64,000 nt of DNA from assembly GCA_000442015.1 (NCBI GenBank), contig KE560384.1, forward strand, positions 1 through 64,000. Direction: 5' to 3'. The notes beneath the pieces were generated by a model, which ran no database searches, was not told where the DNA came from, and saw nothing but the letters and a program-made list of their open reading frames with translations. Origin of the DNA: Rozella allomycis CSF55 (taxonomy: Eukaryota). The position numbers and the translations under genes are program-made. How positions within the stretch are numbered: position 1 is the first letter of the stretch; each line of letters starts with the position of its first letter. Positions 1 through 64,000 of this stretch are shown here, piece by piece.

Positions 1-973
1 TTATTCTGCTCTGCGATTTTTCAATTGATATTTGTTGCCATATATTCTCTAATTTATTAACTCTTTCTTTTTTCAACTTTTTTGAATATTTTATGCACAA
101 CTTTTTTGCTGCATCTTTGAACAAATCCCAATAAAAAATAACATTATCTGAATATTTACATTTAAAATGAAAAATTAAATTATGTAAATCTAACCTGAAC
201 ATTGGATCTTTTAAAATACTATTATTCAATTTCCAGTATCCTGGTCCAAATTCCTTTTCATTTTCAATATGACCAATCTTTAAGTTTAACAATAGATGAT
301 CTGATCGCGGATAATAATGAAGCTGCAAATCTTGCTGTAGATAGTCAGTAAAAGAATCGGAAACAAAAATTTTATCAATTCTACTTTTCGAATTTATCAC
401 AGAAGCATTATTGTATGTGAATCGTTTTGTTTTATCATTATTATATTGAAACACATCATTTAATTTAGTCAAATAATTCTCATAATATTTCCAATAATAA
501 AAATCTTGATTGTTGTCAGAAGTTCTATCCTGTGATGAAGATGTACAATTAAAATCTCCAGTAACTATAATATTTTCATATTCATTTATATTTGGCAGAG
601 ATTTCACAAATTGCTTAATTAGTTTTCTTTGCGGTGGACCATACAAAGTAAGTAAATAAAATTCTTTAATCTGCATATCTGACTTTATAACTTTAACTAA
701 TAGAAAATTATTCTCGCTCTTAATTACATCCATTTTAATCTTAGGGTCAAAAGATATAATTGCAACACCTCCATGATGTACAGATTGAGCAGGAGTCCAA
801 ATTGAATTTTGATAAACGTGATGAGGAAAGTCATTCACAAAATGATGATCTTGTATAGTTAAAATATCAATCTTATTTAACTCAAAAAATGAAATATATT
901 CTTTTAAAAATAGAAAATCTTTTTCAAATTTTAGACCTCGAGCATTTAAACTCGAGATATTTAAAGATGACAA
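1..973 (-). CDS. LINE ORF2, N-terminal apurinic-endonuclease-like domain (partial)
   Basis: Minus-strand translation gives SLNARGL, DILTIQDHH, VTGDFNC, SRIDKIF and RSDH, the APE/L1-EN motifs in order. Absent from the ORF track, presumably because it runs off the window. Confidence 0.9.
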   Translation of the reverse strand, partial: MSSLNISSLNARGLKFEKDFLFLKEYISFFELNKIDILTIQDHHFVNDFPHHVYQNSIWTPAQSVHHGGVAIISFDPKIKMDVIKSENNFLLVKVIKSDMQIKEFYLLTLYGPPQRKLIKQFVKSLPNINEYENIIVTGDFNCTSSSQDRTSDNNQDFYYWKYYENYLTKLNDVFQYNNDKTKRFTYNNASVINSKSRIDKIFVSDSFTDYLQQDLQLHYYPRSDHLLLNLKIGHIENEKEFGPGYWKLNNSILKDPMFRLDLHNLIFHFKCKYSDNVIFYWDLFKDAAKKLCIKYSKKLKKERVNKLENIWQQISIEKSQSRI

Positions 974-975
974 AA

Positions 976-2241
976 TTATAATGATTCGTCTGTAACCGTT
1001 TTGGCTACAGATGAATCATCAGTCAGAAATTGTAAGTTTGAATTTTTTAAAAATGTTTTAGTCGAACATGGATCAGAACACATATTATTAATAACACCTT
1101 CCATGCTATCGCTACTATTTTCCTTAATGATATCATTTTCACATATATTCTTGTTAACATTCATATTGAACGGTATTTCCAATAATTCATTAAATACAAG
1201 TCTCAATTTTTTGATTCTTCTTGTACCTAAAGTATTGTCATCACTGGGCAAATTGTTCTCAACTCTTTTAAATGAAATATTTCGCTTTGTTGACATTGAA
1301 ATATCAATTATGTTTGATTGCTTTGGTGATGCTTTAATAACTTTAGTTAAAGATATATTTTTTATTCTTTTTGTTTGAGCTATACTTTGATTTCTTCTTG
1401 AGACCGTAGTAATATCTTTCACAATATCAACATCCTGATCATCCAAGATACTAAACATATTATTATCACTAAAATTAATTGAATCCTTAATCAAATTGGA
1501 TTTCCTGTTAACCTTCCTTTTCAAATTAGAAACAAATGAATTTTGACCCTTGAATATCATAACTTCACTAGTGTTTTTTTCCATTTCCTTTGTTTCAGAT
1601 TCTGGTCTTTTTAAAATGGTTTTTTGATTTTTTTGATTTTTTTTACAATTTTTATGTTTATTAATAGGGAACAATTTCTTGCAATCACTGCATATCTCCA
1701 ACTTTGGACATTCATAAATTCGATGATTTTTTTCATGACAATATTGACAATTTATCTTATTCAAATTAACTCCTTTTGAATTAAATACGTCAATTTTATG
1801 TCCATTAATGTCAATTGATCCAGGAACAAATATTTTTGGCTGGTCAGTTCTTATTATAATCTTGACTATATCCGAGCGAACATTAATGGCATTAGAATAA
1901 ACATATAAATAAACATCATCAACATGAAAATTTGAAAACGCTTGCATAATTTGCTGATTCAAAGCTGTCATGTCATTGACTAATGGTACATTTTTAAGAT
2001 AAAGAGAAACAAATTTGAACTTTTTTTGCAAACACAAAGATGGTGTTATACAATTATTATTAACAACTAGATTATCTTCACTAGCTTTGATAGCATCCTC
2101 CAGAGAATTGAATGTGACGTAACATACAGATCTGTTTACACTTATCTGTGTAATGTTAGAGACCGTTGGCAACTTCAAAATACTGTCAACAACATTTTCT
2201 TCATATAATCTGGTCTTTGCAAACGAGTATGCAACTGAACT
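976..2241 (-). CDS. LINE ORF1 (RRM-like region plus CCHC zinc knuckle)
   Basis: CQYCHEKNHRIYEC knuckle and CYVTFNSLEDAIKA RNP-like motif; interrupted by N at 2242. Confidence 0.8.
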   Translation of the reverse strand, partial: SSVAYSFAKTRLYEENVVDSILKLPTVSNITQISVNRSVCYVTFNSLEDAIKASEDNLVVNNNCITPSLCLQKKFKFVSLYLKNVPLVNDMTALNQQIMQAFSNFHVDDVYLYVYSNAINVRSDIVKIIIRTDQPKIFVPGSIDINGHKIDVFNSKGVNLNKINCQYCHEKNHRIYECPKLEICSDCKKLFPINKHKNCKKNQKNQKTILKRPESETKEMEKNTSEVMIFKGQNSFVSNLKRKVNRKSNLIKDSINFSDNNMFSILDDQDVDIVKDITTVSRRNQSIAQTKRIKNISLTKVIKASPKQSNIIDISMSTKRNISFKRVENNLPSDDNTLGTRRIKKLRLVFNELLEIPFNMNVNKNICENDIIKENSSDSMEGVINNMCSDPCSTKTFLKNSNLQFLTDDSSVAKTVTDESL

Positions 2242-2483
2242 NAATAGAGTTCTTGCACCAATAATCGAGCACTGGTGTGGGACTCAACGATACAATATCG
2301 GTTACCAGTTACTGAAAGTCTCGAAAGGGTTACATAAGCGCAATAGTAAAGGTTTTGCACTCTTATAGTTCAAACAGATATTTACCGATGAGTTTGGCTC
2401 AACATTAAATTGATAAAACGAATATTTTCTGGCCTTATGTCGGTATGTATTATATAATATCGGTTCATTATTATTTATTTCGN

Positions 2484-2758
2484 TTGTGTAATTTTAGAGA
2501 CCGTTGGCAACTTCAAAATACCGTCAACCACATTTTCTTCATATAATCTGGTCTTTGCAAACGAGTATGCAACTGAACTTGGTTCTCGAAAGAAAAACCT
2601 TTCATCCCGAGGTTTTTTCGAAGCACTTACAATGGCATTGCAAATTTCTTGTTTTTTTAAGTGTTCAGCACTTAAAAACTGATGATAATCACCGATTTTC
2701 ACGGACAAAATGTTTTTTGGAAAAAATGACGACATTCCTCAAATGTTTTGGATTTCAA
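2484..2758 (-). mobile_element. 5' part of another copy of LINE ORF1 (N-terminus MSSFFPK...)
   Basis: 2494-2579 is nearly identical to 2156-2241 and supplies an ATG at 2735; bounded by Ns at 2483 and 2759. Confidence 0.75.
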
Positions 2759-3208
2759 NTTTTGCCACCGCCAGAGGGTCCCCTTATAGCTGCGTAACTT
2801 CCAACTTATCAACTATTTTGGCTGCATTCGTATAAAATTTTTGACCTATCCCGTAGGCCGTATGTCAAATATGATCGGCTGCCGTCCCTTTTTAAAAAAA
2901 GATTCACNTCATTGTAATCGGAGTCGTGGCCTAACATGCGTATGTTTGTTTATATTTTGATAAAGAAAAAAACTAAAATTCAATTTATATACCAATTCAA
3001 ATGATATCCGCAGAGAAGAATAGAGAACTTCTATCTAAAGATAGAGAGAATTTGGAAGTTGCAGGATCGAAATTAGTAAATAAAGATAATTTATTACGCA
3101 AATACANAGCACACCTGAATTTAAATGAAAAAGAAAAGAGTTTAATAATATAATTCGCTTTTACATTGACCCACAATATCGCGGGTCAGAATTTGTAGTG
3201 TTGTTGTN

Positions 3209-3619
3209 GAATTCCTGAAAAAGATTTTCATATTTTTCTAACAAATTATTCTCAATAAGAATAGTATCAGGCAATTTTTCACGCGTTGACACTATCAAAA
3301 AATGGTTCAATCTGTCGCTCCATGCGCTCGTAGAATCTTAATCCTCGTAAATTGGATAATAAATCGTAAGATAAAAAGAGTAAAAACTGAGGTCGATTGA
3401 GAATGGATTATCCTCCGTTCTATTTATTGATATCTCCTTAGAGTTTTATATGTGGGTCTTTTCTATAAATAGTATCCCTTTCTATAATTAGTATCAGAAT
3501 AGAGATCCGTCAGGATTAAGAGATCCTTTGAGAGTTATGACTCCTCTCTTTGATAATTATTCTAAGGAAGGTGGGATGAGAATCCCTCTATGAATTGGGA
3601 TGAGAATCCCTGGTACGAC
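3209..3619. mobile_element. Possible LTR fragment
   Basis: Ends in ...GGTACGACA (TGTCGTACC on minus), contains TATAAATAG and a direct repeat TGGGATGAGAATCCCT; no internal genes seen. Confidence 0.25.
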
Positions 3620-4744
3620 ACAATCAAGTGATTCACTACTTGGACAGTACCTACTTATTATTCAAACTTTGTGCGTTTTGATTTCGTTTAGCCTTCCGCC
3701 CGCAGTAGCGATATCATTCAACATATCCTTCCATGTATCTCTATCCCATAAACAGTATTGGCTAAACGGAATAAGTTCTTTGTCGTCATCTTTGATCCTT
3801 GNCTAAATTTTTTTTACTAATTAAAAAAAGAAAATTTTAACCTTATCATCAACCAATTCTCTAGAAAATTTATGCTGGAAGAATGATAACAAATCTATTT
3901 ATATCAAAATTTGATAAAGACATATCTTCTCCATGCTCNAAAATTTAAGAAAAAAACTAAAATTGATGACAATATTATATTTCTATTATATCCTGAAAGA
4001 TTTTGAATAATCCTTGGAATATTTGGAAATTTAATACTAAAGTTAGAAAATGGTTCTCAGTGATCCCTTTGAGTTGAAGATCTGTTTAACGAGACAACAG
4101 CGTGCTGGTTTCCTTCAATGTCTCCAAGTAGGCTTAGAATATGGCTTGAGCCAGTTAATGTCGCGACAAGTCCCAACATTAGGTCTTGGAGGAACAAGTG
4201 GAATAAGACTGGACATTATTAGTGAAACACCAGACAAAGTACTATTGAAAGCCGACATGCCCGGAATNGCAAAAGAAAGGTTGGTCGAAAAATCAAATAG
4301 GTTTTTTATGCTAACCAATGACTTAACATATGAAATTTTTTTGAAAGTTATAGCTGTATTTTTTGAAGTAATACAGTTATCGTAAAAGATGGATTTTGGC
4401 TTAGAAGAAGCTAAAATCATTTTTCCGAATCTTTTCGACGGTCTAATTTTGATCACAATATATCAAGAAATTGTGCAAGCTGTTCTCTGAATGTACCTTG
4501 TGTCGCACCTAGCCCATGGGGGGACACCTGTAGTAAGGTCGGATATCAAACTCCAGNCATTTGTCTGTGGAATCGACAAATGTAATTTCAAGTCGCGTTT
4601 TTATGCTAATTAATGACTTGACTTGACATCCCATGCGATTTTTTTGAAAGTTATAGCTGTATTTTTTGAAGTAATACAGTTATCGTANTCTTACTTTGTA
4701 AATAGTATATTCTATTTCTGTATATCTGTAAACATGAAAAATAT

Positions 4745-7573
4745 TTATGATTTATTTAGGTTGGAATAAACTTCTTGAATAGATGAAATTAAATGGAGAT
4801 ATTCTCTCTTTCTGGGATTTTCTTTTGAGCAAACAATGTCATTGTAAATCAAATTGATCATGTTGGTAAAATCACCCAAGCTGAAATATTTGCAATTAGA
4901 CTTTGTGAAAGCTATTATTTCTTCTGGAAACAATGAGAATAACGAATAAAAAGATTTAGCTTTTTCAATCTGAGAAACAGGGCAATGAATAAATCGATTA
5001 AGGGAATGCGTTAAAGCGTTTAAATTTTTCATCATTTTTTCTACGCCATAAAAATTCATTCTTTTGATGCAAACAATGTTGTTGATAAAAATTGTTGCAA
5101 TTAACGAATCGAGATCGGTATGAATGAATCTATAATTAAAACCTCGACTACTTACTTTATTTCGTCATTTTCAAGACAAGAATAAATTGATTCCTGAAAA
5201 TTTTCAACGGATTTTATTAAATGTTTAATGTTTATGTCAGGTTCCGAAGCAGGCTCGTCAAGATGATAACTCCCTTGCTTAAATGATAAATCACAAAAAT
5301 ATAGAATGTGACATTTCAATTCAAATTTTAAAGTGCATAAATATTTTGATGAAATGTTTTCAGTCCTTTTGATGGATTCCTGCAAATTTCTATATCAAGT
5401 TTAGGACATTTCTTACTCTGAAATTGGAAGTTTTAAATTTATTGAATCTTCGCTATTTATTGGATCTAAAAACGTCGGCGAAGCCAAAGTTAAACATTTC
5501 TGAAATTGATTCGCGATCCAATTTAGATTTTTGTATAAATGTGCAATGAATTTTAGTTTATTGTAATCTGTCAATATTTCACTTTTATGAAGAGTTCTAT
5601 TTCCTTTATTCTGAAACAAAAATTGATTTTCGTCATCTTGATTATTATAAAGGCTGGCTAAATTCCCGCTAAAGACAATGAAGACCTCATTTCCATCTTC
5701 AGTGTTAACAGTCAAATCATGAGATACAATGCCTTTAAACATCAATTGAATAAAATTTTGGTACTTTTGTATTTATCAATAAAAGATTCAACAAGATTCT
5801 CAATCGCATTACAAATCAATGCTGTGGCAGAGTCTTTCAGAACGTCTACTTGACATATGAGACCATTCAAGCGATGTATTATTTTCAAAAACGGTAAAAT
5901 ACACTAGAAAACGCATTAAAATGAAAATACGTTGAAAAATGGCGGAGAATCAACTTTAACGAGAAATGCATCAGACCCTTGTAAAATTGCATTCAATTCA
6001 TGATTCATTGATTCTGTCAAAAATGGGCAATATGAATCCAAAACAATTTCATCTAAAAATGTTTCTAATTTATTAAAATCGTCCCCATCATCCTCGCTTT
6101 GAATTAGATGTGATGAGTCTGCTTACATTACAATAATCATGTGGATTGAGAGAATAAACTTTTTGATGAGTGAATAAACAATTGGAATATTATTGAATTT
6201 AGCAATAATTCTGTTTTCTAATTTATTTACGTTTGATTTTCTATCAAAATCAATTTGTTTAATAGAAAAGAAAGTCTTTAACAATTATTATAAAGTTTTA
6301 CTTTTTTGGTCCTACATGAATTGCCTTTGATAATCTTTTCTTCTAAACGATTGAAAACATTCGTAGAATCATCAACCACCTCACAATCTTTTTGTGCTAA
6401 AAATAACCCCAAAAAATATATTATCAATTAAAATTAAATTGCATCATTTACTTGATCTTGTATATTGATCCAAACATATGATATGGTCGTCATTGGATTG
6501 TCTACCTTGCATCCAATAAATTCAACAACGATTTTCAGATTTTGAATGATCATCTGAAACTTTGTAAACACAGAAGTAAAGAAATTGAACAAGTTTGAAG
6601 TACTTTCATCTCCCTCACTTTGTAAATTTCCCACTTTATTGAACCCCTTTGAAATCATCGATTCCGTAAAGTTCTTCAAGGTAACATTAAAGAAATCGTT
6701 CATTTTCTATTTATTATACAAATTTATAATACTCGATCAAGATCATTACTCTTATCCAAGATGCTGAAACATTCAAGCAAACATAACAAATATCCTCTAC
6801 ATTTCTCATCTACATTTCTTTATTAATCTCTCTTATAAAATACCCGTCGCATTCTGGTATCTTTTCTCCTAGAACGCTCATGTTTAATTCTGTGGTTAAT
6901 TCTTCAAAAATTGTCTTTGTTTAAGTATCACTTTTATTACATATCCCAGACTGTTCATATTATCCTTTAATGTTTTTAAAATATCCAGTGTTTTATATTC
7001 TTCGTCATTCAATTCTTTTATTCCTTTTTGATACAAGTTAACGGCCACCAGAAAGTCCCTCTTACTTAATTCATTCCTTATTCGATCAGGGAATTTATTT
7101 AATCGTTCTCTATCTCAACCATCACACAAACTTACATTTTCTCTAATATTGAAAGAATTTGATTGTTTTGTAATGATTTTTGCCACATTGAATACAAATT
7201 CTCATATGAATTTCGAGTCAAACATATTTTTCCCTGATTTAATTGAAGCCTTACTCGGTCTAAATTGCTCAAACATTCATTCATTCTGTCAATAACAACC
7301 TATCACGATTAGGATTAATTCGTACAGAATATGACTGGATAGAATTGTGAAATCCAAAATGATACTCATTAACAATAATATCCATAACATCCTCCATTCT
7401 CTCATACATCTCTTGGATCTCCCTAGCTCTGGATTGTTGAGGATTCAATAACATATCAATAGCTAAAGGTATAGGGTTATACTCTTTATGAAAAATAAAA
7501 GTCTTACATTATCTGCCAGCAACGGCTTAAAGTTCTTTTCCACCAAAGAAAACACTTGGTCCACAAAGTCCAT
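4745..7573 (-). CDS. SEC8: Exocyst subunit Sec8/EXOC4 (multi-exon)
   Basis: Spliced motifs YNPIPLA, IVNEYHFGFHNSIQSYS, ILEKIERLNKFPDRI, VWINIQDQ and C-terminal KRMNFYGVEKMMKNLNAL resemble Sec8; about 12 introns of 26-32 nt. Confidence 0.8.
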
Positions 7574-7648
7574 TTACTGAAAATTCATAATAAAGACAAT
7601 GAGAATATATGTTAACAACTTTGCATTAATTATTTATTAAAAATTTTA

Positions 7649-8392
7649 TTAATATCTGCGTCTGTCTCTAGACCTTGACCTTCTTCTACTCTCAGTCCTT
7701 TTAGAATCACGAGGAGAAACTGAACGCCTCCTATCCCTCCTTGAATCCTTGAAAACTGTATCCTCAGCCTTTTCGTCACTCTTTTTCTTTGTTTTGTCAC
7801 TTTTCTCCCGTTTTCGAGACTTTTTAGGTATTAAGTCTTCTTCTTTAATCAATGCATAGCCTTGGTCCCCTTTAGCAGAGAAGCACTCATTAGACAAATG
7901 ACCCTCTCCTCCACATCTCTGACATTTGGTATTATAAATCGCATCTGCTTTTGACGCTTGATCTTTGGAGTCTGATATTTTAGGTTTTTGTCGTCGTCTC
8001 TCTAATTCTAGTCCAACGTTGTTTGGATCCAAATCAGTACCATCCCCTTTTTTCTTTGCTTCTTATATATTTTACCCTGCTGTATATGTTTTATTGACAA
8101 AGAAACCCTCTTTCCTTCTATCTTGTATATAGATTTTGAGTAGTTATTACGCTTATGATTTTACAAAACATTGTATCGCCAAGAGATAAAACATCCTCCA
8201 CTTTTTCAATTTTATATCTCGATATTTGTGATAGCGGCAAGATGCCTGGAATATTCGAACAAATTTTCCTACCTTTAATTTTAAATCCGAGGATTTCAAC
8301 TAACGCACAATTGTCTTGAATGTCAACCACCTTTAATTAAGTTGTTACTTCATTACTTTTCCCCTATATACTCTGTAAAGCTTTAACGACAT
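7649..8392 (-). CDS. ZCCHC17: S1-domain/CCHC nucleolar protein pNO40 (ZCCHC17-like)
   Basis: S1 domain, DLDPNNV motif, CQRCGGEGHLSNEC knuckle, K/R/S-rich tail; 4 short introns. Confidence 0.85.
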
Positions 8393-8550
8393 CAGAATGT
8401 GGCTGAACTGTTTACCTCTCAAACTACAAAAGGAGAAATCATCCTGATTGTTGGCTAAGAAAATTGGTGGTAGTAAGTTTTAAAGTTTCTCCCTTGATTA
8501 TGGAGTTCAACCGTGGCTAGGTCAAATATCACATTCATATTGCAACTCAA

Positions 8551-9193
8551 ATGTGCCTCACATCGCCTTGTAAAACTCTCTTTGAGTGGTTAAAGGCACT
8601 GATTTGTAAGAGAGAGATTGAAGTCACTATCCTTGGACTTCAAAATTCCGGAAAGACATCTTTTGTAAATAGCATGGCAGTAAGTCATAGTGTATCATTT
8701 CATACAAAGAATGAAGAATTTCAGGAGATCAGTGTTCCAACAGTAGGATTCAATGTAAGAAAGATCAAAAAGGGATATATTATATTGAGAATTTGTGACG
8801 TCGGTGGTCACCAAAGATTTAGGCCCTTGTGGGAGAGATACTGCCGAAATGCACAGGCTATAGCATTTGTTATAGACTTATCAGATAATCGCTCTTTATT
8901 GTTAGCAAAAGTTGAGTTTCAAAATCTTCTGGAAAACGTAAACCCTGATGTTCCCATTTTAATTTTGGCGAACAAATGCGACCTTGCAAATTCTACAGAA
9001 GTAGATGAAGTTAAAAATATGTTGTAAACACTGTATAAAATGCATACGTAGTGTGTGCTTAGGAACACAACATGCGCGACTGGACTTTATTTTAATATCA
9101 TGCAAAACTTTCTACAATGTTAATTTGGCCGCTAATTGGCTATCAAAAAACTACAAAAATATTAAAATCGATAAATTAAACGTTAAAGTTTAA
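8551..9193 (+). CDS. ARL8: ARL8-like small GTPase (divergent)
   Basis: GLQNSGKT, PTVGFNVRKIKKG, RFRPLWERYCR and NKCD motifs; introns at 8680-8709 and about 9024-9051. Confidence 0.85.
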
Positions 9194-10215
9194 TAATAGT
9201 TATTTCCTTCGACAAGGTGCAAAATATTTGAAACTCGTGCGTCAAAGACTTGAACTTTATCATCTTTTTCATTATTGGTAGTTCTTTTAGTCATTGAATT
9301 CCATTCATGAGTTTTATAGTGTTGTTTAAGGTTGTCTAGCCTTGCGAACATTTTTCCACATCCAGCCATGGAACATTGAAAGAATCGTTCACCCGTGTGA
9401 GTCAAAAAATGTCGTTTCAGATGTTCGTATCTTTTAAATGCCTTTCTACAATTTTCTTGCATGCATACAAACTTGCGGTCGCTTTTTTCATCCACATAGT
9501 GTGGAATGTTCTTAGGTGCGTTAAATTTAGCATTAGTAGATGTAATTTGCCCTGGTTTCAAAAAAAATAAGTTTTCATCCAAAGGCCCCTGAAAAGCTTC
9601 TTGGCTTTCTGGTTTTGTATGCGCTTGAGGGCCTATAAGCTGATCAAGTTTGAATTCAGAACTAGATTGGAAAATTTCACCATATGCTATCGATTCTCTA
9701 CGCTTTCCGAATGATTCCAAATTTTCATTAACATTGGCCGAAGGAAAAGAGCTGAGGTCAATAGAATGCGACCTTCCAGACCGGTAGTCAGTATAATAAT
9801 TGATGACTCTCTCGCTTCGATGTATTGCATCATTAACCAGTTTTTCAAAATTGACGCTGTTCCAAATGAAAACTTTTTGCTTCTTTTGAGTGCGAACGCA
9901 CCCTTCCTTATACAGGTACATTAGGAATGGCGACTTGGCTTCTTCCAACGTAGCATGAACACCAGGTTTAAGGGACCTTAAGTCGCTGAAAATACCTTCT
10001 TCAAATTTTTTTAGTGAATTTATTGGCCTGTTTGTTGCTTCCATGTATTGAAAACAGACTACCTTAACAATGTCAGCACCACTAATGAAATGCATCCCAT
10101 TCCAGAGTACACATGATATCGTTTCATCATTTGGAAGAGTGAATTTTCTTACAAGTTCTTCCCCGCTCCATTGGTCCGTTGCACATTGTAAAAAATGAGA
10201 CAGACTTGAGAACAT
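9190..10215 (-). CDS. STE12: Ste12/SteA-type transcription factor (STE domain plus two C2H2 fingers); may extend to ATG at 10291
   Basis: KKFEEGIFSDLRSLK and CVRTQKKQKVF STE motifs; two C-terminal C2H2 fingers with HTGER linker. Confidence 0.92.
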   Translation of the reverse strand: MFSSLSHFLQCATDQWSGEELVRKFTLPNDETISCVLWNGMHFISGADIVKVVCFQYMEATNRPINSLKKFEEGIFSDLRSLKPGVHATLEEAKSPFLMYLYKEGCVRTQKKQKVFIWNSVNFEKLVNDAIHRSERVINYYTDYRSGRSHSIDLSSFPSANVNENLESFGKRRESIAYGEIFQSSSEFKLDQLIGPQAHTKPESQEAFQGPLDENLFFLKPGQITSTNAKFNAPKNIPHYVDEKSDRKFVCMQENCRKAFKRYEHLKRHFLTHTGERFFQCSMAGCGKMFARLDNLKQHYKTHEWNSMTKRTTNNEKDDKVQVFDARVSNILHLVEGNNYY

Positions 10216-10438
10216 CGTTATTATATAAGTGGGAATAACCAACCAGATCTTTATATGTCCCTAAATTTGGCTCGTCGGTTCTGTTCAGCATGGCGTAGTA
10301 TCCAATCAAGAGTACTTGTGCCTAATAATAGAATTTTTTTGGAAACTAAAAAACGATTTATTTATTTGATTTATGCAAAGCGAAGAAGGATCATAGCCGC
10401 TGTAAAAAAAGAAATAATAGCATTTGTTTACGACTTTC

Positions 10439-12051
10439 ATGGCCACTAACAAAAATTCTGGCATTGCAAAATCTTTGACAGACAATTTCATTGAAATATC
10501 ATTAGGGAGAGATAATTTTATTAACACAAAAAAGGATCAAAATCACAAATTGGAATCAAAGGATGCAATAGGAGACGCAAACATCAAAAGAAATCCGAGG
10601 TTGCATGATGCACAACCTATATCTCCAAGGAAGAAACCGAACCTTGGAATAGATACGTTGAACATTTCTTTTGGGAATCACAGTTTCCATCAAGTTGGTG
10701 AAAGCACTAATTTTGTATCTATTAGCCCAATCACTGGATCCCCGCTTCAGGTTCAAAGTCCAAAATCGCCTATGTAAATTTATGTTTATTTCACTTACTC
10801 AGTGTAGTAAAATCATCTTTAGATAAAGGTATTTCTCTGACACGACAGAGGTAAATGGGTCTTGGTGCTTCTTGATAGAAATCTACCACCAAAAGACAAA
10901 GTAGAAGAAGCAAGACACATAAAAGAGTATAATAAACTGATGAGTAATGCAAGAATGAAAGAAAGGCTTAAAAATGAACGCATTAAAGAGCTTGAAACAA
11001 AACGAGAGCAAAGAATGTTAGAGGCGTTGAAGAAATGGAGAAAGTTATTACCGAATTGGTCCAATATGTAATAATGGAAGTTATTTTCATGTTAGAAGAC
11101 GAGACCATAACATGATAAAGTTGTGGGAGATTGGACTCCCACCAAAAGTCAGGGGCTCAATTTGGATGCTTGTTCTAAAATCGGGCGAATCTATAGGTAA
11201 GATATTGAGATTTGTTTAATGGAAGAGTTTAAAGCACTTGTACAATCTGCATTGCAAATTTTGGAAAATCAAAAGAACCACAGTACAGCTGGTATTGAAC
11301 GAAAATATGTTCATGACGTTAAAAGCCTGGAAATTGACATTGCCAAAACACTCCCCGAGTTGAATTTATTTCAAGTATCATGTCCAATGTATGATGATCT
11401 CAAAGAAGTTTTATTGGCGACAGCTCTTTCGTTGATAAATTATGGATACGTAAATTGAAGCCTTGTTTATGATAGAAAGCGGGAATGGCTAATCTAGCAG
11501 CGATGTTTCTCTTGAATATGAACAAGGAGTGTGCATTCGAATGTCTTTGTAGATTATTTGAGCGCAATTTTTTTCAAATTATACATTCTTCGGATGCTGA
11601 TAAAGTAATTTTTGAATTGATGGATAACTTTTGACTGTTCCCCTTTTGAAAGTATATAGAATTGTATTTCAAAAGAACATTCCAGATCTCTATAGTGCCT
11701 TTATGGCTCTTGAATTGCACGAAAATACGTATCTTGTTAAATGGTAAGTAAATTGAAATCGCAATAAAGGCTTGTGTCAATGTATACTACGCTTTTCCCA
11801 TTGGAAATAAGCAGTCGAATTTGGGATTGTGTATTTTTATATGGCGAAGTGTATCTTTTCAAAGCTGCACTAGGTAAGATTTAATATTGCGAATAGTAGG
11901 GTATCTAAAGTTGATAAAACCAAAAATTTTAAACCAGAGTCTGGAGTGGATTATGCCCATGTTGAAAAAGAGTCTTGCCATTGAAGAAAATCAACTATTT
12001 GAAAAAATCAATAGTATTCGTATTGATGATGATGCGTTTTGCGGATTTTAG
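10439..12051 (+). CDS. TBC-domain protein, TBC1D12/14-like (multi-exon)
   Basis: NLPPKDKVEEARH, GLPPKVRGSIW, MFLLNM and FPLEISSRIWD motifs after removing 26-29 nt introns. Confidence 0.85.
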
Positions 12052-12202
12052 TTGACTGTAATAAATCAGAGTCGCTATCTATAATTTACTGGGAGTGGCA
12101 TTAAACATGAGGATTTTAATATTTTTTTAACATCATAACATCATAATATTTTTCTAGTTTAAGCGCTAAAGTGTTAATTTTCCGTTAAAGGAAACCCCTG
12201 TC

Positions 12203-13954
12203 ATGAGTACTGTAGAATTTGAAAGCCAGTTAAAAGAAGCCCTTTCACGCAACCCCCATGATTTTAGTGCATGGGAGCAGTTATTGCAAGTGAACGAGAC
12301 CAAAGTAGCGAAAGCGTTAGCTGAAGCGCCTAGAACAAAGATGACGATAGATACTATGCCAGAGTCACTTAGAAGAGCGATTCAAGGAACACAAAAAACA
12401 TATGATGAATTTCTGGGAAGATTTCCGTATTGCTTTGGATATTGGAAAAAGTATGCCGAGTTTGAGATGGTACACGAGGGAGATGTGAAGGCGAGAGAGG
12501 TAAAAGTATTTTTTTAAAAATAAATCAGGTGTATGAGAGAGGGGTTGGAGCGTTTCCGAACAGTGTTGATTTGTGGATTCAATACTGTACGTTTGTGACC
12601 AAGATAACGAAGAATCCAACTGAGGTGAGGGGGTTGTATGAAAGGGGAGTTGAGTGTATTGGATTAGATTTTATGGCGCATTCATTTTATGATATATATT
12701 TGGAGTGGGAGGAGAATCGTGCGATTGAGCAAAACAGTTATTCGAGGACGTTGTCGTTGTTGGATAGACTGATAAGGATTCCGATGCAGCAATACCAACG
12801 ATATTATGAAAGATATCAACAGATAGCGAATGTGAGAAACGCGAGGGAAATGGTGTCAGCGGAGGAGTATCAAGTGTTGAGAAAGAGGGTTATTGGAGAG
12901 ATGAAGACGAGACAAGTGAAGAACATAGTAAATAGAATGTGAAATGGTTATGAATAGAGAGATGATGCTGTGGATTCAGAAATCAAACAAATTGTGTTGA
13001 ATGACAGAGCAGGGGTATTTTCTATTACAGAAGAAAAAGTAAAGAAGAGATGGCAATTTGAAGAAAACATTAAGAGGCCATATTTCCACGTGAAGCCATT
13101 AGATGAAGGGCAGATCATCAATTGGAATAAATATTTAGATTTTGAAGAGAGCGAAGGAGACGCCGTGAGAATAATTTCATTGTATGAAAGATGTTTGATT
13201 TCTTGTGCGTTTTATGAAGAATTTTGGATTCGCTATTCCAAATATTTGATCTTGATTCAAGATTATGAAAGAGCAGAAAATGTTTTCATTAGATCTGTCT
13301 ATACTTTTATTCCAGAATCTCAACCAAAATGTTTAATTAGTTTTGTCTATTTCAAAGAAAGTCAAGGTACCATGTGGCATAGTTATTTAATCTAGGTACC
13401 ATGTGGCTGAGTGATCTAATCTAGGTAAAATAAATGAAGCGAGAGAATTATTGAATTATTATTTACAAAAAAGACCAGGGCAGTTGCAAGTATTAATTGA
13501 ATATGCCAACTTTGAAAAGAGGAATAAATCTTTTCAAGATGGATTGAAGTTTATTTCCAGTTGGTTGGAAAGCGTTGATGAAGTTTCAAAGCCTTTTCTT
13601 TACTCCTTCTTGGCCAAAAATATTTGGATTTACAATAAAGAAATTAACAAAGCAAGAGAAATGTTCATTAAAGGAATCCAAGAAACAACCGATAAATTTT
13701 TACTCTTTCAATACATTCAATTTGAAATCACAAATAACAATCTAGAGTCAAAAGAAAATGTTTTGAATATTTTTAATTTAATCAAAGATTATTCTTTTCC
13801 AATTCACATCAAAAAACAAGTCGTTGAGAAAATTTGTGATTTTTTAATAGATTGTGGCTGTGCAATGAAAGAGTAAGAAATTTCATGTTCTATTTTTAGA
13901 ATTTCTGATTTCGAAATTTCCAGTTTGAAAGAAATTCTAAATTTCAAAAATTAA
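12203..13954 (+). CDS. PRP39: U1 snRNP HAT-repeat protein Prp39
   Basis: FPYCFGYWKKYA, IGLDFMAH, IKRPYFHVKPLD and LYERCLISCA motifs. Confidence 0.93.
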
Positions 13955-13989
13955 AAGTAAAATTTTAAATTAGTTTATTTCTCAATTCT

Positions 13990-15803
13990 TTAAATTTGTC
14001 TTTGAACTCTTTCCACTTTGTCTTGTTGTTGAATTGCCAATTTCTTAAGGAATGGCAATCCCTTCTTCTTTCTCTTTCCTTGATAGGCGGCATCAACAAT
14101 CTTCCATTCTTCTGGCAGAGGATCTTTACTTTCCCTTGCAATTCTTTCCATCAATTCCCAATTCAACTCCACTTTGATTTCTTCTTCCTTTACTTCTTCT
14201 TCTTTCGTCTTGTTGTACAAAGACTCTTTAAATTCTCTTAAATACGATTGAATAGCGAATGCGTCATCTCTCTCTGCTCCAATCTTCATTACTCTCTCAA
14301 ACGTTCTTGGTGAATATCTGTAGCCAAATTCATACAGCTTTCCATGGATTGAATAGAAAAGATGCGCTTTGATTCTCCTAAACTTTGCCAGCATCGTCAA
14401 ATATTTTATTATTGTTTCATCACTAGTCCACGTATCAAACGGTAACAATGTTGTTCTAATCAAAAACTTTTCCACAGTTCGCTCCTTTTTCTTTTCTCTA
14501 TTCTTGAACAAACTTTCAACCAAACTCGTCAACTGTCCATGATGACTCTTCTTACGCACATCATCACACTTTTTAAACACATCCTCTATCTTGTCCAAAT
14601 ACTGATTCACAAATGCAAACAGTATCTTGTTCTCACTCACAGTCTTGAAATTACCTAACATCAATCAACATCTCTCTTACTCAACAATGTCAACATTCTC
14701 TCAAACATCATTCTTCTTCCTAGCACCCCTGCTTTACTCATCACACTAAACCCCGTACCTGACTCAGCCATCAAATCAATCAATTCCACATAACTCTCCC
14801 GCAAAACATTCCCTGAATTAAAATACCTGGAACTCACAAACAAACACATCACTTCCTCTCCCGTTAGGTATCCCCCATCATAAAACTTTCGGAGTCCATC
14901 CAACACTTGCTCTCCACTAACTTCAGCTTTATCAACAAACGCTTCCATTATATCCAATCCCCTAACCATATCGCCATTTTCTTTCATCTTTTCATTCATT
15001 TTCACATTCCTCAACGCATTCTCATACGTGTTGCTTGTATTCGCAAAAACATCAACAACATATTCCGCTGGCAAATAAATTCCATCTTTCATGGAATCCT
15101 CAATCAAATTTATCGCACTCTCATATTTGCGCTCAGCTACAAACCTCTTAAGGAATTCTTCATCAACAGTTCTTCTTTTCAGCCCCTTGAATCCTTTCAT
15201 TGCAATCCTCTTGAACTTTAAGAAATCAAGATTTGTTCCAGCTAAATGAACAAAGAACTCTCTTCCAAACTCTTCTTCAGTTACTTGATACTTTGCGTAA
15301 TCTATCGATCCAATCACACGCGAAAATTCATCAGAATCTTTTTCAGCCAACATTATCAAATATTTGCTCAACAACCACTTGTCTGCATCATACCCAAGCA
15401 TCATTCCATCAAGTAGCATCTTCATGGCATAATAGTCATTGCTATCCTCTTCACTCATACCCTCTTTCTGTGAATATTTCAATTCAATCATATTCTTCAC
15501 CTCTTCATCTGTTGGTCTATTCACAAGGAATGTTAACCCCTTAACACTCATCCCAGATAGCACTGCACTGATTGTATACTTGTAAAATGGAAGTGTAATT
15601 AAATTTTTATAATTTCGATTAACATGCTGGAACAAATTAAATGCTGGTAACGCTTCCCTTTCATGCGCGTATTTAGATATAGTCGTTAAATATGGGTTGT
15701 CTTTTAAATCGTACAATGTAGAATACAATTTTGGGGCATTTACAGTAAACTTTGGGGTGCAAAGAACGCCTCTCTTTAATACATTGCGAGTTATTAACTT
15801 CAT
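13990..15803 (-). CDS. Hypothetical helical-repeat protein, possibly mitochondrial (2 exons)
   Basis: Two long ORFs joined by a 26-nt GT-AG intron near 14655-14680; basic N-terminus MKLITRNVLKRG resembles a presequence. Confidence 0.55.
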
Positions 15804-15882
15804 TGTATTACCCCTGCAATATCCAGTTATGGAAGGACCAAATAGCAAAACATGCAAACAAATTAAAGTGTAATAAAAATAT

Positions 15883-18309
15883 TTATAAAGTAATATTAAC
15901 ATCTCTAATTTCATTCACGATAGAACTGGCTTTGCGGTAGACTTCAAGCATAGTCTTGCACTTTGCTCTTTCTTTGGCTATCAATTCATCTTCTTGCAAA
16001 AGTTCATTAAAAAAGTCTTCCTTATAAAGCTCTTGAACAAGCTGATTTTGAAGCATCTCTTTGCTATAATTTACTAGAAAATGCATTATTGCTTTTGGTA
16101 CAGAATCTTGAAGGTTTTTGCGCACGACGTTAAAGTATGATTCAATAAGAGATTCTATGTTTGATTTAAAGAAAAAAGGTACTGATAAGTTGAGTTTCTA
16201 CTTGCTCCTTTTCAGACATGTTGCTTGTGTCTTCTAACACAGATGGGGGCTTATGTAACGGATTAGTCATTCTTACTTGTTCTAACTCTAAATTGGAAAG
16301 AGTCATATCCATCAATTCATCGTCTAAAACTCGAGTTTCTTTTTTCACTGGCGCCATAGCCCGAACAGGTGAAGACATTCGTTTATTCTTTATATGCTCT
16401 TCTTGATTATGATTCACACCAAATAAATAATGTAAAAATCCACCTTCTTGGCCTTTATTGATTCTTCTTCTTGCCTCTGCTGTAACTGGAAGGCCAATTG
16501 ACCCTGGTAATTGCGTTGAATTTGTAAATTGCGGGTCAGTGTTTTCATCAGCAACAATTCTTTCTTTAGTGGGCTGATTTGTCAAAAATAATGTATCTAC
16601 CTTTTTCTCTAGAGTCTCAGTTCTCTTGCTTTCGTGCATTTTTCCCAAAGCTTGTATTGCAGCTGCGGCACCCATAAAGTCTGGATGGTTTGTATTAATG
16701 TACGCAAGCTCAATTCTAACCAAATTTTCAATCATCGAACTGGTCTCATTTAATCTATTTTTAACCAGTTCGCTAGAAGCATCAATGACCTTTTTGTGCA
16801 AATTCGGAAACCTAAATAATTCCTATGTGGAGATAAAAATTGAATTTACCATTGATTCACTTTGGTGAAGAATTTTAATCAGTTCATCGTAAACAAGCTC
16901 CATACAGCGCATTCCTGGATATTCTAATCGTTCAATTTGCCTCTTCACGAGAATCTCAAATGATATTTCAGGCACGAATAGGCATGACCTAGGACCCTAA
17001 ATTCAGTCATTTTTTTATTAATACAGTTGAATTACGAATAACAGTTCTGATATCGTTTATACTTAATCCTCCACAAGGGTCAATATTGTATAACGCGTTT
17101 CTGTAAATTTCGTTAAAAATGAAATTAATGCGCGCGCCGCCACACCTTTTGAATTAGTTAAATAATCTTTACAACTCGCTTGTTGAAATGTTTTTGGAAG
17201 TTCCATCCACAGCGTCACAAAAGTCATTTGAGAATTTTGTTATCAATCTCAAAAGCAATGTACCCTATTCTTTCTTTTAATGCATCATTACTCTATGGGC
17301 ATTCCCTTGGAAGTTGGGGTCGCCATAGCCCATTAATTCATGTTGTGTGCTTACTACAAGACTATTTATCTTATTCTTCAATTCAGGCAACCGATCTCTG
17401 ATATGTGCAACCAATATTTGATTTAAAGATCTCGCCAAATAAGCCGAGCCACACCGATGAGCGATACCTCTGTATTGCGGATGATGTCGAAAAAATTCTA
17501 ATTCTTTTTGCATAGCGTCTATCACATTTTTTTGTTCATTTATATCTTTTTGACTTCTATTAACAACCCCGATGAATCCCAATTTCAACTTAAAAGGACC
17601 TTTATTGCACAAAATATCATGGGCACTTGTCCCCTGGTCCATTAAATCCAATTTGGTTAAAACACCAATCGTTCTTAATCCTTGTGGATCAACTTCCCGC
17701 GCAAATTTTAAAGACTCTGAATTGACAATATCTATATTAGCAGGTGTCACAGCCAGTAGAATCGAATTAGGGCGCGAAGAATATTCATAAATCATTTCTC
17801 TGATTTGTTGCTCAATGTCATCAGGCTGATCTCCGACTGGAATCTTATTATTCAATATTTTAATTTTTTACTTTTGTTATTCCTGGGAGATCTACCAGAG
17901 TTAAATTCAACACTTTTGTGGAATAAATCTTTAAATGTATAGGAGTCTTTGATATTCCTTTATTATTACCCGCAATTCTCTGTGTTTCCTTTTCAATTTC
18001 TTTTCTTATTTCATTAAAATCCGTGTATATTAATTCTGGGCTGTGTAAGAAGACGCCCCATTCTTCAACTCCTGCCATATTAATAGCATTTTGATATGAT
18101 TCGTTTATGAGCTGCAACACTAGAGGTCTCCTAGTAACTATATCGTTGCCTCTTGGAAGAAAATCCCTTTGGACAAGGGACTCCAAAACGGAAGACTTGC
18201 CACTACTTTGAGAACCTACAACTACGATTTGGGGAAGATCAATAGGGTCGTGGGAAATAACATTAAAAACATCTTGCAACTTGTTTACAATAGGTATTAA
18301 ACTTTCCAT
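15883..18309 (-). CDS. DNM1: Dynamin-related mitochondrial fission GTPase Dnm1/Drp1
   Basis: [38 protein letters not shown] and a C-terminal GED; 6 introns of 27-28 nt. Confidence 0.9.
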
Positions 18310-19089
18310 TTTGTAACTGGCAAATCGAAAATCGGAAATTCACAATTCATATTGTTCAAACTATTGTTTTTTGAATAAAACCATCATATAAGGGTAGAAA
18401 AGACTGTGGAGAAGGGATGATTCAGTGAAATCCCTCAATCAAAAAACTTTGGTTGCCTAAAATCTCTATGGTATCGCCACAACTGCTGATGTAAATAGAA
18501 CCAATTTGGAATTTATTCTTACTTGGGCATAAATCTCAACTAAGTAAATGAACGAAATTCTTGGGATGATTAAACAAATTTATTTGATTGATTGATTTAA
18601 GTAATGTCTTCACATTCGTGGCAGTGAATTTTAGAAAATTTTTCTTTGAAAACACCAATTAACTCAGAATGTATCAGTCAAATTAAATAATCAATTCTCT
18701 CTTGCATCAATCAATGGATCTTGAATTCTTTTGCGAAAGTCTCCCAACGAGCCAACACTATTCCAAGATTAAGAGTTAAGACATGATCTTCGAGTCATCA
18801 TCTTTCTTGTCATTGAATTGCTTCAACCTTATTTTAAGAAACTGTCTAGCAACGATATCGTTTATGCTCGATAGAACACCGTGATAAGTTAATGAATGTG
18901 GTACAGGATATAAAATTGGAAATATCTTTGTAATTTGCTCACAAATTCAAAAAGGAATCATATTTTAAAACTTTGTTGTGTGACACTGACTTCCAATTGC
19001 TAATGCTTTCCAATTACACCTATTTTACAATAAAATAGAAATGGAAATTTTTAGTTTCAACTTTCTTAGTTTGTTTATTTTGAAATTTC

Positions 19090-20594
19090 ATGACCGTTGT
19101 TGTAAGCTTTGGAAACAAACTATTTCGGAGAAATATATACTTTTCACTATTCACAATCGCTTCATTTGTTATTTGCTTGGCATGGTATAATTCACGAGCG
19201 GTAGATGATATTCATTCAAATGAAAATGAAAAGTAACTCGATATTTATTTTATATCACCAGTATTAATCCAATTAATTCCGTGGTTGTTGAAATTCAGGA
19301 TATAATTAATAATCAAGAAGGCATAGGTGCGATTTCAAAAGAATATAAATCTACGGACATAACGGATTTGGCGAGGTCATCATTTTTCTGCTTTGATCAA
19401 AAATCTAGAAACGCTAGTTGCCATTTTACCAACGTATGTGTCCATCCGACTCATGGGCCAATGTTATTATCTGCCAATCTTAGTGAATTGAGTAGAAACG
19501 ATGTGTTCATAACAAAGAACCCGATTTATGGTATTAATGAGAGAGAAAAAATGAATCCATTATTGCCGGGCGTAAATTTGGTGGCTGCGAACACTTGGGA
19601 CGACCGCTACTATTTTCCAGCCGTTCTACATAACAAACAAGATGACCGAAATTCTAGAAAAATGGATATCAATGAGTATCAATTTGAAATGATTTATGAT
19701 ACTGTCTTGCTTGTTTATTCTGAATACAGTTGGTATCATCTTAGTCATTACATAATGAACCTAATTAGGCCAATGATTAATATTGTTTTAAACAATAAGG
19801 AATTAATTGAACAACAAAATTTCTTAACTGAATTTCAAGAATTGGTGAATATAAATGCAAGTTTTAGTCCATATTTCTTTACAGAATCAATGAAATGGAG
19901 GACTACCGGGTATTTCTATGCGATTTCACGACCTGCATTTTCACCTCATTTCTTGGTGGATGATTTTTATATAGCCGATTTGTCAAATGTTGTTAAAAAT
20001 ACTTCTTTTTCAGATAATAATAAAGTACGGTGCTTTCAAAAAGGAATTGCAGGGGATTCCAGTTCGTTTCAAAGAATTGAGTGGGGAATTGAAAGATGGT
20101 TGTTAGTCAAAAATAAAATTTTGGACTATTTTAAAATTATTCGCGATGAACGGCAAGCAAAGACTCAGATTCCTCATTGTATTGTAGTTCAAAGAAGAAA
20201 GACCAGGGTTGTAAAAAACATGGACGAGTTAATTAAAAGACTACAGACTAAAATAGCTATTAGATTGGTGGAATTAGAAGACATGAGTTTTACCGAGCAG
20301 CTGCAAATGTTTTCAAGATCGAAATGCCTCATTGCCGCGCATGGTAATGCATTAGGCAACATGATATTTTTACAAACGCGTCCGATAGTATTTGAGCTGA
20401 CTCTTGGAATCAGTGACTGGTTTTGGACGATGGCCAAGGAAATCGAGTCGGAATATGTGTATTTAGAATTTCATTCAAAGGATTTTGGATTACCTGAAGA
20501 AGTTGGAATGCCTATAAAAGATAGAAATTTCATTGTAGACATTGACCGCGTAGAAGAAGCTTTGACGTCTAGACTCTCTTTGTTTGATAAATAA
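19090..20594 (+). CDS. Glycosyltransferase family 61-like type II membrane protein
   Basis: N-terminal TM exon, then a 29-nt intron; C-terminal EQLQMFSRSKCLIAAHGNALGNMIFL motif. Confidence 0.75.
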
Positions 20595-20622
20595 ATTGTA
20601 AATTCAAGAGTTAAAATTTTAT

Positions 20623-22065
20623 TTACATTAATTGTGAGCTTTCGGAACGCTTTATTTTGTTTCTTTGTTTAGAAAATAAAGAATTGAAACTTTTAGACCT
20701 TGGGACAGTGGGATATTCCAGGTTAGGGAGAGAAGGTGCCTCCATCAAGGAAGTCAATGGAATAATCGAATCATTTACATTAGATGTGTTTAAACCTATT
20801 GAACTTCTTGTCTTTGTAGGGCTACTCGTCTTGGTACTTATAGTAGCGTATGCATTGACTATGGACAAAGTCGAACTTGTCTTGGAAAGTGACGTTGCAG
20901 GCTTCCTTTCAAACATTGCAACTTGTCTTTCATCTTCAGTATCCCAATGCCGTTTGCATAGCTTATAAATGATTGGCACATGATGATCGCCCCTGGTCAT
21001 AACCTTGCCACGCCTCACGCAGCATTCAAAATATGGTCCCCCGCAAAATGTACATTCATTGGCTGTAAGAATGTAATCTTTTAAAATATCGGGAAGAAAT
21101 TTAATTATCGGCAAACTATGTCTTATAATTGACCGAGCACAAAGTTCCTTTAGAGATGGTGAAGCAAAGAAACATTCAAAGCCAGGCATAACTTCAAGTA
21201 AAGGGCATTCATCAAGAGAAAGATAACGTAGCAAATGAAGTCTCGAAATTTCAGCAGGTAAAAACTCTATAGGATTTCTTGAGAGGTCCAATGTGGTGAG
21301 CTTTTCTAGCTGGCCGATTTCTTGGGGTATTTCACGGATTTTATTCCCATCCAAACAAAATACGGATAATTCTTTTAAAGCCACGATAGATTTCGGAATT
21401 TCTGTCAATTTGTTGTTCGAAACTCTCAATTGTTGCAACTTTTTCAGAAACCCAATACTCTCTGGAAGTTCACTCAAGTTGTTTTGACTTAGCGTCAAGA
21501 CGCTCAAATTTTTCAAATATCCAATTTCTACCGGCAATGTTTGAATTTCATTGCAGCATAATTGAAGAACTTGTGCTTGCTTTAATAGCCCTATATTAGA
21601 TGATAATCGAGCTAAATTCTGAGAACACATTCCAATCTTCACAGTAGATGATAAACTCTTAAAAGTAACGGGCTGCAACCTGACCTTTTTAGCGCGCTTT
21701 CTTTCAATGTCTGGCTTTACTGATGATAATTTAGTCATAATTTCAGTAAGTTCCTCAATATCATTCACTTTATGCAGCCTTGATATCAATTCATTGTCAA
21801 GTTCAATTGGATTTTCAATTGATCCGTCGGTATATGAATCCTCCTTGTTAAAATGTTCCACCAGATATTCTTTAGGGAGTGGGACATTCATATCCTGATG
21901 ATTACATACAGCAGGCAGTGAAAATGACCTTGGCCTTCCTGTTTCGTCGTTATCAATTTCAGTCAATCCTCTCAATTTAATCGTTTTGATTTTACCTGAT
22001 ATTGGCGATGGTATAGAATATCCAAATACAAAATAATCAAATTGTTTGCTACTCGAGACTCCCAT
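20623..22065 (-). CDS. Leucine-rich repeat protein with BC-box-like and Cys-rich C-terminus (LRRC58-like)
   Basis: LRRs, PSLKELCAR, CTFCGGPYF; MGVSSS N-myristoylation motif. Confidence 0.75.
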   Translation of the reverse strand: MGVSSSKQFDYFVFGYSIPSPISGKIKTIKLRGLTEIDNDETGRPRSFSLPAVCNHQDMNVPLPKEYLVEHFNKEDSYTDGSIENPIELDNELISRLHKVNDIEELTEIMTKLSSVKPDIERKRAKKVRLQPVTFKSLSSTVKIGMCSQNLARLSSNIGLLKQAQVLQLCCNEIQTLPVEIGYLKNLSVLTLSQNNLSELPESIGFLKKLQQLRVSNNKLTEIPKSIVALKELSVFCLDGNKIREIPQEIGQLEKLTTLDLSRNPIEFLPAEISRLHLLRYLSLDECPLLEVMPGFECFFASPSLKELCARSIIRHSLPIIKFLPDILKDYILTANECTFCGGPYFECCVRRGKVMTRGDHHVPIIYKLCKRHWDTEDERQVAMFERKPATSLSKTSSTLSIVNAYATISTKTSSPTKTRSSIGLNTSNVNDSIIPLTSLMEAPSLPNLEYPTVPRSKSFNSLFSKQRNKIKRSESSQLM

Positions 22066-22148
22066 CGGTGTTTGTTTGTTTTTGTTTACAATTTGTAAAT
22101 GAGTAATAATACGCTATTTCAGGACAAATGCAAACCAATTTGGAAATT

Positions 22149-23627
22149 TCAAAACGATTTATTACTATTTTTTCGTGACATGAAATCGCGTTGACTTGGC
22201 CATGGATGATACGACCCTTTTATTCAAAATTTAGTGAATTACCAAGGTAGCTTTCGCCATCCCCTGCGCGCTCATGTTTAATCGGACCATCTAGATATAC
22301 CAAGTCAAATCCACCAACTTTAGGCCTTTCTTTCTTGTCGTACAAAGGGAATCTATAAATAAAATCAAAGTTGCCTACTTCTTTTCCATGTCGATTATGT
22401 CGAAACAATCATTCAGAACCTGATGCTTCAGTTCATAATCCATTTGTGTTTCGGCACTAAAAGAAGGGGACGCATTTACTTCCAGCAACCATCTTTACTA
22501 GACACTAATTCAAATTTACGGGTTCAAAGTATTGTCAATCAACACATCGTATCCGTACAATTCGAAACAATGTTTGTCTTGTATCATAACTTTTTGAACA
22601 CATAATAATGATCTAATTATCATTGCCTCTATTTTTCCAAACAAAGATTTGCACTCTTTTTCGCCGTGCTTTGTCATTATAAACATTTTCAGGTTTCGCA
22701 AGAGCCATTTGCATCCTCTTTCCCCATCGTAATTCGGTGCCGTCTTTTGGACTGCAACATTTGTGGCATGTATATACAAATTCGATAAATCTTTTGCGTC
22801 TGATGAGTAGGTAGAGTTTGAAAACCGGCAAAATCCATTTCGATGTATGTAAACCGTCAATGGTGAGTAAGACGTGACCAAAACATAAATTCTCAAGTCG
22901 AATTTTTTCCCTCCGATCAAATATGGATTGTCTATGTATTTTTGCACAATATAAGCTTCCGGCTCTATTCTTTCATTTGCAGAATTTGTCTTTGGGTCTT
23001 TCCTCCATTGGCTGATTTGACTGAGTTTATTAATTAAGAAAATCCCTTTTCCCTGCGCTTTTCCTACCGGTAAATTTGCATCATTAAAACTTTACTGGTT
23101 TCATGATCCACAATGACCCAGGATTTCTTTTAAATTCTTCTTGAAACATTGCATGCTCTTGAGGCAAGACGAAACTCGTTGAAATAAATTCGAATCTAAA
23201 ATCCTTATAAAGTATTAATACTTGGACGCTTCTTGTCTTCCAAACTCTCTTTCTATATACCGTACCATCCTTTTGACATTCTTTACAAGGAAATCCTTTC
23301 TTGTAAGCTGTTCTTTACAGTATATAGGAATTTACCTCGTAATGATTTCGGAAGTGGTTTATTCTTTGATGATCCAACAAATGTATTGTGTCGAAGACTT
23401 CATGGACCCAGAAAACATCAGCCCAGTGAAAATCCCAATCTGTTTCATATTGACCCGTACTTATCAACAATATTTGTTATCTATTACGTGGAAACGTCTT
23501 TCCAACCTCTATCTTTCATAACGTCGTATATAGTATTGTTCATGTGTGTTCTAAAACGAATTACACTGAAAACTATTAAATATCAAAGTTACGGACTCTT
23601 TTCTTCATCTTTGGCATTGGCGAACAT
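22149..23627 (-). CDS. TTLL9: Tubulin polyglutamylase TTLL9-like
   Basis: NHFRNHYELTRK, WIMKP..QGKGIF, KFDLRIYVLVTSY, FELYGYDV and WLLEVNASPS motifs. Confidence 0.85.
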
Positions 23628-23671
23628 AAAATGGAATGTAAATGAAAAGTATAAACAAAAAGTTCATTTAT

Positions 23672-25291
23672 TTATCGGACCAATGTAAATCCTTCTGGCT
23701 TTGTTATTTTCTTTTTTTCCCTAAATTCTTGAATCCATAATGAGAGTCGTGTTTTCGCGGCCACTGATTCTTTTGGAATTAATGGCAAATATTCCTTTTC
23801 TATGTACGCAATAATCTTTGGGAATTGATTAGGAAAATGCTTAAAAAATTGGAAGCCAGCAATCTTGAAAAAGGTAAAAAGAACAACTTACGTTTAAGAA
23901 ACTTAACAACAACACTGGAGATATCCTTCGAGGCTTACTATTGAGCATCCTAGCAAGCCAAGCCCAAGCACGTTCAATTCCAATAGGACGATTACCTTTT
24001 CAAAACTATTTTCAAAATTACCTTTAAAATCATGCTGCAATATAGCAGCATAAAGAGCAATGACTCCAGACATCCGTTCTTGGTAACTTTCTTCCGATTC
24101 AAAAGCACCGTCTTTCTTTACATAACCAACTAAAAGTCTAAAGTCATCAATGCTCATATTTTTTAGTTTTTTGTGATATATTGGAATTATGTAAGGACAG
24201 CATCGATAAAGGCAAGCGGCAATAATGTTTATAATATTTTCGTGTTGCTTGTAAAGCAAATGAACAACTATGGCGGTAGGGAATGCTGACGCAGGATTTA
24301 TAGCGATTTGAAACGTGGCTTGTTCGGTAATTTTCTCACCAAGTATAAAGAGAGCGTATTGATACAAATTTTCGCCTTTAGATTTTGCATTATTAAGTGT
24401 TTTTTGCAAATCGTTGACAACTGATTGAACTTGTGTGGCAATCGAAGATATTTGCCCTACCTTTGTGTTCAATTGAATTTTTATTTCACTTTTAAAATTT
24501 TTATCTGTTTGATCATCTCTAATTTGTATCATTTTATTATAAATCGCTTCCAAATCATTTATTTCCCCTTGTATAGTTTCTGAAATTTCGGTTTCCGGGA
24601 TTGGGATTACCGCTCTTTGCTTTTCTTCTTCCATTTTAGTTCTTTCCATTTTAATTCTTTCCATTTTCTCTTGTTTTAATTTATTTTCAAGCATAATCTT
24701 CTGTTGTCGCTCCTGTTCTTGTTCTTGCTCCTTCATTAGCAATTCCTTTTCCACTCTGTCTTTTTCCAACTTTATTCGAGCTTCTTCTTGACGAGAGAGC
24801 TCCTCTAATCTCTTCTTTTCATCTTCGATTCTTTTTCTTTCTTGAATTTCCTTTTCTCGCTGCAGATTCTCTCGTCTCTTTTCGTCCAGAAATTTGTTCT
24901 TCAAATCTTTAACTGCCAGAGACATGTCTCTGAATTGATCAAAAAAGTTGTTAAAATTATCTTTTTTCTTCAATTCAACAGAGGAATGATTTTCACGTTC
25001 TTCTGGATTAATTCTGTGCAGATTCGTAAATACTTCGGCCTTTTCTTTGCTTTTTAATGCAACTTCTTTAATCAAACTTATATGCGATTTTATTTCTTTC
25101 GTTTTTTTAATTTGTTTTGACTTGATAATGTCAAAAGCACATTCTTCGTCTGTTTCCTGATGATCCGAATCTGTGCTATCGTCGAATGTCTCGGGTGCAG
25201 AAAATTTTATTGTTTTTGTTTGTAAAGAAGAATTTGATGTGTATTTCTTTCGTGGTGAGACTAGACTTTTAGGAATACTATCCGACTCCAT
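23672..25291 (-). CDS. GLE1: mRNA export factor Gle1
   Basis: Coiled coil followed by CPYIIP, YQERMSGVIALYAAI and AWAWLARMLN; ends KPEGF. Confidence 0.88.
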
Positions 25292-25552
25292 TCCATTTAG
25301 AAAATTTCCTTACAAGTCGCTCTTTTTTGTTCCGTCCATTAATGGGAAGATTAAGCAAACAATAAAAATTAATATGTATTGCGGAATTCGGATACACTTA
25401 GTCATAGTTCGTTAAGGATCCATGTGGGTAATTTTGCCAGGCGAAGAAGTGTCCCTCTTTTGAAATTGTAATAATGATCTAATCTTAATCTTAATTCATC
25501 TGAAAATTTACATTTCTTATTGCATTTCGAACCTTGGAAACTTGTAAAATTC

Positions 25553-26167
25553 ATGAATGACAAGAAAAGTCAAGAGCATGAAAAATTTTTGGATTTAATA
25601 GACAATTACAAGAATGATAACAGATATTTTGCGGAAAATATGTCTAGTCAACTTGATCTATTAACACTGAACGAAGAGAATCCGCAAAACAAGGTTGAAA
25701 CTATTAAAATGTTAGCCAAGAAGAGAAATTCTTCTAGTCCTTTGAAGAATTCACTTAAAAAGATCGAAAATGAGGAATTCTTACAAGATGATGAAATTAC
25801 CAGTTCTGATTCGGAATCTAATTGCGATAGAAAACTTCTTGTCACAACAAGGCATAGAAAATCGATAGTTTCACCCATTAGACTAAAGTCTACGATGCAA
25901 CTAGTCAAAAAGATCTCCAATCGTCACCAACCCACACAAGTCCCCTATTTTCTGAAACGGCTCGATTCTTTGTCAAATAGATTATTCAATAGTAATTTAC
26001 CCACTTTTATTGATTCTCAAATACCCATATCTTTGAATAAACAACTAGTATTGTATGAACCAGAAAATAGCGAAAGAGAATCCCGATTACAGTCCAATCC
26101 ATTTATTGAAATAAAAAATGAAGACGACGCTGAAAAGAAAAATGCTGATGTAATGGACTTGGATTGA
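25553..26167 (+). CDS. Hypothetical protein
   Basis: About 204-aa ORF from ATG 25553; no family recognised. Confidence 0.5.
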   Translation: MNDKKSQEHEKFLDLIDNYKNDNRYFAENMSSQLDLLTLNEENPQNKVETIKMLAKKRNSSSPLKNSLKKIENEEFLQDDEITSSDSESNCDRKLLVTTRHRKSIVSPIRLKSTMQLVKKISNRHQPTQVPYFLKRLDSLSNRLFNSNLPTFIDSQIPISLNKQLVLYEPENSERESRLQSNPFIEIKNEDDAEKKNADVMDLD

Positions 26168-26393
26168 GAAATTTGTAATGAGCATTATAATTTTGCCAAT
26201 CGTGACACATTCTTTGGCAATTTGAAAGAAATGGTTTGCATAATAAAAAATAAATTACCTCTATTAGTATCCCATTACGATTATATGTTGCCTTTATATC
26301 GTGATTAATAATTACTATATTATAATGGTGAGCACTGACTGACTGAGAAGTATTAGCAAATGCATTGATTAATTATGCAACGTAAAAGATTTT

Positions 26394-27890
26394 TTATTTA
26401 GCTTTTGATTTGTTTATTTTTTGCTTCTTTTCGGATTTCTTCATTTTTGTCTTTCTCTTCTCTCTATTGGCTTCCTTTACAATTTTCTTCATTTCCTGCT
26501 TTCAGGTTTTGATTTGAATTACCTTTTTATTTTGTTTTATTTCTTCTTTCGAGGGCTGCTCTTTATCTTTCTTGTGAATTTCAGTGGGTTCTTCATCTTC
26601 AAGGTCTTCTTCTGAAAATTCACTTTCTTCACCATCCTCAACACTTGATAAATCTTCATCATACATTCTCAGTCCAGTAATTTTTTGATATAAAATCTTA
26701 TGTTTGAAAAAATAATATTTTACTTCTTCTGTATCTCCTGAAGCCAATAGCTTGGCATCTTTCTCAAAGTCTATTACTTGGTCCAATGTTTGCGGGATGT
26801 AAACTTGTTCGAATACTTTATTTTCATGTTCCAATTTAATGTTCTGATCATCTGAAAATTCTCTTTCTTCCACTGTTTTCTTTAGTCTTTCCACTTGGCT
26901 GGTTTCATCTGCAAGGGTAATGTCGGTTACAAAATCAAATAACTCTCGGAGAGTTAACGTTTTTATTCCTTTCTTTTTAAAAAATTCGGTAATGTTGAGG
27001 CAATCTTTTCTAAGAAACTCAAAAGCCAGGGGATGGTCATGTTCAACTGCTTGGGAAACATCGATCACAACAATTTGACCATTATGAACTCTAAAAATAA
27101 TTATCGTTATATAATTACAAAATATTATACTCTGAAAAGTCAGCATGAACTAATTTTGCATTTTGATACAATTTTCGTAAAATTACAACTAACTGCCAAT
27201 ACAAATCCACGGCCTTCTCAAAAGTCATATCGTCATCTTTCAATCTTGGTGCTGCCCAACCATTTTCATCCCCAACAAATGTCATTAAAATAACATGCAT
27301 TCGTAAAAGTATAGGCTCTGGGCAACAAATACCGGCTGACTGAAGGCGCCTAAGATTTCTCATTTCTTTTTCAGCCCAGACTTTAACCATCTTTCTTGGA
27401 TTATGCTTAGAATATCCATTTCTAAACCTGTAATTTCCCGACACATAGCGATCTCTATCTTTGAAAACTAAAATCGAAGTCTTGTAAACCTTCAATGCTC
27501 GATGTTCCCCACTTTCAGTAATGGCATGATATACATTAGCCTAATTTAACTTTAAATCGATAGAGTTACCTCTTTTCCAGTAGATATGCAGCCATTAATT
27601 TCAAAAATAACATTTTGATTCAACATTTTAAAAATTATCATTCTTGTTCTAGGATCAAGAACTTGTTCAGTAGTTGCCCTATCTGACTTGTCATTAACTT
27701 TATAGCTTTATATGAAGAAAAAAATTTAAACTTACGAATTTGTTTTTGAAACACTTGTTTTGATAGAGTTCTTCACTGAATGCCCCAAGTTTATTCTACT
27801 ATCAAACTTGTGCTGAGAAACGGAGAGTTTAGAATCTATAACAAAGTCATCTTCATACTCTAAATCTTTGTCGTCAAAAATTTCATCCAT
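26394..27890 (-). CDS. RIO1: Atypical kinase Rio1
   Basis: [50 protein letters not shown] and IDVSQAVE motifs. Confidence 0.95.
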
Positions 27891-28002
27891 GAGAAAGCTA
27901 CGCCACTGGACCAACAAAGTGTAAATGCAACGAAACCGCCATTTTTATTAATAAACAAAAATTTATGATACTAATATTAATTACATTCATTGTAAAACCA
28001 TT

Positions 28003-28939
28003 TTATTGGCGAATTAATAAAAGCTCGTAAACAGAAAATACCAAGCCAACTGCACACGATGCTTGAAAAAATCGAAAAGGTATTACATTAAAGAATAACT
28101 TCATGGAAAATTCAGAAGAAAGAAACACGACCAAAAATCTAGTCACATGAAATATCATTGGACTCAAAAATCGCGTTTTTGATTCCATGTTAAGGATGAT
28201 TGAGGCGAGGTAAGGAACCACAATTAACCAGACTAACCAAAGGTTAAAAGTACGAGAAAATAAAGTAGATGCATCCCTCGCGGTCGCGATGAAAGATTCC
28301 ATAATTGTTTGAAACCAAGACAATGTAAATGGTTCCAATTCCAGAGGAAGAAAAGCAGTTCTGAAACCAGCAATCAAAGACAAAAATTCGCTTAAAATAA
28401 TTGCAAACATGACTGATGATGCGTCAATTTGCTAGAAAGAGAATAAAAACCAATATTTACGTTTGCTACCATCTTTAATGGGTTCCAATTTCTCTTTTTT
28501 CTAATCACAATTTCAGGCTTGGATTTTTCACAAAGTTCCGCACATTTTTGTTCGTCCTTTTCGTCCTGGACAAAGTTCGGTTCTTCTTGGAAGACATTTG
28601 CAGGAGATTCAAATATTTCTTTATCCAAGCCATCTTCTTCTTTTCTTCTATTAGATTCTTCAGAATGATCGAGAAGATTGTCGATGACCTTAAAAGCAGC
28701 ACCACGTTTTTTAACCCTAGGGGTTTCGATCGGTCTATTTTCCTTATTGAGGTCCCCATCTTCGAGATGCCTGCGTATCACGTCTGCTAACTCGTTGCGT
28801 GACAAATTTTTGGCGTCTATACCCAACTCAATTGCAAGGTCTATACTCGATTCCGAAACTATTTTTTACCTAAAAGTTCGGGTTTCTTTAGCTTGTAAAC
28901 TTTAGATGGTGTCACCATTACGTCGTTTATGCTTGACAT
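28003..28939 (-). CDS. Membrane protein with N-terminal helix-extension-helix-like motif (possibly Gtt3-like)
   Basis: Spliced KLKKPELLDLAIELGI..LSRNEL; C-terminal TM segments; two 29-nt introns. Confidence 0.5.
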
Positions 28940-29184
28940 TTTTGTATTGTGAAAAATCCAAAATAAAAAATAACTGAAAAAGTCAGAGACATGAATTAGT
29001 ATTAGGAGAAGTTAAGTTTACTTTCGCCTTAAGGTTACTTTTAATTATTTAGATCTTTAACAATTTTTATTGAAATGTGTAGTACACATCAATAAGAAAT
29101 AATGAAACTCATAATTTTTCTTTGATAATTTGATGGAGTATTTTGTAACGCTATTTACTCCGCGTTCATAAAGAAGATCATTAA

Positions 29185-30239
29185 ATGTCTGAAGTGAGAC
29201 GCTGCGCCACTACAATGTCAAGACAGCGCTCTATTAAAAAACTAAAACTGTTCAAAGATGAGCCCATCAAAGAGACAAACTCAAGAACCCCTGAATCTTA
29301 TGGACCTCGGGGAGTGCGCTCGCCGTTAGAGAACATTTCAAATAAAACTCCGTCGCCGCTCAATGAGGAAATAAAGAGGAAAACACCCCAGAGTTCTAAA
29401 AGCAATGGAAAATTAAAAACGAAAAGTCAATTTGAGCAACTTGAAAAAGAAGGTAATTCTACTGTACTCATTGGATAGGATTATTAACCCTTGATATTCT
29501 TGATCAGTTCAAAAATAATCAAGACATTACCGTTGTAAATATGACTCCTTCATTTGCGCCCATCAAAAATGAGATAGGATTGGTACTACAATCTAAGGGA
29601 AATGTAAAATCCTGTACCAAACCTTTTTATCATGGATTCAAAAATCTTCTTTTTCTTGATATAACCAGGGTTCCAATACATGATGATGAAATCAGATATT
29701 TGATAAGACTTTGTAAATTGAGAGGACTAAGTTTAAGCTACACTGAAATTACATTTAAAGGAATGAAGTACTTGAGTCATCACGCACAGTTTAAGGATAC
29801 ATTAGAAGTACTGAAACTGGCAGGAATTGAAGGTCTCGATGATTCATGGCTACCTTTAGTTCAGACTTTTACGAATTTGAATGTATTAAATATCACAGAT
29901 ACACTGATTAACATAGAAGGTCTAATAAAAATTGTAAGCCCATTTGCCAAAGAATCAAAACTTTCCACAATTCAATGTTCACCCTGTCTGTTATCAAATT
30001 TGATTAGTAAAAGGACTGAATACCTTTCTCTGGCGGATAAATTGATAATGGATAAATCAGAAATATCTGTTTGTGATAAGAAAACCCTCAAATCTCAACT
30101 TGTCTATTTTAAAAGAATATATCCAGAAGTTGTGATGAAATTTAATAATGATTATGGCGAGGAGCATATGAGAACATATCTATGCTCACTAATTGATAAA
30201 CGAGCAGCTGAAGAAACATTATGGAGGATCATGGAATAA
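29185..30239 (+). CDS. RNI-like leucine-rich repeat protein
   Basis: LLFLDITRVPI, LRGLSLSYTEI and LNVLNITDTLI repeats; one 26-nt intron. Confidence 0.65.
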
Positions 30240-30414
30240 TAAACTTTATTTAACTATATTGACCATAAACAAGTATACATGTTNCTATTTAACTATATTA
30301 ACCATAAACAAGTATATACAGTCCATCATGTTGCTATTTTTGGAATTGTAGCATGGCTTTGAACCATTTATAGCCCTGTGACCAATCATGAACATTACCC
30401 CTTAATCAACGTTC

Positions 30415-30879
30415 ATGAAGAAAGAGATACTATCAGCGACTGCATTTTTATCCAGTTTTCTTCCATTTGAATACCGATACATTTTTGAAAACCGATTATT
30501 TGACGTACTGAGTGCGAAATTTCAAGGTCACTGGAATGCAAAGTCGGGATCCGCATATAGGTCTCTTATCAACATGAATGGCGTTCGTTTTGATCCAGTT
30601 ATAATGAATGCATTTATATTTACCGGGCTACCCTTTTCAGACTTCTATAATTACTTTACCATTGATTTTGTTATGTGGATTGACCCTGATCTTGTCGTTT
30701 GCCGGTTCGATAATAGAAACGAAATAGTATTATTGGACAACGTCGCTAGAAAGATTAAATCAAGAAGAGAAGTAAAATCATCAGGTTCAGAAGATAATGA
30801 CTCTGACATTCTGTCCGAGTTTAAAAGAAAAATACGACAAGCAGCTTCACCGGCCCTGAGTAGTGTGAGCTCATCATAA
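30415..30879 (+). CDS. BTG/Tob family protein
   Basis: MKKEI start, KFQGHW, GSAYRSL (box A) and MWIDPDLV (box B). Confidence 0.85.
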   Translation: MKKEILSATAFLSSFLPFEYRYIFENRLFDVLSAKFQGHWNAKSGSAYRSLINMNGVRFDPVIMNAFIFTGLPFSDFYNYFTIDFVMWIDPDLVVCRFDNRNEIVLLDNVARKIKSRREVKSSGSEDNDSDILSEFKRKIRQAASPALSSVSSS

Positions 30880-30898
30880 CATGCTTAAATAAAAAGAA

Positions 30899-32174
30899 TT
30901 AGTTTATTTGAATCTTAAAATTAATGTTTAAAGGTGTTTCTTTAATGGAAAATCTTAAACTGCACATCATGTCGACAACTTCTTCAATTGGAACTAATTT
31001 CACTAATAATGCAACAACATTGGCTTTCTGAACAATAACAGGACCTTTTAGATTAGAAATTTCATTCTCGTTAAGCCCGTAAATGGCGAGTTGCACGCTC
31101 GAATAATTTTCGGCCAAAAAAGAATCATCTTCGACTAAATTCCTCGCTCTCAATTCAAAATTACAATTTTCTGTTATAACCTAAAACAATAAATTGAACA
31201 AAATACTTTTGCGCTAGTTGATGAAAATTTTGCTTCAATCGCCAAAGGTTCATAAAAAGGATTGATAAATTTTAGAATTGTTGGGAATTCAGAGTCAACA
31301 TTAATCTTTTCAGGGACGTAAGATAATTGAATTTTCGGAATAAAATCACTATTGTAATCCTAGTTAAGAGAATTACACAGCTGACAATGATATGCTGAAT
31401 TTAGAGGATTGGGCTTTTAATTCGGGTTTTAAAATAGCGTGATTGCATTCTTTGCACCGCATGCTCTTTTTACAAAAGAGATTCGTTCTGTAGGGGTAGG
31501 CTACCCTACATTGCGTTAAAATCAAAGCTATTACTCGCCATTGTTTCCGCTAATTAACTGTTTATTTTTTTGTTCTAAAGTTAAGTTTGAAATATCTCTT
31601 TTCAATAAAAATTTAGTAATTACATTGATTGTTTTCTGCACACGCAATGTCGCTAAATTGAAACGCCGGTAAACAGGGCTCTGAAATTTTGTTTTCAAAA
31701 CCATTCCTGTTTTGTGCCTTATCAAGTTTCAATGAACTTTCAAGATGTTTTAGCAGACGCTCGAAATCTTTTTGCATGATATTGTTCTTTATTGCTTTCT
31801 GATATTGGCTAGCTAAACCTGTAGGCTTTTCAAAAGTCAATCCGACACTTTGGGAATTCCAATCACAGCAAGGACAATTTAAAATAAACAAACTTTCTCC
31901 TTTTTGAGTTAAGATTAAGATGTTAAAACATAGAGGACAATGGAAACAATTTCTTGGGCATCTAAATGAAATGTAGAACTTCTTAATACTTATTTCTTTC
32001 CGATTTTGCAGTGGCCGAAGGCACTTCAAATAAGCAGTTTGGACAGTAAAAAGTGTTGTATTCTATTTGTACGCAGTCAACGCATTTTAGCTTCGTACAA
32101 GTTATGCAAAAATATAATCTATCTATTGGTAAAGTAGATTTTTCGCATGAACAATAGCAATGAACGAACGGCAT
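30899..32174 (-). CDS. DCTN4: Dynactin p62 subunit
   Basis: LYFCITC..CVDCV, FYCPNCLFEVP, CPRNCFHCPLC and RCKECNHAILKPE motifs. Confidence 0.88.
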
Positions 32175-32317
32175 GCACAAAGAAAAATCGTAAATCCTGA
32201 AATGCAACTAGTTGGGTTCATAAAATGAATGAAAGATAAAACTGCTTATAATTCGATTTTGAATACAGTTAAGAAGATCGTTAAATTAGGATACGACCAG
32301 GTTCAAGCCACTTAAAC

Positions 32318-33496
32318 ATGACAGTTGAACAAGTTTTAGTTTTATGGGAGGAGGCAAAGTCTCTTGCGTTTGGTACTTGATATATTCCAAATAAAATTAG
32401 ATGAACATGCAAAAATAGAAAAGTTTAAGCGAAAACTTCGTAGTATAAACTTTACCATAGAACATGTCACCACTGAAGAAAAATCTACATGCGTTTTGCT
32501 ATACCTGTCGGCTAGGTGTTATTACAGTCCGTATTTTATAGAGGGTATACCCAAGTTGGACAGTATTAATTTGAATGCTGCTCTGGATGATGTTAAGAAG
32601 TATTTCGTGCAAGATAATTACCAAAGCCAAGATATTGAGCTGTACAAGAAAGATTCAAGCTTTAGCGATAGTGACGATGATGATAACATAGAAATATCAC
32701 GACTAGATATTCCACCGGTAAAATTGAAGAAAAGTAGACCTTACACAAAGAAGTGGAAAGAATTTCAACAGGTTATTTACGCTTTTGAAAGCATTTTGAA
32801 TCAATTCTCAAATGATGACATTTTGATTAACTGGAACACGATCGTGCCAATATTAATCCAGCTGATAGATGATTACGTTTTAGTTAATCGTAAAATTGGA
32901 GTTTCCATTATTCATAACATCCTCAAATTTAATGTTGGACCATTGCTAACCAGGAATAACATTTCCGTGGTTTTTGAAAAGTCTTTATATCCCTGCCTTA
33001 CATATTATAAAGAGCAACGCCTTATCGAAGAAACGTTAAATTCTTTGCTTAAGATAATTGAATATACTGCGCACAAAGCCTCTGCTTCATATTATGAAAG
33101 ACTTGATGTCCTTTTTACAAGAGTTTTGAAAGACCTAAGAGTTGAAACAAATATTAAACTTTGTCTTATATATTGGCAATTAACTATTAAAATTAAAGAT
33201 ATGCTTGGATTGATGATCATCACCTATTTTGACACTCTTATTCCTCTCTGTTGTAATGTTTTACTTGAACCTGATTATCCAAATGATCTGTGTTTAAAAT
33301 GTCTCGAATTTGTAGAATCAATAATTTTAAAATACCCAATAGAGTAAAATATTTCATCTAATGTGATGTTAGGTCAAGGAGGCTCAGTCATGAAATTGTT
33401 ACATTATTAAGAAAGAATTATTCGTTCTCATCGGACGAAAACAAAGATTGTATACAAACTATCAATGAATTCAAAAAATATAAAGGCATTTATTAA
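32318..33496 (+). CDS. TTI2: TTT complex subunit Tti2-like
   Basis: WNTIVPILIQLIDDY...KIGV motif; 2 short introns. Confidence 0.65.
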
Positions 33497-34005
33497 CCTT
33501 CAATGGGAATGGCTTTTCTGTTTTCAATTTCTTGTTCCTCATTTTTGGGTATTTCAATATTAAGAATTCCATCAGAGTAGTTGGCCTTTATTTCTAATAA
33601 AATTTGACACATTAATTTACCTTCAACCTTGGCATTTTCTGGTAGAGGAAATTGTCTTTTAAAAATTCCATACATCCTTTCTCGGGCCCAAAAAGTTGGG
33701 GTCTCATGATCATGGTTTCCTTTATCTTCCCATGTCTTTTCTGACTTGAGCTCTCCTGATATCATTAATGTGTTTCCGTTCAAAATTTCAAGTTTAATGT
33801 CTTCTTTTTTCACACCCGGCAATTCCGCCTCAATTTTAAAATCCTTTGGAGTTTCAATGACGTCTGCATTCATTTCTCTGTAGTCTTTCATTTTATTTGA
33901 TGTCAAGTGTGGGCTGAAATTGAAGGAGGACTTAATTAAGGGTTCTTCAAATATCTTCGAGATTCGATTCAAGTCATTAATTAATACTCTCTGTAATCGA
34001 TTCAT
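33493..34005 (-). CDS. Small heat shock protein (HSP20/alpha-crystallin)
   Basis: ELPGVKKEDIK, ERMYGIFKRQFPLP and ANYSDGILNIEIPK motifs; in-frame 27-nt intron at 33594-33620. Confidence 0.95.
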   Translation of the reverse strand: MNRLQRVLINDLNRISKIFEEPLIKSSFNFSPHLTSNKMKDYREMNADVIETPKDFKIEAELPGVKKEDIKLEILNGNTLMISGELKSEKTWEDKGNHDHETPTFWARERMYGIFKRQFPLPENAKVEGKLMCQILLEIKANYSDGILNIEIPKNEEQEIENRKAIPIEG

Positions 34006-34052
34006 TATAATTAAAGGCTGCGGTTCTTCCTTAAATACTTTTAATCAAGATC

Positions 34053-34070
34053 ATCTAGACTTTTCTGGAA
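34053..34070. promoter_or_regulatory. Putative heat-shock element upstream of HSP20
   Basis: ATCtaGACttTTCtgGAA, an imperfect array of alternating nGAAn units about 50 nt upstream of the ATG. Confidence 0.5.
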
Positions 34071-34337
34071 TCTAGGGTTAAGATCATGGAAAATATTCGG
34101 TTGATATATTTTTATTCCTTTTTTAATGAGTTAAAAAAATATTTAAATTAAAATATATTAAAAAAATACATCAACACATGACTTTATTATCTGTAACATC
34201 TTTCGCGGCAAGCAAATGATAAACTGACAAACTTCTTTCCTTATTCCAAGACCACACTTATTTGCCGTTGAACCACTAGGACTATTTGTAAACAACCTTA
34301 GCAGAAGATAGAATTGATTTGACAACAAGTGAGTAAG

Positions 34338-35075
34338 TTACTGTAATTTTATTAATGTATAACCCAAGTCGTGACATAAATACTGTCGAAGTGCTTCGCA
34401 ACCTTTTGTTTCGCAAACTTTAAACCATTTTTGATTTGCAATAGGAAGATCATCCACTGACAATGGTGCCTCCAATCCTAATCTCAAAACATTTAAGTTA
34501 AAATTTTCCTCATGAAATTTAATTCGTTGATGAAATTTCTTTTTTCGACCAACCTTTCTTTTGTCTATAACAGTGCATCCCGAGCATACCAAGCTCGTNA
34601 GAGGAAATTTTTCTTTTATCCATAAAGTTAAATTGAGGATTTCTTAATTGCTATATGGAGCAATAAATTTACCATTGCCGACAACTTCTCGATATGCATC
34701 AGCCCCTGATCTTCCTCTATCTTTACTATTTAGCGATCCTTTCGATTTTACGCCACCAATGAACTTTCCAAATCTACGTTTTTGGTCTTTGCATTTTCCC
34801 TCTGTTAAGAATTCAAATTATTTACCATAAACCTACTTTCGTTTGACACGTATGAGCGAGAATTAAGATTTCCTGCGCGCCTCTGATATACTTTTTGTTG
34901 GCTGGGTTGTGGTAAATAATCTAAAGCCTTGTTTCTGGAGTAATCATCCAATGGCTCCAAAATTGCATGAATCTTGCGTTTAGACAGACTTAATTATATA
35001 CCTCCATGTCACGCTCCAGTATTCGTAGTTGATTTTCATAAGACGCTTGAAATATTTAAACTGACTTCATATTAC
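34338..35075 (-). CDS. Hypothetical multi-exon gene or pseudogene of a repeated family; ends uncertain
   Basis: Frame stays open across 26-30 nt GT-AG introns; N at 34599; 23-nt identity with the repeat mosaic at 4270-4292. Confidence 0.35.
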
Positions 35076-35191
35076 TGTATGACAAGTTTTTCATATCGGA
35101 TCACACTCAGAAACTCAATTGGAGTATAATGTTCCGACGATACCAATTTTATCCCGCGTGGAAATAAAAATTGATTGAAACGCGAATTTAT

Positions 35192-36210
35192 TTATTTATT
35201 CTTTGGCTTTTTCCTTATTAAATTTTGACTCATGGTAATAGGTTCGGGATCTTCGAGTCTTCGTTTTTTTATTTCTCCATGACCGATGCACATTGATCTG
35301 TTCCATTCAAGCGCACATTTTCCACTAGTTAAGATTTTATCGATATGCGAGGTTGAGTCAATTGCTTTAATTTCATTGCTAAAATCCGAATGCGTGGTTA
35401 AGTATTCAAGTATGTCATCGAATACGCTATACTGTGACGTCTCCTTTTCATGGAAGTCAGCCATGCTCTTTTCCCCTTCGATATCAACTTTGTGGACGCT
35501 GAAAAGGGCGGCAATTGAAGTTGTAAAGCAAGAATCTAAAGATGACATGAAATCTTCGACTGTGACATTTTCATCGTCCAAATTTGTGAAATGCTTGGAT
35601 TTCGGATCGTCGCTAAAGGTTAGAGGGATAGAATCCCTAGCCTTGTCTGATTTGTTATATGGATATCCGATATTTATATTCGAGCACACATTTAGGTAGG
35701 ATTTAATTTTTTGAAACAATGGAAGCTGGTCAGCGTTAGGAATATGAATCCAAGATTTAGTCCCCGGAATATCTTCTAAGCAATGTATCCACCACCATAT
35801 TAAATCAATATCGTTACAAGGTTTCTTCGTTGGATTTTTATGTGAAAAAGAAAATAGAAAGGATGGCTTTGCACAAGCGATCAAGTGAAATTTACTGCTC
35901 GCGGATTGTTTAATAGCGAATTTGACAAGAGCGCGAGTCACATATTTTTGCAAATTTCTGGGCTTAAAAAGTCCGGTTGAATCTATGTATTGAATATAAT
36001 CATGATATTCCTCTCCTTTCTTTAATGATTGACTTAATAGAGCTAGAACTAAGCAACTACCTTGCTTCACCATATAGAGCGTTTTTCCATCTACACCCTG
36101 TTTAAATAGAATAGATATTTTACCTTGACTTTGAGAAAGGATACTTCTACTTTATACTCTTTTGGAAGCGCTTGTGACAGATAGTCGAAAAATGATGCCG
36201 AAACTGTCAT
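35192..36210 (-). CDS. RTT109: Histone H3K56 acetyltransferase Rtt109
   Basis: YIQYIDSTG, FLFSFSHKNPTKK..DIDLIWWW and FSDDPKSKH motifs; 26-nt first intron. Confidence 0.8.
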
Positions 36211-36695
36211 TCGGTATTTCCAGAAATTCAGAAGTATGTAAACCATATGTTGGAAAATATTCAATGAAGAACAGGTATAAACCGCGAATGCAAAATGAAA
36301 TAATCCGGATTGTATCTATTTTATACATCTACAAGATGGATTTTGGCTTGGAAGAAGCTACAAATCTTTTCAACAAGTATTATGTAAATTTTTAAATAAA
36401 TTATTTTTTATTTCATTCGATTCGACTGAATTTCCGTTATTTTGATTTTTGAACAGGGAATCATTGGTTGTTGTAGAAGTAGTTTCACGTTCATTCATTA
36501 AATTACATGAANCTCCATTTCCGTCTTCAACGTGCATCGGTAATGGATGAGTCATTTCCTAGCACAATTTATCAATTAATAAATGATACTCTCTTATGTT
36601 CACTAAATAGGAATATTGGACTAAATTAAGGTGTGATAACTGACGCTTAACCAGGAATTTTTGAAAGCTGATTGATCCAAAAGTTTAAATCAAAA

Positions 36696-38570
36696 ATGGA
36701 CCTGGAGCTAGCACCAATATTAAGACCTAAATATGACGAGTTCAAAGATTCTATAAGGTTTATTAGCAATATATACTCACAAATATCTGAAATAGGAGCA
36801 TGCCAAGTTGTGCCACCAGCCGATTGGAAAAGAACAACAGGATTTGAATGCCTTGATCATCTTAACCAAGTAATAAAGAGATTGTCAGGTCATTAGTGTG
36901 AAATGCCGGTGTATTCTCAAAAACTTCATTTGATTAATGGGCTTCGAAGAGTAGATCACGGCTTGACTCAAAGTTTCGTTACATTCATAAAATCTTTTGG
37001 GGCTAATGGTCATGGAAAGTTATTTTTTATCGGAAAAAACATAAGTTGTTTTGAACTTTCAAACATTATTGATGAGTCTCAAGTAAATTTCTAGCTGGCC
37101 ACAATATTTAGTGGAATATGGAGAAAGTCATTGAAAAAATCGGTATTAATACAAATGAGACATTTGCCATTAAAGAAATTGGATTGTTCTTTGAATATCT
37201 ACTCCTGGTTAAGGAGGTGAAGGCAGAGGCTTTACAATGGGGAATGAGTGTGCACGATTTTTGTAATTCCGGTCTAGTTATCAAGGTTAATGACAGCAAA
37301 GTAAAGCTTTAGAAAATCATTAAACAAAGTTTGTTTGTAAATCATGCAATAAGCAAGTATATTTAAGAGAGTTGACCTTCTGCAGGGTTTGTAAAGACAG
37401 ATTTCACAGTTCGTGTGTATTATCCATTTCTTGCACCAACAAATATTATTGTGTGCGTTGTATTGTTTTGCCCGGGCATGCATTTAGTTTCGAGCAAGTT
37501 GAAGGGATGACAGTAAAAGAATTTGTTCAAAGCTGCGATAATACAGTCGGAAATGAATTGGAAACCGAAAAAGAATATTGGCAAATTTTGGATGCAGGAT
37601 GTTACAAGGCTCTATACGGAGCAAATATTGATTACAAAACATTGCAAAGTGGGTTTGATGATAACAAAAATGATCAATGGAGTCTTTTAAATTTGCCGCG
37701 CATGTCCCTTTTGAAATATTTGGCTAATGACATCCCTGGCCTGACTCACCCCTGGTTATACTTCGGTTCTAAATTTTCTACATTTTGCTGGCATATTGAA
37801 GATCATTCCTTGATGTCAATTAATTATTTACATTCAGGCGCTGTTAAAACGTGGTATATAATTCCACCTGAGTATTCCACTGCTTTTGAATTGTGTTTAC
37901 AAAAAACATTACCCCTTCTGTTCATTAGCCAGCCAAAACTTTTGTATCAGATGAATCTTATTCTTCCATTGGATGTATTGAAGAAGCATGGCATTCCTGT
38001 GTACAAAATAAACCAAGTCCCAGGGACATTTGTGATTACTTTTCCGAATTGTTACCATTCTGGATTCAACAATGGAGTAATGCCTATATTTGTTGAAAAA
38101 TAGTTCAATATTGCAGAGGCTGTTAATTTGGCTCTTCCGCAATGGATCCCATTCGCAATGCAAAGCCTAAATCGCTACGCCATTGACCAGCGACTTAATT
38201 TGTTAAGCGTTGATGAAATAATCATTCAAATGATTGAAAATGACGAAAAAATGTCATCCGAGTAAAAATAATCGAAATATTGGCTAGGATTGTATCCATT
38301 CTAATTGAACAAATATCTACCGAAATACGTATAAGAAGAGCCCTGATTGAGAAGTATGGGGAAGTAAAGATAAAAAAGAAACAAAAACGATATATGAATA
38401 AGCATGCATGTAATAATTGCAAAAAGATATTTTTCTTTTCTTATGCTGCTGTTCCTGAAGGCACTTTGTGCCTTTCTTGTATTCAAGATACTCCAGAATA
38501 CGTCGTTTACGGCCTTTCTAGCGACTATTTAACTTTTTTGTTGGAAAAAGTGAATAAAATCTATTGTTGA
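36696..38570 (+). CDS. KDM5/JARID1-type JmjC histone demethylase
   Basis: JmjN (APILRP..GACQVVPPADW), PHD-like Cys motif, JmjC FCWHIEDH...YHSGFN and C-terminal C5HC2-like region. Confidence 0.9.
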
Positions 38571-38792
38571 AAACCACAAGGCCTTTTTGCTATTTGAGTT
38601 TTTAGTATAATATTTTCATGAGGATGCTGATGAATTACAGCGTTTATAATTACCATCTGTTAGTCAACTATACACATGTGGTCCAGACACTGCGCAAGAA
38701 GAAGAGCTGAACTTTAAACCATTTGATCTCCAACGATTGAGATTAAAATGACCTGTCTGTTCACACATTCCTAAAATAATGTAAAGACAAAA

Positions 38793-39263
38793 TTAATAAG
38801 CTCTTTTATATAAATAATGGTCGTCATTTTTAGGATTGCTACGATGGGATCCTTTTACAAAGGGGATCTGTGGAATTTGCGATTTATCATTTCTTGATCT
38901 GTCAGTTGCAATCATTTTTTGTTTTTCTTCTGTATAAACTTGATGCATTTTGACTAAAAAAGACGAAATGCATGTATTACCTAACTCTTTGTAATTATAG
39001 AATGGCGGTAAATCTTTGGCGGACAAGTAGCTTTTATTTGAGCCATGCTGATCCACGCCCAGGAAATCCAATAATTTTTCATGCAGTTTTGGATTTTTAA
39101 AGCTCTTGTTTGCAAAAAGTTTTTCATTGAACGATAGGCCTGATGTAGTTTTAAGGTGATACCAATGTGCAAACTTGTGTTGAAGTGCATCTGATGCCTT
39201 ATTTGTGCTTTTTGGTATTATAACGCTGTCGGGGTTTGTTAAAAAGGGATAATAATCAGACAT
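38793..39263 (-). CDS. HCNGP/SAP30BP family protein
   Basis: SFNEKL..NKSFKNPKLHEKLLDFLGVDQHGSN motif; in-frame 27-nt intron. Confidence 0.85.
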   Translation of the reverse strand: MSDYYPFLTNPDSVIIPKSTNKASDALQHKFAHWYHLKTTSGLSFNEKLFANKSFKNPKLHEKLLDFLGVDQHGSNKSYLSAKDLPPFYNYKELGNTCISSFLVKMHQVYTEEKQKMIATDRSRNDKSQIPQIPFVKGSHRSNPKNDDHYLYKRAY

Positions 39264-39338
39264 TTAAATGTGGCTAATTTTTTAAGTGTCCCAGTGGATC
39301 AAATAGAAAATGGAATAAGTTCAATTTAATGAAAGAAT

Positions 39339-42300
39339 TTATTTGTCTACCTTTTCCTTTGAATTATTTTCGTTTTGATTTTCCAAGTCTTTATCATAGC
39401 CCAACAACCAATACGTTCTCATTGAACCTTTTCCCTGATTGCAAATAAAAGAGACTGTTACTTTCACTTGAATTTCACCTCTATATTCAGTTTTGAAACC
39501 GCTTAGTTTTTGAAGGGCATTGTAGGCGGACTCGCTGAGTTGAATTTTCATTGCTTCCGACGTACTCTCCATTCTAGATGCAACATTGATAGTGTCACCA
39601 AATAAGCAATATCTAATGATTGTAGGATTAAATAAGCATACCTTGGTAATTTTAATCCGACAACACCAGTGACACATGGACCTTTAATGTGCTTGAATAT
39701 TCATATGTTACCTAGTCGATGGTGATTACTTTATTAATTTACCTGTGTTGATACCAATTCTTATCTGTAGTTTGAAATCTGGTTTATGTGGCACTGTGAA
39801 ATTTTTGGCTTCTTCCAATAAATGAAGGGCCATTTTTGCGATTTCACCGACATGTTTAATTCCATTCCGTCTAGGCAAACCAGAAGCGACCATGTAGCTA
39901 TCACCTTTGATAAAACATATTGAAAGAATACCTATGTGAAGGATTAAAAATGGTTACCTATTGTTTCTACTTTATAAACGTCATATTGACCAATAATTTT
40001 ATCAAACATTGAATATAATTTATTCAAGAATTCAACTATTTGATTTGGAGTGCTTGAAGATGTCAAATCAGAATAGCCCACAACATCAGAAAAGTAGATT
40101 GTACATTCGTCAAACGATTCTGGCGGAACTGGGATTCCTAATTTGACTTTGATTTTTTAAAAAACCTTTTTGAAGATTTGAAGCAATTTGAGGCGGTAAA
40201 ATTTCTTGTAATAAATTCTTTGCATTTTTCTGGGCTGTAGCCAAAGCGCTAGCCACACCTTATGTTAAGAAATGAATAATGGGAAACCTTGATAATTTTA
40301 TTTTAACTATTTTACCTTTAATTTGAGTTTCTTTCATTATTCGAATTTCTTCTTCTCTCGCTTTGCTTTCTTCTTCTTCTGTTAAATCTCTAATGACCCC
40401 TGTAAAAATATGAAAATCTTCTTCCAAAACTTCAGTGACGGATAAACTAATAGGAAATTCATCTCCATTCTTTTTTCTCCCTGTTACTGTTCTTCCAATG
40501 CCAATAACTTTCTTAATCCCAGTATTTAAGTAATTTGACAGATAAGTGTCGTGATTTGTTGCGAATCTTTCTGGCATCAACATTTTAATGTTTTCTCCAA
40601 CAACTTCTTTTGCTGAATAGCCAAACATATTCTCTGCTGCTTGATTGAATCTTAAAATGATGCCATTCTTTCCAATGCTAACAATTCCATCCAAAACTGT
40701 ATTCAAAACTGAACTCAAAATTCTTCTTTCAACATGCATCTTCTTTTCTGACTCTCTAATAATCAAATTGGATTGTTTTTCTCTTTCCTGCATTGCTATA
40801 ATCTCCTCAATCTCTTTTCTATGATTGCTTCTAACAGTCTTCAAGTAATTTGATTGTTCTTCATCCAAAATTAATAATCTCTCGTTATGGTTTTGCTTCA
40901 TTTGATTGTATTCCTGTAAATGAATCATTTTTGAATCACCTAAATTCATTTCCTTCCTCTTTACCAACGCTTTGTGATTATTAATCATTTCTTCCAATTG
41001 CTTTTCCAATGATTGAATGTGCGAATCATTTTCTACTCCAAATTTATTATCAATTTCCAATTCTTCATTAAATGCCATCGATATCTCGGAATCATTGTCT
41101 GAAATATCTCCTGTAGACCCTTGTGATTGCAACCCCTGTGATTTGGATTTCGATTTGATCGATCTGTTTCTTGTATTATTATTCTTTTTAAAATCTCTCA
41201 TCTCTTCAAATTCATCCTCCTTTTCTTCATTCTCTTCAATCTCCTCCTCTAAGTCAACTTTACTCTTCATTAGCCATTTCTTTCCCCTCATTGACGCTTG
41301 AAGTAAATGTTCTCTTTGGAGTTGTTTCAACTGCATCTTTTGATTTCCCCTCAGTTTTTTCAAGTCATTCGCTTGCTCTGTCTTTATTTTCACCATCTTT
41401 ATTGTTTCCCTCAGGTTTTCAATCTTTTCTTTACTAGCACTAATCTCTGCCTTTTCATTCAACTCAATCTCTACAAAAGAAGAAGCTTGACTAAGCCCCA
41501 GAGATTGCAATTCTTCATAAAACTCTTCTTCTTTTTCTATTCGCTCTTTTCTTTGTCGCATTTCAATAATCTGAATCTCTCTCAATTGTTCACTCTTCTT
41601 TTTATTAATCACCTTCAAGTTATTCATTCTAAACTGGAAATCTTTCATCTTGTCCATCTGCTCATATTCCATCAAATGCTTAGATTCCAATTCATGAAAA
41701 ACTTGCTCATCTCTCATCAATCTCTCTTGCTCTTCTTGCAACTGCCTTTGCTCCCTGATATGTCTCTCCTCCATCTGAACAACTAAAGCTTCATTTGCTA
41801 ATCTCCTCATATCAACACTCTTCTTCAAATTTTCAGCAGCCATCCTACTCGCCTCCTGCTGATGAATCAACATGGCGCGACTCTTTGTCTCCTTGTACAT
41901 CTGCTTCTGAAGCCGCTTTGTGTTCCGCCTATTCTGACGCTCCTGCAATACTCTCAAATGATTCTGCTTCTTATGTTCCATCTCCTCTCTATGCCCCGCC
42001 TTCATCACACTCACCTCCTCCTCGCATCGTCTCTTGAAATACACATCTTCCTCTTTTCTATTTCATAAATTTTAAAAATTTTACCTGCTTAACTCAATCT
42101 CTGCCCTCTTGATCTCATTCTCCACCTCAATAGCATTTCTTCGTAATTCACCAATAATTTGATCAATCATGCACTGTTGTTTCTCTCGAAACATACGAGT
42201 TGCTTCCTCATTTGATAAAACATTCCCTTTATGACCAACTACTATGGGTTCAAATGTAGATGATCTGCTGGGCCGGTCGTTTGCTTGGACTCCTAGTTGG

Positions 42301-42401
42301 TCTATTGATTGTAAAATCTCTGACACTGACAATGATCTACTCAATTTTAATTGAGCTAGATCATTGGTACACTCTTTACTGGCTTTTCTACTGCTCTCCA
42401 T
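39339..42401 (-). CDS. Coiled-coil + PAS + class III guanylate cyclase
   Basis: After splicing: [39 protein letters not shown] and [21 protein letters not shown] domain at about 40390-40700. Confidence 0.92.
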
Positions 42402-42537
42402 TTCTTATTTCAATAATACAATTGTGCTTGGTTACAACAGAAAACAAATACGGTAACACTTTGACGACTTATAATATTCAACCAAAAATACATTGTAAAA
42501 GCTTAAATAAACAATGTAAGTGATAAAAGTCAATAAT

Positions 42538-43800
42538 TTAAACAGACTTTATTTGAGATATTTCACGAAATAATTCTTCCTCTTGTAATAGATGTATCAA
42601 TTGATTATGTCTAGTCAACATGAGCAATATTCCTTCGTAGCTTTGTTCCATAATTATTGGCGATAACACTTTTAGAATAGCTATCCTAATCAAAGGTCAC
42701 TTTTACCTATGCAGACTTTCAACAAAAAATCTTCGCCAAAATATATAAAGTTATCAAAAACTCTAAGATGCGTTTCATGATCGAGAATGGGAACGAACAA
42801 AGTCATCAACCATTGAATGGAAAAGTCATGCATTTCAACACATTCCCTTTTTAAATGAACATACAAGTTATATTCTTCATTAAACAAAATTTGTTCTAAT
42901 TGCTGTATGTATGGATTTATCTGTTATTATATTGATTAAATGGAATTTACCTTTTCCATTTGTAATGAATATAGAGACTTCAACAATGGGCATTCAATTA
43001 AATTTGCAAATTGTACAAAAGCAATCTCCTCTTGCAAATGTATTATTAGCGGATAAAGCACATAAGTCATTCCTTGAATCTACAACACACAAAAAGGAAA
43101 ATTACATATCCTTTTGAAGGCCTGAAAAACACATATGCCTCCAAAACCCTTTCAATTCTCTTCCGTCTTGTTCTTAGAACCGGACACCTGTCAATATCCA
43201 TTCCTATTAATTTCACAGTGTTCTCTTTGCCGATGGCAAATGGCTTTGCTGACATTAAGAATAGATTTGCTCTCTGCCGATATGTCGCAAAAACGGACAC
43301 TGTCAAGTGCAGATTGTTAGGTATCAGTTTTTGATATATTAAAGATCTGAAAATTCCCGGTATACCCTGAAAAAATGCCTCCTCCATTGAATATTGGTCT
43401 GATGTTTCCCTCTATTAATCTCACATCAATCTTACCCTTTTTGTAGATCAGGAATTATTCTTTTTCTCCATAATGTTGTTCGTGAATCTTTTAGGGACGA
43501 GTCTCTAGAATACGCTGAATCAGTTGTCGGAGTAGGCGATGGTGGGTATATGGCCGTTTCTATTTATAAAATTAAAGCTTTTTACCTGCAATCGACGTAT
43601 TATCACTTTTATGCTGAGAGTAGTAACTCGAATTTCTTCTTATATTTCTTTATTGATGTAATTAATTACGTTTTGTTAAGAAAAAGCAATTTTATTGGTT
43701 CTTATTATTTAGAAAAGAATATTGTACCCCAAAAACATACGTTAGAATATTTTTTAGTCGACGGCTCTCTCCTGGTTGGTTTCAGACAACCGGTGTTCAT
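42538..43800 (-). CDS. Second TBC-domain Rab GAP with intact catalytic fingers
   Basis: GIPGIFRSLIY, IGMDIDR (R finger), GYIQGM (Q finger) and LRVFD motifs. Confidence 0.8.
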
Positions 43801-43937
43801 TAATTTGGAAATTTTGCAATTTAATTTGTTTTGAATGAAATTTTGATGGTATTGACATTCATTTTGATTTTTTTACCAATAGCTGAATTTATTTTGACCG
43901 CTTGTACGGTGATAATCGTTTCTGTAAATTTCACAAC

Positions 43938-44599
43938 ATGCCTTTGAAGATTCTTCCTAAGAAAACGTAACATATAGTATAAATAGTTATAAGATTTCAT
44001 GTTCAAAAACCAGAAAATCTTGAAAAAGTTAGACATGATGAAGAGGAACACAGAATAATGGAAGAAAGGAAGCTAATGCGCAGGGAGCAAAATGAAAGAG
44101 AATTCCGTCTAGAGCTTATGAGGAAGAAAATGAAAAGTGAAGATGCTTTCGATGAAACACCCAGACCTTTTAGTATTCTGGATGCGCCGATAGTTTCTGC
44201 AATAGAAACGAGCACGGAGAAAATGATTAGAGATAGAAAGAAGGAAATGCATTCACTGAAAACAAAGTTAAAGGATAAACATGGTACCTTAATATATTTA
44301 ATTTCTCTTTAGTTGAAAAGCCTTGGTACACGACCAATTTTGAGAATTCTCAGGAGACCCCATCCCTATCAACATCCCAGGCAAAAAGGCTTCATGAAGA
44401 AGATCCATTGACGGCATTTAAAAAATCAAAAATGAGTCCAGGAGAAAAGCCAGCCAATAGCACAAAAAGAATTGTTTCTAGCTCCACCACTATGGATAAA
44501 TTACGGCGGGAACGTTTTGAAAGGGAGAGGCGAGAGAGACAAAGAAGCTTAAACATTCTCGCCTCAAGAAATCGTTCAATACATGGAAAAGAACGTTGA
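43938..44599 (+). CDS. LENG1-like protein (CIR_N domain)
   Basis: Spliced MPLKILPKKTFHVQKPENLEKVRHDE; KPWY; LRRERFERE. Confidence 0.8.
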
Positions 44600-44622
44600 T
44601 AAGTTTTGAAATAAATTTAATT

Positions 44623-45087
44623 TTATTCTGCTCCTTCTGTTGCTGCAGTTAACTCTACAAGCAATTGCCAATCACTTGGATTGTCCAGGTTTACCGATTG
44701 TTTAAGTGCAGCTATGGCTTCTTGTTTTCCTGAAATATTTATTCAATATTTTTACTATTTAACGCGATGCATGCCCTGGCAATTATTTGATAAGCATTAT
44801 ACTAAATACTTTTGATTTTAACCATTTACATTAAGAGGGTCCAATTCAACACTCTTCTGTAAGCAATCAATCGCGCGAAGAAATTCCTTTTTATTGTAAA
44901 ATGCCACTCCGCATCTAAACCACCCGACTGAATTTCTTGGAATTGACCCAACCCTTAATAATAGCCATTCTTCAACTGGGAGATTTTTATCATCAATTTC
45001 TTTTATTTGTTCATTTATTGCTTCATTATCAGCTTATTTTGATCAAAATTATATTTTACCATGAGTGTCTGCAATCATTGTGGGCAT
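44623..45087 (-). CDS. Small TPR-repeat protein
   Basis: WFRCGVAFYNKKEFLRAIDCLQKSVELDP plus a second TPR across 26-28 nt introns; start uncertain. Confidence 0.7.
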
Positions 45088-45874
45088 GTCAATGTGGCTT
45101 ACCATCTTTGTGTAAGAAAAATACATGAAGCAAGAAGATATCGCCAAAGAAATGCTGGTAGCTTCAAAGACAGTGTATTTATTAACATAGTTTTAGATTT
45201 AGATCAATAATTTACACAGATTTTGATGCATTTACACTTTTCATTGTGTGCGTGCTCTGCCTGAAAAATAGATTTTGGTTTCCTGTTTTTATATTCTCAT
45301 TCTTTGAAACTATACAATATATTTTCATCAGATTCAATTGGCCGTTAAGGTCATTCATATATTCCTTCAGTACTATTATATTCCTTAGTTTCTTTTTTGA
45401 AGCAAATGTGTGTATATTTTTTAGTGATTCCATTATTGCACGACTTTTTTGGATTACATATTTAGTTAGAAACTTGAACAAAAGGGTATTGCTATTCTGG
45501 GAATGTCAACAAATCATTGGGGCGAGAATTAAAGGAATAGATTTCATATTAGTTCTAATAGCCACTTTTCACATCTGTTTTTATGAATTCTATCCTATAT
45601 CTGCCTTGTTCTATGGCTTATTGGTGTATGGTATTCAAAAGCCCTTTATGGAAATGTAATTAATATTTATATTAAAATACAGTATTCGCCACGTAGTTTG
45701 GAAAGAAGAGCCTTTAAAGGGTGGAGTAATAAAGGTTGATATTTTTGGTGTGCCATATTTGGTACTAATAGACAATAAATAATTTGAAATTTGAATTAAT
45801 TTAATTAAAGACCCCATTGTTTACATGAAGATTTAAGGTTAGATTAAAGGATGTTTGTAACTGAGCCACACAGA

Positions 45875-47557
45875 ATGGGATGCCGAATTTCAACTCTTAA
45901 AAATAATGACATACAGCGCTCAAGAACAAAGAGCAAATCTTCAGTATCTCTAGTTGAATCCATTACAGAAATATTTATTACAGCAGCGGAGGAAAAGTCT
46001 TTTATGCTAGTCGTTGATTCATTATCAAAGCAAAATGATTGTATTTCACTTTCTTCTTTCACAGTAAGTGATAGCTTTATAATTTTATCACAGGAATATT
46101 TGGAACTGAACCCAGAGTTTTCTAAGCTTATGTATAAAATGATGGCCACAGAAGACTTAAATCTGAGAGCGCAAGATATGCTTTCATTTTTAAATTGCCT
46201 TTTTGATATGTTTTGGACTCCTACATCGCCCAAAATGACGTCAACAGTATCATTACACTCTCCAAACGGAAGTCAACCATTGCCAGCCACACAAAAGAGG
46301 ATTGCAAGACGTTCCTTGTCTTTTTCTAGACATTATAGATATGATAGGAGATCGATGCTTAGTTACATTCTCATGTCCAGTTTTTATGATGCAAGTAATA
46401 GTTACTGGAAGAATGAAAAACCTCGCCTTACCAACGAATTTGAATTTGAACTTATGGATGATATCATTATTACTAAAAAGCAGGTAGTTTTTCTGTTGTC
46501 TGTTGTTGCCGATGTCGCTCTGCGCGATTATAGCATGGTCAATAACCTTAAAGCCGCCAAATCATTTGACCAGGGTCATTTGAATGAATTGATTGAAAAT
46601 ATATTTTTAGAAACGTCTAGCAAATCAGAAATTAAGTTTAGAGATTTGTATGAATGGTTTGACAAAAACAGCCCACAATTTTTTAACCCTCTCGATGTTC
46701 ACATATACACAAAGTTTTTCTGTAATTCGGAAGAGGCAGTTAAGGGATACCGTGGACCTTTATCAGTGATTCCTTGCGTAGATGGCATGTCCTCATTTTT
46801 AACGGCAGAAGAGGTTTGCATGATATCAACGGCGCTTCCAGTCAGTTATTTGTTTAAGCATCACAAAACTGTCCCAGCTCAAAGATCCATGCTCCACCCT
46901 CAATGGAAAAAGATATTTAGTTCCCATGATTACGGCCATTCAATTAAGCAGTTTGAGTTCTATTGTGTAGATTATCCAGCACCATCTATTCTGTTCATTC
47001 ACGCAGAGGATCGTAAGACAAAAGAAGCCATGATAGTGGGTGCATACATAAATCAACCATGGAAATCTAGAAGGCTTTATTGGGGAGATAGAGAATGCTT
47101 CGTTTTTGAACTCTCTCCGCACTTTGAGATTCTTCACACAAAGCCGATGGGTGAAACTAACTACGTTTCATTCAGCTATCAAAATGGTAACAATGTTTAT
47201 CGCGTTTAAATAGGAATCGGGTTCGGCGGTTCTGAAAAGGACGGCTTTATGTTTTCTATTGAAAATACATTAATGAATGGCGCTTTCTTATCTTCTAAAG
47301 GTAATACATACCATGCTAGTAGGCACCGTATCTTCCATGTGGACTTGGATATTATTTGCGTGGAAGTTTATGGACTAGGTGGACCAGATGCCTTTGATCG
47401 TTGGAAGAAAGAAAAGCATTACAATGAAATTCATGCTGAAAATCGAAGAAATGTGAATGTTAAACAAGATGTGGAAGTTGAGAAAGTGTTACTGGAAATG
47501 ATGGGAACTCACGAGTTTCAAGAAAAGCCAAGAATAAATGACTTTACAACTCAATAA
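45875..47557 (+). CDS. TLDc-domain protein (Rtc5/MEAK7-like)
   Basis: MGC myristoylation-type start; TLDc motifs IFSSHDYGHS, WGDRECFVFELSP, GIGFGG and VEVYGLGG. Confidence 0.85.
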
Positions 47558-47692
47558 AGGAATTTCAAATTCAGGCTAATACATATTTATTAGAAAGTAC
47601 AGTTATTAAATTGCAGATGAATCTATTCAAATTTCAAAACAAAAAATATAATACTAAACGAATTAGTGATCGGATGACGGATCGTACTATCG

Positions 47693-49149
47693 ATGTGCTT
47701 TTTGCTAATTAAATCTCCCTGTCCTTATGAAAATCTTATAAATTTCGCATTTTCTGTATATGCAATTTGGGGAATTCTTCTTGATGGAATTAATAAGTTA
47801 TCTGTGCATCTTTTTTCTAAAAACTATGCGTGGGTATGAATCAAAATATTCTAGGTACTACTATTTTTTTTCATACTCTTGAAATAACCAAAGGGGGAAT
47901 CAGCATATTTTTGGCCTGATATTGATGAATTTGTTACAAAGTACTTTTATTCAAATCTAAAAAAAGAAAATATCTTATTTAGCAGCGTCAAGCTTTATTT
48001 TTTGCTCTGTCTACTTTGCATACAGTTTCCAATTTGGTCACTATTCGTTGTTCCATTTGTTTTCTCCGTTTTAAAAACTCCAAGCTTTATAGACTTCACT
48101 TTCTTTGCTGTATTTTTTGGTTTTTTCTTCTTTGCGTGCGCAAAGTCATTCACATTGCTAGAATCATTTGTGTTAACGTTTGTATGCATTAGTGCGATTC
48201 GCAGTGACATCTTTCAGAATATCAATTATATTGCATTATATATATTTGCATTGTACTCCTTCAGTATTATTTTCCATCGATTATTCCATTTAAGCACCGA
48301 TTTCTTGCGACTTGTCTTTTTCATAGTTTCAATGGCTTTCGCCTACCCAATGTTATTAGAAATATCAAAGTAAGGTGAGTGATAAAATCTTTAAAACAGC
48401 TTATTTAAGTACATATCAACCAAGGAAAAACTATTAGTTATCCTCTCTTGGTTAGCGATTGTTTTGAGTGGCATTTTGCTTTCTATGTATTCAATATACT
48501 CAAAGTGGTTGTTGACAATAACAAGAAAGATCTTTCATTTTTCAATGTGCGCGGTCTTTCTTATTGGCTACAGTCTTGACGTAATTAGCTAAAACTATAT
48601 ATTTAGTTCCAATTCATGAAAATTGCTATGAGTTGCATTATTTTACTATTTTTATTCATGGAATATTTCAGGATATCGAAGATATTCCCTGTTTTAAGCG
48701 ATCTGCTAGAAAAAGGATTAAGACCATTTACGAATCATGTTGATAGTGGGGCTATAATTTTCTCACACATTTCTCTCATTCTTGCATTTTGGTATCCTGC
48801 GTTTATTGGGTTCAATGATTCCACGATAACGGTATTTGCTGGTTTTCAAACAGTCGGTCTTTGTGATTCGATGGCATCAATTATAGGCAGCATCTTTGGT
48901 ACGACTAGATTTAAGAATAATCGAAAATCTATTGAAGGCTCTTTGGCCTTCTTTTCAGCTATGCTTCTGTCAACCATTGCTATTTCGCTTGTCACAAGGA
49001 CGAAATTGTATCTTGTAAACATTCTCATTAAAAGTATTATAACAAGTAAATATAAAAATCTATCAATAAAATTAGCAGCTGTTGAAGCATATCTTGAAGA
49101 AAACGACAATATAATTCTTCCATTAATCTCAATAAACTTTTCTTTATAA
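47693..49149 (+). CDS. SEC59: Dolichol kinase (5' exons uncertain)
   Basis: RKIFHF, DSGAIIFSH, GLCDSMASIIG...KSIEGS and NDNIILP motifs. Confidence 0.85.
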
Positions 49150-49418
49150 ACTATTAAGCATCCTAAGTGAAACACCTCGAAGTCGGCTAGAATTTTTCTT
49201 ATCACTGCTTGCAAAAAATGAAAATCCATGATATATGCAATTAATTTCCTTCAATCGTCATAAAACTGTTAAAGAAACAGTAAATAATTGTCAATTGCGC
49301 GCTAAACGCTTTTTCGTGAGATCTTCCGTTCCAAAAGAAACAAGTAGTTTGAATGCAGAGAAGGAATACGTTGAAAAATCCCCGAAAAAATCGCGATGAG
49401 GAAAAGATTGGATAAAAA

Positions 49419-49500
49419 CGACACAGGAGAGATTCGAACTCTCGCTCCCAGAGGGAATTGGCTTAGCAGGCCAACGCAATAGCCACTATGCGACTGTGTC
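49419..49500 (-). tRNA. tRNA-Ser (GCT)
   Basis: GACACAG/CTGTGTC acceptor stem, anticodon arm TTGGC-CTGCTAA-GCCAA, long variable arm, GTTCGAATC T-loop, followed by a T-run. Confidence 0.95.
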
Positions 49501-49778
49501 TCCTGTTCAAGGACAGGTTGTAAAATTCTTGGAGGCATATCAAATATGAAACGTATTGTATCAATTATGAAATAGGATTTCTTATTGAGGTTTCATATAT
49601 TGACTTAGTTCTCCTTGGGATATAGTTGTTTGGCATTGCTAATGACTTAATCTATATTGTTTTCGTGTGGGGCACTAAGTGTAAGCCATTACGAAAATGC
49701 GACATTGATAACTTTATTTGCGGATTTTGAAAGACTAAAATTACACAATTTCAAAAACATAAATCTGAAAATTTTGAG

Positions 49779-52700
49779 ATGAGTGCAACTCTTTGGATAC
49801 ACGACGATAATTTTTCTTCAAGAACAGTTTTGCATAATATTTTACAGCTATCACCAGGTGACGTTATAGAACTTGAGTTTGAGGATATAAATCAGGAAAA
49901 AATGTACCTAAAAATTGAACAGTCCAAGACTGATCAAATCAAAACTTCAAATTCGGTGATATCTCTACATAAAAGAATAGCAGATTTATTTAACATTAAT
50001 TCCCGACGAGAAATATTTTTTAAAAAGGTGAATGTCAATAGTGAAACTGAGATAGATTGATAGAAATGAAATTCGGGTTGATTTTGTCGAATTGAGCTTC
50101 AGGGATCATTATATCTCTCGTAAAGGACTGTGGCAGCTGCAAAAATATCTCCAAGGGAAATTAGTGTATGACAAGATGAATGTAGATTACGAGTCCTTGT
50201 CAAGAGGGATGATAACAACAATTGAATCGCATAAAGGAAATGTAAGTCCACTGCTAGTATATAATAATTAGAAAAGGAGTGGATTTATAGATTCCAAGAC
50301 AAAGTTTGTATTTCGATCTGAATCAGCGAAATTCGTTATATTTCTCGAAATGTCGAGAGAATTGGAGATGTATGATGTGAATGGTTTGAATTATGCCTCT
50401 AAAATGTTGTATCATTTTTTGCCAGAGTTGTTTAACAGATGGAAGGAAATAAATGCTAATCATTTAGTAACTGTTGTATTGTGTGGAAGGTTGAATGGAA
50501 ATAAAAAGTACAAAGACATTTACAAGGTTGTTTTTGAATGGGAATCAACTTCAGATTGGAGTTCATTTTTGATGACAATAAGAACCGGGGTATTCCAATT
50601 TTGGGAGGAAGTTTTCACAAGGAAAATAATTGAGGGGTCTTTGTATATTGATTATGAAATATCTTCTACAATAAATGGATGTATTTTGGAAGCTACTAAT
50701 TTAGCATTAAATATTTATGATAAGCATTACATTGACAGAGATTTCTCAAAGACTGGACTTTCAATAGTTTATGTGACAGCAGGAAATGGGTATTTTGAAG
50801 TTGAAAGAGATTTGTTTGCGATAACAAAGAGAAGATTGGTTGATGCGGGCATTGGCCTTGATGTCGTTTGTTTAGCAAAGACACCCTTGTTCACTCCGCC
50901 ATTGTTTAAGATAAATCTAAACGACGGCAGATTTAATTATGCGATTCCTCACTGGATTGATTGTAGTTTTTACGATCAAAATAAATTAAAGAATGATTTT
51001 AGATATTCTTTGGATCAATTAGAGGAGTACATTCAGGGCGATGAAGACGATTCAGACTTATTGAATAAAATACCAACATTGGAATCAACTTATGTGGAAA
51101 ATGTAGAAAAGAACAAGGCTTTTATAAATAACTCTCAGGATACAAAGGAAATAGATTATGACTTATTTGATGAACTTTTATTTAAAGAAAACAACGTTAG
51201 AACCCCTGCATTTTCCATTCATGAAATTTCCTTTAAATCTAAACGAACTTTTCTTTCTGAAATCGATGAAATTTCTTCAAATCTATCTCAAACATCTCCA
51301 TCATACAATTCCATTAGTAAAGCGGTTCCGATAAACTCTCTTGGGAGAATTGTTAGTTATAATTTACAATTTAGTTCACCAGAAAGTCCCTCGAAAAGTC
51401 CCATGAAGAGATTTCTTGTTAATCCAATGAATCCAACGCCTGTTAATAAAACGATGAGTTCTTATCGTCGACGATGGCAATTTGCGTTTCCTCAAAGCAT
51501 TGATCCCAGAAATTCAATCTCTGTAACTAAATGGAAATCGTTAACTAAACCGGCGTGCTTTCCATTGACTACTGATTTCTTGCCCAGCATTGATCAATTA
51601 AGTGATGAGTACAAGGAATATACTTACACAATATATCCAAATGATGAAAATATATTTCTTTCTGGTTACAGAACATCAATTTCAAATTTATTGGAAGAGC
51701 TTGTTGGCCAAAGGTTATCACAAGGGTTTCAATTGATTGAAAAGTTTTATGAAAATTCAGAAGAGAGAAACTCTTCAACCCCCACATTAGGAATATCAAA
51801 AATTATTGACGATGGACAGTGGCATACATATTTTGTTAGTTTGGGTGATCAAGTCCACCAATTGAGTTTGAATGGTGGCGAAAACATTGAAGTTAAAAGA
51901 TTTGTAAAAAAGAATAAAAAAGTGTACGGCAATCAAATTTACGAGTTTAATATTTTGTATAATAACCGTGCATTTCATGAGGAACGATGCGTTAATTTCA
52001 GTCAACCATCCATCACCAACTACAATTGGAATTATCTCGATCATTTAATAGCTGGATATCACAATGACTTAACAGAAACATTGAAATATTGGAGGTCTAG
52101 ATTTATACTAATTCCGCTGGCTGCTCTGCCACATTCCTTGCTAGGAAGAGAATCATTAAATGATGAAGAATTGCGATTAAATGGATTTTTCAAGTTTATT
52201 CAGATATTTAAAAAATATAAAATAAACAATGAGCAAACTAAATCACTGGCCCAGGCTAAAAATTTTGAAATTCTTGCTGACCTGGGTATTGCAATTTCAA
52301 CTTTTCGTTTATCTGCTTATGTGTCTTCTGAGAGTGGAACTTTGGAATCTCAAAATTTTAATGATTTTAATGAAAGCGTCACTAAAGATATTACTGTACA
52401 CGAAGTAGCTTCTTTGATGCAACATCCAACCCTTGGGGTCTCAATTAAGGATAGGCGATGGCATTGGTGGCTACACAAGCGAGTTTTCACGGGTTCTGAA
52501 TTTATTGACTGGGCTTTAAAATCTTTCAAAGATATATCCACTCGTGAGGAGGCTTTGGCTTATGGAAATGTCTTGATTGAAAAGGGATTGTTTGAACATG
52601 TTAGTCAATCACATTTATTAATTGATGGTCACAACTTTTATCGATTAAACCATGAATTTGATCAGGTAGCTTTTAACTCTACTCTAATCCAGGGATCGCA

Positions 52701-53604
52701 AGACAAGGAAAAAGGTGACAGGGGTGTAGTTCGTTGGTTCAATAAATTCGTTTCTTCTAAATCCAGAATGGAGAATGAAACTCAAAGACGAAAAATAGTG
52801 TGTTCTAGGAAAATATTTATTGATATTGATCCACTGAAAAAGACTAATAGAATGGAATGGGCAGTTTTGCATTATGACGCGGCTCATAATCCAAAAATTT
52901 GTTATCACTTTACGTTGAATTGGCTTGTGTGCACAGCAAAACTAATGGAAGATATGATCAAATCAATGACTCAAAAGGCATATCAGTGTGGATTTGCACT
53001 TGTTGAAGCTCCAGCTGAGTCAATCCAACAAACTAACAACAGAAATCCGTTCCATGCCCCTCTACAAATAAAATTGAGTTGTGCACCTCCATCATACAAA
53101 GAAATTAGCGCCAAAATAAATTTGAAAATCCCACCAACATACTTTGAAGAAGAATTAGTAAAGAAATTTGACTTTATACTCGACTTGGAAGCGGATGAAA
53201 GATTTCCTACTCAAGTTGAACGTATCTTTTCGTATGAAAGATCTCCCGTTGAATACACGCAGTATGTTCACAGATCAGGTGAAGTTTTTGTTCAATTGGT
53301 AGGAAACGGCCAGCCAATTTTGTGGACCGAAAATCGATTATTTATTTCAAAGCAAAAAACTAAACCAAAATGCGCCAATCTCTTCAACGAACTTTCTGAA
53401 TTTTGCAGCAATCAATCTGCACTGACTGAATTTTGGAATGAAAGAGTTAAAATTCTTATTTCTGACGCAGGCTTTGATATTCTGTTGGATGAAGTTGCTG
53501 TGGAAGATCAAACTGACACGGATGGATCTCTGAAACGACGATCTTCGCTAAGCTTTAGAAAGGCATCAAACAGAGAAAACGTTATTCATATCTTTAATAA
53601 ATAA
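49779..53604 (+). CDS. IML1: GATOR1/SEACIT subunit Iml1/DEPDC5
   Basis: FRSESAKF, HYIDRDFSKTG, KWKSLTKPACFPLTTD, QRLSQGFQ and a DEP domain (FTGSEFIDW). Confidence 0.95.
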
Positions 53605-53897
53605 ACTTATTTCGATATTTAACTCGAGTTGGTCTTTTGAATCAGCAAAAAGTCATTTGATCATCTGAGTCCTGCAATTTCATTAAACTAGACTCTGAGG
53701 TCCTTGATATCTTGCTTTACAGCATAAAGCTGGTCTATTAAATTTTAATGTCACATGCTTTTATACCATGGAAATTCTTAGTAGACATTGGAAATGATTT
53801 CTTTCTAAAACACAATTTGAATTGCATTGACATTGCGGGTTTCAAAGGTAGCGAAAACAATACAAATACTATTGCCAATTGATAGAAGAGAATTTAT

Positions 53898-55601
53898 TTA
53901 AAGTTTTGATACATGATAAAAGTCGGCTTCAGTGACACCAAGACCCATTGAAGATGTATTGACAATACCACCAGAAGCAGCTTTAATACAATCGTCATAA
54001 TAGTTTGCCCCAGACCAAGCTTGATGTGTTAAAGTTTCAATTTTATATTCTCTCTCCTTTCTTTGGATATCCTGAACATAAGCTAACATTCCCTTTGTTG
54101 AATAGTCTTTTGCAAATTTGTCAATTATCAATGAATTCGCATGAAATCCAGCCAAAGTGATAAACTGCCAAACATACCCAAGCTTGGCAAGATTGGGAAT
54201 GAACGATTGAATGTCTTCGTCGCTCAAACCAGCCTTGTCCCAATTAAATGAAGGCGACAAATTATATGCGAGGAATTTATTTGGAAATACTTTTTTAACT
54301 TGATCTGCAAATTGTTTTGCTTGATGGTAGTCTGGTTTGGCACTTTCCATCCAAAGCACATCACAATATGGCGCAAAAGCAATAGCCCTTGCAATGCAAT
54401 ATTCGGTACCACATTTCACTCTGTAAAGCCCTAAATTTACAAATTAATATCTAAGGTACCTTCAATAGTTCTTGGAGAGTCCCAGCACCAATAAACATCA
54501 ATTCCAAGAGATTTCGCAAACTCTCTGGCTTCATTGTGACTCATGCTCTTTGTTTTCTCATACCAATCGTGAATATCGTTTTCATTCGATCCACGAGTAT
54601 TTAAATGCGTTGCAACCAAGTCTCGATATAATATCAATCTTGCATCTTTTAACCATTTAGTTTGAAGATGTTCCAGTTCAATAGTACTCAAACCTTTCTG
54701 TAACCCCGCGAATAAAACATCAGCTAAAGGCTTCAAATCTGGATTTGAACTCCCAAGAATAAATGGATGATCTCTTTTATCAATATTGCTTTGTAGCAGG
54801 TTGGCAGCCTCAGCGTCAGTTCTAGCAATTAAAATAGTTTCAACTCCCATAACATCCATCTGAAGCCGCATAGCTTGCAATCTGTTAATATGTTCTTGCA
54901 TTGTAACAAGAACCTTTCCTACGTCCAATAAAGCAAGCGTAAGTACCTGCTAAATGCCCACATTTTTTGTATGATGAAAGCTGATCTTCCACATGAATTC
55001 CGGCTGCACCACTCTCCACAAACATCTTGGTTAACTTCATGTTTGCCGTTCTCCCACCGTGCCCTGTATCAGCGTCAGCAATAATTGGGGCCAAGTAGTC
55101 AACATAGTTATCAAACACCCTATCCGATTTTACATCTTTTGCTCTTTTTATTAATTCATGCATTTGCTTCTTATCATGAAAAACTTGAGCAGAAAATAAT
55201 TGATGTACCTTTAATGGTACAGTGTTCATGGGATAGTCCGCTAAATCTGGCCCGGGCTCATTAGAACTCGATGCAGTAGACGAACATTGCCAGCCTGAAA
55301 CGTAAATAGTATCAAGGTATTTCGCCTTTGAGTTTTTCGGCTAAAATATTACCATTTGCACAACTTGAATCGGATCAAGAGCCCCAAATGTAACAGAAGC
55401 CGTCCTGTTTCTTTGATGTTTTCTCAGCAAGTCCCAAAGTTTCTTGGCTTGGTCATTGGATACATACGATTGCCTAAGACTTCCTCGTAATGAAACAACT
55501 TGGTCGGCAGTATATGTTCTAAAGACATCCTTGAATCTTTCAGTCATCCACCATTTATTGACCCTTTCTACTTCTTGCTCAAATGATACTTGCAATTTCA
55601 T
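53898..55601 (-). CDS. ICL1: Isocitrate lyase with C-terminal SKL
   Basis: [27 protein letters not shown] and [10 protein letters not shown] motifs; 3 introns. Confidence 0.93.
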
Positions 55602-55698
55602 GTCGTTGAGAATAAAGCTTTCAATGCGCCATAAAGGTTAAATTTATTGAAATTAACGTCAAATTAACACAATTAAATTAAGAAATTATTAGGCCCAA

Positions 55699-57172
55699 TT
55701 AATTTGCTTTATTGCTAGAAAATTTGCGGGAACGTTTGTCACTTTCAGCATTTTGTGCTCTGTCATTTAAACTGCAACATATTGATTACTCTAAAATTTT
55801 TAACTGCTCATCAAGCTTCTTAATTTCTTCCTCGATAGACTCCTTTTCTTTGATGGTGGACTTTATAGATTCCTCTGCATTCTTTAAAAGCTAACATTTC
55901 GAAACAAATAAAAATTTTACATCGTCATTCCGCTTTTTTAATTCTTCTTCTTTGTTTTTAAGCATCGATGCATAAGTATTCTTTAGCCTTTCCTCCTCAG
56001 TACTGTTTTGATGTCTTCCAGAATCACCTTCAAAAGCCTCCACTGATTTTATTTTGGTATCGTTCTGCTGTAAATATGTGGTACGAAATGAATTGTAATG
56101 GATATCATTTGTTGATATGACCAGGTCATTCAAATTACGGCTTTTAGTGACACTTGCATACTTAAATTACCTCATAATCAATTCTCTGAGATGAATAAAA
56201 TCGGAATGTTGCTCGTTCTCGACATCGATTATCCCCCAACGATGAGCCCGACCCCGGATTCGTTTTCCATTAACTTCAACTAATGTATTACAGCCAACCA
56301 CAGCAAAAGGTATATGTGTCTCTAAATGTGAGATAGAAGCCCTGTCATCACAATAGTTATATGGATAGATTTTAATATCCTCCTTCTCAAGTCTCTTCAT
56401 AATCTTAACTCTCATAACACATGGATAATTACAGCATTTTTAAAAACTATTTTCTCATCTGCCGTCAGAGTATCTGATTTTGCTATAACTGGAATTATGT
56501 TGACCTTTCCAGATAGTTTTGATAGTGAGAAAATGTCAAGATCCTTAATTCTTATTATGGAATTACATTTAACTTACCTTTTACCAGTAGGGCTTATAAA
56601 ATAAAGCAACAAATGAACTCTTGAATCTTTAAAATACGGCCTTGGGTTTCTATTTTGTTCTTGCTGTAGATAGTTTTGGTTTTGTGTATCAATATATTCA
56701 ATTATTGGATTAAGACTACATTATCTTATTATTGCATGCTTACTCTTCATATCTATTCATTCTATCGCCAAACCCAGGTGTATCAATAACGGAAAGTCTT
56801 AAATGGACACCACTTTCAGTCAAATCTGTTGAATTGATTTTTCAATATTACCATAAGACTTGGCATTTATTTCAACTGTCTTGGTAGATTCCAGTGGTCT
56901 ACTTTTCTGTTCTTTTAGAACTGAATGAAATAGAGTATTAATAAATGTTGTTTTTCCGAGTCCACTTTCACCCACTACCATCACATTAAAAGCATAAGGC
57001 CGTCTCCTCTGACGACTAACATATTGTTTGGGAGCATTGTCCACGCCTACGTAAGATTTGGTGTTAATTGGTTTTGTCGACCCGAGTTTCCATGGACCAG
57101 GATCTGGAAAGCGTCCTCTAAATTGTAATGCGTATTCCTTTTAATCCCTGCTATCTTTTTTACTAATGGCAT
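55699..57172 (-). CDS. Septin
   Basis: GESGLGKTTFINTLF, IDTPGFGD, VIAKSD, PFAVVG and HSDF motifs; C-terminal coiled coil. Confidence 0.93.
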
Positions 57173-57410
57173 GGACCTAAATAAATAACTCCGATATTAA
57201 CTTGTAAACAAATCAGAAATTAATTGGCTCGTAATGATAGCAAGATACAAATTATGATTTTGATATTAACTTTACGGCTTCGCCATTAAAATTGTCAGTG
57301 ACAGGAAAAAGATGTTTTAGGAAACGCCAATTTCATAGTTAATCTGATAAGCCGACTGTCATTTCAGCATATAAGGGGAGTACCCTTTAGATAAAATCAG
57401 CAAAGACAAT

Positions 57411-58250
57411 ATGACTGTCTCTCACGAGTAAAACAATTAAAGTTGACTGTTTAGATCATCAATTATTGTTTTAACCAATACAAGCCGTTTCAGTAAGCTC
57501 TCTTCGGCCACTGGTTCTTTCCCTGAAACTGGTTTTGATGTAAGAGAGCTTGCATATGGTAAGAAAACTCTTTCTTAAAGGCCTAGTCTGGCAGTTACAT
57601 AAAATGGGTAAGTGTAAAGCAACATTTGCAACTCCAAATGGTGGTGAAGCGCCAATGGACCCACGTTCAAAGAAGGACTCTGAAAGTGATTCTGTAGTGA
57701 AAGAATTCCTTAATGACAATGAACCTTTGAGAATGTTAAAGAATACCGTAAAATTAGACCAAGTCGATTCATCAAAAGTCAAATTGGTCATTCTCATCGG
57801 AGGTAAAACGTGTCCGGTTTTTTTTAATAGGTCACGGTGCACTCTTTGACTTTCCAAAGAGCACACCACTCAGCCAATTATTGTCAAGAGTCTATTTTAA
57901 AAATCAGGGAATCATTGCAGCCATTTCTCAAGGAGTCATTGGTCTGATAAACCTTAAAGATGAAAGCGGCAGCCCATACCTAAAAGGAAAGAGAATAACA
58001 TGTAGTGCTGACGAGGAAGAACGTCGATTCCGTAAAATACTTTGTATGTTGTAACTTAGGTGAGGAACTTCCATTTACTGTTCAAGACAAACTTCAAGAA
58101 ATGGGTGCCAAAGTAGAGACTCAACAGGCATTTCAACCAAATGTTTTGGTAACTGAAGAGCGACTTATTACCGCTCAAAATTCTCAAAGTTCAATGAGGT
58201 TTGCTCAAATCATCAAGGAAACTTGGGAAAAGTTCCATCGTGAAGAATAA
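57411..58250 (+). CDS. DJ-1/PfpI (Hsp31-like) family protein
   Basis: TGFDVREL, ATPNGGEAPMDPRS, GGHGALFD and RLITAQN motifs. Confidence 0.85.
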
Positions 58251-58485
58251 GATTTAATGGCAATAAATTTCTTTGCAAATTTGATAACTTGATTTAAATT
58301 GTTGTTAAACTTTATGAATCGATGCCGAGAGTCATCAATTGCTGTGGTACTCTCCAAATTTATATGGAATAGATTGATATTAGTCAGCCGCTTAACATTG
58401 AGGTGGGTATGAGGGACGAGGGTGAATGTAATTTACTCATGGTATCAAAGAAAGCATGACGATTAAAAAGTTTTAAATCAATTTC

Positions 58486-59135
58486 TTATTTTTTATAAAT
58501 AAATTCTTTCTTTCCGGATTTAAAACATGCGAATCGAGCTGCTGTGAATAGAAAGTCGCTCAATCGATTAAAGAAAATTGACACGTCACTGTTACATTCT
58601 TTCTTTGATGATAAATGTACTATCATCCGTTCTGCACGCCTGCATACGGTGCGACAAACATGCAAATGTGAACTTGCCAGGCCACCAGACTATTTTAAGA
58701 GCAACAAATTAATACTGGTAGAATAAATGAAGTCAATTTTGGTAATTCATTCTCCATTTCATCAATCCAGTTTTCCAAATTAACAGTATAGTTTGGTGAA
58801 AACTCCATCTTTTTGTCAACGCCTTCTTCATGACGTCGTGGTGTAGCAATGACAGAATTCGCTTCTTGAAGAATACATTGTATCTTTTGAAGTCTATTAG
58901 ATAGCTCTTGCAAATCGGGAGATGCGCAATATTCTAAAGCTACTCCAATATGTGATGACAGCTCATCACTGGTTCCTAATGCATTGAAAATATCGTCCGT
59001 TTTAGCTCTTCTTTCACCTGAATACAATGATGAGACCCCTTTGTCCCCTGTCTTGGTATATATTTTGTATGCTACTTGGGGAGCTCTCATTGAAAGCATC
59101 TTTTTACAAACAAATAGCCTGTTTAGTAAATGCAT
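58486..59135 (-). CDS. MMAB: ATP:cob(I)alamin adenosyltransferase (PduO/MMAB type)
   Basis: KIYTKTGDKG, FILPSGG, RTVCRRAER and NRLSDFLF motifs; presequence-like N-terminus. Confidence 0.95.
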
Positions 59136-59552
59136 ATTGACATTGGTGGCTGAGAAGATTTACTTTTCATCATTTTGAAACGCGTAGAACCAAGGTCCTA
59201 AATTGATATTTTAAAAGCTGAAAAAATAGTACCAACATCTTTCTGATCGCAAAAAACTCTTTAAGGTTCCTGGCAGGTTGATTTTTGGGACAATCTGAAA
59301 CTGTAAGGGAAAGAAGGATATCCATAGTTCTAAGTATCTTGCGTCTTTTTTCATGGCTCCCTACCATAAAGTGAACGAGACCCCCGGATATGATCTTCGT
59401 ATCATCATCAACTAACAGATTTCATGAAGCGTTGTATTCCTCAACCTTCTTCCGGCTTTAATACAATTACACGATTGTTTTTTCATAAAGTTTATAGTTT
59501 TCTTCCTGCCCACCTCTTCTAACCTATTGCCTGGTTGCCAAGAAGAAAAGAG

Positions 59553-60901
59553 ATGAGATCCAAAAAGAGTATAACATCTTCATTCTTCTTGTTGTTCATT
59601 TTAATTCTTGTTGTTTATTTTTCATTGAGAACAAACTCCAATGAAACTGTAAAAATATTTCTTCATAAAAATAGTTTACAGATCGACTTGTATTAAATCA
59701 GGAGAATAAGACGAAGATAGGAGAAAATAACAAAGAAAAGAATATAAAAGCTAGTTTTGTTGAAACATTTCTAAAGTTTCCCTTGAATGAAACCAAAGTA
59801 GCGTTTGCTGAGAATAATCCAACAAAGATCGACGAATTCACAACAGATATGATAAAATTACTTGTTGAATTTGACGTAAAAGAGCCGCTAGTGAAGATTA
59901 ATGAAGAATGTTTGCCACCACCCCTGGAAGAAGTTAATTGTGGAGAATACCCTGGCGTGTTTTCAGGGAAGAGAGAACGACCAGCTAAAATAGCACATTT
60001 AATACAATTTGGATTTGATGTCGATACATTAGAAATAGCGCTGCATCAATATTACGATCATGTCGATTTTGTTTTTCTGTTAGAATCAATAAAGACTCAC
60101 TATCATCAATTAAATAAACCTTTGGTGTGGGAAAAGGTGAAACATTCCGAACGATTTTCTAAATTTAAACACAAAGTCGTACATTTTGTTGTTGATGAGG
60201 CGTTGATTGGCAAGATGAAAGAAGAAAAGAAGGGGGATTGGTTCTTGGAAGAGTTGCAAGAAGAATATCGATGGAAAAAGTTTCTGCAGTGGAATGAAAT
60301 TACAAAATACTTCAACGATGACGACATTATTGGATTTGGCGATACAGATGAAATCCCCAGCAGAAAGAATTTGAATTTATTGAAATTTTGCAAATTAAAA
60401 GTTCCCAGGGTTGATGTTGGGATTTGGTTTCCAATGGGCAAAGTGGATCAAGCATTCAAACCTGACTGGCCTGTATCGTGGAGTCACCCCTACACTTTAG
60501 GCGATCCCACTTATTACTCACTTGGCGCTGCAAAGGCCTTCAATGAAAATAATAAAATACCTACAAGATCAAGAGGCAGGAGTGGAGCCTTCATCTTGGG
60601 TGGGATGCACATGTCGCACGATGGTTATTTGCCTTTTCAAATGCTAAAAAGATTATCTTGTACAGAATGTGGAATTAACATTAACGATTTCGAACATTGG
60701 TACGACATGCTAAGCAAGGGGAAATTACACGAGTTAGAATTTGAATTGGCAAAAGAATACCCTGGAAATGAAAAGAGAATAGTCCCTTTATCTTCTTTAA
60801 ATGATCAAAATCGTAAAGCAGTTTCAATTCCATGGTTCTATGAATGCAACAAACAGAGATTTCCTCAATGGGAAAGAAAGCACGACACTCGATTAGATTA
60901 A
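59553..60901 (+). CDS. Glycosyltransferase family 17-like (MGAT3-like) type II membrane protein
   Basis: TM exon, then a 26-nt intron; DTLEIAL...VDFVFLLES..TH....KPL and DDIIGFGDTDEIP motifs. Confidence 0.8.
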
Positions 60902-60947
60902 TAAAAGTTATAAAGTCATTCCATTTTGCATATTTCTTTATTTTAAT

Positions 60948-61915
60948 TTATTTCATGTTAATTTTTTGACATGTTAAAACTAACGCTCTCAGACTGGAAG
61001 ATATTGACATGTTGCCGTATAGCGTAGATTTTCCAATTATCTCCACTCCTTGTAATAGTTCTTCATACGGCAAGGTTACATTAATTTCATAACTATCAAT
61101 AAAAAGATTAGTGCATTCTTTCCATTGATCGAAACTCATGTCTTTGTCTATAAAATATTGCGGAATCCATTCAGTATCACCAGAATGAGACAACAGTTCT
61201 TGCCAATTTGCATGATTGGAAAGAGTCTTGGAATTTACAAAATCAATAATTTCTTTTCTTAAGAAAGCTACACAATGTGCATACGAATTTATGACACTAG
61301 ATGCCTGTATATCAATGCAAAGTTGATCCAGCTTTCTTTCCTGTAGCTGTATATTAATGCCAAGTTGATCCAACTTTGATCTTCAGTTTTTTTTTCGTGT
61401 TTGCCTTTTATCTCTTCAATTTCCTTTTTAAACTCCTCAAACTCTTCTCTTTCTATAAGTTTTCCCGAGGTACCCTTTTTCTCCTTTGCATGTNTTCCCG
61501 AGGTACCCTTTTTCCCCTTTGCATGTCTTTGCTTTTTCGAAAGCTCTTCTACTTTCTCTTGCGCTATCAAAGCATCTCTGGCATTCACCTGCCCTGCTTC
61601 TAACTGTTCACGGATAGGTGTAATTGGCATTAGGTTATGGTCAATAGGCGAATATTCTATGGAGGCGGTATGCTTACTGAGCTTCTTGGCCCGCATTATC
61701 CAGTCCTTTATTTTCGTACTTTCATCGACATTAGGATATAGTCTTGCATTCAGCAGGGTGTCTCTCAAGCCATAAGATTCTACCATCTTCTCTCTAGCAA
61801 GTCTAATATCATCCCTATACAGCATTTCACCAACAGTGGCGTTTTCGTCAACCGAAAAAGTTACTGTTCTTTCGGCCTCTGTCAAAAGAATTCTAATCTC
61901 GATGTTCTCAGACAT
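60948..61915 (-). pseudogene. Ubiquitin-like N-terminus plus coiled coil protein (possibly Crinkler-like) with an apparent frameshift
   Basis: Two overlapping ORFs switch frame near 61375 with no intron; N at 61494. Confidence 0.4.
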
Positions 61916-62063
61916 TATGCAGGGGCTTCTGGAAACTTTGAACCTGAAGACTTTAAAACTACTAATACAGTGGTGGGATGTTTGTGCTGGTTGTGGGTAT
62001 TTTCACAAATTTTGAAATGAACGGTAAATTCAAATCAAATTTATCAAGTTGATTTATTTAAAA

Positions 62064-63350
62064 TCAAGTAATCTTTAACCAATTGAACTTTCCATTCAAT
62101 TCAGCAAGCCCGATCCTAGTCTCGTCCACCAGCTTTCTTTTAAGGGAATCAAAAGATATATTTTTAAATCTTTTGGGGTCTAAATGTCGTCTAATCGCGT
62201 CATTCAACATCCATCGTTGCAAATGCCCGCCCAAAATCAAATCCAAGCTTTCAAGGCTAGGAAATAATGACAAGAACTCAAAATCACATTCACTATCAAA
62301 CCCTGTTTCGACATATAAATGAGTAATGCTTTTAAACTTGCAATTAAGGTTAACAGGCCGAATTCCATTTTCAGCCTTTATCGATAGAAACTTTAGTCGC
62401 CCCAATTTTTTCAAATCAAGGAAAAAGTCATCGTCCACTTGAAACAATGAGATGTCAAGAGACTCGATAGAATCTGGTAAAGTATAATCCGCAAGTTTAA
62501 TGCCATTCAACGTTAATGATATTCCTTTCAAGGTGTCTTTCTTTAGCAATTTCAGTCTAGTTATAAAGGAATCATCAAAAAGTACGGAATCAAGGTCAAG
62601 ACTATCATCTTGGCAAAACTGGATAGACATAATCATATCAAAATTGTTATTTAAACTTTGTTTCTGAATGTTGGTGTTAAAACAAAAAGAGTTTAACTGG
62701 CAGTTCCTTTCTATGAATCTAAAAATGCAGTCATTTAAAGCTTCTTTGGAAACCTGTAGAGTATCGCAAGTGATAGATAATCTCAACAGATTCAATTTAG
62801 GGATTTTCAAGTCAAAAAAAGATTCAATCATTTCAAACTGGTGGTCAGTACCATCAAGCGTCATAGAACAATCAATATACTCTAGTTGCGTATATTTTGG
62901 CCATATCAATTGAATAAATAGAGAATATGAGCATGTATTGTAAGAAAGATGAATGATATTGGTTAATGAAGGATGCTCAAAAATACCACAAATCAATGGC
63001 CAAAAGTTGGCAGAAAGGTATTCGGATACTCTCAATTCTCTAATAGAAAGTTTCTTGTGTTTAATCAACCAATTTAAAGCTTTCTTGACTTCCTCTACTT
63101 TTGTAACATCAAAATCCGTCTCTGAGATTCGAAAACTCTTTACAAATTTGATATTCTTCCATAAACTTTCATTTAATTCTTTATGGATTCTAATTAATTT
63201 AGGGACTGTTAAAGGCGTTCTTTTCCACAAAACTTGCCTAATTACAAGTTCCAACTGCGAATTTAATAATGCGACTTTCTTCAATGAGGCAATATCGACG
63301 AATTTTGCTATATTTTCAATTATTTCCTCGATTAGAAACAACGTATGCAT
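62064..63350 (-). CDS. F-box/LRR-like protein
   Basis: EEIIENIAKFVDIASLKKVALLN F-box-like motif followed by degenerate LRRs. Confidence 0.65.
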   Translation of the reverse strand: MHTLFLIEEIIENIAKFVDIASLKKVALLNSQLELVIRQVLWKRTPLTVPKLIRIHKELNESLWKNIKFVKSFRISETDFDVTKVEEVKKALNWLIKHKKLSIRELRVSEYLSANFWPLICGIFEHPSLTNIIHLSYNTCSYSLFIQLIWPKYTQLEYIDCSMTLDGTDHQFEMIESFFDLKIPKLNLLRLSITCDTLQVSKEALNDCIFRFIERNCQLNSFCFNTNIQKQSLNNNFDMIMSIQFCQDDSLDLDSVLFDDSFITRLKLLKKDTLKGISLTLNGIKLADYTLPDSIESLDISLFQVDDDFFLDLKKLGRLKFLSIKAENGIRPVNLNCKFKSITHLYVETGFDSECDFEFLSLFPSLESLDLILGGHLQRWMLNDAIRRHLDPKRFKNISFDSLKRKLVDETRIGLAELNGKFNWLKIT

Positions 63351-63477
63351 ATATGAGAGCAATTAAGAAATGTCATCAGACCAGGGCACAACAAATAAAA
63401 CATGTATTGCTTTACGGATAGAGTTATCAATAAAATCAAAAACATGCAAACTTTATATAGTTAAATAAATGCATTTA

Positions 63478-64000
63478 TTAACATCCATGATCAATGGGTT
63501 CATCTTTTGATGCCTTTTTCCTATAAAATCTTGTTTCATTTGGATCAAAGCCTCTTTCGTTGCTTCCATACAATGCCCATGATGGAGTTTTAGTCATGTA
63601 ATCTAAAGAAGTGAAAGATGATTCAGAATTTGCAAATTCATGAAACTTTTCATAATCAATCCAAGTGTACCATTCGTTATCAATTTTGAACTTTTTGTGA
63701 GCAATGAGAATGGAGCATGAGTGTTCGTGTTCGCAAGACAATTCATAGTCTGGGAGGTGGCTAACAAACAACTTGCAAAACTCGACGACTTCTTTGTGGT
63801 AAGGGACATTACTCATTGTTAAGGGGTTTGACCCAGTGTAACCACAAAAAGTCACTCCCTTTATTTCGATAAAGTCTGGCTGTCCTCTTTTAACGAGTTC
63901 AATATAATTGTCCAGTTCATTTACATTAAAGTCTTTAACCAAAGTAAGACGATAAACAGTCCTTTGACCCTTTTTGGATAATTCACTCAAAGAAGCTAAA
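63478..64000 (-). CDS. TYW1: tRNA wybutosine synthesis radical-SAM protein Tyw1, C-terminal part
   Basis: RTVYRLTLVK, PDFIEIKGVTFCG, CEHEHSCS and GFDP motifs. Confidence 0.93.
   Translation of the reverse strand, partial: LASLSELSKKGQRTVYRLTLVKDFNVNELDNYIELVKRGQPDFIEIKGVTFCGYTGSNPLTMSNVPYHKEVVEFCKLFVSHLPDYELSCEHEHSCSILIAHKKFKIDNEWYTWIDYEKFHEFANSESSFTSLDYMTKTPSWALYGSNERGFDPNETRFYRKKASKDEPIDHGC

Follow-up and report, generated by a model that had tools for sequence, protein, structure and literature searches.

Candidate modal-length introns with TG or CG 3′ ends in three genes of Rozella allomycis CSF55

In the window of Rozella allomycis CSF55 DNA analysed here (64 kb, positions 1 to 64,000 of contig KE560384.1), three genes were found each to contain a putative intron with a strong donor and a 3′ end other than AG, the near-universal end of introns. 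Two of the genes lie on the minus strand, namely that of Sec8 (positions 4745–7573; O9G_001373 / ROZALSC1DRAFT_28888, with Pfam Sec8_N and Sec8_C matches) and that of the tubulin polyglutamylase TTLL9 (22190–23627, the 3′ end being approximate; Pfam TTL, 1.7e-50). The third, on the plus strand (10439–12051), codes for a TBC1D14-like RabGAP, with 464 amino acid residues in a nine-exon model and 290 in the annotated product O9G_001377. A sequence-only reading of this DNA had placed three such sites within 6425–23095, and three sites are present, two at the ends of this interval (A in Sec8, C in TTLL9) and one between them (B in the RabGAP gene).

The canonical introns of the window are short and uniform. 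A length of 22–32 nt was found for 79 of the 86 predicted GT..AG introns (mean 27.6, sd 1.6, n = 79), 32 nt occurring in a single one, and 63 of these 79 start with GTAA. In 79 of 79 introns the acceptor was the AG met first at a distance of 25 nt or more from the donor, a figure that is partly circular since the census was made with a purpose-built predictor including a length prior. With unconstrained AG placement only about 25% of the introns would be expected to end by 32 nt, the interior AG frequency being 0.035 per position. The information content of the 3′ context (−16 to −3) was too low for ranking acceptor positions. No verified intron of 33–150 nt was found in the 64 kb except one 58-nt tandem duplicate. 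With a weak intron penalty the predictor called too many introns (277 and 273), and this result was discarded. When the search for further non-AG introns was made less strict, most of what it returned was noise. “Relaxed” introns at 2521, 1008 and 159 were rejected as lying inside a LINE-like retroelement, and a 136-nt “intron” at 28041–27906 was rejected as the space separating two genes.

The candidate intron at site A (6425–6451, minus strand) is a 27-nt GT..TG sequence in phase 0, GTAAATGATGCAATTTAATTTTAATTG, with a GTAAAT donor at 6451 and the 3′ end AATTG. Its excision keeps the reading frame and gives QDQ|IIYFLGLFLAQKDCE... at the junction. The sole in-phase AG lies 72 nt from the donor. 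If phase is disregarded, the earliest AG at 25 nt or more is that at 55 nt (6397–6398); it is out of phase and must be skipped by the 72-nt GT..AG intron of the public annotation. The two models differ in 45 nt (6380–6424, minus strand), which are exon in the TG model and intron in the annotated one; this segment is open in frame, with a GC content of 0.244 and a codon log-odds of +1.16. The annotated proteins P0122 and P0273 lack IIYFLGLFLAQKDCE, and the Sec8 product is 99% identical to P0122. When a relaxed intron class was allowed, the predictor favoured the 27-nt intron over the 72-nt one. About 13 other introns of the gene are GT..AG introns of 26–32 nt. Whether the annotated protein or a read-through version with its two stops written as X is taken, the Pfam Sec8_C match ends at the site A junction, the PDB alignments of Sec8 leave out residues 190–526, and a word search for Sec8 homologues returned only the Rozella protein itself. 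It is by the restored frame, and not by homology, that site A may be taken to behave like sites B and C.

At site B (11605–11633, plus strand) the candidate intron is a 29-nt GT..TG sequence in phase 0, GTAATTTTTGAATTGATGGATAACTTTTG, with the donor GTAATT and the 3′ end CTTTTG. Position 11605 is the sole GT from the last conserved upstream residues to the in-frame stop. Downstream of the donor, out-of-phase AGs occur at 48 nt (11651–11652, plus strand, 19 nt past the TG) and 55 nt, and an in-phase AG at 71 nt. The excised length was scanned against a profile of 70 homologues, and the score peaked at 29 nt (308.4 bits, gapless), as compared with 305.6 bits at 26 nt, 304.6 at 32 nt, 296.4 at 47 nt and 275.0 at 71 nt, the last ending in AG. 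The public annotation has this 71-nt GT..AG intron, which deletes 14 conserved residues and opens a gap relative to the profile. The 42 nt in question (11634–11675, plus strand) encode TVPLLKVYRIVFQK, which can be aligned both with human TBC1D14 (PDB 2qq8) and with the consensus of the family (...lkvfevllkenlPklY), so that a segment annotated as intron is coding by homology. Against this profile the annotated O9G_001377 scored 218.4 bits, 90 lower than the 464-residue model. The seven other introns of the gene are GT..AG introns of 26–29 nt. The TBC domain match reached 308 bits, with PDB 2qq8 at 2.5e-21, and both catalytic fingers are absent. The family consensus at the arginine finger is DxxRT, and Rozella has K for R (DIAKT); A replaces Q at the second (GYKAGM versus GYVQGM in the profile). 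Judged from these residues, the protein is likely a pseudo-GAP.

Site C (23068–23095, minus strand) is a candidate 28-nt GT..CG intron in phase 0, GTAAAGTTTTAATGATGCAAATTTACCG, with the donor GTAAAG and the 3′ end TTACCG. The junction may also be drawn 1–3 nt further 3′ (TA..GG, AA..GT, AA..TA) with the mRNA unchanged. A scan against a profile of 80 homologues peaked at 28 nt (682.5 bits, gapless), with 677.5 bits at 25 nt, 673.0 at 31 nt and 657.1 at 43 nt, where the in-phase AG is reached at the cost of a five-residue deletion; a competing GT..AG pair at 23117–23090 scored 659.8 bits. The first AG (23064–23065, minus strand) is out of phase; it follows the CG by 4 nt, at a distance of 32 nt from the donor, and its use would cause a frameshift (202.3 bits) with the product WIMKPEKRREKGFS* and a stop at residue 150. 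The 28-nt excision gives WIMKPVGKAQGKGIFLI, identical in 19 of the 80 homologues, and with it the WIMKP-x5-GxG loop of the TTL/ATP-grasp fold is present. The protein is about 70% identical to chytrid TTLL9, and its six other introns are GT..AG introns of 26–28 nt. All ten metagenomic TTLL9 loci holding the region encode an uninterrupted KP-(V/I)-G-(K/R)-(A/S)-Q-G. An intron at this position was found in none of 44 metagenomic TTLL9 loci, the best of which was 69% identical and none of which comes from a near relative. Rozella's own TTLL9 annotation was absent among the 120 matches listed (320–2000 aa).

Applied as a control to the 13 canonical introns of the TTLL9 and TBC genes, the length scan peaked at the true AG length in eight, and it was flat only across unconserved parts of these genes. 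No GT..AG pair at sites B and C yields the conserved protein. The claim that an in-phase AG is missing at a normal distance held at every site, the nearest being at 72 nt (A), 71 nt (B) and 43 nt (C). The further claim, that a TG or CG restores both the frame and the family spacing, held at all three sites for the frame, and for the spacing at B (308.4 bits) and C (682.5 bits). The predicted mis-modelling by gene finders was borne out at B by the 14 deleted residues and is probable at A. The three sites share the canonical context of a pyrimidine at −3, G at −1 and a purine at +1, and their lengths of 27, 29 and 28 nt (A, B, C) fall within the intron length distribution of the genome. As in U2-type introns the donor is GT; the 3′ ends are TG, TG and CG in place of AG. 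U12-type introns have the consensus donor /RTATCCTT and the branch site TCCTTAAC; the donors here are GTAAAT, GTAATT and GTAAAG, and TCCTTAAC is absent from the three introns. No RNA run was among those listed as matching positions 14000–23500, and a comparison of metatranscriptome X13 with positions 6000–23500 returned only chance pieces of 18–29 nt with flanks unlike the window. Overall, the observation made in the sequence-only reading was confirmed in part and its interpretation gained partial support.

The explanation we favour, with somewhat more confidence than doubt, is that these are U2-type introns of modal length with a strong GTAA donor and a TG or CG 3′ end, removed at that end to give functional mRNA. 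That the RNA would be cut at the TG or CG is deduced from the genomic letters and the conserved proteins. Homology fixes the excised length at B (29 nt) and C (28 nt), and the TTLL9 and TBC genes are otherwise intact. On the opposing side, the first-AG rule predicts the frameshifting AG at 32 nt for site C, and at site A the public annotation chose an in-phase AG that is present 72 nt from the donor. We propose that the 3′ cut is set mainly by distance from the 5′ splice site or the branch point, because nearly all introns measure 26–30 nt and the sequence ahead of the acceptor carries little information. The spliceosome would normally take an AG within the distance window, and a YNG|R site with the −2 adenine replaced would also be usable.

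A stronger form is held only tentatively, and we lean against it: the R. allomycis spliceosome would measure rather than read the acceptor, checking of the −2 base would have been lost or relaxed, and a few percent of the introns would end constitutively in TG, CG or GG. The second step would then cut at a fixed distance and need only the last G, in introns of 26–30 nt almost devoid of polypyrimidine or branch consensus; hundreds of TG, CG or GG introns would be expected genome-wide as sole constitutive acceptors, and the factors checking the −2 adenine, namely the U2AF small subunit and second-step proofreading, would have weakened or disappeared on the way to the intron-poor Microsporidia. 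As to the two parts of this idea already present in the sequence-only reading, acceptor choice largely by distance is plausible on a census taken with a length-aware predictor, and a ruler-like choice fits since 79 of 86 introns measure 22–32 nt and the first-AG rule held throughout. A requirement for the terminal G would rest on three sites, and the same pattern would arise if an ancestral AG had undergone a single A-to-T/C change at each of them.

Among the alternatives, a tandem arrangement is rather unlikely. The nearby AG would be recognised early and the second step would pick either the TG/CG, giving the productive form, or the AG, giving a frameshifted one, the neighbouring AGs being out of phase at these sites; the acceptors would be alternative and possibly regulatory rather than constitutive. 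Such TG–AG tandems are known in humans, where, in the available part of the account (Szafranski et al. 2007, PMC2374985), a TG acceptor is functional only beside an AG, in no case by itself, and use is seen for about 0.01% of the candidate TGs. According to the same part of that source, the human tandems resemble the Rozella sites in being U2-type, with a GT donor, a pyrimidine at −3, a purine at +1 and an AG within 28 nt, and every Rozella site has an AG inside this limit (C +4, B +19, A +28). An AG within 28 nt is nevertheless not rare at the interior AG frequency found here, and the distances of those of B and A from the donor, 48 and 55 nt, are well outside the 22–32 nt of the 79 canonical introns. 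The human class as described in the part of PMC2374985 consulted is without CG acceptors. Also unlike the case in humans, the conserved protein would, to judge from the predicted products, be obtained in Rozella solely by way of the TG or CG, and two or three of about 82 introns in 64 kb, 27–29 nt long and one of them ending in CG, are concerned.

It is also improbable that the sites are degraded acceptors, in which an ancestral AG was mutated at −2 in this strain and the next AG is used with frameshifted or shortened products, the genes being pseudogenes in the making or, at A and B, carrying tolerated in-frame deletions as annotated. The first-AG rule (79/79) predicts AGs at 55 nt (A), 48 nt (B) and 32 nt (C), and the public annotation has GT..AG introns of 72 nt (A) and 71 nt (B). 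The DNA runs bear just two coded organism labels (A and B) and may come from a single cultured strain, so that a strain-specific loss of three acceptors is conceivable, and the TBC protein is already without both catalytic fingers. This explanation nevertheless requires that, of the roughly 35 introns within 17 kb, three were hit, and each time at the same position among the four that are essential. In other respects the genes are intact and well conserved (TTLL9 scores 682 bits and is about 70% identical to its chytrid counterparts), Sec8 is a core subunit of the exocyst, and the 71-nt model at B loses a conserved helix and scores 33 bits lower. Both annotated introns skip out-of-phase AGs and are outliers, since canonical introns measure 22–32 nt and follow the first-AG rule, and since there is no other verified intron of 33–150 nt in the 64 kb besides the tandem duplicate.

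A non-GT donor joined to a canonical AG is very improbable. Site C would be shifted by 4 nt (AG..AG, giving VRKAQ) and site B would be a 47-nt TA..AG or GT..AA intron. The frame is kept in both cases, and the scores of 678.5 bits (C) and 296.4 bits (B) are below those of the GT..NG models (682.5 and 308.4 bits). The motif is shown by 79 of 80 TTLL9 homologues, in which KP-V/I/A/T is followed by G, A or S and never by R, and the consensus GTAA would be given up for AGTTTT or TAATTT with a result that is non-canonical anyway.

Scarcely credible is a sequence artefact, in which the −2 bases were miscalled or a heterozygous site there was collapsed, for although the window contains 15 single N and in places two haplotype-like contig sets (e.g., 11865–11929), contigs of runs X1 and X2 pass through A and C, and an X1 contig through B, with no difference at the sites. 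All six X1 differences lie elsewhere; the X1 contig that covers site B departs from the window at two positions, 11706 and 11723, and is therefore no mere copy of it. The word depth of the X1 and X2 contigs was about 230–680. At variant positions contigs break or differ, and none of the differences listed falls at A, B or C; 64 others stand outside this listing, and for run X4 the comparison at B leaves 7 differences unlisted and that at C 14. Since the contigs of other runs agree, two at A and C and one at B, the non-AG letters are not an assembly error, and the assertion that three independent errors at the −2 base are unlikely stands.

Returning to distance-guided use of TG or CG, a comparable acceptor choice operates in budding yeast, where the 3′ splice site is taken within a distance window downstream of the branch point and Slu7 and Prp18 act as second-step factors. 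The proposed Rozella mechanism is alike in this window; the requirement for YAG, with strongly impaired −2 mutants, is that of yeast. The last G of an intron pairs with its first G, and this pairing would explain why the −1 G is retained. Non-canonical introns are widespread in Oikopleura, Fritillaria, euglenids and dinoflagellates. A share of introns departs from GT..AG there as in Rozella; in those groups mostly the donor or both ends are affected, whereas the Rozella sites keep a strong GTAA donor and depart at the acceptor −2 base only.

Introns of about 25 nt in Paramecium and Nyctotherus (PMC5014332) and of under 30 nt in myxozoans (PMC13644364), as given in the available parts of these sources, share with those of Rozella a very narrow length range close to the smallest size physically possible, so that the branch point and the two splice sites must be tightly spaced. 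No mention of non-AG acceptors was found in those parts for either group. Rozella is set apart by its place in the fungal lineage, and its genetic code is the standard one. For Rozella itself, no description of non-AG acceptors was found in the available portions of the main texts covered, in which the James et al. 2013 genome paper is cited; only an intron size of about 30 nt and the intron density are mentioned there.

On this explanation the Rozella annotation is wrong at genes of this kind, and intron statistics drawn from the annotation would be affected too. If the explanation is true, a non-AG acceptor as the sole productive one in a few percent of the introns would be an exception to a very constant rule of gene structure, located in a lineage adjoining the Microsporidia, a group that is dismantling its splicing machinery. 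Such acceptors would also provide a natural system for studying the role of the −2 adenine and the way in which the 3′ end is fixed in minimal introns.

Genes of the window (G+C about 33%), for which the standard code gives a good reading, are interrupted by very short introns. A small gene finder of the Viterbi type, with 73 frame-linked introns and long ORFs from the window itself as its training set, predicted 86 GT..AG introns when no relaxed acceptor class was allowed; this count and those that follow depend partly on the length prior of the finder. Lengths of 22–32 nt were found in 79 of them (26 nt in 24, 27 nt in 14, 28 nt in 16, 29 nt in 15, 30 nt in 8, and 22 and 32 nt in one each; mean 27.6, sd 1.6). 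The acceptor was the first AG at least 25 nt from the donor in 79/79 short introns, and 13 AGs at 22–24 nt were skipped. At the interior AG frequency of 0.035, free AG placement would end only about 25% of introns by 32 nt; the observed lengths therefore indicate an upper length bound besides the lower one. At positions −16 to −3 the sequence was A/T-rich and gave no clear signal for a branch site or pyrimidines.

The seven longer predictions included a 72-nt model in the Sec8 gene (site A below) and one 58-nt tandem duplicate. Three were rejected as fusions over intergenic gaps (TTLL9/LRR gene, S1/zinc-knuckle gene/Sec8 and membrane protein/RIO kinase), and two were discounted as lying inside a LINE-like retroelement. 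This element (1–2750, minus strand) shows a CCHC-knuckle ORF followed by an endonuclease-type ORF running past the window end, and repeats an N-terminal piece (2475–2738 and about 2283); 11 of the 15 single N in the window fall at 2242–4688. The 58-nt intron (13367–13424, plus strand), in a gene which by eye is HAT-repeat/Prp39-like, is a 29-nt unit present twice in tandem (GTACCATGTGGCATAGTTATTTAATCTAG and GTACCATGTGGCTGAGTGATCTAATCTAG), with GT and AG in each copy. Both have to be removed to give ...KESQG|KINEAREL, and the X1 contig (X1, X2 and X4 are coded sequencing runs) has no gap there. Splicing in two rounds could occur, since loss of the first copy recreates a donor. An in-frame, stop-free 30-nt intron in the Arl8-like GTPase gene (8682–8711, plus strand; GTAAGTCATAGTGTATCATTTCATACAAAG) is missed by ORF-based checks; its removal is presumably necessary, as judged by eye against human ARL8B. 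The gene at 9190–10260 (minus strand) has no introns; its STE (Ste12-like) domain (7.7e-42) precedes C2H2 fingers, which makes it a Ste12 of the filamentous-fungus type, here in Rozella.

Three candidate introns without a terminal AG were placed by direct reading and a frame-linking script within 6425–23095, the range of an earlier sequence-only reading. Site A, in Sec8 (minus strand, 6451 to 6425), is 27 nt long (GTAAAT...AATTG), with an in-phase AG at 72 nt and an out-of-phase AG at 55 nt. Site B, in a TBC1D14-like RabGAP gene (plus strand, 11605–11633), is 29 nt long (GTAATT...CTTTTG), with an in-phase AG at 71 nt and out-of-phase AGs at 48 and 55 nt. Site C, in TTLL9 (minus strand, 23095 to 23068), is 28 nt long (GTAAAG...TTACCG), with an in-phase AG at 43 nt and an out-of-phase AG at 32 nt. 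The GTAA donors and the TG, TG and CG ends had been described correctly. All three sites are in phase 0 and share a −3 pyrimidine, a −1 G and a +1 purine, the canonical context of window introns (base at −3 among 76 of these: T 41, A 24, C 8, G 3), and the −2 base is the sole departure from it. A TBC exon matched 'RabGAP/TBC [Rozella allomycis CSF55]' with 100% identity, and a Sec8 exon was 99% identical to a Rozella protein.

For site C, a TTLL9 model was assembled by coordinates with six GT..AG introns of 26–28 nt besides the candidate, seven in all, and its translated variants were scored with a profile made from 80 non-Rozella homologues. Removal of 28 nt (GT..CG) gave 682.5 bits, as compared with 678.5 for a cut moved by 4 nt (AG..AG, yielding VRKAQ), 677.5 for 25 nt, 673.0 for 31 nt, 659.8 for a rival GT..AG intron at 23117–23090 which loses SLWIMKPV, 657.1 for the in-phase 43-nt GT..AG intron (a five-residue deletion), and 202.3 for the AG at 32 nt (a stop at residue 150). 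The product of the 28-nt removal, WIMKPVGKAQGKGIFLI, is exactly the commonest homologue form (19/80), its spacing is matched in 79/80 homologues, and all 10 metagenomic TTLL9 loci covering the region encode an uninterrupted KP-(V/I)-G-(K/R)-(A/S)-Q-G. The junction CCA|GTAGGA can be drawn in four equivalent ways (GT..CG, TA..GG, AA..GT and AA..TA), none canonical, and only GT..CG keeps the consensus donor.

For site B, a model of nine exons and 464 residues was scored against 70 homologues retrieved with the annotated protein as query, that protein itself being excluded. The 29-nt (TG) version gave 308.4 bits, followed by 26 nt (305.6), 32 nt (304.6), 23 nt (304.0), 47 nt (GT..AA or TA..AG, 296.4) and the annotated 71-nt GT..AG intron (275.0); the whole annotated protein gave 218.4. 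The 29-nt model aligned to the profile without gaps across ...LFERNFFQIIHSSDADK|TVPLLKVYRIVFQKNIPDLYSAF..., and the 71-nt model with a 14-residue deletion, in the same place as the gap of the annotated protein against human TBC1D14 (PDB 2qq8); the forecast that such genes would be mis-modelled thus came true here. The GT at 11605 is the only one after the last upstream residues that are conserved and before the in-frame stop; a GT..AG pair that leaves both conserved flanks intact is therefore impossible. The annotated proteins (P0121 and P0272) also lack YLVKW owing to a 41-nt intron at 11729–11769 (plus strand); an alternative 26-nt intron, GTAAGT...AAAG at 11744–11769, fits the family (consensus YLldWllTlF). 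The annotated start lies about 170 residues later than in the nine-exon model. EPZ36932.1 (P0272), which shares a 129-kb contig with EPZ36928.1, agrees with the window at two positions where P0121 differs. The arginine finger of the protein (11226–11604, plus strand) is K (DIAKT) and its glutamine finger KAG (GYKAGM versus GYVQGM in the profile); by its sequence, it is likely an inactive pseudo-GAP.

As a control, lengths 3, 6 and 9 nt shorter and longer were tried for all 13 GT..AG introns of the TTLL9 and TBC models. For 8 of them the true AG length gave the maximal score, and the remaining five, in unconserved parts, gave flat or drifting scores. The peaks at sites C and B were shaped like the controls, at +5.0 and +2.8 bits, respectively, above the next best length. 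The best explanation for sites B and C is that they are short introns of the normal kind, which end in TG and CG and would be cut there.

Frame and family spacing had both been claimed for all three sites; at B and C both withstood this strict homology test, and site A holds by frame and analogy. There, removal of 27 nt preserves the frame, both public annotations excise 72 nt and their proteins are without IIYFLGLFLAQKDCE, the Pfam Sec8_C match stops at the junction in both versions, PDB alignments of Sec8 leave the region uncovered, and the homologue search retrieved no Sec8 from organisms other than Rozella. The TG model is nevertheless considerably the more probable, because the sole verified intron of 33–150 nt in the window is the tandem duplicate, the 72-nt model has to pass over the AG at 55 nt, and the comparable annotated long intron at site B was shown to be wrong.

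A serious rival is a mixed outcome, as in human TG–AG tandems, where TG never acts as acceptor by itself and an AG lies within 28 nt (PMC2374985). The three Rozella sites resemble these, with a downstream AG at +28 (A), +19 (B) and +4 (C). Site C is the main difficulty for a non-AG acceptor, since its AG lies 32 nt from the donor, the length of a canonical intron, and the first-AG rule would direct splicing there.

The cultured strain alone may carry the −2 changes, since no more than two coded organism labels are attached to the runs. A further rival, in which the acceptors are simply defective in this strain, would need three hits that coincide in one out of four essential positions, and the genes concerned are intact and conserved. 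Assembly error is very unlikely, as the earlier reading had held for sequence errors at −2: among the differences listed between Logan contigs and positions 6000–23500 of the window, a list to which 64 more differences belong, the X1 contig 6000–9172 had one (at 7967) and the X2 contig 6000–7798 none, and the X1 contig 22406–23500 and X2 contig 22376–23500 none, so that the letters of sites A and C are confirmed twice. The X1 contig 10275–11864 showed six differences and three gap letters, all away from site B; disagreements with the window at 11706 and 11723 show this contig to be no mere copy, and site B is confirmed once. Confirmations were counted from X1 and X2; X4 spans B and C with 7 and 14 unplaced differences, respectively. 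Contigs break where two variants exist (e.g., 11865–11929), and no break occurs at the three sites.

Variant clusters at 11865–11929 and 12052–12117, the latter with small indels at 12069–12100, occur in two contig sets at a depth of roughly 40:60 in X1 and X2 and look like two haplotypes. X1 and X2 contigs join 18476 to 18745, omitting 268 intergenic nt (ends CC..CC) between the dynamin and GT61 glycosyltransferase genes; the join marks a variant with a deletion or else a second haplotype. In the gene at 13990–14664, X4 carries a 9-nt insertion (CTTCTTCTT) at 14192, within coding sequence of low complexity.

According to Whelan et al. (PMC6349667), two putative introns of about 30 nt in Rozella S23 are without the microsporidian motifs, and Lim et al. 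(PMC8476143) give an intron density of 2.5 introns per kb; passages of PMC6190962 and PMC6699826 contained nothing further on Rozella splicing or RNA-seq. The literature searched, covered in part and as main texts, yielded no report of non-AG acceptors in Rozella or of a Rozella transcriptome.

It had been proposed that this spliceosome picks the acceptor largely by distance and needs only the terminal G. Under tolerance at −2, the −1 G, −3 pyrimidine and +1 purine would be retained and −2 alone would be free to vary; the three-site pattern fits this and a former AG altered by one substitution at each of the three sites equally well. An acceptor set by distance is plausible because of the tight length window and the poor sequence signal. 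The interpretation to be preferred, with moderate confidence, is that at the modal distance the Rozella spliceosome may accept ends other than AG.

Follow-up and report, generated by a model that had tools for sequence, protein, structure and literature searches.

Pairs of abutting minimal introns bounded by AG|GT in two genes of Rozella allomycis

Recursive, nested and duplicated introns in other eukaryotes

The origin of new spliceosomal introns has long been an open question, with few clear cases of recent date. Recursively spliced introns of flies span many kilobases. Recursive splicing over a zero-length exon is documented in Drosophila, at Ubx and about 200 other sites (10.1101/006163), and in Schizosaccharomyces pombe, in two cases (bioRxiv 10.1101/226894). 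Stwintrons, as described from filamentous fungi and Lipomyces, consist of two U2-type units removed by consecutive reactions; one intron is nested inside the donor, branch or acceptor element of another, and this external intron becomes complete only after the first reaction; an origin through small splice-site duplications has been proposed (PMC7138796). Tandem duplication of AGGT, the basis of the Rogers model, is reported to create spliceable introns, as in ATP2A1 (PMC3265369), with a further case of intron gain in the potato RdRp (PMC4974935). Introners, finally, are described as long, structured elements with many scattered, near-identical copies (PMC3609843). For R. allomycis itself, a figure of 2.5 introns per kb is given (PMC8476143), and in a fungal set including this species the reported median intron length ranges from 29 to 197 bp (PMC8042348).

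We analysed a stretch of 64,000 nt from R. allomycis CSF55 (contig KE560384.1, positions 1-64,000; hereafter the window), in which four intervening sequences of 53 to 61 nt are each made up of two complete tiny introns that directly adjoin one another. Like ratchet-point introns, as these have been described, the four Rozella pairs have an AG|GT inside, use of its AG would regenerate a donor, and no exon bases would be left; the hallmark of a zero-nucleotide-exon recursive site, a 3' AG followed directly by a 5' GT within the intron, was found in all four. Ratchet points subdivide long introns, however (336 nt in the S. pombe account, 10.1101/226894), whereas the Rozella composites total only 53-61 nt, their outer exon flanks also read AG and GT, and one pair reads as a tandem duplicate. 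Stepwise removal has been demonstrated for ratchet-point introns, according to the same literature, whereas we infer it from sequence for the Rozella pairs. With stwintrons the pairs share their composition of two U2-type units, but not the nesting: the Rozella units adjoin, both are complete at the outset, with hexamer donors of their own, and either could be removed first. The distinction from nested stwintrons drawn in the initial annotation is thus borne out. The introns reported under the Rogers model resemble the pairs in having AG|GT at both ends and in leaving the protein unchanged, and the ATP2A1 intron lies, like the Rozella pairs, between bases 1 and 2 of a Gly codon (PMC3265369); those cases duplicate exon sequence, whereas in Rozella an existing intron would have been duplicated, yielding an abutting pair. 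Introner-like elements are described as multiplying, as the Rozella introns appear to do, but the Rozella copies are adjacent and tiny, and many dispersed near-identical copies were not found among the 118 single introns of the 64 kb searched. A full-text literature search found no published account of abutting mini-intron pairs; the initial annotation, too, knew of none.

Intron census and architecture of the pairs

Proteins encoded in the window were closely matched by deposited R. allomycis proteins (99% identity for P0002, 98% for P0122 and 100% for P0144), which identifies it as DNA of the nuclear genome of this species. A ciliate genetic code was considered and rejected, as the standard code leaves long ORFs open. 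Introns were called with a Viterbi gene model incorporating a trained splice-site matrix, in which abutting introns were allowed in any phase and context. This model predicted 135 introns, 118 of which were single introns of 24-32 nt (24 nt, 1 intron; 26 nt, 35; 27 nt, 24; 28 nt, 23; 29 nt, 20; 30 nt, 13; 31 nt, 1; 32 nt, 1), about 116 of them falling at 26-30 nt, which reproduces the range of 26-32 nt given in the initial annotation. Exactly four predictions were composite (58, 57, 53 and 61 nt). There was no supported intron of 33-52 nt in the window, those of 38 and 45 nt being predicted only, and none at 53-61 nt that lacked a central AG|GT. The 3' site was the first AG at least 25-26 nt from the donor in 116 of the 118 single introns, a fit somewhat inflated by the length prior used in choosing this set; an AG at 24 nt was passed over in seven of them. 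No branch-point motif was enriched or positioned in the 118 single introns. The window contains about 124 credible intron sites and abutting pairs occupy four, or about 3%, a proportion drawn from 64 kb with three of the four pairs in one gene, so that frequency and independence are uncertain.

Thirteen predicted introns were neither 24-32 nt long nor paired, and six of these were read as artefacts. The prediction at 872-996 merges genes or ORFs and adjoins a LINE-like endonuclease ORF (Exo_endo_phos match); that at 15774-15900 is also a merging artefact, the dynamin GED domain finishing at the end of the preceding exon, as is that at 27906-28041, upstream of a RIO-kinase gene. A further merging artefact probably accounts for 34030-34169, after which an HSP20 gene follows, and the predictions at 45106-45235 and 45726-45865 lie where models overlap on opposite strands. 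Five further introns outside the 24-32 nt range (21, 38, 45, 60 and 80 nt) were predicted only. The remaining two are probable introns:

6380..6451, reverse strand: probable 72-nt intron of a Sec8-like gene, without internal AG|GT; AGs at 55 and 64 nt are passed over
11605..11675, forward strand: probable 71-nt intron of a RabGAP-TBC gene, without internal AG|GT

The 72-nt intron is the sole open GT..AG path between exons with weak matches to Sec8_C and Sec8_N. For the 71-nt intron there are three possible paths, and the 71-nt path retains a TBC-like exon, with TBC profile positions 92-130 before the intron and 173-205 after it. Together, these two probable introns pass over AGs at 48-64 nt. 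Their mutual similarity was limited to AT-rich chance matches, and an Rfam search of the window returned a single tRNA, the long introns containing no RNA gene. Some long introns in the window are therefore probably not pairs, and the length limit is probably not absolute. The initial annotation had described the introns of 53, 57, 58 and 61 nt as two GT..AG units each, which stands; the 71-72 nt cases lie outside the range that it covered.

The first pair lies in a gene for a splicing factor:

12203..13954, forward strand: gene for PRP39 (pre-mRNA-processing factor 39), containing the 58-nt pair; Pfam HAT_PRP39_C, E = 1.4e-43
13367-13424, forward strand: PRP39 58-nt pair (29+29 nt)
13367..13395, forward strand: 5' unit, 29 nt; donor GTACCA, end CTAG; 33rd percentile of single introns
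13396..13424, forward strand: 3' unit, 29 nt; diverged duplicate of the 5' unit

The deposited protein P0144, 100% identical over the query exon, maps to 12203-13873 and reads across the protein junction FKESQ|GKINEAR, which is gap-free in eight fungal PRP39 homologues. The two units are identical at 25 of 29 positions, with an alignment score of 21 that was reached by none of 4000 random intron pairs; judged by its letters, this pair is plainly a diverged tandem duplicate of one intron. A search for metagenome loci related to the PRP39 exon gave 108 pattern matches, none of which was confirmed.

The other three pairs share a single gene on the opposite strand:

39339..42401, reverse strand: PAS-domain class III nucleotide cyclase gene (PAS_9, Guanylate_cyc), containing three of the four pairs
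40259-40315, reverse strand: 57-nt pair (28+29 nt)
40288..40315, reverse strand: 5' unit of the 57-nt pair, 28 nt; donor GTAAAA
40259..40287, reverse strand: 3' unit of the 57-nt pair, 29 nt; weak donor GTTTCC; 2nd percentile of single introns
40138..40165, reverse strand: ordinary single 28-nt intron between two pairs; phase 1, after ...AG
39905-39957, reverse strand: 53-nt pair (26+27 nt)
39932..39957, reverse strand: 5' unit of the 53-nt pair, 26 nt; donor GTAACC
39905..39931, reverse strand: 3' unit of the 53-nt pair, 27 nt; donor GTATTC; open in frame, not coding
39682-39742, reverse strand: 61-nt pair (31+30 nt)
39712..39742, reverse strand: 5' unit of the 61-nt pair, 31 nt; donor GTAAAT
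39682..39711, reverse strand: 3' unit of the 61-nt pair, 30 nt; donor GTAACA

This gene was identified through the Rozella protein P0122 (98% identity) and a Rhizophlyctis cyclase, P0124 (33%), which shares the junction motifs of P0122. The Rhizophlyctis protein backs the exon at 40166-40258, downstream of the 57-nt pair; both proteins read ETIG|D without an insert at the 53-nt pair, and P0122 reads across the junction of the 61-nt pair. The deposited model P0122 omits a conserved exon adjoining one pair. A Rozella paralogue, present as loose contig ends, reads ETIG-DSYM with no intron. In a comparison of unit with unit, the scores of the three cyclase pairs are equalled or exceeded by 97%, 45% and 45% of random intron pairs.

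A common architecture was found in all four composites. An internal AG|GT divides each of them into two units of 26-31 nt, AG|GT likewise marks both outer boundaries (exon-AG|GT..AG|GT..AG|GT-exon), and the junction falls in phase 1 of a glycine codon (G|GT, GGT), exactly as in the initial annotation. Reading from the outer donor, the first eligible AG in every composite is that of the internal boundary; from the internal donor, it is that of the outer acceptor. Retention of either unit introduces a stop codon in seven of eight cases and, in the eighth, inserts nine residues into the catalytic ETIGD motif; judging from homologous proteins, the conserved products require the removal of both units. 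No RNA structure shortening the distance from donor to acceptor was detected in the four pairs (z = 0.09 to 1.09).

It is extremely unlikely that these composites are ordinary long introns with an accidental AGGT, or that their tandem units are assembly errors. A valid central AGGT arose in 921, 3208, 1268 and 331 of 20000 dinucleotide-preserving shuffles of the four composites (product, 8e-6), in keeping with the non-random arrangement originally claimed, and a gene model with no bias towards pairs yielded only these four composites. The window does contain 15 single Ns, and contigs disagree with it at a few other places. At the cyclase pairs, however, contigs from two independent runs bridge the DNA: that of run X5 (39234-40797) spans all three pairs and that of run X1 (39722-41366) spans two, so that the presence of both units there, as initially annotated, is confirmed; this bridging covers the cyclase pairs only. 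Runs X1, X2 and X5 behave as DNA, and the RNA run X11 gave nothing but pieces of 18-24 nt. At 40305 and 40307, inside the 5' unit of the 57-nt pair, both X1 and X5 depart from the window sequence. Within the 53-nt pair, single nucleotides are inserted in the X5 contig at 39932, in the 5' unit, where the terminal AG is kept, and at 39915, in the 3' unit, where a frameshift would result were the unit exonic. The indels between strains thus lie inside units, preserve the AG and leave unit length at 27-28 nt.

Origin of the pairs

The exon flanks of the pairs set them apart from the other introns of the window. An upstream exon ending in AG together with a downstream exon beginning with GT was found for all four composites, versus 3 of the 118 single introns (Fisher p = 4e-6). 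Because of this difference, the sequences suggest that copying of an entire intron through AGGT microhomology is a better fit than the insertion of a second intron. The starting point would be an intron flanked by ...AG and GT... exons, which is to say by a direct repeat of AGGT at its two ends. Through slippage or an unequal exchange at the two repeats, exactly one intron unit would be duplicated, without harm, since the copy could be spliced out in its turn. Under an AGGT model the new unit should have AG|GT on either side, as is the case in all four pairs. The PRP39 pair would then retain the history of its duplication, and in the cyclase gene the three pairs would go back to earlier duplications and have diverged since.

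Similarity of a unit to the adjacent copied sequence was evident in PRP39 (25/29), whereas the cyclase units were random-like and the exons were unlike the units in every pair. Since the cyclase units are dissimilar, it is their flanks, by themselves, that point to duplication in this gene. That the cyclase units are no more alike than random introns is what would be expected if an unrelated second intron had been inserted at an intron-exon AG|GT and the two were then spliced stepwise. We nevertheless consider such independent gain improbable. It needs AGGT on one side only, and all four pairs have it on both sides, an outcome with a chance of 0.003 if the upstream AG is free and of 5e-5 if the downstream GT is free; the PRP39 pair, moreover, is a self-duplicate. 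The units match none of the 118 introns of the window beyond background and have no similarity to the flanking exons. A dispersed intron family was rejected on the first of these grounds (best scores of the eight units, 7-15; background median 11, maximum 18), and an exon-derived origin of the Rogers type on the second, the flanking exon ends matching at 0-4 of 12 positions, within the background of single introns. The initial proposal that a new intron arose beside an old one at AGGT consequently needs changing, to accommodate both the self-duplication in PRP39 and the AGGT on both outer sides.

Removal of the pairs and its implications

These pairs could plausibly be spliced in two steps, over an exon of zero length. 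A spliceosome with a strong preference for a donor-AG span of 26-30 nt would excise one unit as a normal intron; this first join would recreate either a donor (exon-AG|GT) or an acceptor (AG|GT-exon), and a second reaction would excise the remaining unit, amounting to zero-nucleotide-exon recursive splicing at the scale of tiny introns. The upstream exon ends in AG in all four pairs, so a regenerated donor would read AG|GT. An intact internal AG|GT in three pairs that are otherwise random-like is expected if the site is used. Conversely, weak internal donors and the presence of one low-scoring unit per pair (splice score at the 2nd-16th percentile of single introns) count against stepwise removal: internal donors started with GTAA in one of four cases, versus 90 of the 118 single introns (p = 0.044), and were of low strength in three of four.

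The same weak donors and low-scoring units would be understandable if the duplicated pairs were now excised whole, as introns of 53-61 nt whose branch point lies in the 3' unit, leaving the internal AG|GT as an unused relic. Since the probable introns of 71-72 nt pass over AGs, spans greater than 70 nt are probably tolerated, making one-step removal possible, and the public models P0122 and P0144 allow the sequences of 53, 58 and 61 nt to be single introns. However, an unused AGGT should decay, and it is intact in all three pairs with random-like units. The length distribution also counts against whole excision, given the lack of supported introns both at 33-52 nt and, without a central AG|GT, at 53-61 nt, and the internal AG falls exactly within the 26-31 nt span of the 118 single introns. 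On balance, we regard one-step removal as somewhat unlikely. For the reading that the pairs are abutting minimal introns that arose by self-duplication and are excised stepwise over a zero-length exon, we put belief and doubt at equal weight.

Frequent removal of one unit only might instead generate non-productive mRNA, or the nine-residue insert in the case of the 53-nt pair, so that the pairs would act as expression switches. Removal of a single unit does leave a premature stop in seven of eight cases, and one of the host genes encodes the splicing factor PRP39; splicing factors are often autoregulated by unproductive splicing. The sequence features fit simple constitutive removal equally well, however, and we consider such regulated use very unlikely.

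The strictly length-restricted spliceosome of the initial annotation is weakened by the two probable introns of 71-72 nt. A stronger version of the stepwise reading, in which the spliceosome has a fixed span of about 26-30 nt, introns bud adjacent copies at AGGT and the pairs are obligately spliced in two steps throughout the genome, can be put forward only tentatively from these sequences. If about 3% of sites hold pairs genome-wide, Rozella would provide a simple and countable model of intron gain by self-duplication, the appeal of which lies in one pair that is still recognisably duplicated and in the AGGT that bounds all the pairs. For annotation, gene predictors that impose a minimum or a unimodal intron length will mis-model such loci. 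The Rozella pairs would also test whether a spliceosome adapted to introns of about 28 nt reads length; if it does, recursive splicing here would be a necessity, going beyond its role as an aid for giant introns. If budding and obligate two-step removal both prove true, these pairs would constitute a natural miniature of recursive splicing and a route of intron gain that can be observed directly.

Gene content and single introns of the window

The standard code (table 1) fits the window, which has open ORFs of up to 1110 codons and a G+C content of 30-36%; the ciliate code was rejected, as it brought no gain in open reading over table 1. A deposited Rozella allomycis CSF55 protein matches the Iml1/DEPDC5 ORF (50272-53601) at 99% identity, the next-best matches coming from chytrids and zygomycetes (35-43% identity), and two more deposited Rozella proteins match window ORFs at 98% and 100%. 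This near-identity indicates that the window is nuclear DNA of R. allomycis, a cryptomycete that parasitises the water mould Allomyces. Rfam and ARAGORN gave a single match in the window, a tRNA-Ser (anticodon GCT; 49419-49500, minus strand). A LINE-like element (2-2405, minus strand, and 2241-4688), with a zinc-knuckle ORF and then an endonuclease ORF (Exo_endo_phos, E = 6e-7), adjoins a stretch with 11 of the 15 single Ns of the window. The peptide MDFGLEEA, common to two short ORFs (4389-4490 and 36192-36376, plus strand), suggests a small repeated element.

A first screen, in which open frames were joined via GT..AG gaps, gave a peak at 26-30 nt. Codon log-odds from long ORFs and splice-site matrices from 109 first-pass introns were then used in a Viterbi gene model that permitted intron lengths of 18-150 nt and, in any phase, the direct abutment of two introns. 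Within the 64 kb to which all intron counts refer, 135 introns were predicted: 118 single introns of 24-32 nt, four composites (pairs of abutting GT..AG units with a zero-length exon between them) and 13 others. The single introns measured 24 (1), 26 (35), 27 (24), 28 (23), 29 (20), 30 (13), 31 (1) and 32 nt (1), figures that are somewhat circular because the length prior of the model favours the 24-32 nt range, an effect limited by the frame constraint. The lower length limit, at 26 nt, is very sharp. One 24-nt intron and no 25-nt intron were predicted in the window, and seven single introns (e.g. 50028-50055, 28841-28869 and 7482-7507) pass over an AG at 24 nt for one at 26-29 nt; the acceptor is the first AG at least 25-26 nt from the donor in 116/118, a figure subject to the same circularity as the lengths. 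Donors were mostly GTA (113/118) or, more fully, GTAA (90/118), acceptors were TAG (61), AAG (35), CAG (16) and GAG (6), and no branch-point motif stood out among the 118 introns. The Sec8-like gene (4745-7573, minus strand) has 13 predicted introns, eight of exactly 26 nt and one of 72 nt. Two published sources treat Rozella introns in terms of their density (2.5 per kb; PMC8476143) and of a median intron length whose lower end in a fungal set is 29 bp (PMC8042348).

Structure of the four composite introns

The initial annotation had reported four composites, and the Viterbi model, free to abut introns in any phase, found exactly the same four.

Composite introns and the genes carrying them
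12203-13954, plus strand: PRP39 gene, carrying one composite (58 nt)
13367-13424, plus strand: PRP39 composite, 58 nt; 5' unit 13367-13395 (29 nt), 3' unit 13396-13424 (29 nt)
39339-42401, minus strand: PAS-domain class III nucleotide cyclase gene, carrying three composites, all within the cyclase domain
40259-40315, minus strand: cyclase composite, 57 nt; 5' unit 40288-40315 (28 nt), 3' unit 40259-40287 (29 nt)
39905-39957, minus strand: cyclase composite, 53 nt; 5' unit 39932-39957 (26 nt), 3' unit 39905-39931 (27 nt)
39682-39742, minus strand: cyclase composite, 61 nt; 5' unit 39712-39742 (31 nt), 3' unit 39682-39711 (30 nt)

As originally described, all four lie in phase 1 of the junction codon (G/GT), in the context exon-AG/GT..AG/GT..AG/GT-exon. 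They are not due to chance. In the shuffling comparison suggested by the initial annotation, run here on the four window composites, a central AGGT giving two parts of 24-32 nt arose in 4.6%, 16%, 6.3% and 1.7% of 20000 dinucleotide-preserving shuffles per composite (product, 8e-6). The outer flanks, which stood outside the composite search criterion, carried both AG/ and /GT in 4/4 composites versus 3/118 single introns (Fisher p = 4e-6); separately, these flanks occurred in 27/118 and 10/118 single introns, respectively. Phase 1 in all four was mildly unusual (p = 0.027), given that 43/106 coding AGGT sites are in this phase. A further predicted intron, of 60 nt (47834-47893, plus strand; doubtful 68-codon model), has an internal AG/GT that splits it into 21 + 39 nt, lengths that do not fit those of ordinary units.

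Both units of each pair are intronic. At the composite junction of PRP39, the deposited Rozella protein (P0144) has FKESQ/GKINEAR, and eight fungal homologues align there gap-free. The deposited Rozella cyclase protein (P0122) reads [13 protein letters not shown] and [13 protein letters not shown] at cyclase junctions, and shares class III cyclase motifs with a Rhizophlyctis homologue (P0124), which also supports the exon 3' of the 57-nt pair (40166-40258). The P0122 model wrongly skips this conserved exon (region 40138-40315, minus strand) by way of a roughly 165-nt intron that starts from the donor of the 57-nt pair, and fuses the upstream RabGAP-TBC gene (42538-43800, minus strand) to the cyclase. 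Keeping either unit alone introduces a stop codon in 7/8 cases. The exception, the 27-nt unit of the 53-nt pair, has an open frame and, if kept, would add nine residues inside the ETIGD motif; its 1-nt insertion in the independent sequencing run X5 would be tolerable only in an intron.

The region is present as unspliced DNA contigs in three runs from three studies. The bridging of the pairs by independent DNA, also proposed initially, was obtained for the cyclase pairs, to which this support applies, the comparison having covered 20 kb with the PRP39 pair outside: an X5 contig (39234-40797) spans all three and an X1 contig (39722-41366) spans two. Single-base insertions in X5 at 39915 and 39932 lengthen both units of the 53-nt pair, to 28 and 27 nt, with the internal AG preserved. 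Within the 57-nt pair, the X1 and X5 sequences depart from that of the window at 40305 and 40307. The structural reading, in which two minimal introns abut around a zero-length exon, is secure. Elsewhere, run contigs disagree with the window at about 36329-36550, 34511-34600 and 30245-30337, where letters are skipped or replaced at or close to three further Ns. A further run from 2013 (X10), from the same sample as X1, has contigs totalling 4 million letters; its kind is a guess, and it could be a transcriptome.

Removal of the pairs in one or two reactions

Judged from sequence, the odds that the pairs are removed stepwise, by two consecutive reactions, are roughly even. Every unit falls inside the narrow length window of the 118 single introns, and the internal AG is the first at least 26 nt past the outer donor in 4/4 pairs. 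No supported intron of 33-52 nt was found in the window, none of 53-61 nt lacked a central AG/GT, and the internal AG/GT tetramer is intact even in pairs whose units have otherwise wholly diverged. A search for RNA structure able to shorten the span of the pairs found none. All these observations favour two reactions.

Removal of each pair in one step is a less probable alternative, against which the unit lengths and the intact central AG/GT argue. It would fit two probable introns without an internal AG/GT, for which an exhaustive search of GT..AG paths indicated skipped AGs: a 72-nt intron of the Sec8-like gene (6380-6451, minus strand), which passes over AGs at 55 and 64 nt, and a 71-nt intron of a RabGAP-TBC gene (11605-11675, plus strand), which passes over those at 48 and 55 nt. 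If these predicted introns are real, the machinery could span more than 70 nt, ignoring upstream AGs. The weakness of the internal donors (GTAA in 1/4 versus 90/118 single introns, p = 0.044) likewise speaks against two reactions, as does the low score of one unit per pair (2nd-16th percentile of single introns). Two-step splicing and a length-measuring spliceosome would be a reasonable inference for Rozella.

Origin of the pairs and comparison with known systems

The PRP39 units are identical at 25/29 positions, a score reached by 0/4000 random single-intron pairs, and a tandem duplication of the intron is well supported by this likeness; the duplication predates the divergence of about 1-1.5% between the window and the runs. 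An intron lying between AG and GT would form an AGGT direct repeat spaced by one intron length, and slippage between such repeats would yield a second copy of the intron or remove it exactly. The presence of AGGT at both flanks in 4/4 pairs favours a single mechanism for all, and tandem self-duplication across AGGT is the favoured origin of the three cyclase pairs. The initial annotation had instead proposed that introns are gained beside existing ones at AGGT sites. Its AGGT boundaries stand, and the likeness of the cyclase units, no greater than that of random introns, would suit the insertion of an unrelated intron. Such insertion requires only one AGGT flank, however, leaving the other at its base rate (chance of 4/4, 0.003 or 5e-5), and the PRP39 pair is a self-duplicate; duplication is therefore preferred. 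No unit resembled flanking exon sequence or matched other introns in the window.

In all three DNA runs (X1, X2 and X5), loose contig ends at 39956 and 39988 mark a contig that shares just 33 nt with the cyclase gene and diverges on both sides. As protein, read from consensus letters, its ETIG runs straight into [10 protein letters not shown], identifying it as an apparent cyclase paralogue that lacks any intron where the window copy has the 53-nt pair, a difference compatible with gain in the window copy or loss in the paralogue.

Recursive splicing, of which zero-length exons are the defining sign, is known from very long introns of humans and of flies (bioRxiv 10.1101/006163) and from two S. 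pombe cases (bioRxiv 10.1101/226894). The Rozella pairs share this AG/GT arrangement but differ in their 53-61 nt scale, AGGT outer flanks and duplicate origin. In stwintrons (PMC7138796), one intron lies inside another and disrupts one of its splice elements; this defining nesting is absent from the abutting Rozella units, in agreement with the contrast drawn initially. The boundaries also fit the model of intron gain by AGGT tandem duplication (PMC3265369), although the copied segment is an exon in that model and an intron in Rozella. A search of the full-text literature, exclusive of supplements and the primary Rozella genome paper, found no description of abutting mini-intron pairs, and none had been known to the initial annotation. 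The composites would belong with two known kinds, recursive splice sites and duplication-born introns, and their interest lies chiefly in the fact that public data could quickly test such pairs genome-wide.

What the first reader, a model, noticed from the sequence alone, without database searches (positions are those of the whole stretch)
13367..13424. PRP39 intron is a tandem duplication of a complete 29-nt intron
GTACCATGTGGCATAGTTATTTAATCTAG (13367-13395) is followed directly by GTACCATGTGGCTGAGTGATCTAATCTAG (13396-13424). Both must be removed to join CAA G to GT AAA (Q-G-K-I-N-E-A-R); retaining either shifts the frame. The similarity of the units suggests a young pair and shows duplication as the origin. 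The host gene is itself a U1 snRNP factor.
Basis: seen in the sequence. Interest (0 to 1): 0.8.

Follow-up and report, generated by a model that had tools for sequence, protein, structure and literature searches.

The report
Back-to-back twin mini-introns in PRP39
In a fungus-like parasite whose introns are mostly under 32 bases long, a splicing-factor gene carries two near-copies of one complete 29-base intron placed end to end, the smallest case of a genome-wide habit of stacking whole introns that are probably cut out one at a time.

Summary
Confirmed. Two 29-nt GTA…TAG units (25/29 identical) abut in PRP39 of a Rozella allomycis genome. Keeping either unit gives a stop; removing all 58 nt restores the Pfam domain exactly. 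Contigs from three other studies, including a second haplotype, carry both units, so this is not an assembly artefact.

It is not a PRP39 speciality. A two-junction pattern at 26-31-nt spacing matches 180 times genome-wide, against 0 with spacing shifted by 10 nt. I read 21 arrays of 2-7 units in six genes. Internal junctions are TAG in 49/54 even where units have diverged. The last unit ends in AAG in 16/21, and all 21 sit at G|…|G sites. A kinase gene needs a 2-nt exon between two 26-nt introns.

Best reading (0.72): each unit is excised separately (zero-length exon, recursive splicing), and arrays grow by whole-unit duplication. No RNA data were available, and this pair alone could still leave in one step.

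The scan reported such arrays before on other DNA of this genome; ten literature searches found no description. New here: the AAG end mark, the 2-nt exon and the shifted-spacing control.

The parts
13367..13395 (+). Intron unit 1 (29 nt, GTA donor, TTAAT-CTAG end)
   Evidence: the reading of TTAAT as a branch-point-like motif is recalled consensus, not tested
13396..13424 (+). Intron unit 2 (29 nt, GTA donor, CTAAT-CTAG end), 25/29 identical to unit 1
13393..13398 (+). Internal TAG|GTA junction: acceptor directly abutting donor (candidate zero-length exon)
   Evidence: seen in sequence; use in splicing not shown
12958..13366 (+). PRP39 exon upstream of the pair; ends in AAG
   Evidence: PF23241 positions 1-106, ending at the last full codon
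13425..13872 (+). PRP39 exon downstream of the pair; starts with GTA, giving a 5-nt AG|GTA direct repeat at both ends of the pair
   Evidence: PF23241 positions 107-139 from its first residue; repeat extent 13365-13427
12500..12528 (+). Ordinary single PRP39 intron, 29 nt
   Evidence: prediction; agrees with P0001
12928..12957 (+). Ordinary single PRP39 intron, 30 nt
   Evidence: prediction; agrees with P0001
13873..13899 (+). Probable last PRP39 intron, 27 nt, absent from the public protein model
   Evidence: prediction; orthologues continue beyond the point where P0001 ends; inferred
39905..39957 (-). Two dissimilar abutting units (26+27 nt, TAG|GTA junction, last acceptor AAG) in a guanylate cyclase gene
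   Evidence: PF00211 positions 2-57 before and 59-108 after, with one glycine made across the junction
39682..39742 (-). Two dissimilar abutting units (31+30 nt, last acceptor AAG), same gene
40259..40315 (-). Two dissimilar abutting units (28+29 nt, both ending AAG), same gene
   Evidence: frame read by eye

Best explanation
The 58 nt are two complete minimal introns with a zero-length exon between them, each removed in its own spliceosomal reaction. Removing one unit leaves an ordinary 29-nt intron, which is then removed. Shown: the anatomy, the need to lose all 58 nt, presence in both haplotypes, and the genome-wide class. Inferred: (1) the spliceosome here works across a window of about 26-31 nt, so an intron site can lengthen only in whole units; (2) the second unit arose by local duplication, helped by the short AG|GTA direct repeat at the two ends of the parent intron; (3) selection keeps every internal TAG|GT junction. 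The order of removal is unknown.
For: Genome-wide counts: two TAG|GTA junctions plus a third acceptor at 26-31-nt spacing match 180 times, against 0 with both spacers lengthened by 10 nt and 2 for the pattern read backwards. The two-unit pattern gives 238, against 55, 101 and 25 with the first, second or both spacers shifted. In 21 arrays read in full, 49 of 54 internal junctions are TAG|GT, 4 AAG and 1 CAG, also where neighbouring units look unrelated; relic junctions would decay with the rest of the unit. Homology closes exactly across arrays: SMC1, six units, S. pombe chain residues 519 to 522 with two residues between; guanylate cyclase, PF00211 57 to 59; debranching enzyme, PF06202 263 to 265. 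Sixteen single introns measured in this window are 26-30 nt, and PMC6349667 (passages) reports ~30-nt introns in this species. Three ~52-nt gaps picked from kinase homology, not from the array pattern, each resolved into two 26-nt introns. One of them needs a 2-nt exon to keep the kinase frame, so two introns there must be cut separately with almost nothing between them.
Against: No intermediate, lariat or spliced read was seen, so separate excision is not shown for any array. In the PRP39 pair the units are so alike that an intact junction says little about selection. Its last acceptor is TAG, unlike 16 of 21 arrays. I could not make an unbiased intron-length census: the only gene-model run (untrained, window 10001-20000) also proposed 6 introns of 46-148 nt among 21. 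I read the 46-nt one as a 28-nt intron and two others as spanning gene boundaries, but did not resolve three (75, 86, 131 nt). The search patterns demanded 26-31-nt spacing and YAG junctions, so the length and junction tallies are partly circular. The four pair counts would also fit a multiplicative null (about 222 expected against 238), although the shifted controls themselves contain rows from arrays. Mago nashi is present, and from recalled literature the exon junction complex can block re-splicing.
Confidence: 0.72

Rival explanations
1. The 58 nt are one intron, removed in a single step from donor 13367 to acceptor 13424; the internal junction is a leftover of a recent duplication.
For: One canonical GT-AG event gives the right protein, and both public models join it so (P0001 read; P0121 same length). 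25/29 identity is enough to explain an intact junction in this pair. Long single introns are not excluded.
Against: Junctions persist in register in arrays of dissimilar units up to 208 nt long (49 of 54 TAG). Shifted-spacing control 0 against 180. All three ~52-nt kinase gaps examined were pairs of 26-nt introns.
Confidence: 0.2
2. The pair is kept as a feedback switch: slow or partial removal yields stop-bearing PRP39 transcripts that tune the level of a U1 snRNP factor.
For: The host is PRP39 by Pfam; retaining either unit gives an early stop. Feedback of this kind is reported for S. pombe prp10 (10.1101/226894, passages).
Against: The same architecture lies in genes with no splicing role, three times in this window alone. 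Any retained intron here would give a stop. No stable structure covers the pair (z 0.15).
Confidence: 0.06
3. The pair is an assembly artefact: two alleles of one intron written one after the other.
For: This assembly does contain N-joined duplicates (window 61461-61526; in L113 and L122).
Against: There is no N here. Contigs X2 record 9 (13222-13786, 0 differences, 0 gaps), X4 record 12 and X5 record 18 bridge both units; their only listed gaps lie at 12100 and 13939. A single unit would show as a 29-nt gap.
Confidence: 0.02

Closest known systems
Recursive splicing at zero-nucleotide exons (ratchet points) in Drosophila and mammals (PMC8605326, abstract and outline only; other papers as search listings)
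   Same: A 3' splice site directly abuts a 5' splice site (AG|GT), so an intron can be removed in steps with no exon between.
   Different: Known cases subdivide long introns. Here every piece is a complete 26-31-nt intron, the pieces tile the whole intervening sequence, and many are visibly copies of one another.
Isolated fungal recursive introns: S. pombe SPNCRNA.445 intron, 336 nt (10.1101/226894, passages); C. neoformans BOT1 intron, 375 nt split into 210+165 (10.1101/224170, passages)
   Same: Fungal U2-type introns split by a zero-length exon, shown there by spliceosome profiling.
   Different: One or two cases per genome, with pieces of 165-210 nt in BOT1 and no duplication reported in the passages read. 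Here there are arrays of 2-7 units in many genes, with no RNA proof.
Stwintrons, spliceosomal twin introns of ascomycetes (PMC7138796, passages; PMC8469720, listing)
   Same: A complex intervening sequence of two U2 introns removed by consecutive reactions; small duplications are invoked in their origin.
   Different: In stwintrons the inner intron interrupts a splice signal of the outer one, which fixes the order. Here the units are side by side, each complete, and whole units are duplicated.
[quoted passage not shown]
   Same: Tandem duplication at an AG|GT site makes new splice junctions without changing the protein.
   Different: That model duplicates exon sequence. Here the duplicated piece is the intron itself, and the units do not resemble the flanking exons.

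Membership tests
Recursive splicing (zero-nucleotide exon) | Acceptor directly abutting a donor inside an intervening sequence | tested here: met
   TAG|GTA at 13393-13398
Recursive splicing (zero-nucleotide exon) | No exon bases between the units appear in the product | tested here: met
   By homology only: PF23241 106|107; ungapped alignment
Recursive splicing (zero-nucleotide exon) | Junction kept by selection | tested here: inconclusive
   Met for the class (49 of 54 TAG in arrays; 180 vs 0); uninformative for this 25/29 pair; no orthologous locus of a relative was found
Recursive splicing (zero-nucleotide exon) | Stepwise removal shown in RNA (intermediates, separate lariats) | not testable with these tools
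   No RNA run holding the gene was on offer
Stwintron | Inner intron interrupts the donor, branch or acceptor element of an outer intron | tested here: not met
   Both units have whole GT and AG ends and abut
Rogers-type intron gain by exon duplication | Intron sequence resembles the adjacent exon ends | tested here: not met
   No likeness beyond the 5-nt AG|GTA repeat
Introner or introner-like element | Similar intron copies dispersed over many unrelated genes | tested here: not met
   An exact pattern from the shared unit ends matches only these two places; diverged copies would be missed
PRP39 (host gene) | HAT_PRP39_N and HAT_PRP39_C domains | tested here: met
   PF23240 E 3e-26, PF23241 E 2e-42

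The most novel reading that the evidence does not exclude
This organism has a ruler-like spliceosome that can remove only about 26-31 nt at a time, so every longer intervening sequence is an array of complete introns removed unit by unit. The arrays grow by duplication of whole introns at G|…|G sites and carry a readable grammar: TAG|GT marks an internal ratchet point and AAG|G marks the end of the array. The PRP39 pair would be an array at its first step, before the end mark has been acquired.
Probability: 0.4. Interest if true: 0.9.

Novelty: new variant of a known kind. Interest (0 to 1): 0.74.

Why it matters
If confirmed, recursive splicing would be an everyday, probably obligatory route in a genome with tiny introns rather than a rarity of long ones. 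It would also give many cases of intron birth in which the parent sequence is visible next door, which studies of intron gain usually lack (PMC4974935, passages). The 58-nt PRP39 pair is the simplest substrate for a test: one junction, two products, one point change. The TAG-internal and AAG-terminal asymmetry offers a handle on the order of splicing.

Tried and rejected
No RNA holder was listed for the gene; the one RNA run laid, X13, touched only a simple repeat near 14171-14206, which says nothing either way. A self-trained gene finder for an intron-length census ran once, untrained, on 10 kb and could not be trained or extended, so about 600 kb of fetched genome stayed largely unanalysed. 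A direct-repeat survey of those stretches was not obtained. Folding of 13350-13440 is no better than shuffles (z 0.15). The U1 snRNA candidate (69 bits, just under the 69.5 cut-off) has an ordinary ACTTACCTG 5' motif, with nothing to explain the arrays. The idea that the terminal AAG simply copies the upstream exon end was rejected: the third-last base matches in only 6 of the first 16 arrays read. Pfam gave no informative match for two SMC1 exons flanking its third array, so that join rests on reading by eye. Whether the intron position is ancestral in fungi was not tested. The backwards-read control of the pair pattern (148-169 at every spacing) does not track spacing and was not used as the baseline.

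Full report
Observation. The two units lie at 13367-13395 and 13396-13424, are 29 nt each, and match at 25 of 29 positions. Keeping either or both gives a stop 9 codons on; removing both opens the frame. That script found 21 GT/GC-AG pairs that keep a frame open, but only the 58-nt removal fits homology: the upstream exon ends at position 106 of PF23241 and the downstream exon begins at 107, and the junction aligns without a gap to 12 fungal orthologues. The best protein hit is identical over the query exon and is labelled Rozella allomycis. A two-unit pattern matches 3 times in the window against 0.06 expected from 100 shuffles.

Artefact test. I laid 4 of 15 listed runs on 10500-17500, leaving out the possible source run. 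Contigs from X2 (13222-13786, no differences), X4 (11029-13874) and X5 (10500-14186), three studies of which the last two may be one campaign, bridge both units. No gap or joint is listed in the pair. X4 and X5 carry a second haplotype (differences at 13095, 13098, 13660, 13794). Fifteen difference rows were not shown; for X4, 19 of its 20 differences are listed and lie outside the pair. Contigs drop rare variants, so a rare one-unit allele is not excluded. The pair differs at 14% of sites and the haplotypes at about 0.7%, so the duplication is older than the haplotype split unless the locus was homogenised.

It is one of many. A genome-wide search for two abutting units of 26-31 nt gave 238 matches; lengthening the first, second or both spacers by 10 nt gave 55, 101 and 25. 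These four counts alone are ambiguous: the additive excess is about 107, a multiplicative null would give about 222, and the controls include rows from arrays. The stricter pattern with two TAG|GTA junctions and a third acceptor is clear: 180 matches, 2 for the pattern read backwards, and 0 with shifted spacing. Matches overlap within arrays, so 180 is not a count of arrays; only the first 100 rows were listed.

The arrays lie inside genes. SMC1 (L112) has arrays of six, five and seven units; across the six-unit, 169-nt array the protein runs from S. pombe chain residue 519 to 522 with exactly two residues between. Glycogen debranching enzyme (L113) has four arrays, and PF06202 runs 263 to 265 across the last. 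A guanylate cyclase gene in this window has three two-unit arrays of dissimilar units, and PF00211 runs 57 to 59 across one. Two further genes have five arrays each in the stretches viewed (L114; L122); I call them Hydin-like and dynein heavy chain from recalled motifs, without a tool test, and read their joins by eye.

Grammar of the arrays (hand tally; 21 arrays, 75 units, six genes; two N-joined duplicate copies left out). Internal junctions: TAG 49, AAG 4, CAG 1 of 54. Last acceptor: AAG 16, TAG 5 of 21. Sixteen single introns from this window, 12 taken from the untrained prediction and four set by eye, are 26-30 nt and end in AAG in 3 of 16. All 21 arrays have G before and G after, against 4 of 16 singles. 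These tallies are partly biased: the genes were found with patterns demanding YAG|GTA at 26-31 nt, and some patterns demanded a flanking G. Some last units are plainly homologous to their neighbour yet end in AAG where the neighbour ends in TAG (for example C623:3647-3710 and C611:151055-151120), which points to selection on that base. PRP39 is one of the 5 exceptions; no AG lies 26-31 nt past its last junction, so a donor read there would find no partner. That last point is inference.

A check free of the array pattern. In the kinase matches, three gaps between consecutive pieces implied about 52 nt of intron. All three resolved into two 26-nt introns, separated by exons of about 78, 21 and 2 nt. 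In L246 the two bases between the introns are needed to complete the arginine and aspartate codons between the translated flanks, and no single GT-AG intron gives that frame. Separate excision of two minimal introns with almost no exon between them is therefore required by homology at that locus.

Mechanism. Most likely each unit is removed as an ordinary intron, and any removal leaves a shorter array of the same kind (0.72). The conserved in-register junctions among diverged units are the main argument; a relic junction should decay with its unit. Duplication is probably seeded by the short direct repeat that a G|…|G site creates at the two ends of an intron, AG|GTA in PRP39. The size limit, the slippage and the order of removal are inferred, not shown. 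For this pair alone a one-step 58-nt excision remains possible (0.2). A feedback role is unlikely to be the reason for the pair (0.06). Mago nashi is present, so the exon junction complex may bear on the order; that link is from recalled literature.

Comparison with what is known. It works like recursive splicing at zero-nucleotide exons, known from long animal introns (PMC8605326, abstract and outline) and from isolated fungal introns of 336 and 375 nt (10.1101/226894 and 10.1101/224170, passages). The defining RNA evidence could not be tested, so membership is probable, not shown. It fails the stwintron test (no nesting; PMC7138796, passages), the exon-duplication test (PMC4974935, passages) and the dispersed-copy test. 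PMC6349667 (passages) notes ~30-nt introns in this species; PMC8476143 (passages) gives 2.5 introns per kb; the passages read do not mention arrays. Ten searches found no description of such arrays; Rozella with recursive splicing gave 0 papers. The library lacks most subscription papers, and I read no supplements, which may hold intron tables for this species.

Earlier notes of this scan. After I had logged my reading, one search showed eight earlier reports of the same arrays on other DNA of this genome, including the SMC1 array. They are unchecked AI notes and I do not count them as support.

Verdict. Interest 0.74.

Noticed in passing
L246:126-179 (-), G000:C645:41725-41778: Kinase gene with a 2-nt exon between two 26-nt introns, required for the reading frame.
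   Followed up: yes
window 39682-40315 (-): PAS-domain-like guanylate cyclase gene with three two-unit arrays and three single introns; the PAS label is recalled, the cyclase domain is PF00211.
   Followed up: yes
window 13873-13899 (+): Probable 27-nt intron missed by the public PRP39 model; removing it would extend the protein by about 17 residues.
   Followed up: partly
window 61461-61526: 33-nt tandem repeat with an N at the join; looks like a scaffold overlap, not biology.
   Followed up: partly
L113:1400-1500 and 1861-1974 (-); L122:1150-1370 (-): N-joined duplicate copies of gene ends carry different intron units at the same site (one ends in TAG where the other copy ends in AAG); probably the two haplotypes, which would make arrays polymorphic.
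   Followed up: no
L112, L113, L114, L122: Arrays cluster, several per gene, in long AT-rich genes, and most of those read are phase 1 within a glycine codon; C861 stretches show few junction matches.
   Followed up: no
G000:C36:99865-100023 (-), L245: U1 snRNA candidate on the same contig as the window, 69 bits, just under the family cut-off.
   Followed up: partly
L113:2154-2180 (-): A 27-nt in-frame, stop-free GT-starting stretch in the debranching enzyme gene with no AG at its apparent end; either a retained or a non-canonical intron.
   Followed up: no
window 10774-10848, 11529-11659, 11729-11814 (+): Three longer introns proposed by the untrained gene model in the gene upstream of PRP39; unresolved, and the place to look for long single introns.
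   Followed up: no
window 11865-12117: Dense haplotype differences (12 listed substitutions and 3 small indels) just upstream of PRP39 in the laid contigs.
   Followed up: no

Follow-up and report, generated by a model that had tools for sequence, protein, structure and literature searches.

The region analysed, referred to here as the window, is a stretch of 64,000 nucleotides (positions 1–64,000 of contig KE560384.1) from the genome of Rozella allomycis CSF55; it contains 15 N. A gene on its minus strand encodes a protein with a coiled coil, a PAS domain and a class III (guanylate) cyclase domain. The protein is 100% identical to Rozella allomycis CSF55 RKP17683.1 and EPZ36949.1, and it is the same in two assemblies except for 2 of 1010 residues. 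Among 89 protein matches there was no second Rozella cyclase, just the product of this gene. The gene model has 10 mini-intron units, of which four are single and the others form three abutting pairs. A further pair lies in a PRP39-like gene. The features of interest are:

39339–42401, minus strand: gene encoding a coiled coil, PAS and class III (guanylate) cyclase (homology, Pfam and gene model)
40259–40315, minus strand: third abutting pair of the cyclase gene, 28 nt (40315–40288) and 29 nt (40287–40259), phase 1, GGT codon
39958–40137, minus strand: upstream exon, first part of the catalytic domain, ending in ...KVETI and the first base of G (PF00211 2–57, E=9.7e-16)
39932–39957, minus strand: mini-intron unit 1, 26 nt, GTAACC...CATAG (sequence)
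39905–39931, minus strand: mini-intron unit 2, 27 nt, GTATTC...CAAAG, a multiple of 3 without an in-frame stop
39743–39904, minus strand: downstream exon, last two bases of Gly, then DSYMVASG... (PF00211 59–108, E=7.2e-10)
39682–39742, minus strand: second abutting pair of the cyclase gene, 31 nt (39742–39712) and 30 nt (39711–39682), phase 1, GGT codon
13367–13424, plus strand: abutting pair in the PRP39-like gene, 29 and 29 nt, identical at 25 of 29 positions, phase 1, GGT codon

Between the upstream and downstream exons the catalytic domain is interrupted by 53 nt. Unit 1 (39957–39932) reads GTAACCATTTTTAATCCTTCACATAG and unit 2 (39931–39905) reads GTATTCTTTCAATATGTTTTATCAAAG. Each runs from GT to AG, and the two meet at an AG/GT junction at 39932/39931 (...CATAG/GTATTC...). 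The exon sequence is ...GAA ACA ATA G on the 5’ side and GT GAT AGC TAC ATG... on the 3’ side; the interruption is in phase 1 and splits a GGT Gly codon. The coordinates and letters of both units are as the first-pass annotation gave them, and its claim that removing both restores the conserved cyclase motif is borne out by the joining of profile positions 57 and 59 and by both public protein models, which read KVETIGDSYM at this site. The Pfam Guanylate_cyc match spans 39959–40135 within the upstream exon and 39744–39902 within the downstream exon. Since the profile passes from 57 to 59, with the split Gly as the single bridging residue, all 53 nt must be absent from the mRNA. The Asp of KVETIGD is presumably the metal-binding residue of class III cyclases. 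Successive exons cover the whole of PF00211 (2–57, 59–108 and 123–182, with a 14-residue exon filling 109–122), and the frame and every cyclase profile segment are intact across the 10 intron units.

The two-unit reading of the first-pass annotation is supported, in that 26 and 27 nt meeting at AG/GT suit this genome far better than expected by chance. Its label of twin intron is not supported, as the units abut without nesting, each with a complete GT...AG and with the outer GT and AG uninterrupted. The pair is better classed as predicted tandem introns with a zero-length exon between them.

Each half alone has the properties of a mini-intron (GT...AG, 26–31 nt, A at +3, first AG ≥25 nt). Compared with 75 modelled single introns, unit 1 has a donor at the 17th percentile and an acceptor at the 43rd, and just one AG, ending at +26, is close enough to pair with its donor. 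Unit 2 has an acceptor at the 39th percentile and a weak donor, GTATTC(T), which ranks at the 1.3rd percentile among the modelled donors and at the 34th among all GTs of the window. Of the 75 modelled introns, 63 have A at +4 and 41 have T at +6. Against this extended consensus (GTAA.T), the GTAACC of unit 1 matches at +4 and not at +6, and the GTATTC of unit 2 matches at neither. Removal of unit 1 would join ...ATAG to GTATTC and so regenerate a 5’ splice site with the same TAG context at −3 to −1 as before; this site, weak overall, keeps the GTA found in 72 of the 75 modelled introns. AGGT microhomology is present on both exon sides of the 53 nt (...ATAG/ and /GTGAT). The halves have no residual similarity to each other: of 2775 random intron pairs, 34% reach or exceed their score. 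The 53 nt show no excess of RNA secondary structure (z=+0.93; 174 of 200 shuffles are equally or more stable).

Four double-length spans are established in the window, of 53, 57 and 61 nt in the cyclase gene and 58 nt in the PRP39 gene. Close to the midpoint of every span, an AG/GT separates two units of 26–31 nt. For the 61-nt pair, the gene finder called both units as a chain; the cyclase profile runs to 108, is followed by the 14-residue exon and resumes at 123, and the public models read INTGPCVTG. In the 57-nt pair, keeping one or both units gives a stop or a frameshift. The exon after this pair (40167–40256, 30 residues) had no match in BLASTP against the homologue P0014. It was placed by a Pfam match to the end of HNOBA (191–216) and by Smith-Waterman alignment to chytrid homologues, in which the matching segment lies immediately before the cyclase domain. 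Between the two units of the 57-nt pair, the donor GTTTCCC has a lower score than any of the 75 modelled donors, a weakness that is mitigated by a homology-framed single intron of the same gene (40165–40138) that also starts with GTT.

The PRP39 pair stems from a recent tandem duplication. Tandem Repeats Finder (TRF) reports a period of 29 with 2.2 copies and 88% matches, and the similarity between the two interiors tops all 2775 random intron pairs (0 of 2775 as high). The HAT_PRP39_C profile covers 1–106 before the pair and 109–139 after it. In the three cyclase pairs, the halves are alike only at the level of random intron pairs. No chains of three units were found in the window; two candidate matches run into a homology-supported exon.

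Single introns in the window have a narrow range of lengths. Of those modelled, 73 of 75 are 26–30 nt long, in a census that comes partly from our own gene finder, whose splice profile and length prior favour consensus introns of 26–30 nt. At junctions checked by Pfam continuity, 11 of 11 introns are 27–29 nt. When 25 pairs of adjacent long ORFs were joined with no length prior, 17 of the best solutions were 22–30 nt and none was 31–57 nt; the remainder were one of 58 nt (the PRP39 pair) and seven of at least 75 nt (separate genes or skipped exons). In 76 of 79 single introns, the 3’ AG used is the first one that lies at least 25 nt past the donor. Applied to the four double-length spans, this rule selects the internal AG every time, and then the distal AG for every second unit. 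These counts are small and come from a single 64-kb window, in which one gene has three of the four doubles.

Several longer candidates were rejected or left uncounted. Most of the 70–300 nt ‘introns’ obtained with a flat prior dissolve into mini-introns and small exons, or into separate genes, once the splice profile and length prior or Pfam matches are applied; four modelled ‘introns’ of 106–195 nt remain after the profile and prior. A 55-nt single intron at 6451–6397 was left uncounted, as its frame clashes with that of the adjoining candidate exon. At 54440–54388, continuity of the ICL profile from 356 to 358 favours a 29-nt solution over a double-length span. Two more candidates from the flat run, 59649–59701 and 34672–34613, may or may not be double-length, as they have in-frame alternatives of 26 and 30 nt. 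A period-33 tandem repeat at 61461–61526 falls in an ORF on the minus strand and seems to be coding sequence, not part of an intron.

The central AG/GT is rare by chance. An AGGT that gives two parts of 21–31 nt arose in 0.39% of shuffles of the inner letters of the 53-nt span and in 2.3% of random sequences with intron composition (200,000 trials each). The chance of a central AG/GT is 0.2–2.3% per double-length span, and the joint chance that 4 of 4 spans are split is 6e-10 to 2e-8. The exon context AG/../GT surrounds each of the four pairs and few of the single introns (3 of 75; Fisher p=2.3e-5). In three of the pairs the halves have diverged to random similarity and the AG/GT between them persists, which argues for selection on the internal sites.

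On balance, the 53 nt are probably two autonomous spliceosomal mini-introns in tandem, with a zero-length exon between them, that were made by duplication and are probably removed singly. The ancestor may have been a single intron of ~27 nt in the exon context AG/GT...AG/GT. The two AGGT microhomologies could then have allowed a tandem duplication, through slippage or unequal exchange between them, and the copies would later have diverged. In splicing, the outer donor would pair with the internal AG and unit 1 would leave first, since the 3’ site here is the first AG ~25–31 nt past the donor. Joining ...ATAG to GTATTC would recreate a 5’ splice site, and unit 2 would then be removed as an ordinary 27-nt intron. 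The reverse order may also occur, as each unit is complete, and the product would be KVETIGD either way. We infer both the duplication origin and the two-step splicing from sequence; for the origin the argument is one of analogy and of AG/GT context, as the halves lack residual similarity. The duplication mechanism is visible directly at 13367–13424, where 25 of 29 bases are identical. A span spliced as a single intron would be free to shrink into the empty range of 32–52 nt, and the units instead keep single-intron size, which argues for two introns.

The most serious rival is removal of the 53 nt in one step, as a single intron from the outer GT (39957) to the outer AG (39905), with the internal AG/GT as an unused relic of duplication or an accident. 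This reading is rather unlikely but is a real rival, because two of the internal donors are weak and the use of internal sites is deduced from the DNA. There is nothing unusual about the outer sites (donor GTAACC at the 17th percentile, acceptor at the 39th), the internal donor is at the 1.3rd percentile, and both public gene models simply take out the 53 nt; the spliceosomes of other tiny-intron organisms also process longer introns. However, one-step removal does not explain why a midpoint AG/GT is kept in 4 of 4 double-length spans despite random-level divergence elsewhere, why there are no spans between 31 and 53 nt, or why splicing would pass over the internal AG for the distal one, given that the first AG at least 25 nt away is taken in 76 of 79 single introns.

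It is improbable that only the first 26 nt are intronic and that the next 27 nt are translated, always or as an isoform. Retention of unit 2 would separate the G of the motif from its D by 9 extra residues. The 27 nt are a multiple of 3 with an open frame, so that retention makes no premature stop, and keeping them as coding is exactly the model picked by the length-prior gene finder; a second 27-nt stopless intron of this gene (39461–39435) was also left in as coding by both public models. However, continuity of the Pfam profile (57 to 59) requires that the 27 nt be removed, and the homologues P0013 and P0014 read KVETIGDAYM and KVETIGDSYM, with no insert. The GC content of unit 2 (22%) resembles that of the modelled introns (26%), and the 27 nt end in AAG/GT. 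Structurally, an insert next to the metal-binding Asp would probably abolish cyclase activity. It is very improbable that the pattern is fortuitous, an artefact of assembly or part of a decaying pseudogene. The 15 N and the errors in public models of the cyclase gene could be cited for such readings; against them stand the intact frame and profile segments over 10 intron units, the near-identity of the protein in two assemblies and the exclusion of chance at ~1e-8, and the PRP39 copies differ at 4 positions and are thus not a collapsed or duplicated read artefact.

The tandem mini-introns favoured here share features with several known systems. Recursive splicing in animals subdivides introns of tens of kilobases, such as the long introns of Drosophila and vertebrates. 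As at recursive splice sites, a 3’ splice site in the Rozella pair lies directly against a 5’ splice site (AG/GT) inside the removed span, and the proposed piecewise removal would likewise regenerate a 5’ site and leave no trace in the mRNA. Unlike those long introns, the Rozella span is 53 nt in total and its pieces are introns of minimal size, and the pairs seem to have been born of intron duplication, not of the evolution of ratchet sites. Two cases of recursive splicing are reported for S. pombe, with an example intron of 336 nt (bioRxiv 10.1101/226894), and recursive splicing at ratchet points and zero-length exons is also covered in PMC8605326. Fungal stwintrons are also two spliceosomal introns that form one intervening sequence. 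In these, as defined in PMC8469720, the donor, branch point or acceptor of the external intron is interrupted by the internal one, and the order of removal is thereby forced. In contrast, the Rozella units lie side by side, and neither interrupts a signal of the other.

In the classical tandem genomic duplication model, exon sequence is duplicated and an intron arises at a new place. The Rozella pairs differ in that an entire existing intron appears to have been duplicated in place, at the same position and with no exon between the copies. The tandem duplication model of intron gain across AGGT is named in PMC8469720 and PMC13685798, and ‘same-gene duplications’ of fungal introns in PMC3609843. 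The likeness is that a duplication bounded by AGGT would yield a new GT...AG unit, and the PRP39 copies are near-identical within one gene.

Paramecium introns are ~25 nt long. Like the genomes with ultra-short introns, this one has a narrow length peak near 26–30 nt and reduced signals (GTA...AG). Introns of 22–27 nt are given for myxobolid myxozoans and Dicyema in PMC13644364, which has no mention of tandem, twin or recursive introns or of bimodal lengths. Short introns of microsporidia and two ~30-nt introns in Rozella S23 appear in PMC6349667, and PMC5014332 has no mention of tandem or recursive introns. A literature search on Rozella and other tiny-intron organisms, with the Rozella genome paper itself outside its scope, found no description of abutting mini-introns or of a double-unit length peak.

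Recursive splicing is known for very long introns, and here the same AG/GT architecture is present at minimal intron size. If the internal sites are used, intron length in the Rozella lineage would be bounded above as well as below, and intron number could rise without a change to the mRNA through in-place AGGT duplication, caught ‘in the act’ in the PRP39 gene. There are hints that this genome lengthens introns only through whole-unit duplication. A tentative extension, possible at best, is that the spliceosome has a ruler with an upper and a lower limit (~26–31 nt from donor to acceptor): introns would grow only in whole quanta by AG/GT tandem duplication and shrink by reverse slippage (precise intron loss), and double introns, perhaps ~5% of intron sites, would undergo obligatory two-step splicing across zero-length exons. 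With its internal sites in use, Rozella would be a natural system for the study of how the spliceosome measures distance.

For annotation in practice, gene finders need tuning for introns of 26–30 nt, for stopless introns that are a multiple of 3 and for tandem pairs. Standard gene finders lack this tuning, and both public models of the cyclase gene are therefore wrong at several points, with a skipped exon, the retained 27-nt intron and a fusion with a neighbouring gene. At 42084 the public models have a 54-nt intron, where 27 nt is preferred in the present model.

The product of the cyclase gene (approximately 42401–39339, minus strand) has a long coiled coil, a PAS domain and a cyclase domain, as judged by sequence and Pfam. 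Within its KVETIGD motif the frame is interrupted for 53 nt, adjoining an Asp that we take to be metal-binding. The frame reads ...GAA ACA ATA G before the interruption and GT GAT AGC TAC ATG after it, which puts the span in phase 1, inside a GGT codon. The letters and coordinates reported for it in the first-pass annotation, two GT...AG units of 26 and 27 nt, match the sequence, and the units touch at AG/GT. The flanking exons match positions 2–57 and 59–108 of the Pfam Guanylate_cyc profile, so the message lacks all 53 nt, and only the split Gly lies between the two matches. Both public protein models read KVETIGDSYM across the site, meaning that the annotators too took out the 53 nt. The earlier reading of two units, both removed, holds in substance, and the site on its own leaves the protein unharmed. 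RNA structure over the 53 nt was nothing notable (z=+0.93). Three further spans in the window have the same form.

Double-length spans, each made of two GT...AG units meeting at AG/GT
39957–39932, minus strand: first unit of the 53-nt span, 26 nt, cyclase gene
39931–39905, minus strand: second unit of the 53-nt span, 27 nt, cyclase gene
40315–40288 and 40287–40259, minus strand: abutting pair of 28 + 29 nt (57-nt span), cyclase gene
39742–39712 and 39711–39682, minus strand: abutting pair of 31 + 30 nt (61-nt span), cyclase gene
13367–13424, plus strand: abutting pair of 29 + 29 nt (58-nt span), PRP39-like splicing-factor gene

The 57-nt span is confirmed by frame, since retaining any part of it gives a stop or a frameshift; the exon after it aligns with the last part of HNOBA (E=0.0066) and with the right location in chytrid homologues. 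The 61-nt span is confirmed by the cyclase profile, which runs through position 108, a 14-residue exon and position 123. The fourth pair lies in a gene (12203–13954, plus strand) with HAT_PRP39_N and HAT_PRP39_C domains that encodes a PRP39-like protein; PRP39 is a U1 snRNP splicing factor. The HAT_PRP39_C profile is matched at 1–106 upstream of the pair and 109–139 downstream, the second match being weak by itself (E=0.014).

AG/GT splits all four spans, three of them in one gene of this one window, into two units of 26–31 nt. When the inner letters of each span were shuffled, or replaced by random sequence of intron composition (200,000 trials each), a suitably placed AGGT arose in 0.24–2.3% of trials over the four spans; the figures for the 53-nt span were 0.39% (shuffle) and 2.3% (random composition). 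The joint chance for all four is 6e-10 to 2e-8. The sequence observation at 39957–39905 holds, far outside what chance would produce. No three-unit chains were found within the window.

Single introns in the window are very short. A crude gene finder, run with a flat prior on length, gave a cluster at 21–30 nt and many long 'introns', most of which were resolved into mini-introns and small exons by a second gene finder that used a splice profile and a length prior and allowed abutting units. Of 75 single introns modelled, 73 have 26–30 nt and the remaining two 21 and 22 nt. The floor at 26 nt is sharp – 20 introns have exactly this length and only two are shorter. The consensus includes GTA (72/75), A at +4 (63/75), and T or A preceding the final AG (63/75).

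Because the second gene finder favours such lengths, two prior-free checks were run. For 25 pairs of adjacent long ORFs, candidate bridging introns were ranked on splice profile and coding score alone. The top-scoring one had 22–30 nt in 17 pairs, 58 nt in one and at least 75 nt in 7, which represent separate genes or small exons that were skipped; no pair gave 31–57 nt. In the other check, continuity of Pfam profiles backed 11 single introns, all of 27–29 nt.

Single introns of 27–29 nt backed by Pfam profile continuity
PRP39_N: profile 67 to 71
Isocitrate lyase: profile 74 to 75, 197 to 199 and 356 to 358
RIO1: profile 136 to 138
Dynamin_N: profile 113 to 115
Dynamin_M: profile 105 to 112, 138 to 141, 180 to 181 and 227 to 231
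Cyclase: single intron at 39641–39613, minus strand

The dynamin gene was split in two by the gene finder, and three further mini-introns in the region 16823–17291 (minus strand) restore a continuous Dynamin_M profile.

Dynamin mini-introns
17291–17265, minus strand: 27 nt
17172–17146, minus strand: 27 nt
17024–16997, minus strand: 28 nt

Established intron spans of 32–99 nt in the window are only those of 53, 57, 58 and 61 nt. Four modelled 'introns' of 106–195 nt did not break into mini-introns and exons; they may conceal small exons or mis-joined genes, or be genuine long introns.

Long modelled 'introns'
6276–6451, minus strand
8059–8164, minus strand
23398–23592, minus strand
61253–61374, minus strand

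Of 79 single introns (the 75 modelled ones and four hand-found ones, a set partly selected with the length prior), 76 splice to the first AG that lies at least 25 nt beyond the donor and pass over earlier AGs, which suggests that the 3' site is chosen by distance. The AG ends from the outer donors are at +26/+53, +9/+28/+57, +14/+31/+51/+61 and +16/+29/+45/+58. This rule selects the internal AG from the outer donor in all four doubles, and the distal AG from the internal donors, so that two ordinary splicing events are expected by default. Judged from the sequence, the 53 nt are probably removed in this way, with use of the internal site; the first step would yield exon...ATAG/GTATTC, with the local context unchanged.

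Removal of the 53 nt in one step is a serious rival, though a less likely one. It is kept serious by weak internal donors, by the small sample of one window, by the four long modelled introns and by a 54-nt intron in a public model. Scored with the donor profile of the window, GTATTCT, the internal donor of the 53-nt span, ranks at the 1.3rd percentile of the modelled introns (a set itself picked with that profile), and GTTTCCC of the 57-nt pair scores below all 75; a homology-framed single intron in the cyclase gene likewise starts GTT. The public 54-nt intron is at 42084–42031 (minus strand), where a 27-nt alternative (42084–42058) keeps the frame as well. The additional 27 nt, rich in G, resemble the neighbouring coiled coil, and the 54-nt solution scores 7.1 units lower with the splice profile; we favour 27 nt. 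If true, the longer reading would add a double-length intron that lacks a central AG/GT. Against one-step removal, the internal AG/GT persists although the remainder of the halves has diverged to background, and none of the doubles has contracted into the unoccupied 32–52-nt zone; each unit stays in the single-intron range, whereas nothing would hold back shrinkage of a single intron with 27 bases to spare. Both observations point the same way, to stepwise removal.

Translation of the unit at 39931–39905, possible as a minor retained isoform since the 27 nt are in frame and stopless, was chosen by the gene finder with the length prior, but it would insert nine residues between profile positions 58 and 59, beside the Asp, where homologues have no insert, and the GC content (22%) is intron-like.

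The public models of the cyclase gene are unreliable in detail. Its protein cluster includes RKP17683.1 and EPZ36949.1, two sequences with 2 differences in 1010 residues, and its PAS region (PAS_9, E=3e-13) has 100% identity to a protein of Rozella allomycis CSF55. The exon at 40258–40166 (minus strand; an HNOBA-like linker) is left out through a 169-nt 'intron'. Late in the cyclase domain, a stopless in-frame 27-nt GT...AG unit (39461–39435, minus strand) gives both models nine extra residues that homologues lack; the exon containing it has 70 residues that align to only 60 Pfam profile positions. An upstream TBC/RabGAP gene is joined by an intron of about 297 nt (42404–42700, minus strand), which makes the 1010-residue model a probable two-gene chimera. 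Rozella belongs to the rozellomycotan fungi, and the closest PAS-cyclase relatives are chytrid proteins; no Rozella paralogue was found among 89 protein matches.

The PRP39 pair is clearly a tandem duplicate. Its units are identical at 25 of 29 positions (TRF period 29, 2.2 copies), and their interior similarity is above all 2775 pairs of unrelated introns. In the three cyclase-gene pairs, likeness between halves is at random level – 34% of random intron pairs score as well as the 53-nt pair, and 96% and 46% as well as the others – and these pairs, if duplicates, would be old, the duplication step being inferred. In all four pairs AG ends the upstream exon and GT starts the downstream one, compared to 3 of 75 single introns (Fisher p=2.3e-5; AG upstream in 23, GT downstream in 9), which points to an ancestral single intron flanked by the direct repeat AGGT. 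All four are in phase 1 in a GGT codon, while single introns number 30, 22 and 23 across the three phases. Slippage or unequal exchange between two AGGT repeats, which needs this context, would duplicate an intron in place, and the reverse event would delete one unit exactly. Under this model three single introns would be primed for duplication or exact loss.

Single introns with AG upstream and GT downstream
12500–12528, plus strand
57803–57830, plus strand
23996–24021, minus strand

The 53-nt pair had been called a 'twin intron'. By the definition in the portion of PMC8469720 covered here, twintrons and stwintrons have a splice signal interrupted by another unit; neither Rozella unit interrupts the other's, so the abutting units are tandem introns. 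An AG/GT with nothing between is also the zero-length exon or ratchet point of recursive splicing, described in the covered parts of the sources for long introns of flies and vertebrates and for two S. pombe introns (bioRxiv 10.1101/226894; PMC8605326). The Rozella pair shares this junction but differs in scale (53 nt) and apparent origin. Among the named routes of intron gain is duplication across AGGT (PMC8469720, PMC13685798, in part), and same-gene intron duplications are known in fungi (PMC3609843, in part); the Rozella case would be a particular one, an in-place duplicate adjoining its parent, of which no description was found in the literature covered. The covered sections of PMC6349667 mention in passing S23 introns of about 30 nt in Rozella. 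In the parts of the literature covered, which include ultra-short-intron papers and exclude the original Rozella genome paper, neither tandem mini-introns nor a second peak of intron length were described. The quantised intron lengths, the fresh PRP39 duplicate and the AGGT-flanked pairs are of interest to specialists in splicing and intron evolution, and the pattern is directly testable with existing kinds of data.

Two other repeats occur in the window. A stretch of about 50 nt, seen only in candidate lists, is repeated nearly unchanged at approximately 2146–2193 and 2480–2531 (minus strand), about 340 nt apart and near several N. A 33-nt tandem repeat at 61461–61526 has 2.0 copies with 94% matches and one N inside; it was rejected as an intron, being within a minus-strand ORF, and seems to encode an 11-residue repeat.

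Follow-up and report, generated by a model that had tools for sequence, protein, structure and literature searches.

End-to-end minimal introns in a cyclase gene of Rozella allomycis suggest piecewise removal of longer introns

A class III (guanylate-type) cyclase gene of Rozella allomycis CSF55 is interrupted within its conserved INTG|P motif by 61 nt that read as two mini-introns set end to end, and this pair is one of three in the same gene, which suggests that in this organism longer introns are cut piecewise. The pair had been treated as a one-off in a first-pass annotation of the first 64,000 nucleotides of contig KE560384.1 (the whole stretch analysed, hereafter the window); it is instead one case of a genome-wide architecture, in which chains of up to seven units occur. 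We consider it quite probable that such chains have grown by tandem duplication and are removed unit by unit by a length-limited spliceosome.

The 3' part of the host gene (39339..42057, minus strand) encodes a coiled-coil region, a PAS domain and the cyclase domain (Pfam PAS_9, E 3e-13; Guanylate_cyc, E 1e-15), with an open frame of 820 codons once spliced, and contains six introns, three of them twins and three singles of 27-29 nt. At the protein level one of its exons agrees at 100% with an entry labelled Rozella allomycis, as does an SMC1 exon of this genome at 98%. In the INTG|P twin, the first unit (39712..39742, minus) is a phase 1 intron of 31 nt with GTAA..TAG ends, whose donor and acceptor lie at the 98th and 66th percentiles of single introns. 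The second unit (39682..39711, minus) is a 30-nt GTAA..AAG intron whose acceptor lies at the 86th percentile and whose donor rises from the 63rd percentile as it lies to the 88th after unit 1 excision. The two meet at a TAG|GT junction (39710..39714, minus) with a zero-length exon between 39712 and 39711, a junction type shared by 121 of the 135 internal junctions in 61 chains collected from the genome. The sequence bears out what had been annotated here, that is, two GT..AG units of 31 + 30 nt on the minus strand between ..ACAG and GTCC.. flanks. It also agrees with the claim of two complete introns without a microexon, since the protein encoded after removal of the 61 nt aligns gap-free at INTG|P with ten others, namely the gene's public model and nine receptor guanylate cyclases from animals. 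Excision of unit 1 alone or of unit 2 alone leads to a stop within 4 and 6 codons, respectively. For a shuffled 61-nt intron of the same composition, the chance of an AG|GT with both halves of 29-32 nt is 0.0056, and the sole other GT..AG window of 24-34 nt in the 110 bases scanned (39754-39729, 26 nt) intrudes on conserved exon. Both units have U2-type features, their GT..AG ends fitting the genome's own consensus, and a U2 snRNA with the usual GUAGUA is found in the genome. A branch-point motif could not be clearly placed in either unit; in single introns YTRAY is weakly enriched at 9-10 nt before the 3' end (52 and 40 against 25 and 24 expected).

The two further twins of the cyclase gene (26+27 and 28+29 nt) had been overlooked in the first-pass annotation. 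The second twin interrupts ETIG|D, spanning 39905..39957 (minus) as 39957-39932 (26 nt) and 39931-39905 (27 nt); ETIGD is unbroken in 87 of 90 homologues, and the 27-nt unit, if it alone is retained, is in frame, stop-free and adds 9 amino acids. The third, upstream of the cyclase helix, consists of 40315-40288 (28 nt) and 40287-40259 (29 nt, with a weak GTT donor) on the minus strand and is required for the open frame, in a region where the homologue alignment is poor and the public model P0001 splices differently. The single introns, also on the minus strand, are those of 28 nt at 40138..40165, of 29 nt in the LPR|Y motif at 39613..39641, and of 27 nt, in frame at VK|GK, at 39435..39461 (ends taken from the printed sequence). 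The last of these is retained by P0001 as a 9-residue insertion, which nine homologues do not have; P0001 also appears to join the cyclase to a TBC-domain gene lying upstream. At the G|GT-P site, that of the INTG|P twin, the closest paralogue has a single intron of 28 nt, preceded by TG instead of AG. A fourth twin of the window, in a PRP39-like gene (13367..13424, plus; 29+29 nt), has units 81% alike and is, judging by this likeness, a young duplicate. Elsewhere in the window, 33388-34044 (minus) was called by eye from its translation as a small heat-shock-like gene. Translation of the window with the ciliate code was abandoned; with short introns allowed for, the standard code fits.

Introns of this size are the norm in the genome. 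Our own gene finder was run ab initio on 819,618 bases, at first with neither a chain model nor a length prior that peaks; of the 1554 introns it then predicted, 1240 measured 26-31 nt, and the distribution has an abrupt lower limit at 26 nt. In the window, 94 of 103 introns fall in the same range. The finder tends to leave stop-free 27- and 30-nt units as exon, missing stop-free in-frame introns, and for this reason chain ends were taken from a run with a chain bonus. Predicted introns of at least 50 nt split wholly into units of 25-33 nt in 6 of 55 cases on contigs not selected for chains (0.31 expected), a sample that is not blind to the finding, four of the six being in the window itself. 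The same test gave 2 of 55 on large contigs from a loose pattern list (0.23 expected) and 44 of 66 at loci chosen for chains (0.83 expected). The final models retain 36 single introns of at least 34 nt that are not divisible into units. For sixteen of these the flanks were of sufficient length for a scan, which supported none as a true long intron; most gave no Pfam hit, and the two with both flanks in one Pfam family each contain an N. One of these two, an apparent 50-nt intron in RPN1, is instead, as expected of a strict length ruler, a 29-nt GT..TG intron (L075:3667-3695, minus), where a base error is possible; once it is excised, the exons on either side correspond to residues 848 and 849 of the solved protein. 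TG at 28-29 nt is likewise present in three more of the apparently long introns.

An excess of chains is found throughout the genome. The pattern TAGGTA-N20-25-TAGGTA-N20-25-WAGG has 172 matches, against none with N32-37, and the two-unit pattern has 258, whereas shifting one spacer leaves 12 and 11, these controls lacking one degenerate base and being thus slightly looser than the test pattern; the counts are of overlapping unit pairs, not of chains, and some lie in duplicated copies. A reversed-pattern control (490 and 600 matches against 277 and 309) was rejected, the reversed pattern being a common coding word. The chains lie in genes that we take, in part from Pfam hits, to encode SMC1, several dyneins, Top2, GCN1, TRA1, VPS13, RPN1, UBA1 (two twins in 10 kb), CCT, SPT16, glycogen debranching enzyme and flagellar proteins. 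SMC1 has the longest chain, at 7 units; when its chains of 6, 5 and 7 units are excised, the residues brought together are neighbours in homologues, and an eighth unit was rejected because it gives a stop. An RNA run under the same species label contains 0.00 of the words of positions 38000-42900 and yields no contig on the 10-kb UBA1 locus, and has no bearing either way. In a metagenome, three TAGGTAA junctions occur in at least 121 stretches, with no Rozella-type chain among the 80 listed with flanks; these 80 resemble mini- or microsatellites or coding repeats, 9 of them having at least 30 open codons on both sides, and the scan is uninformative on other species. Four AT-rich metagenome contigs (L147, L181, L197 and L208) share a degenerate 30-31-nt repeat with TAG|GTAA and have no flanking open frames.

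For the study of chain anatomy, 61 of 74 called chains, with 196 units, were kept, and 13 were dropped (10 chosen by eye, the remainder by filter) for an N, a stretch edge, a duplicate copy or doubtful ends. All 196 units measure 26-33 nt, and the chains 53-208 nt. Chains differ from single introns in their exon flanks: the upstream exon ends in AG in 38 of 48 chains versus 310 of 1352 singles, the downstream exon begins with G in 45 versus 466 and with GT in 32 versus 132, and AG|..|G is present at both flanks in 36 versus 109, the 48 being chains whose flanks were not fixed by search patterns and whose counts misplaced ends would inflate. Where the ends are fixed by homology (two cyclase and three SMC1 chains), AG|..|G is found in 5 of 5. 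The acceptor is TAG in 52 of 54 internal positions, against 745 of 1352 singles, and the last acceptor is AAG in 19 of 32; compensation of this weaker acceptor by pyrimidines was rejected as the cause of the C-richness of last units described below, as AAG singles and last units are no richer in pyrimidine than TAG ones. Upstream exon ends are not like unit ends above chance (permutation p 0.54), bar one 9-nt case, and downstream exon ends are weakly like them (p 0.001 by permutation; 0.13 against singles).

To account for this architecture, it is proposed that the R. allomycis U2 spliceosome is practically restricted to introns of 26-31 nt. An intron flanked as AG|GT..AG|G(T) could be copied head to tail, aided by the short direct repeat at its ends, and the duplicate would be tolerated: both copies are whole introns within the permitted length, and whichever is removed, the AG|GT site is restored. 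With an internal junction in place, each later duplication by one unit length would add a valid unit, so that chains may reach seven units and turn over. The INTG|P gap would then be a diverged twin, most likely cut in two ordinary reactions that release two small lariats; as the 5' signal of one unit overlaps the 3' signal of the unit before it, neighbouring units can probably not be engaged simultaneously. We infer in this way the stepwise removal, in whichever order, the mechanism of duplication, and the duplication origin of the INTG|P pair.

The persistence of the internal junctions bears on whether the chains are indeed taken apart. It can be argued that a chain, although born by duplication, is removed in one step as an ordinary intron, 61 nt long in the INTG|P case, and that the internal junction is a leftover. 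The public models do take the 53- and 61-nt gaps as single introns, which is a prediction only, many chains are young enough for leftover junctions to survive, and, given the 36 unsplit long singles, one-step removal of true long introns may occur. Junctions and lengths persist, however, in units whose bodies have decayed, as in all three cyclase twins, where unit likeness is at background (0.33, 0.39 and 0.21); this apparent selection, acting on junctions and on the length of units, speaks for splicing of each unit by itself. Further evidence comes from the assembly itself, which holds head-to-tail near-duplicates of 100-780 bases, 85-99% alike and often at an N (contigs C47, C518, C200, C288, C381, C485, C611 and C648), and these near-identical copies are probably two alleles placed side by side by the assembler. 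In six copy pairs the chains differ at 89 of 581 sites, the flanks at 9 of 831 and single introns at 24 of 247, chain divergence being roughly that of ordinary introns in regions that failed to collapse. All 15 internal junctions are unchanged between copies whose chains differ by 15% (P about 4e-6 at the chain rate, a generous value given that the comparison register itself used junctions); they come from six loci other than the cyclase, for which no second copy was found in the assembly. Unit number differs in two copy pairs, Top2 having 4 complete units plus a partial one versus 3, and a GCN2-like gene 4 complete units plus a partial one versus 4. A fold that loops out the chain, as one-step removal might use, gave no signal (mean z -0.08 over 61 chains; INTG|P twin z +1.2). 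On these grounds one-step removal appears rather unlikely, and two-step removal of the INTG|P twin likely.

A different objection concerns only the origin of the pair and is compatible with stepwise removal. The INTG|P units had been described as dissimilar and the pair taken to be old or due to independent insertion; the dissimilarity stands (core identity 0.33, at the 53rd percentile of random single-intron pairs), while independent insertion as its explanation is not supported. In its general form, the objection holds that the second unit was inserted independently into the AG|GT of the first, or that the pair was left by the loss of a small exon. AG|GT is a classic context of intron insertion sites, which suits the former version. 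Exon loss is reported, in the part of the source available, to yield juxtaposed introns in snoRNA host genes (PMC3596301), but at INTG|P and ETIG|D the homologues have no residues to lose. As to insertion, a likeness of at least 70% is found in 27 of 135 adjacent unit pairs, whereas none of 1830 cross-chain pairs and none of 3000 pairs of single introns drawn at random reaches it; with no unit matching a unit of another chain at that level, nothing points to a mobile donor family. Among two-unit chains, 5 of 26 contain a pair above the 99th percentile; among those with at least five units, 12 of 13 do. We regard independent insertion as an unlikely origin; in view of the likeness between neighbours, the single intron of the paralogue at the same site and the divergence already seen between presumed allelic chain copies, an old tandem duplication whose likeness has been lost fits the INTG|P twin better.

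It may also be supposed that the internal junction serves as a regulatory alternative splice site, partial removal giving unproductive mRNA that tunes selected genes. Chains are concentrated in few genes, 51 of the 76 AG|..|G introns in chain-bearing genes being chains (these genes were mostly chosen for chains). Their link with gene length is weak: genes of 2.5-4 kb have chains at 7 of 126 introns (three from the cyclase gene), genes under 2.5 kb at 4 of 1020 and genes over 4 kb at 0 of 41. Of regulatory interest, 5 of the 6 cyclase products with one unit left in meet a premature stop, and only 9 of the 196 units would read through if retained. Stops are nevertheless to be expected in AT-rich introns, the more so with a finder prone to overlook stop-free in-frame ones, the variation of unit number between presumed alleles looks neutral, and the chain genes are varied housekeeping and flagellar genes, so a regulatory role seems improbable. 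An assembly artefact, with two allelic versions of one intron set side by side, is barely credible: the assembly does contain such head-to-tail pairs of near-identical sequence, many of them at an N, but these copies have duplicated exon flanks and are themselves 85-99% alike, whereas the INTG|P twin has no duplicated flank, a likeness at background and its nearest N in the window more than 3 kb off, and where two copies exist the chain is in both and chains reach 7 units.

Two features, the clustering in particular genes and a G-to-C gradient along the chains, are not accounted for by the duplication model. First units are G-rich (G:C 225:83) and last units C-rich (96:191; 49 of 61 chains), and the gradient has mirror symmetry about the chain centre; the chain at L068:702-909 provides an example of the contrast. 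On the sense strand, GC skew at four-fold sites runs from +0.42 to -0.15 along genes of at least 2.5 kb, such as L068 (SMC1), and that of single introns from +0.63 to -0.30 along such genes, short genes being nearly flat. Avoidance of cryptic AG or GT, considered as a cause, does not explain the gradient. One SMC1 chain contains the reverse complement of a junction. Our guess is that the gradient might come from a strand-symmetric DNA process, break repair or fork meeting.

Several known systems resemble these chains in part. In Drosophila, ratchet points divide large introns, the proof consisting of junction reads, lariats and read gradients (10.1101/006163, in part). As in that zero-nucleotide recursive splicing, the Rozella interruption has an AG|GT junction inside and no exon between; unlike the large introns of Drosophila, the Rozella chains measure 53-208 nt, each segment is a minimal intron of 26-33 nt, and the chains are periodic, apparently grown by duplication, and identified here in DNA sequence. 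Fungal polycistronic snoRNA genes contain "complex introns" in which complete introns are juxtaposed with no exons between, and ESTs and RT-PCR fit their 5'-to-3' stepwise removal, with alternative acceptor use possible (PMC3596301, in part). The Rozella units likewise abut without an exon, and in a fungus. The snoRNA cases, as far as that source describes them, have non-coding hosts and snoRNA cargo and are put down to exon loss (PMC3596301), in contrast to the Rozella twin, which lies within conserved coding motifs with no missing residues; units of 30 nt would be far too short for a snoRNA. Ascomycete stwintrons also place two U2 introns at one position and require two reactions, the inner intron lying inside a donor, branch or acceptor element of the outer intron or next to it, so that the order is fixed (PMC7138796, in part). 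Compared with that description, the Rozella units abut, each with its own intact GT and AG in the primary sequence, and nothing forces an order; on this anatomy, the INTG|P twin is not a stwintron.

In the model attributed to Rogers, introns are reportedly gained by tandem duplication of an AGGT-containing segment, the new intron being made out of exon sequence. The Rozella chains share with it the AG|GT at both ends that lets a tandem duplicate splice out cleanly, and differ in that an existing intron is duplicated at the same position. No paper describing such chains in Rozella was found in a search of the main texts of mostly open-access papers, and PMC8476143 and PMC13685798 describe none in the parts of them available.

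A more far-reaching version of the preferred reading, to which we give somewhat less than even weight, is that of a ruler spliceosome that works at a fixed distance of 26-31 nt and can remove nothing longer. Long introns would then exist as self-extending chains, recursive splicing would be obligatory, the junctions would be safe sites for duplication, and the gradient would be a record of the DNA break or fork meeting that drives growth in particular genes. If unit-by-unit removal is right, recursive splicing would not be restricted to very long animal introns and would also be how a tiny-intron spliceosome handles anything over about 31 nt; the chains would offer a natural test of how near to each other two spliceosomes can work, and of what determines minimum and maximum intron length. 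Intron gain by duplication would be visible as it happens, in alleles one or more whole units apart, and the gene models of this genome would conceal hundreds of splice junctions within annotated "long" introns.
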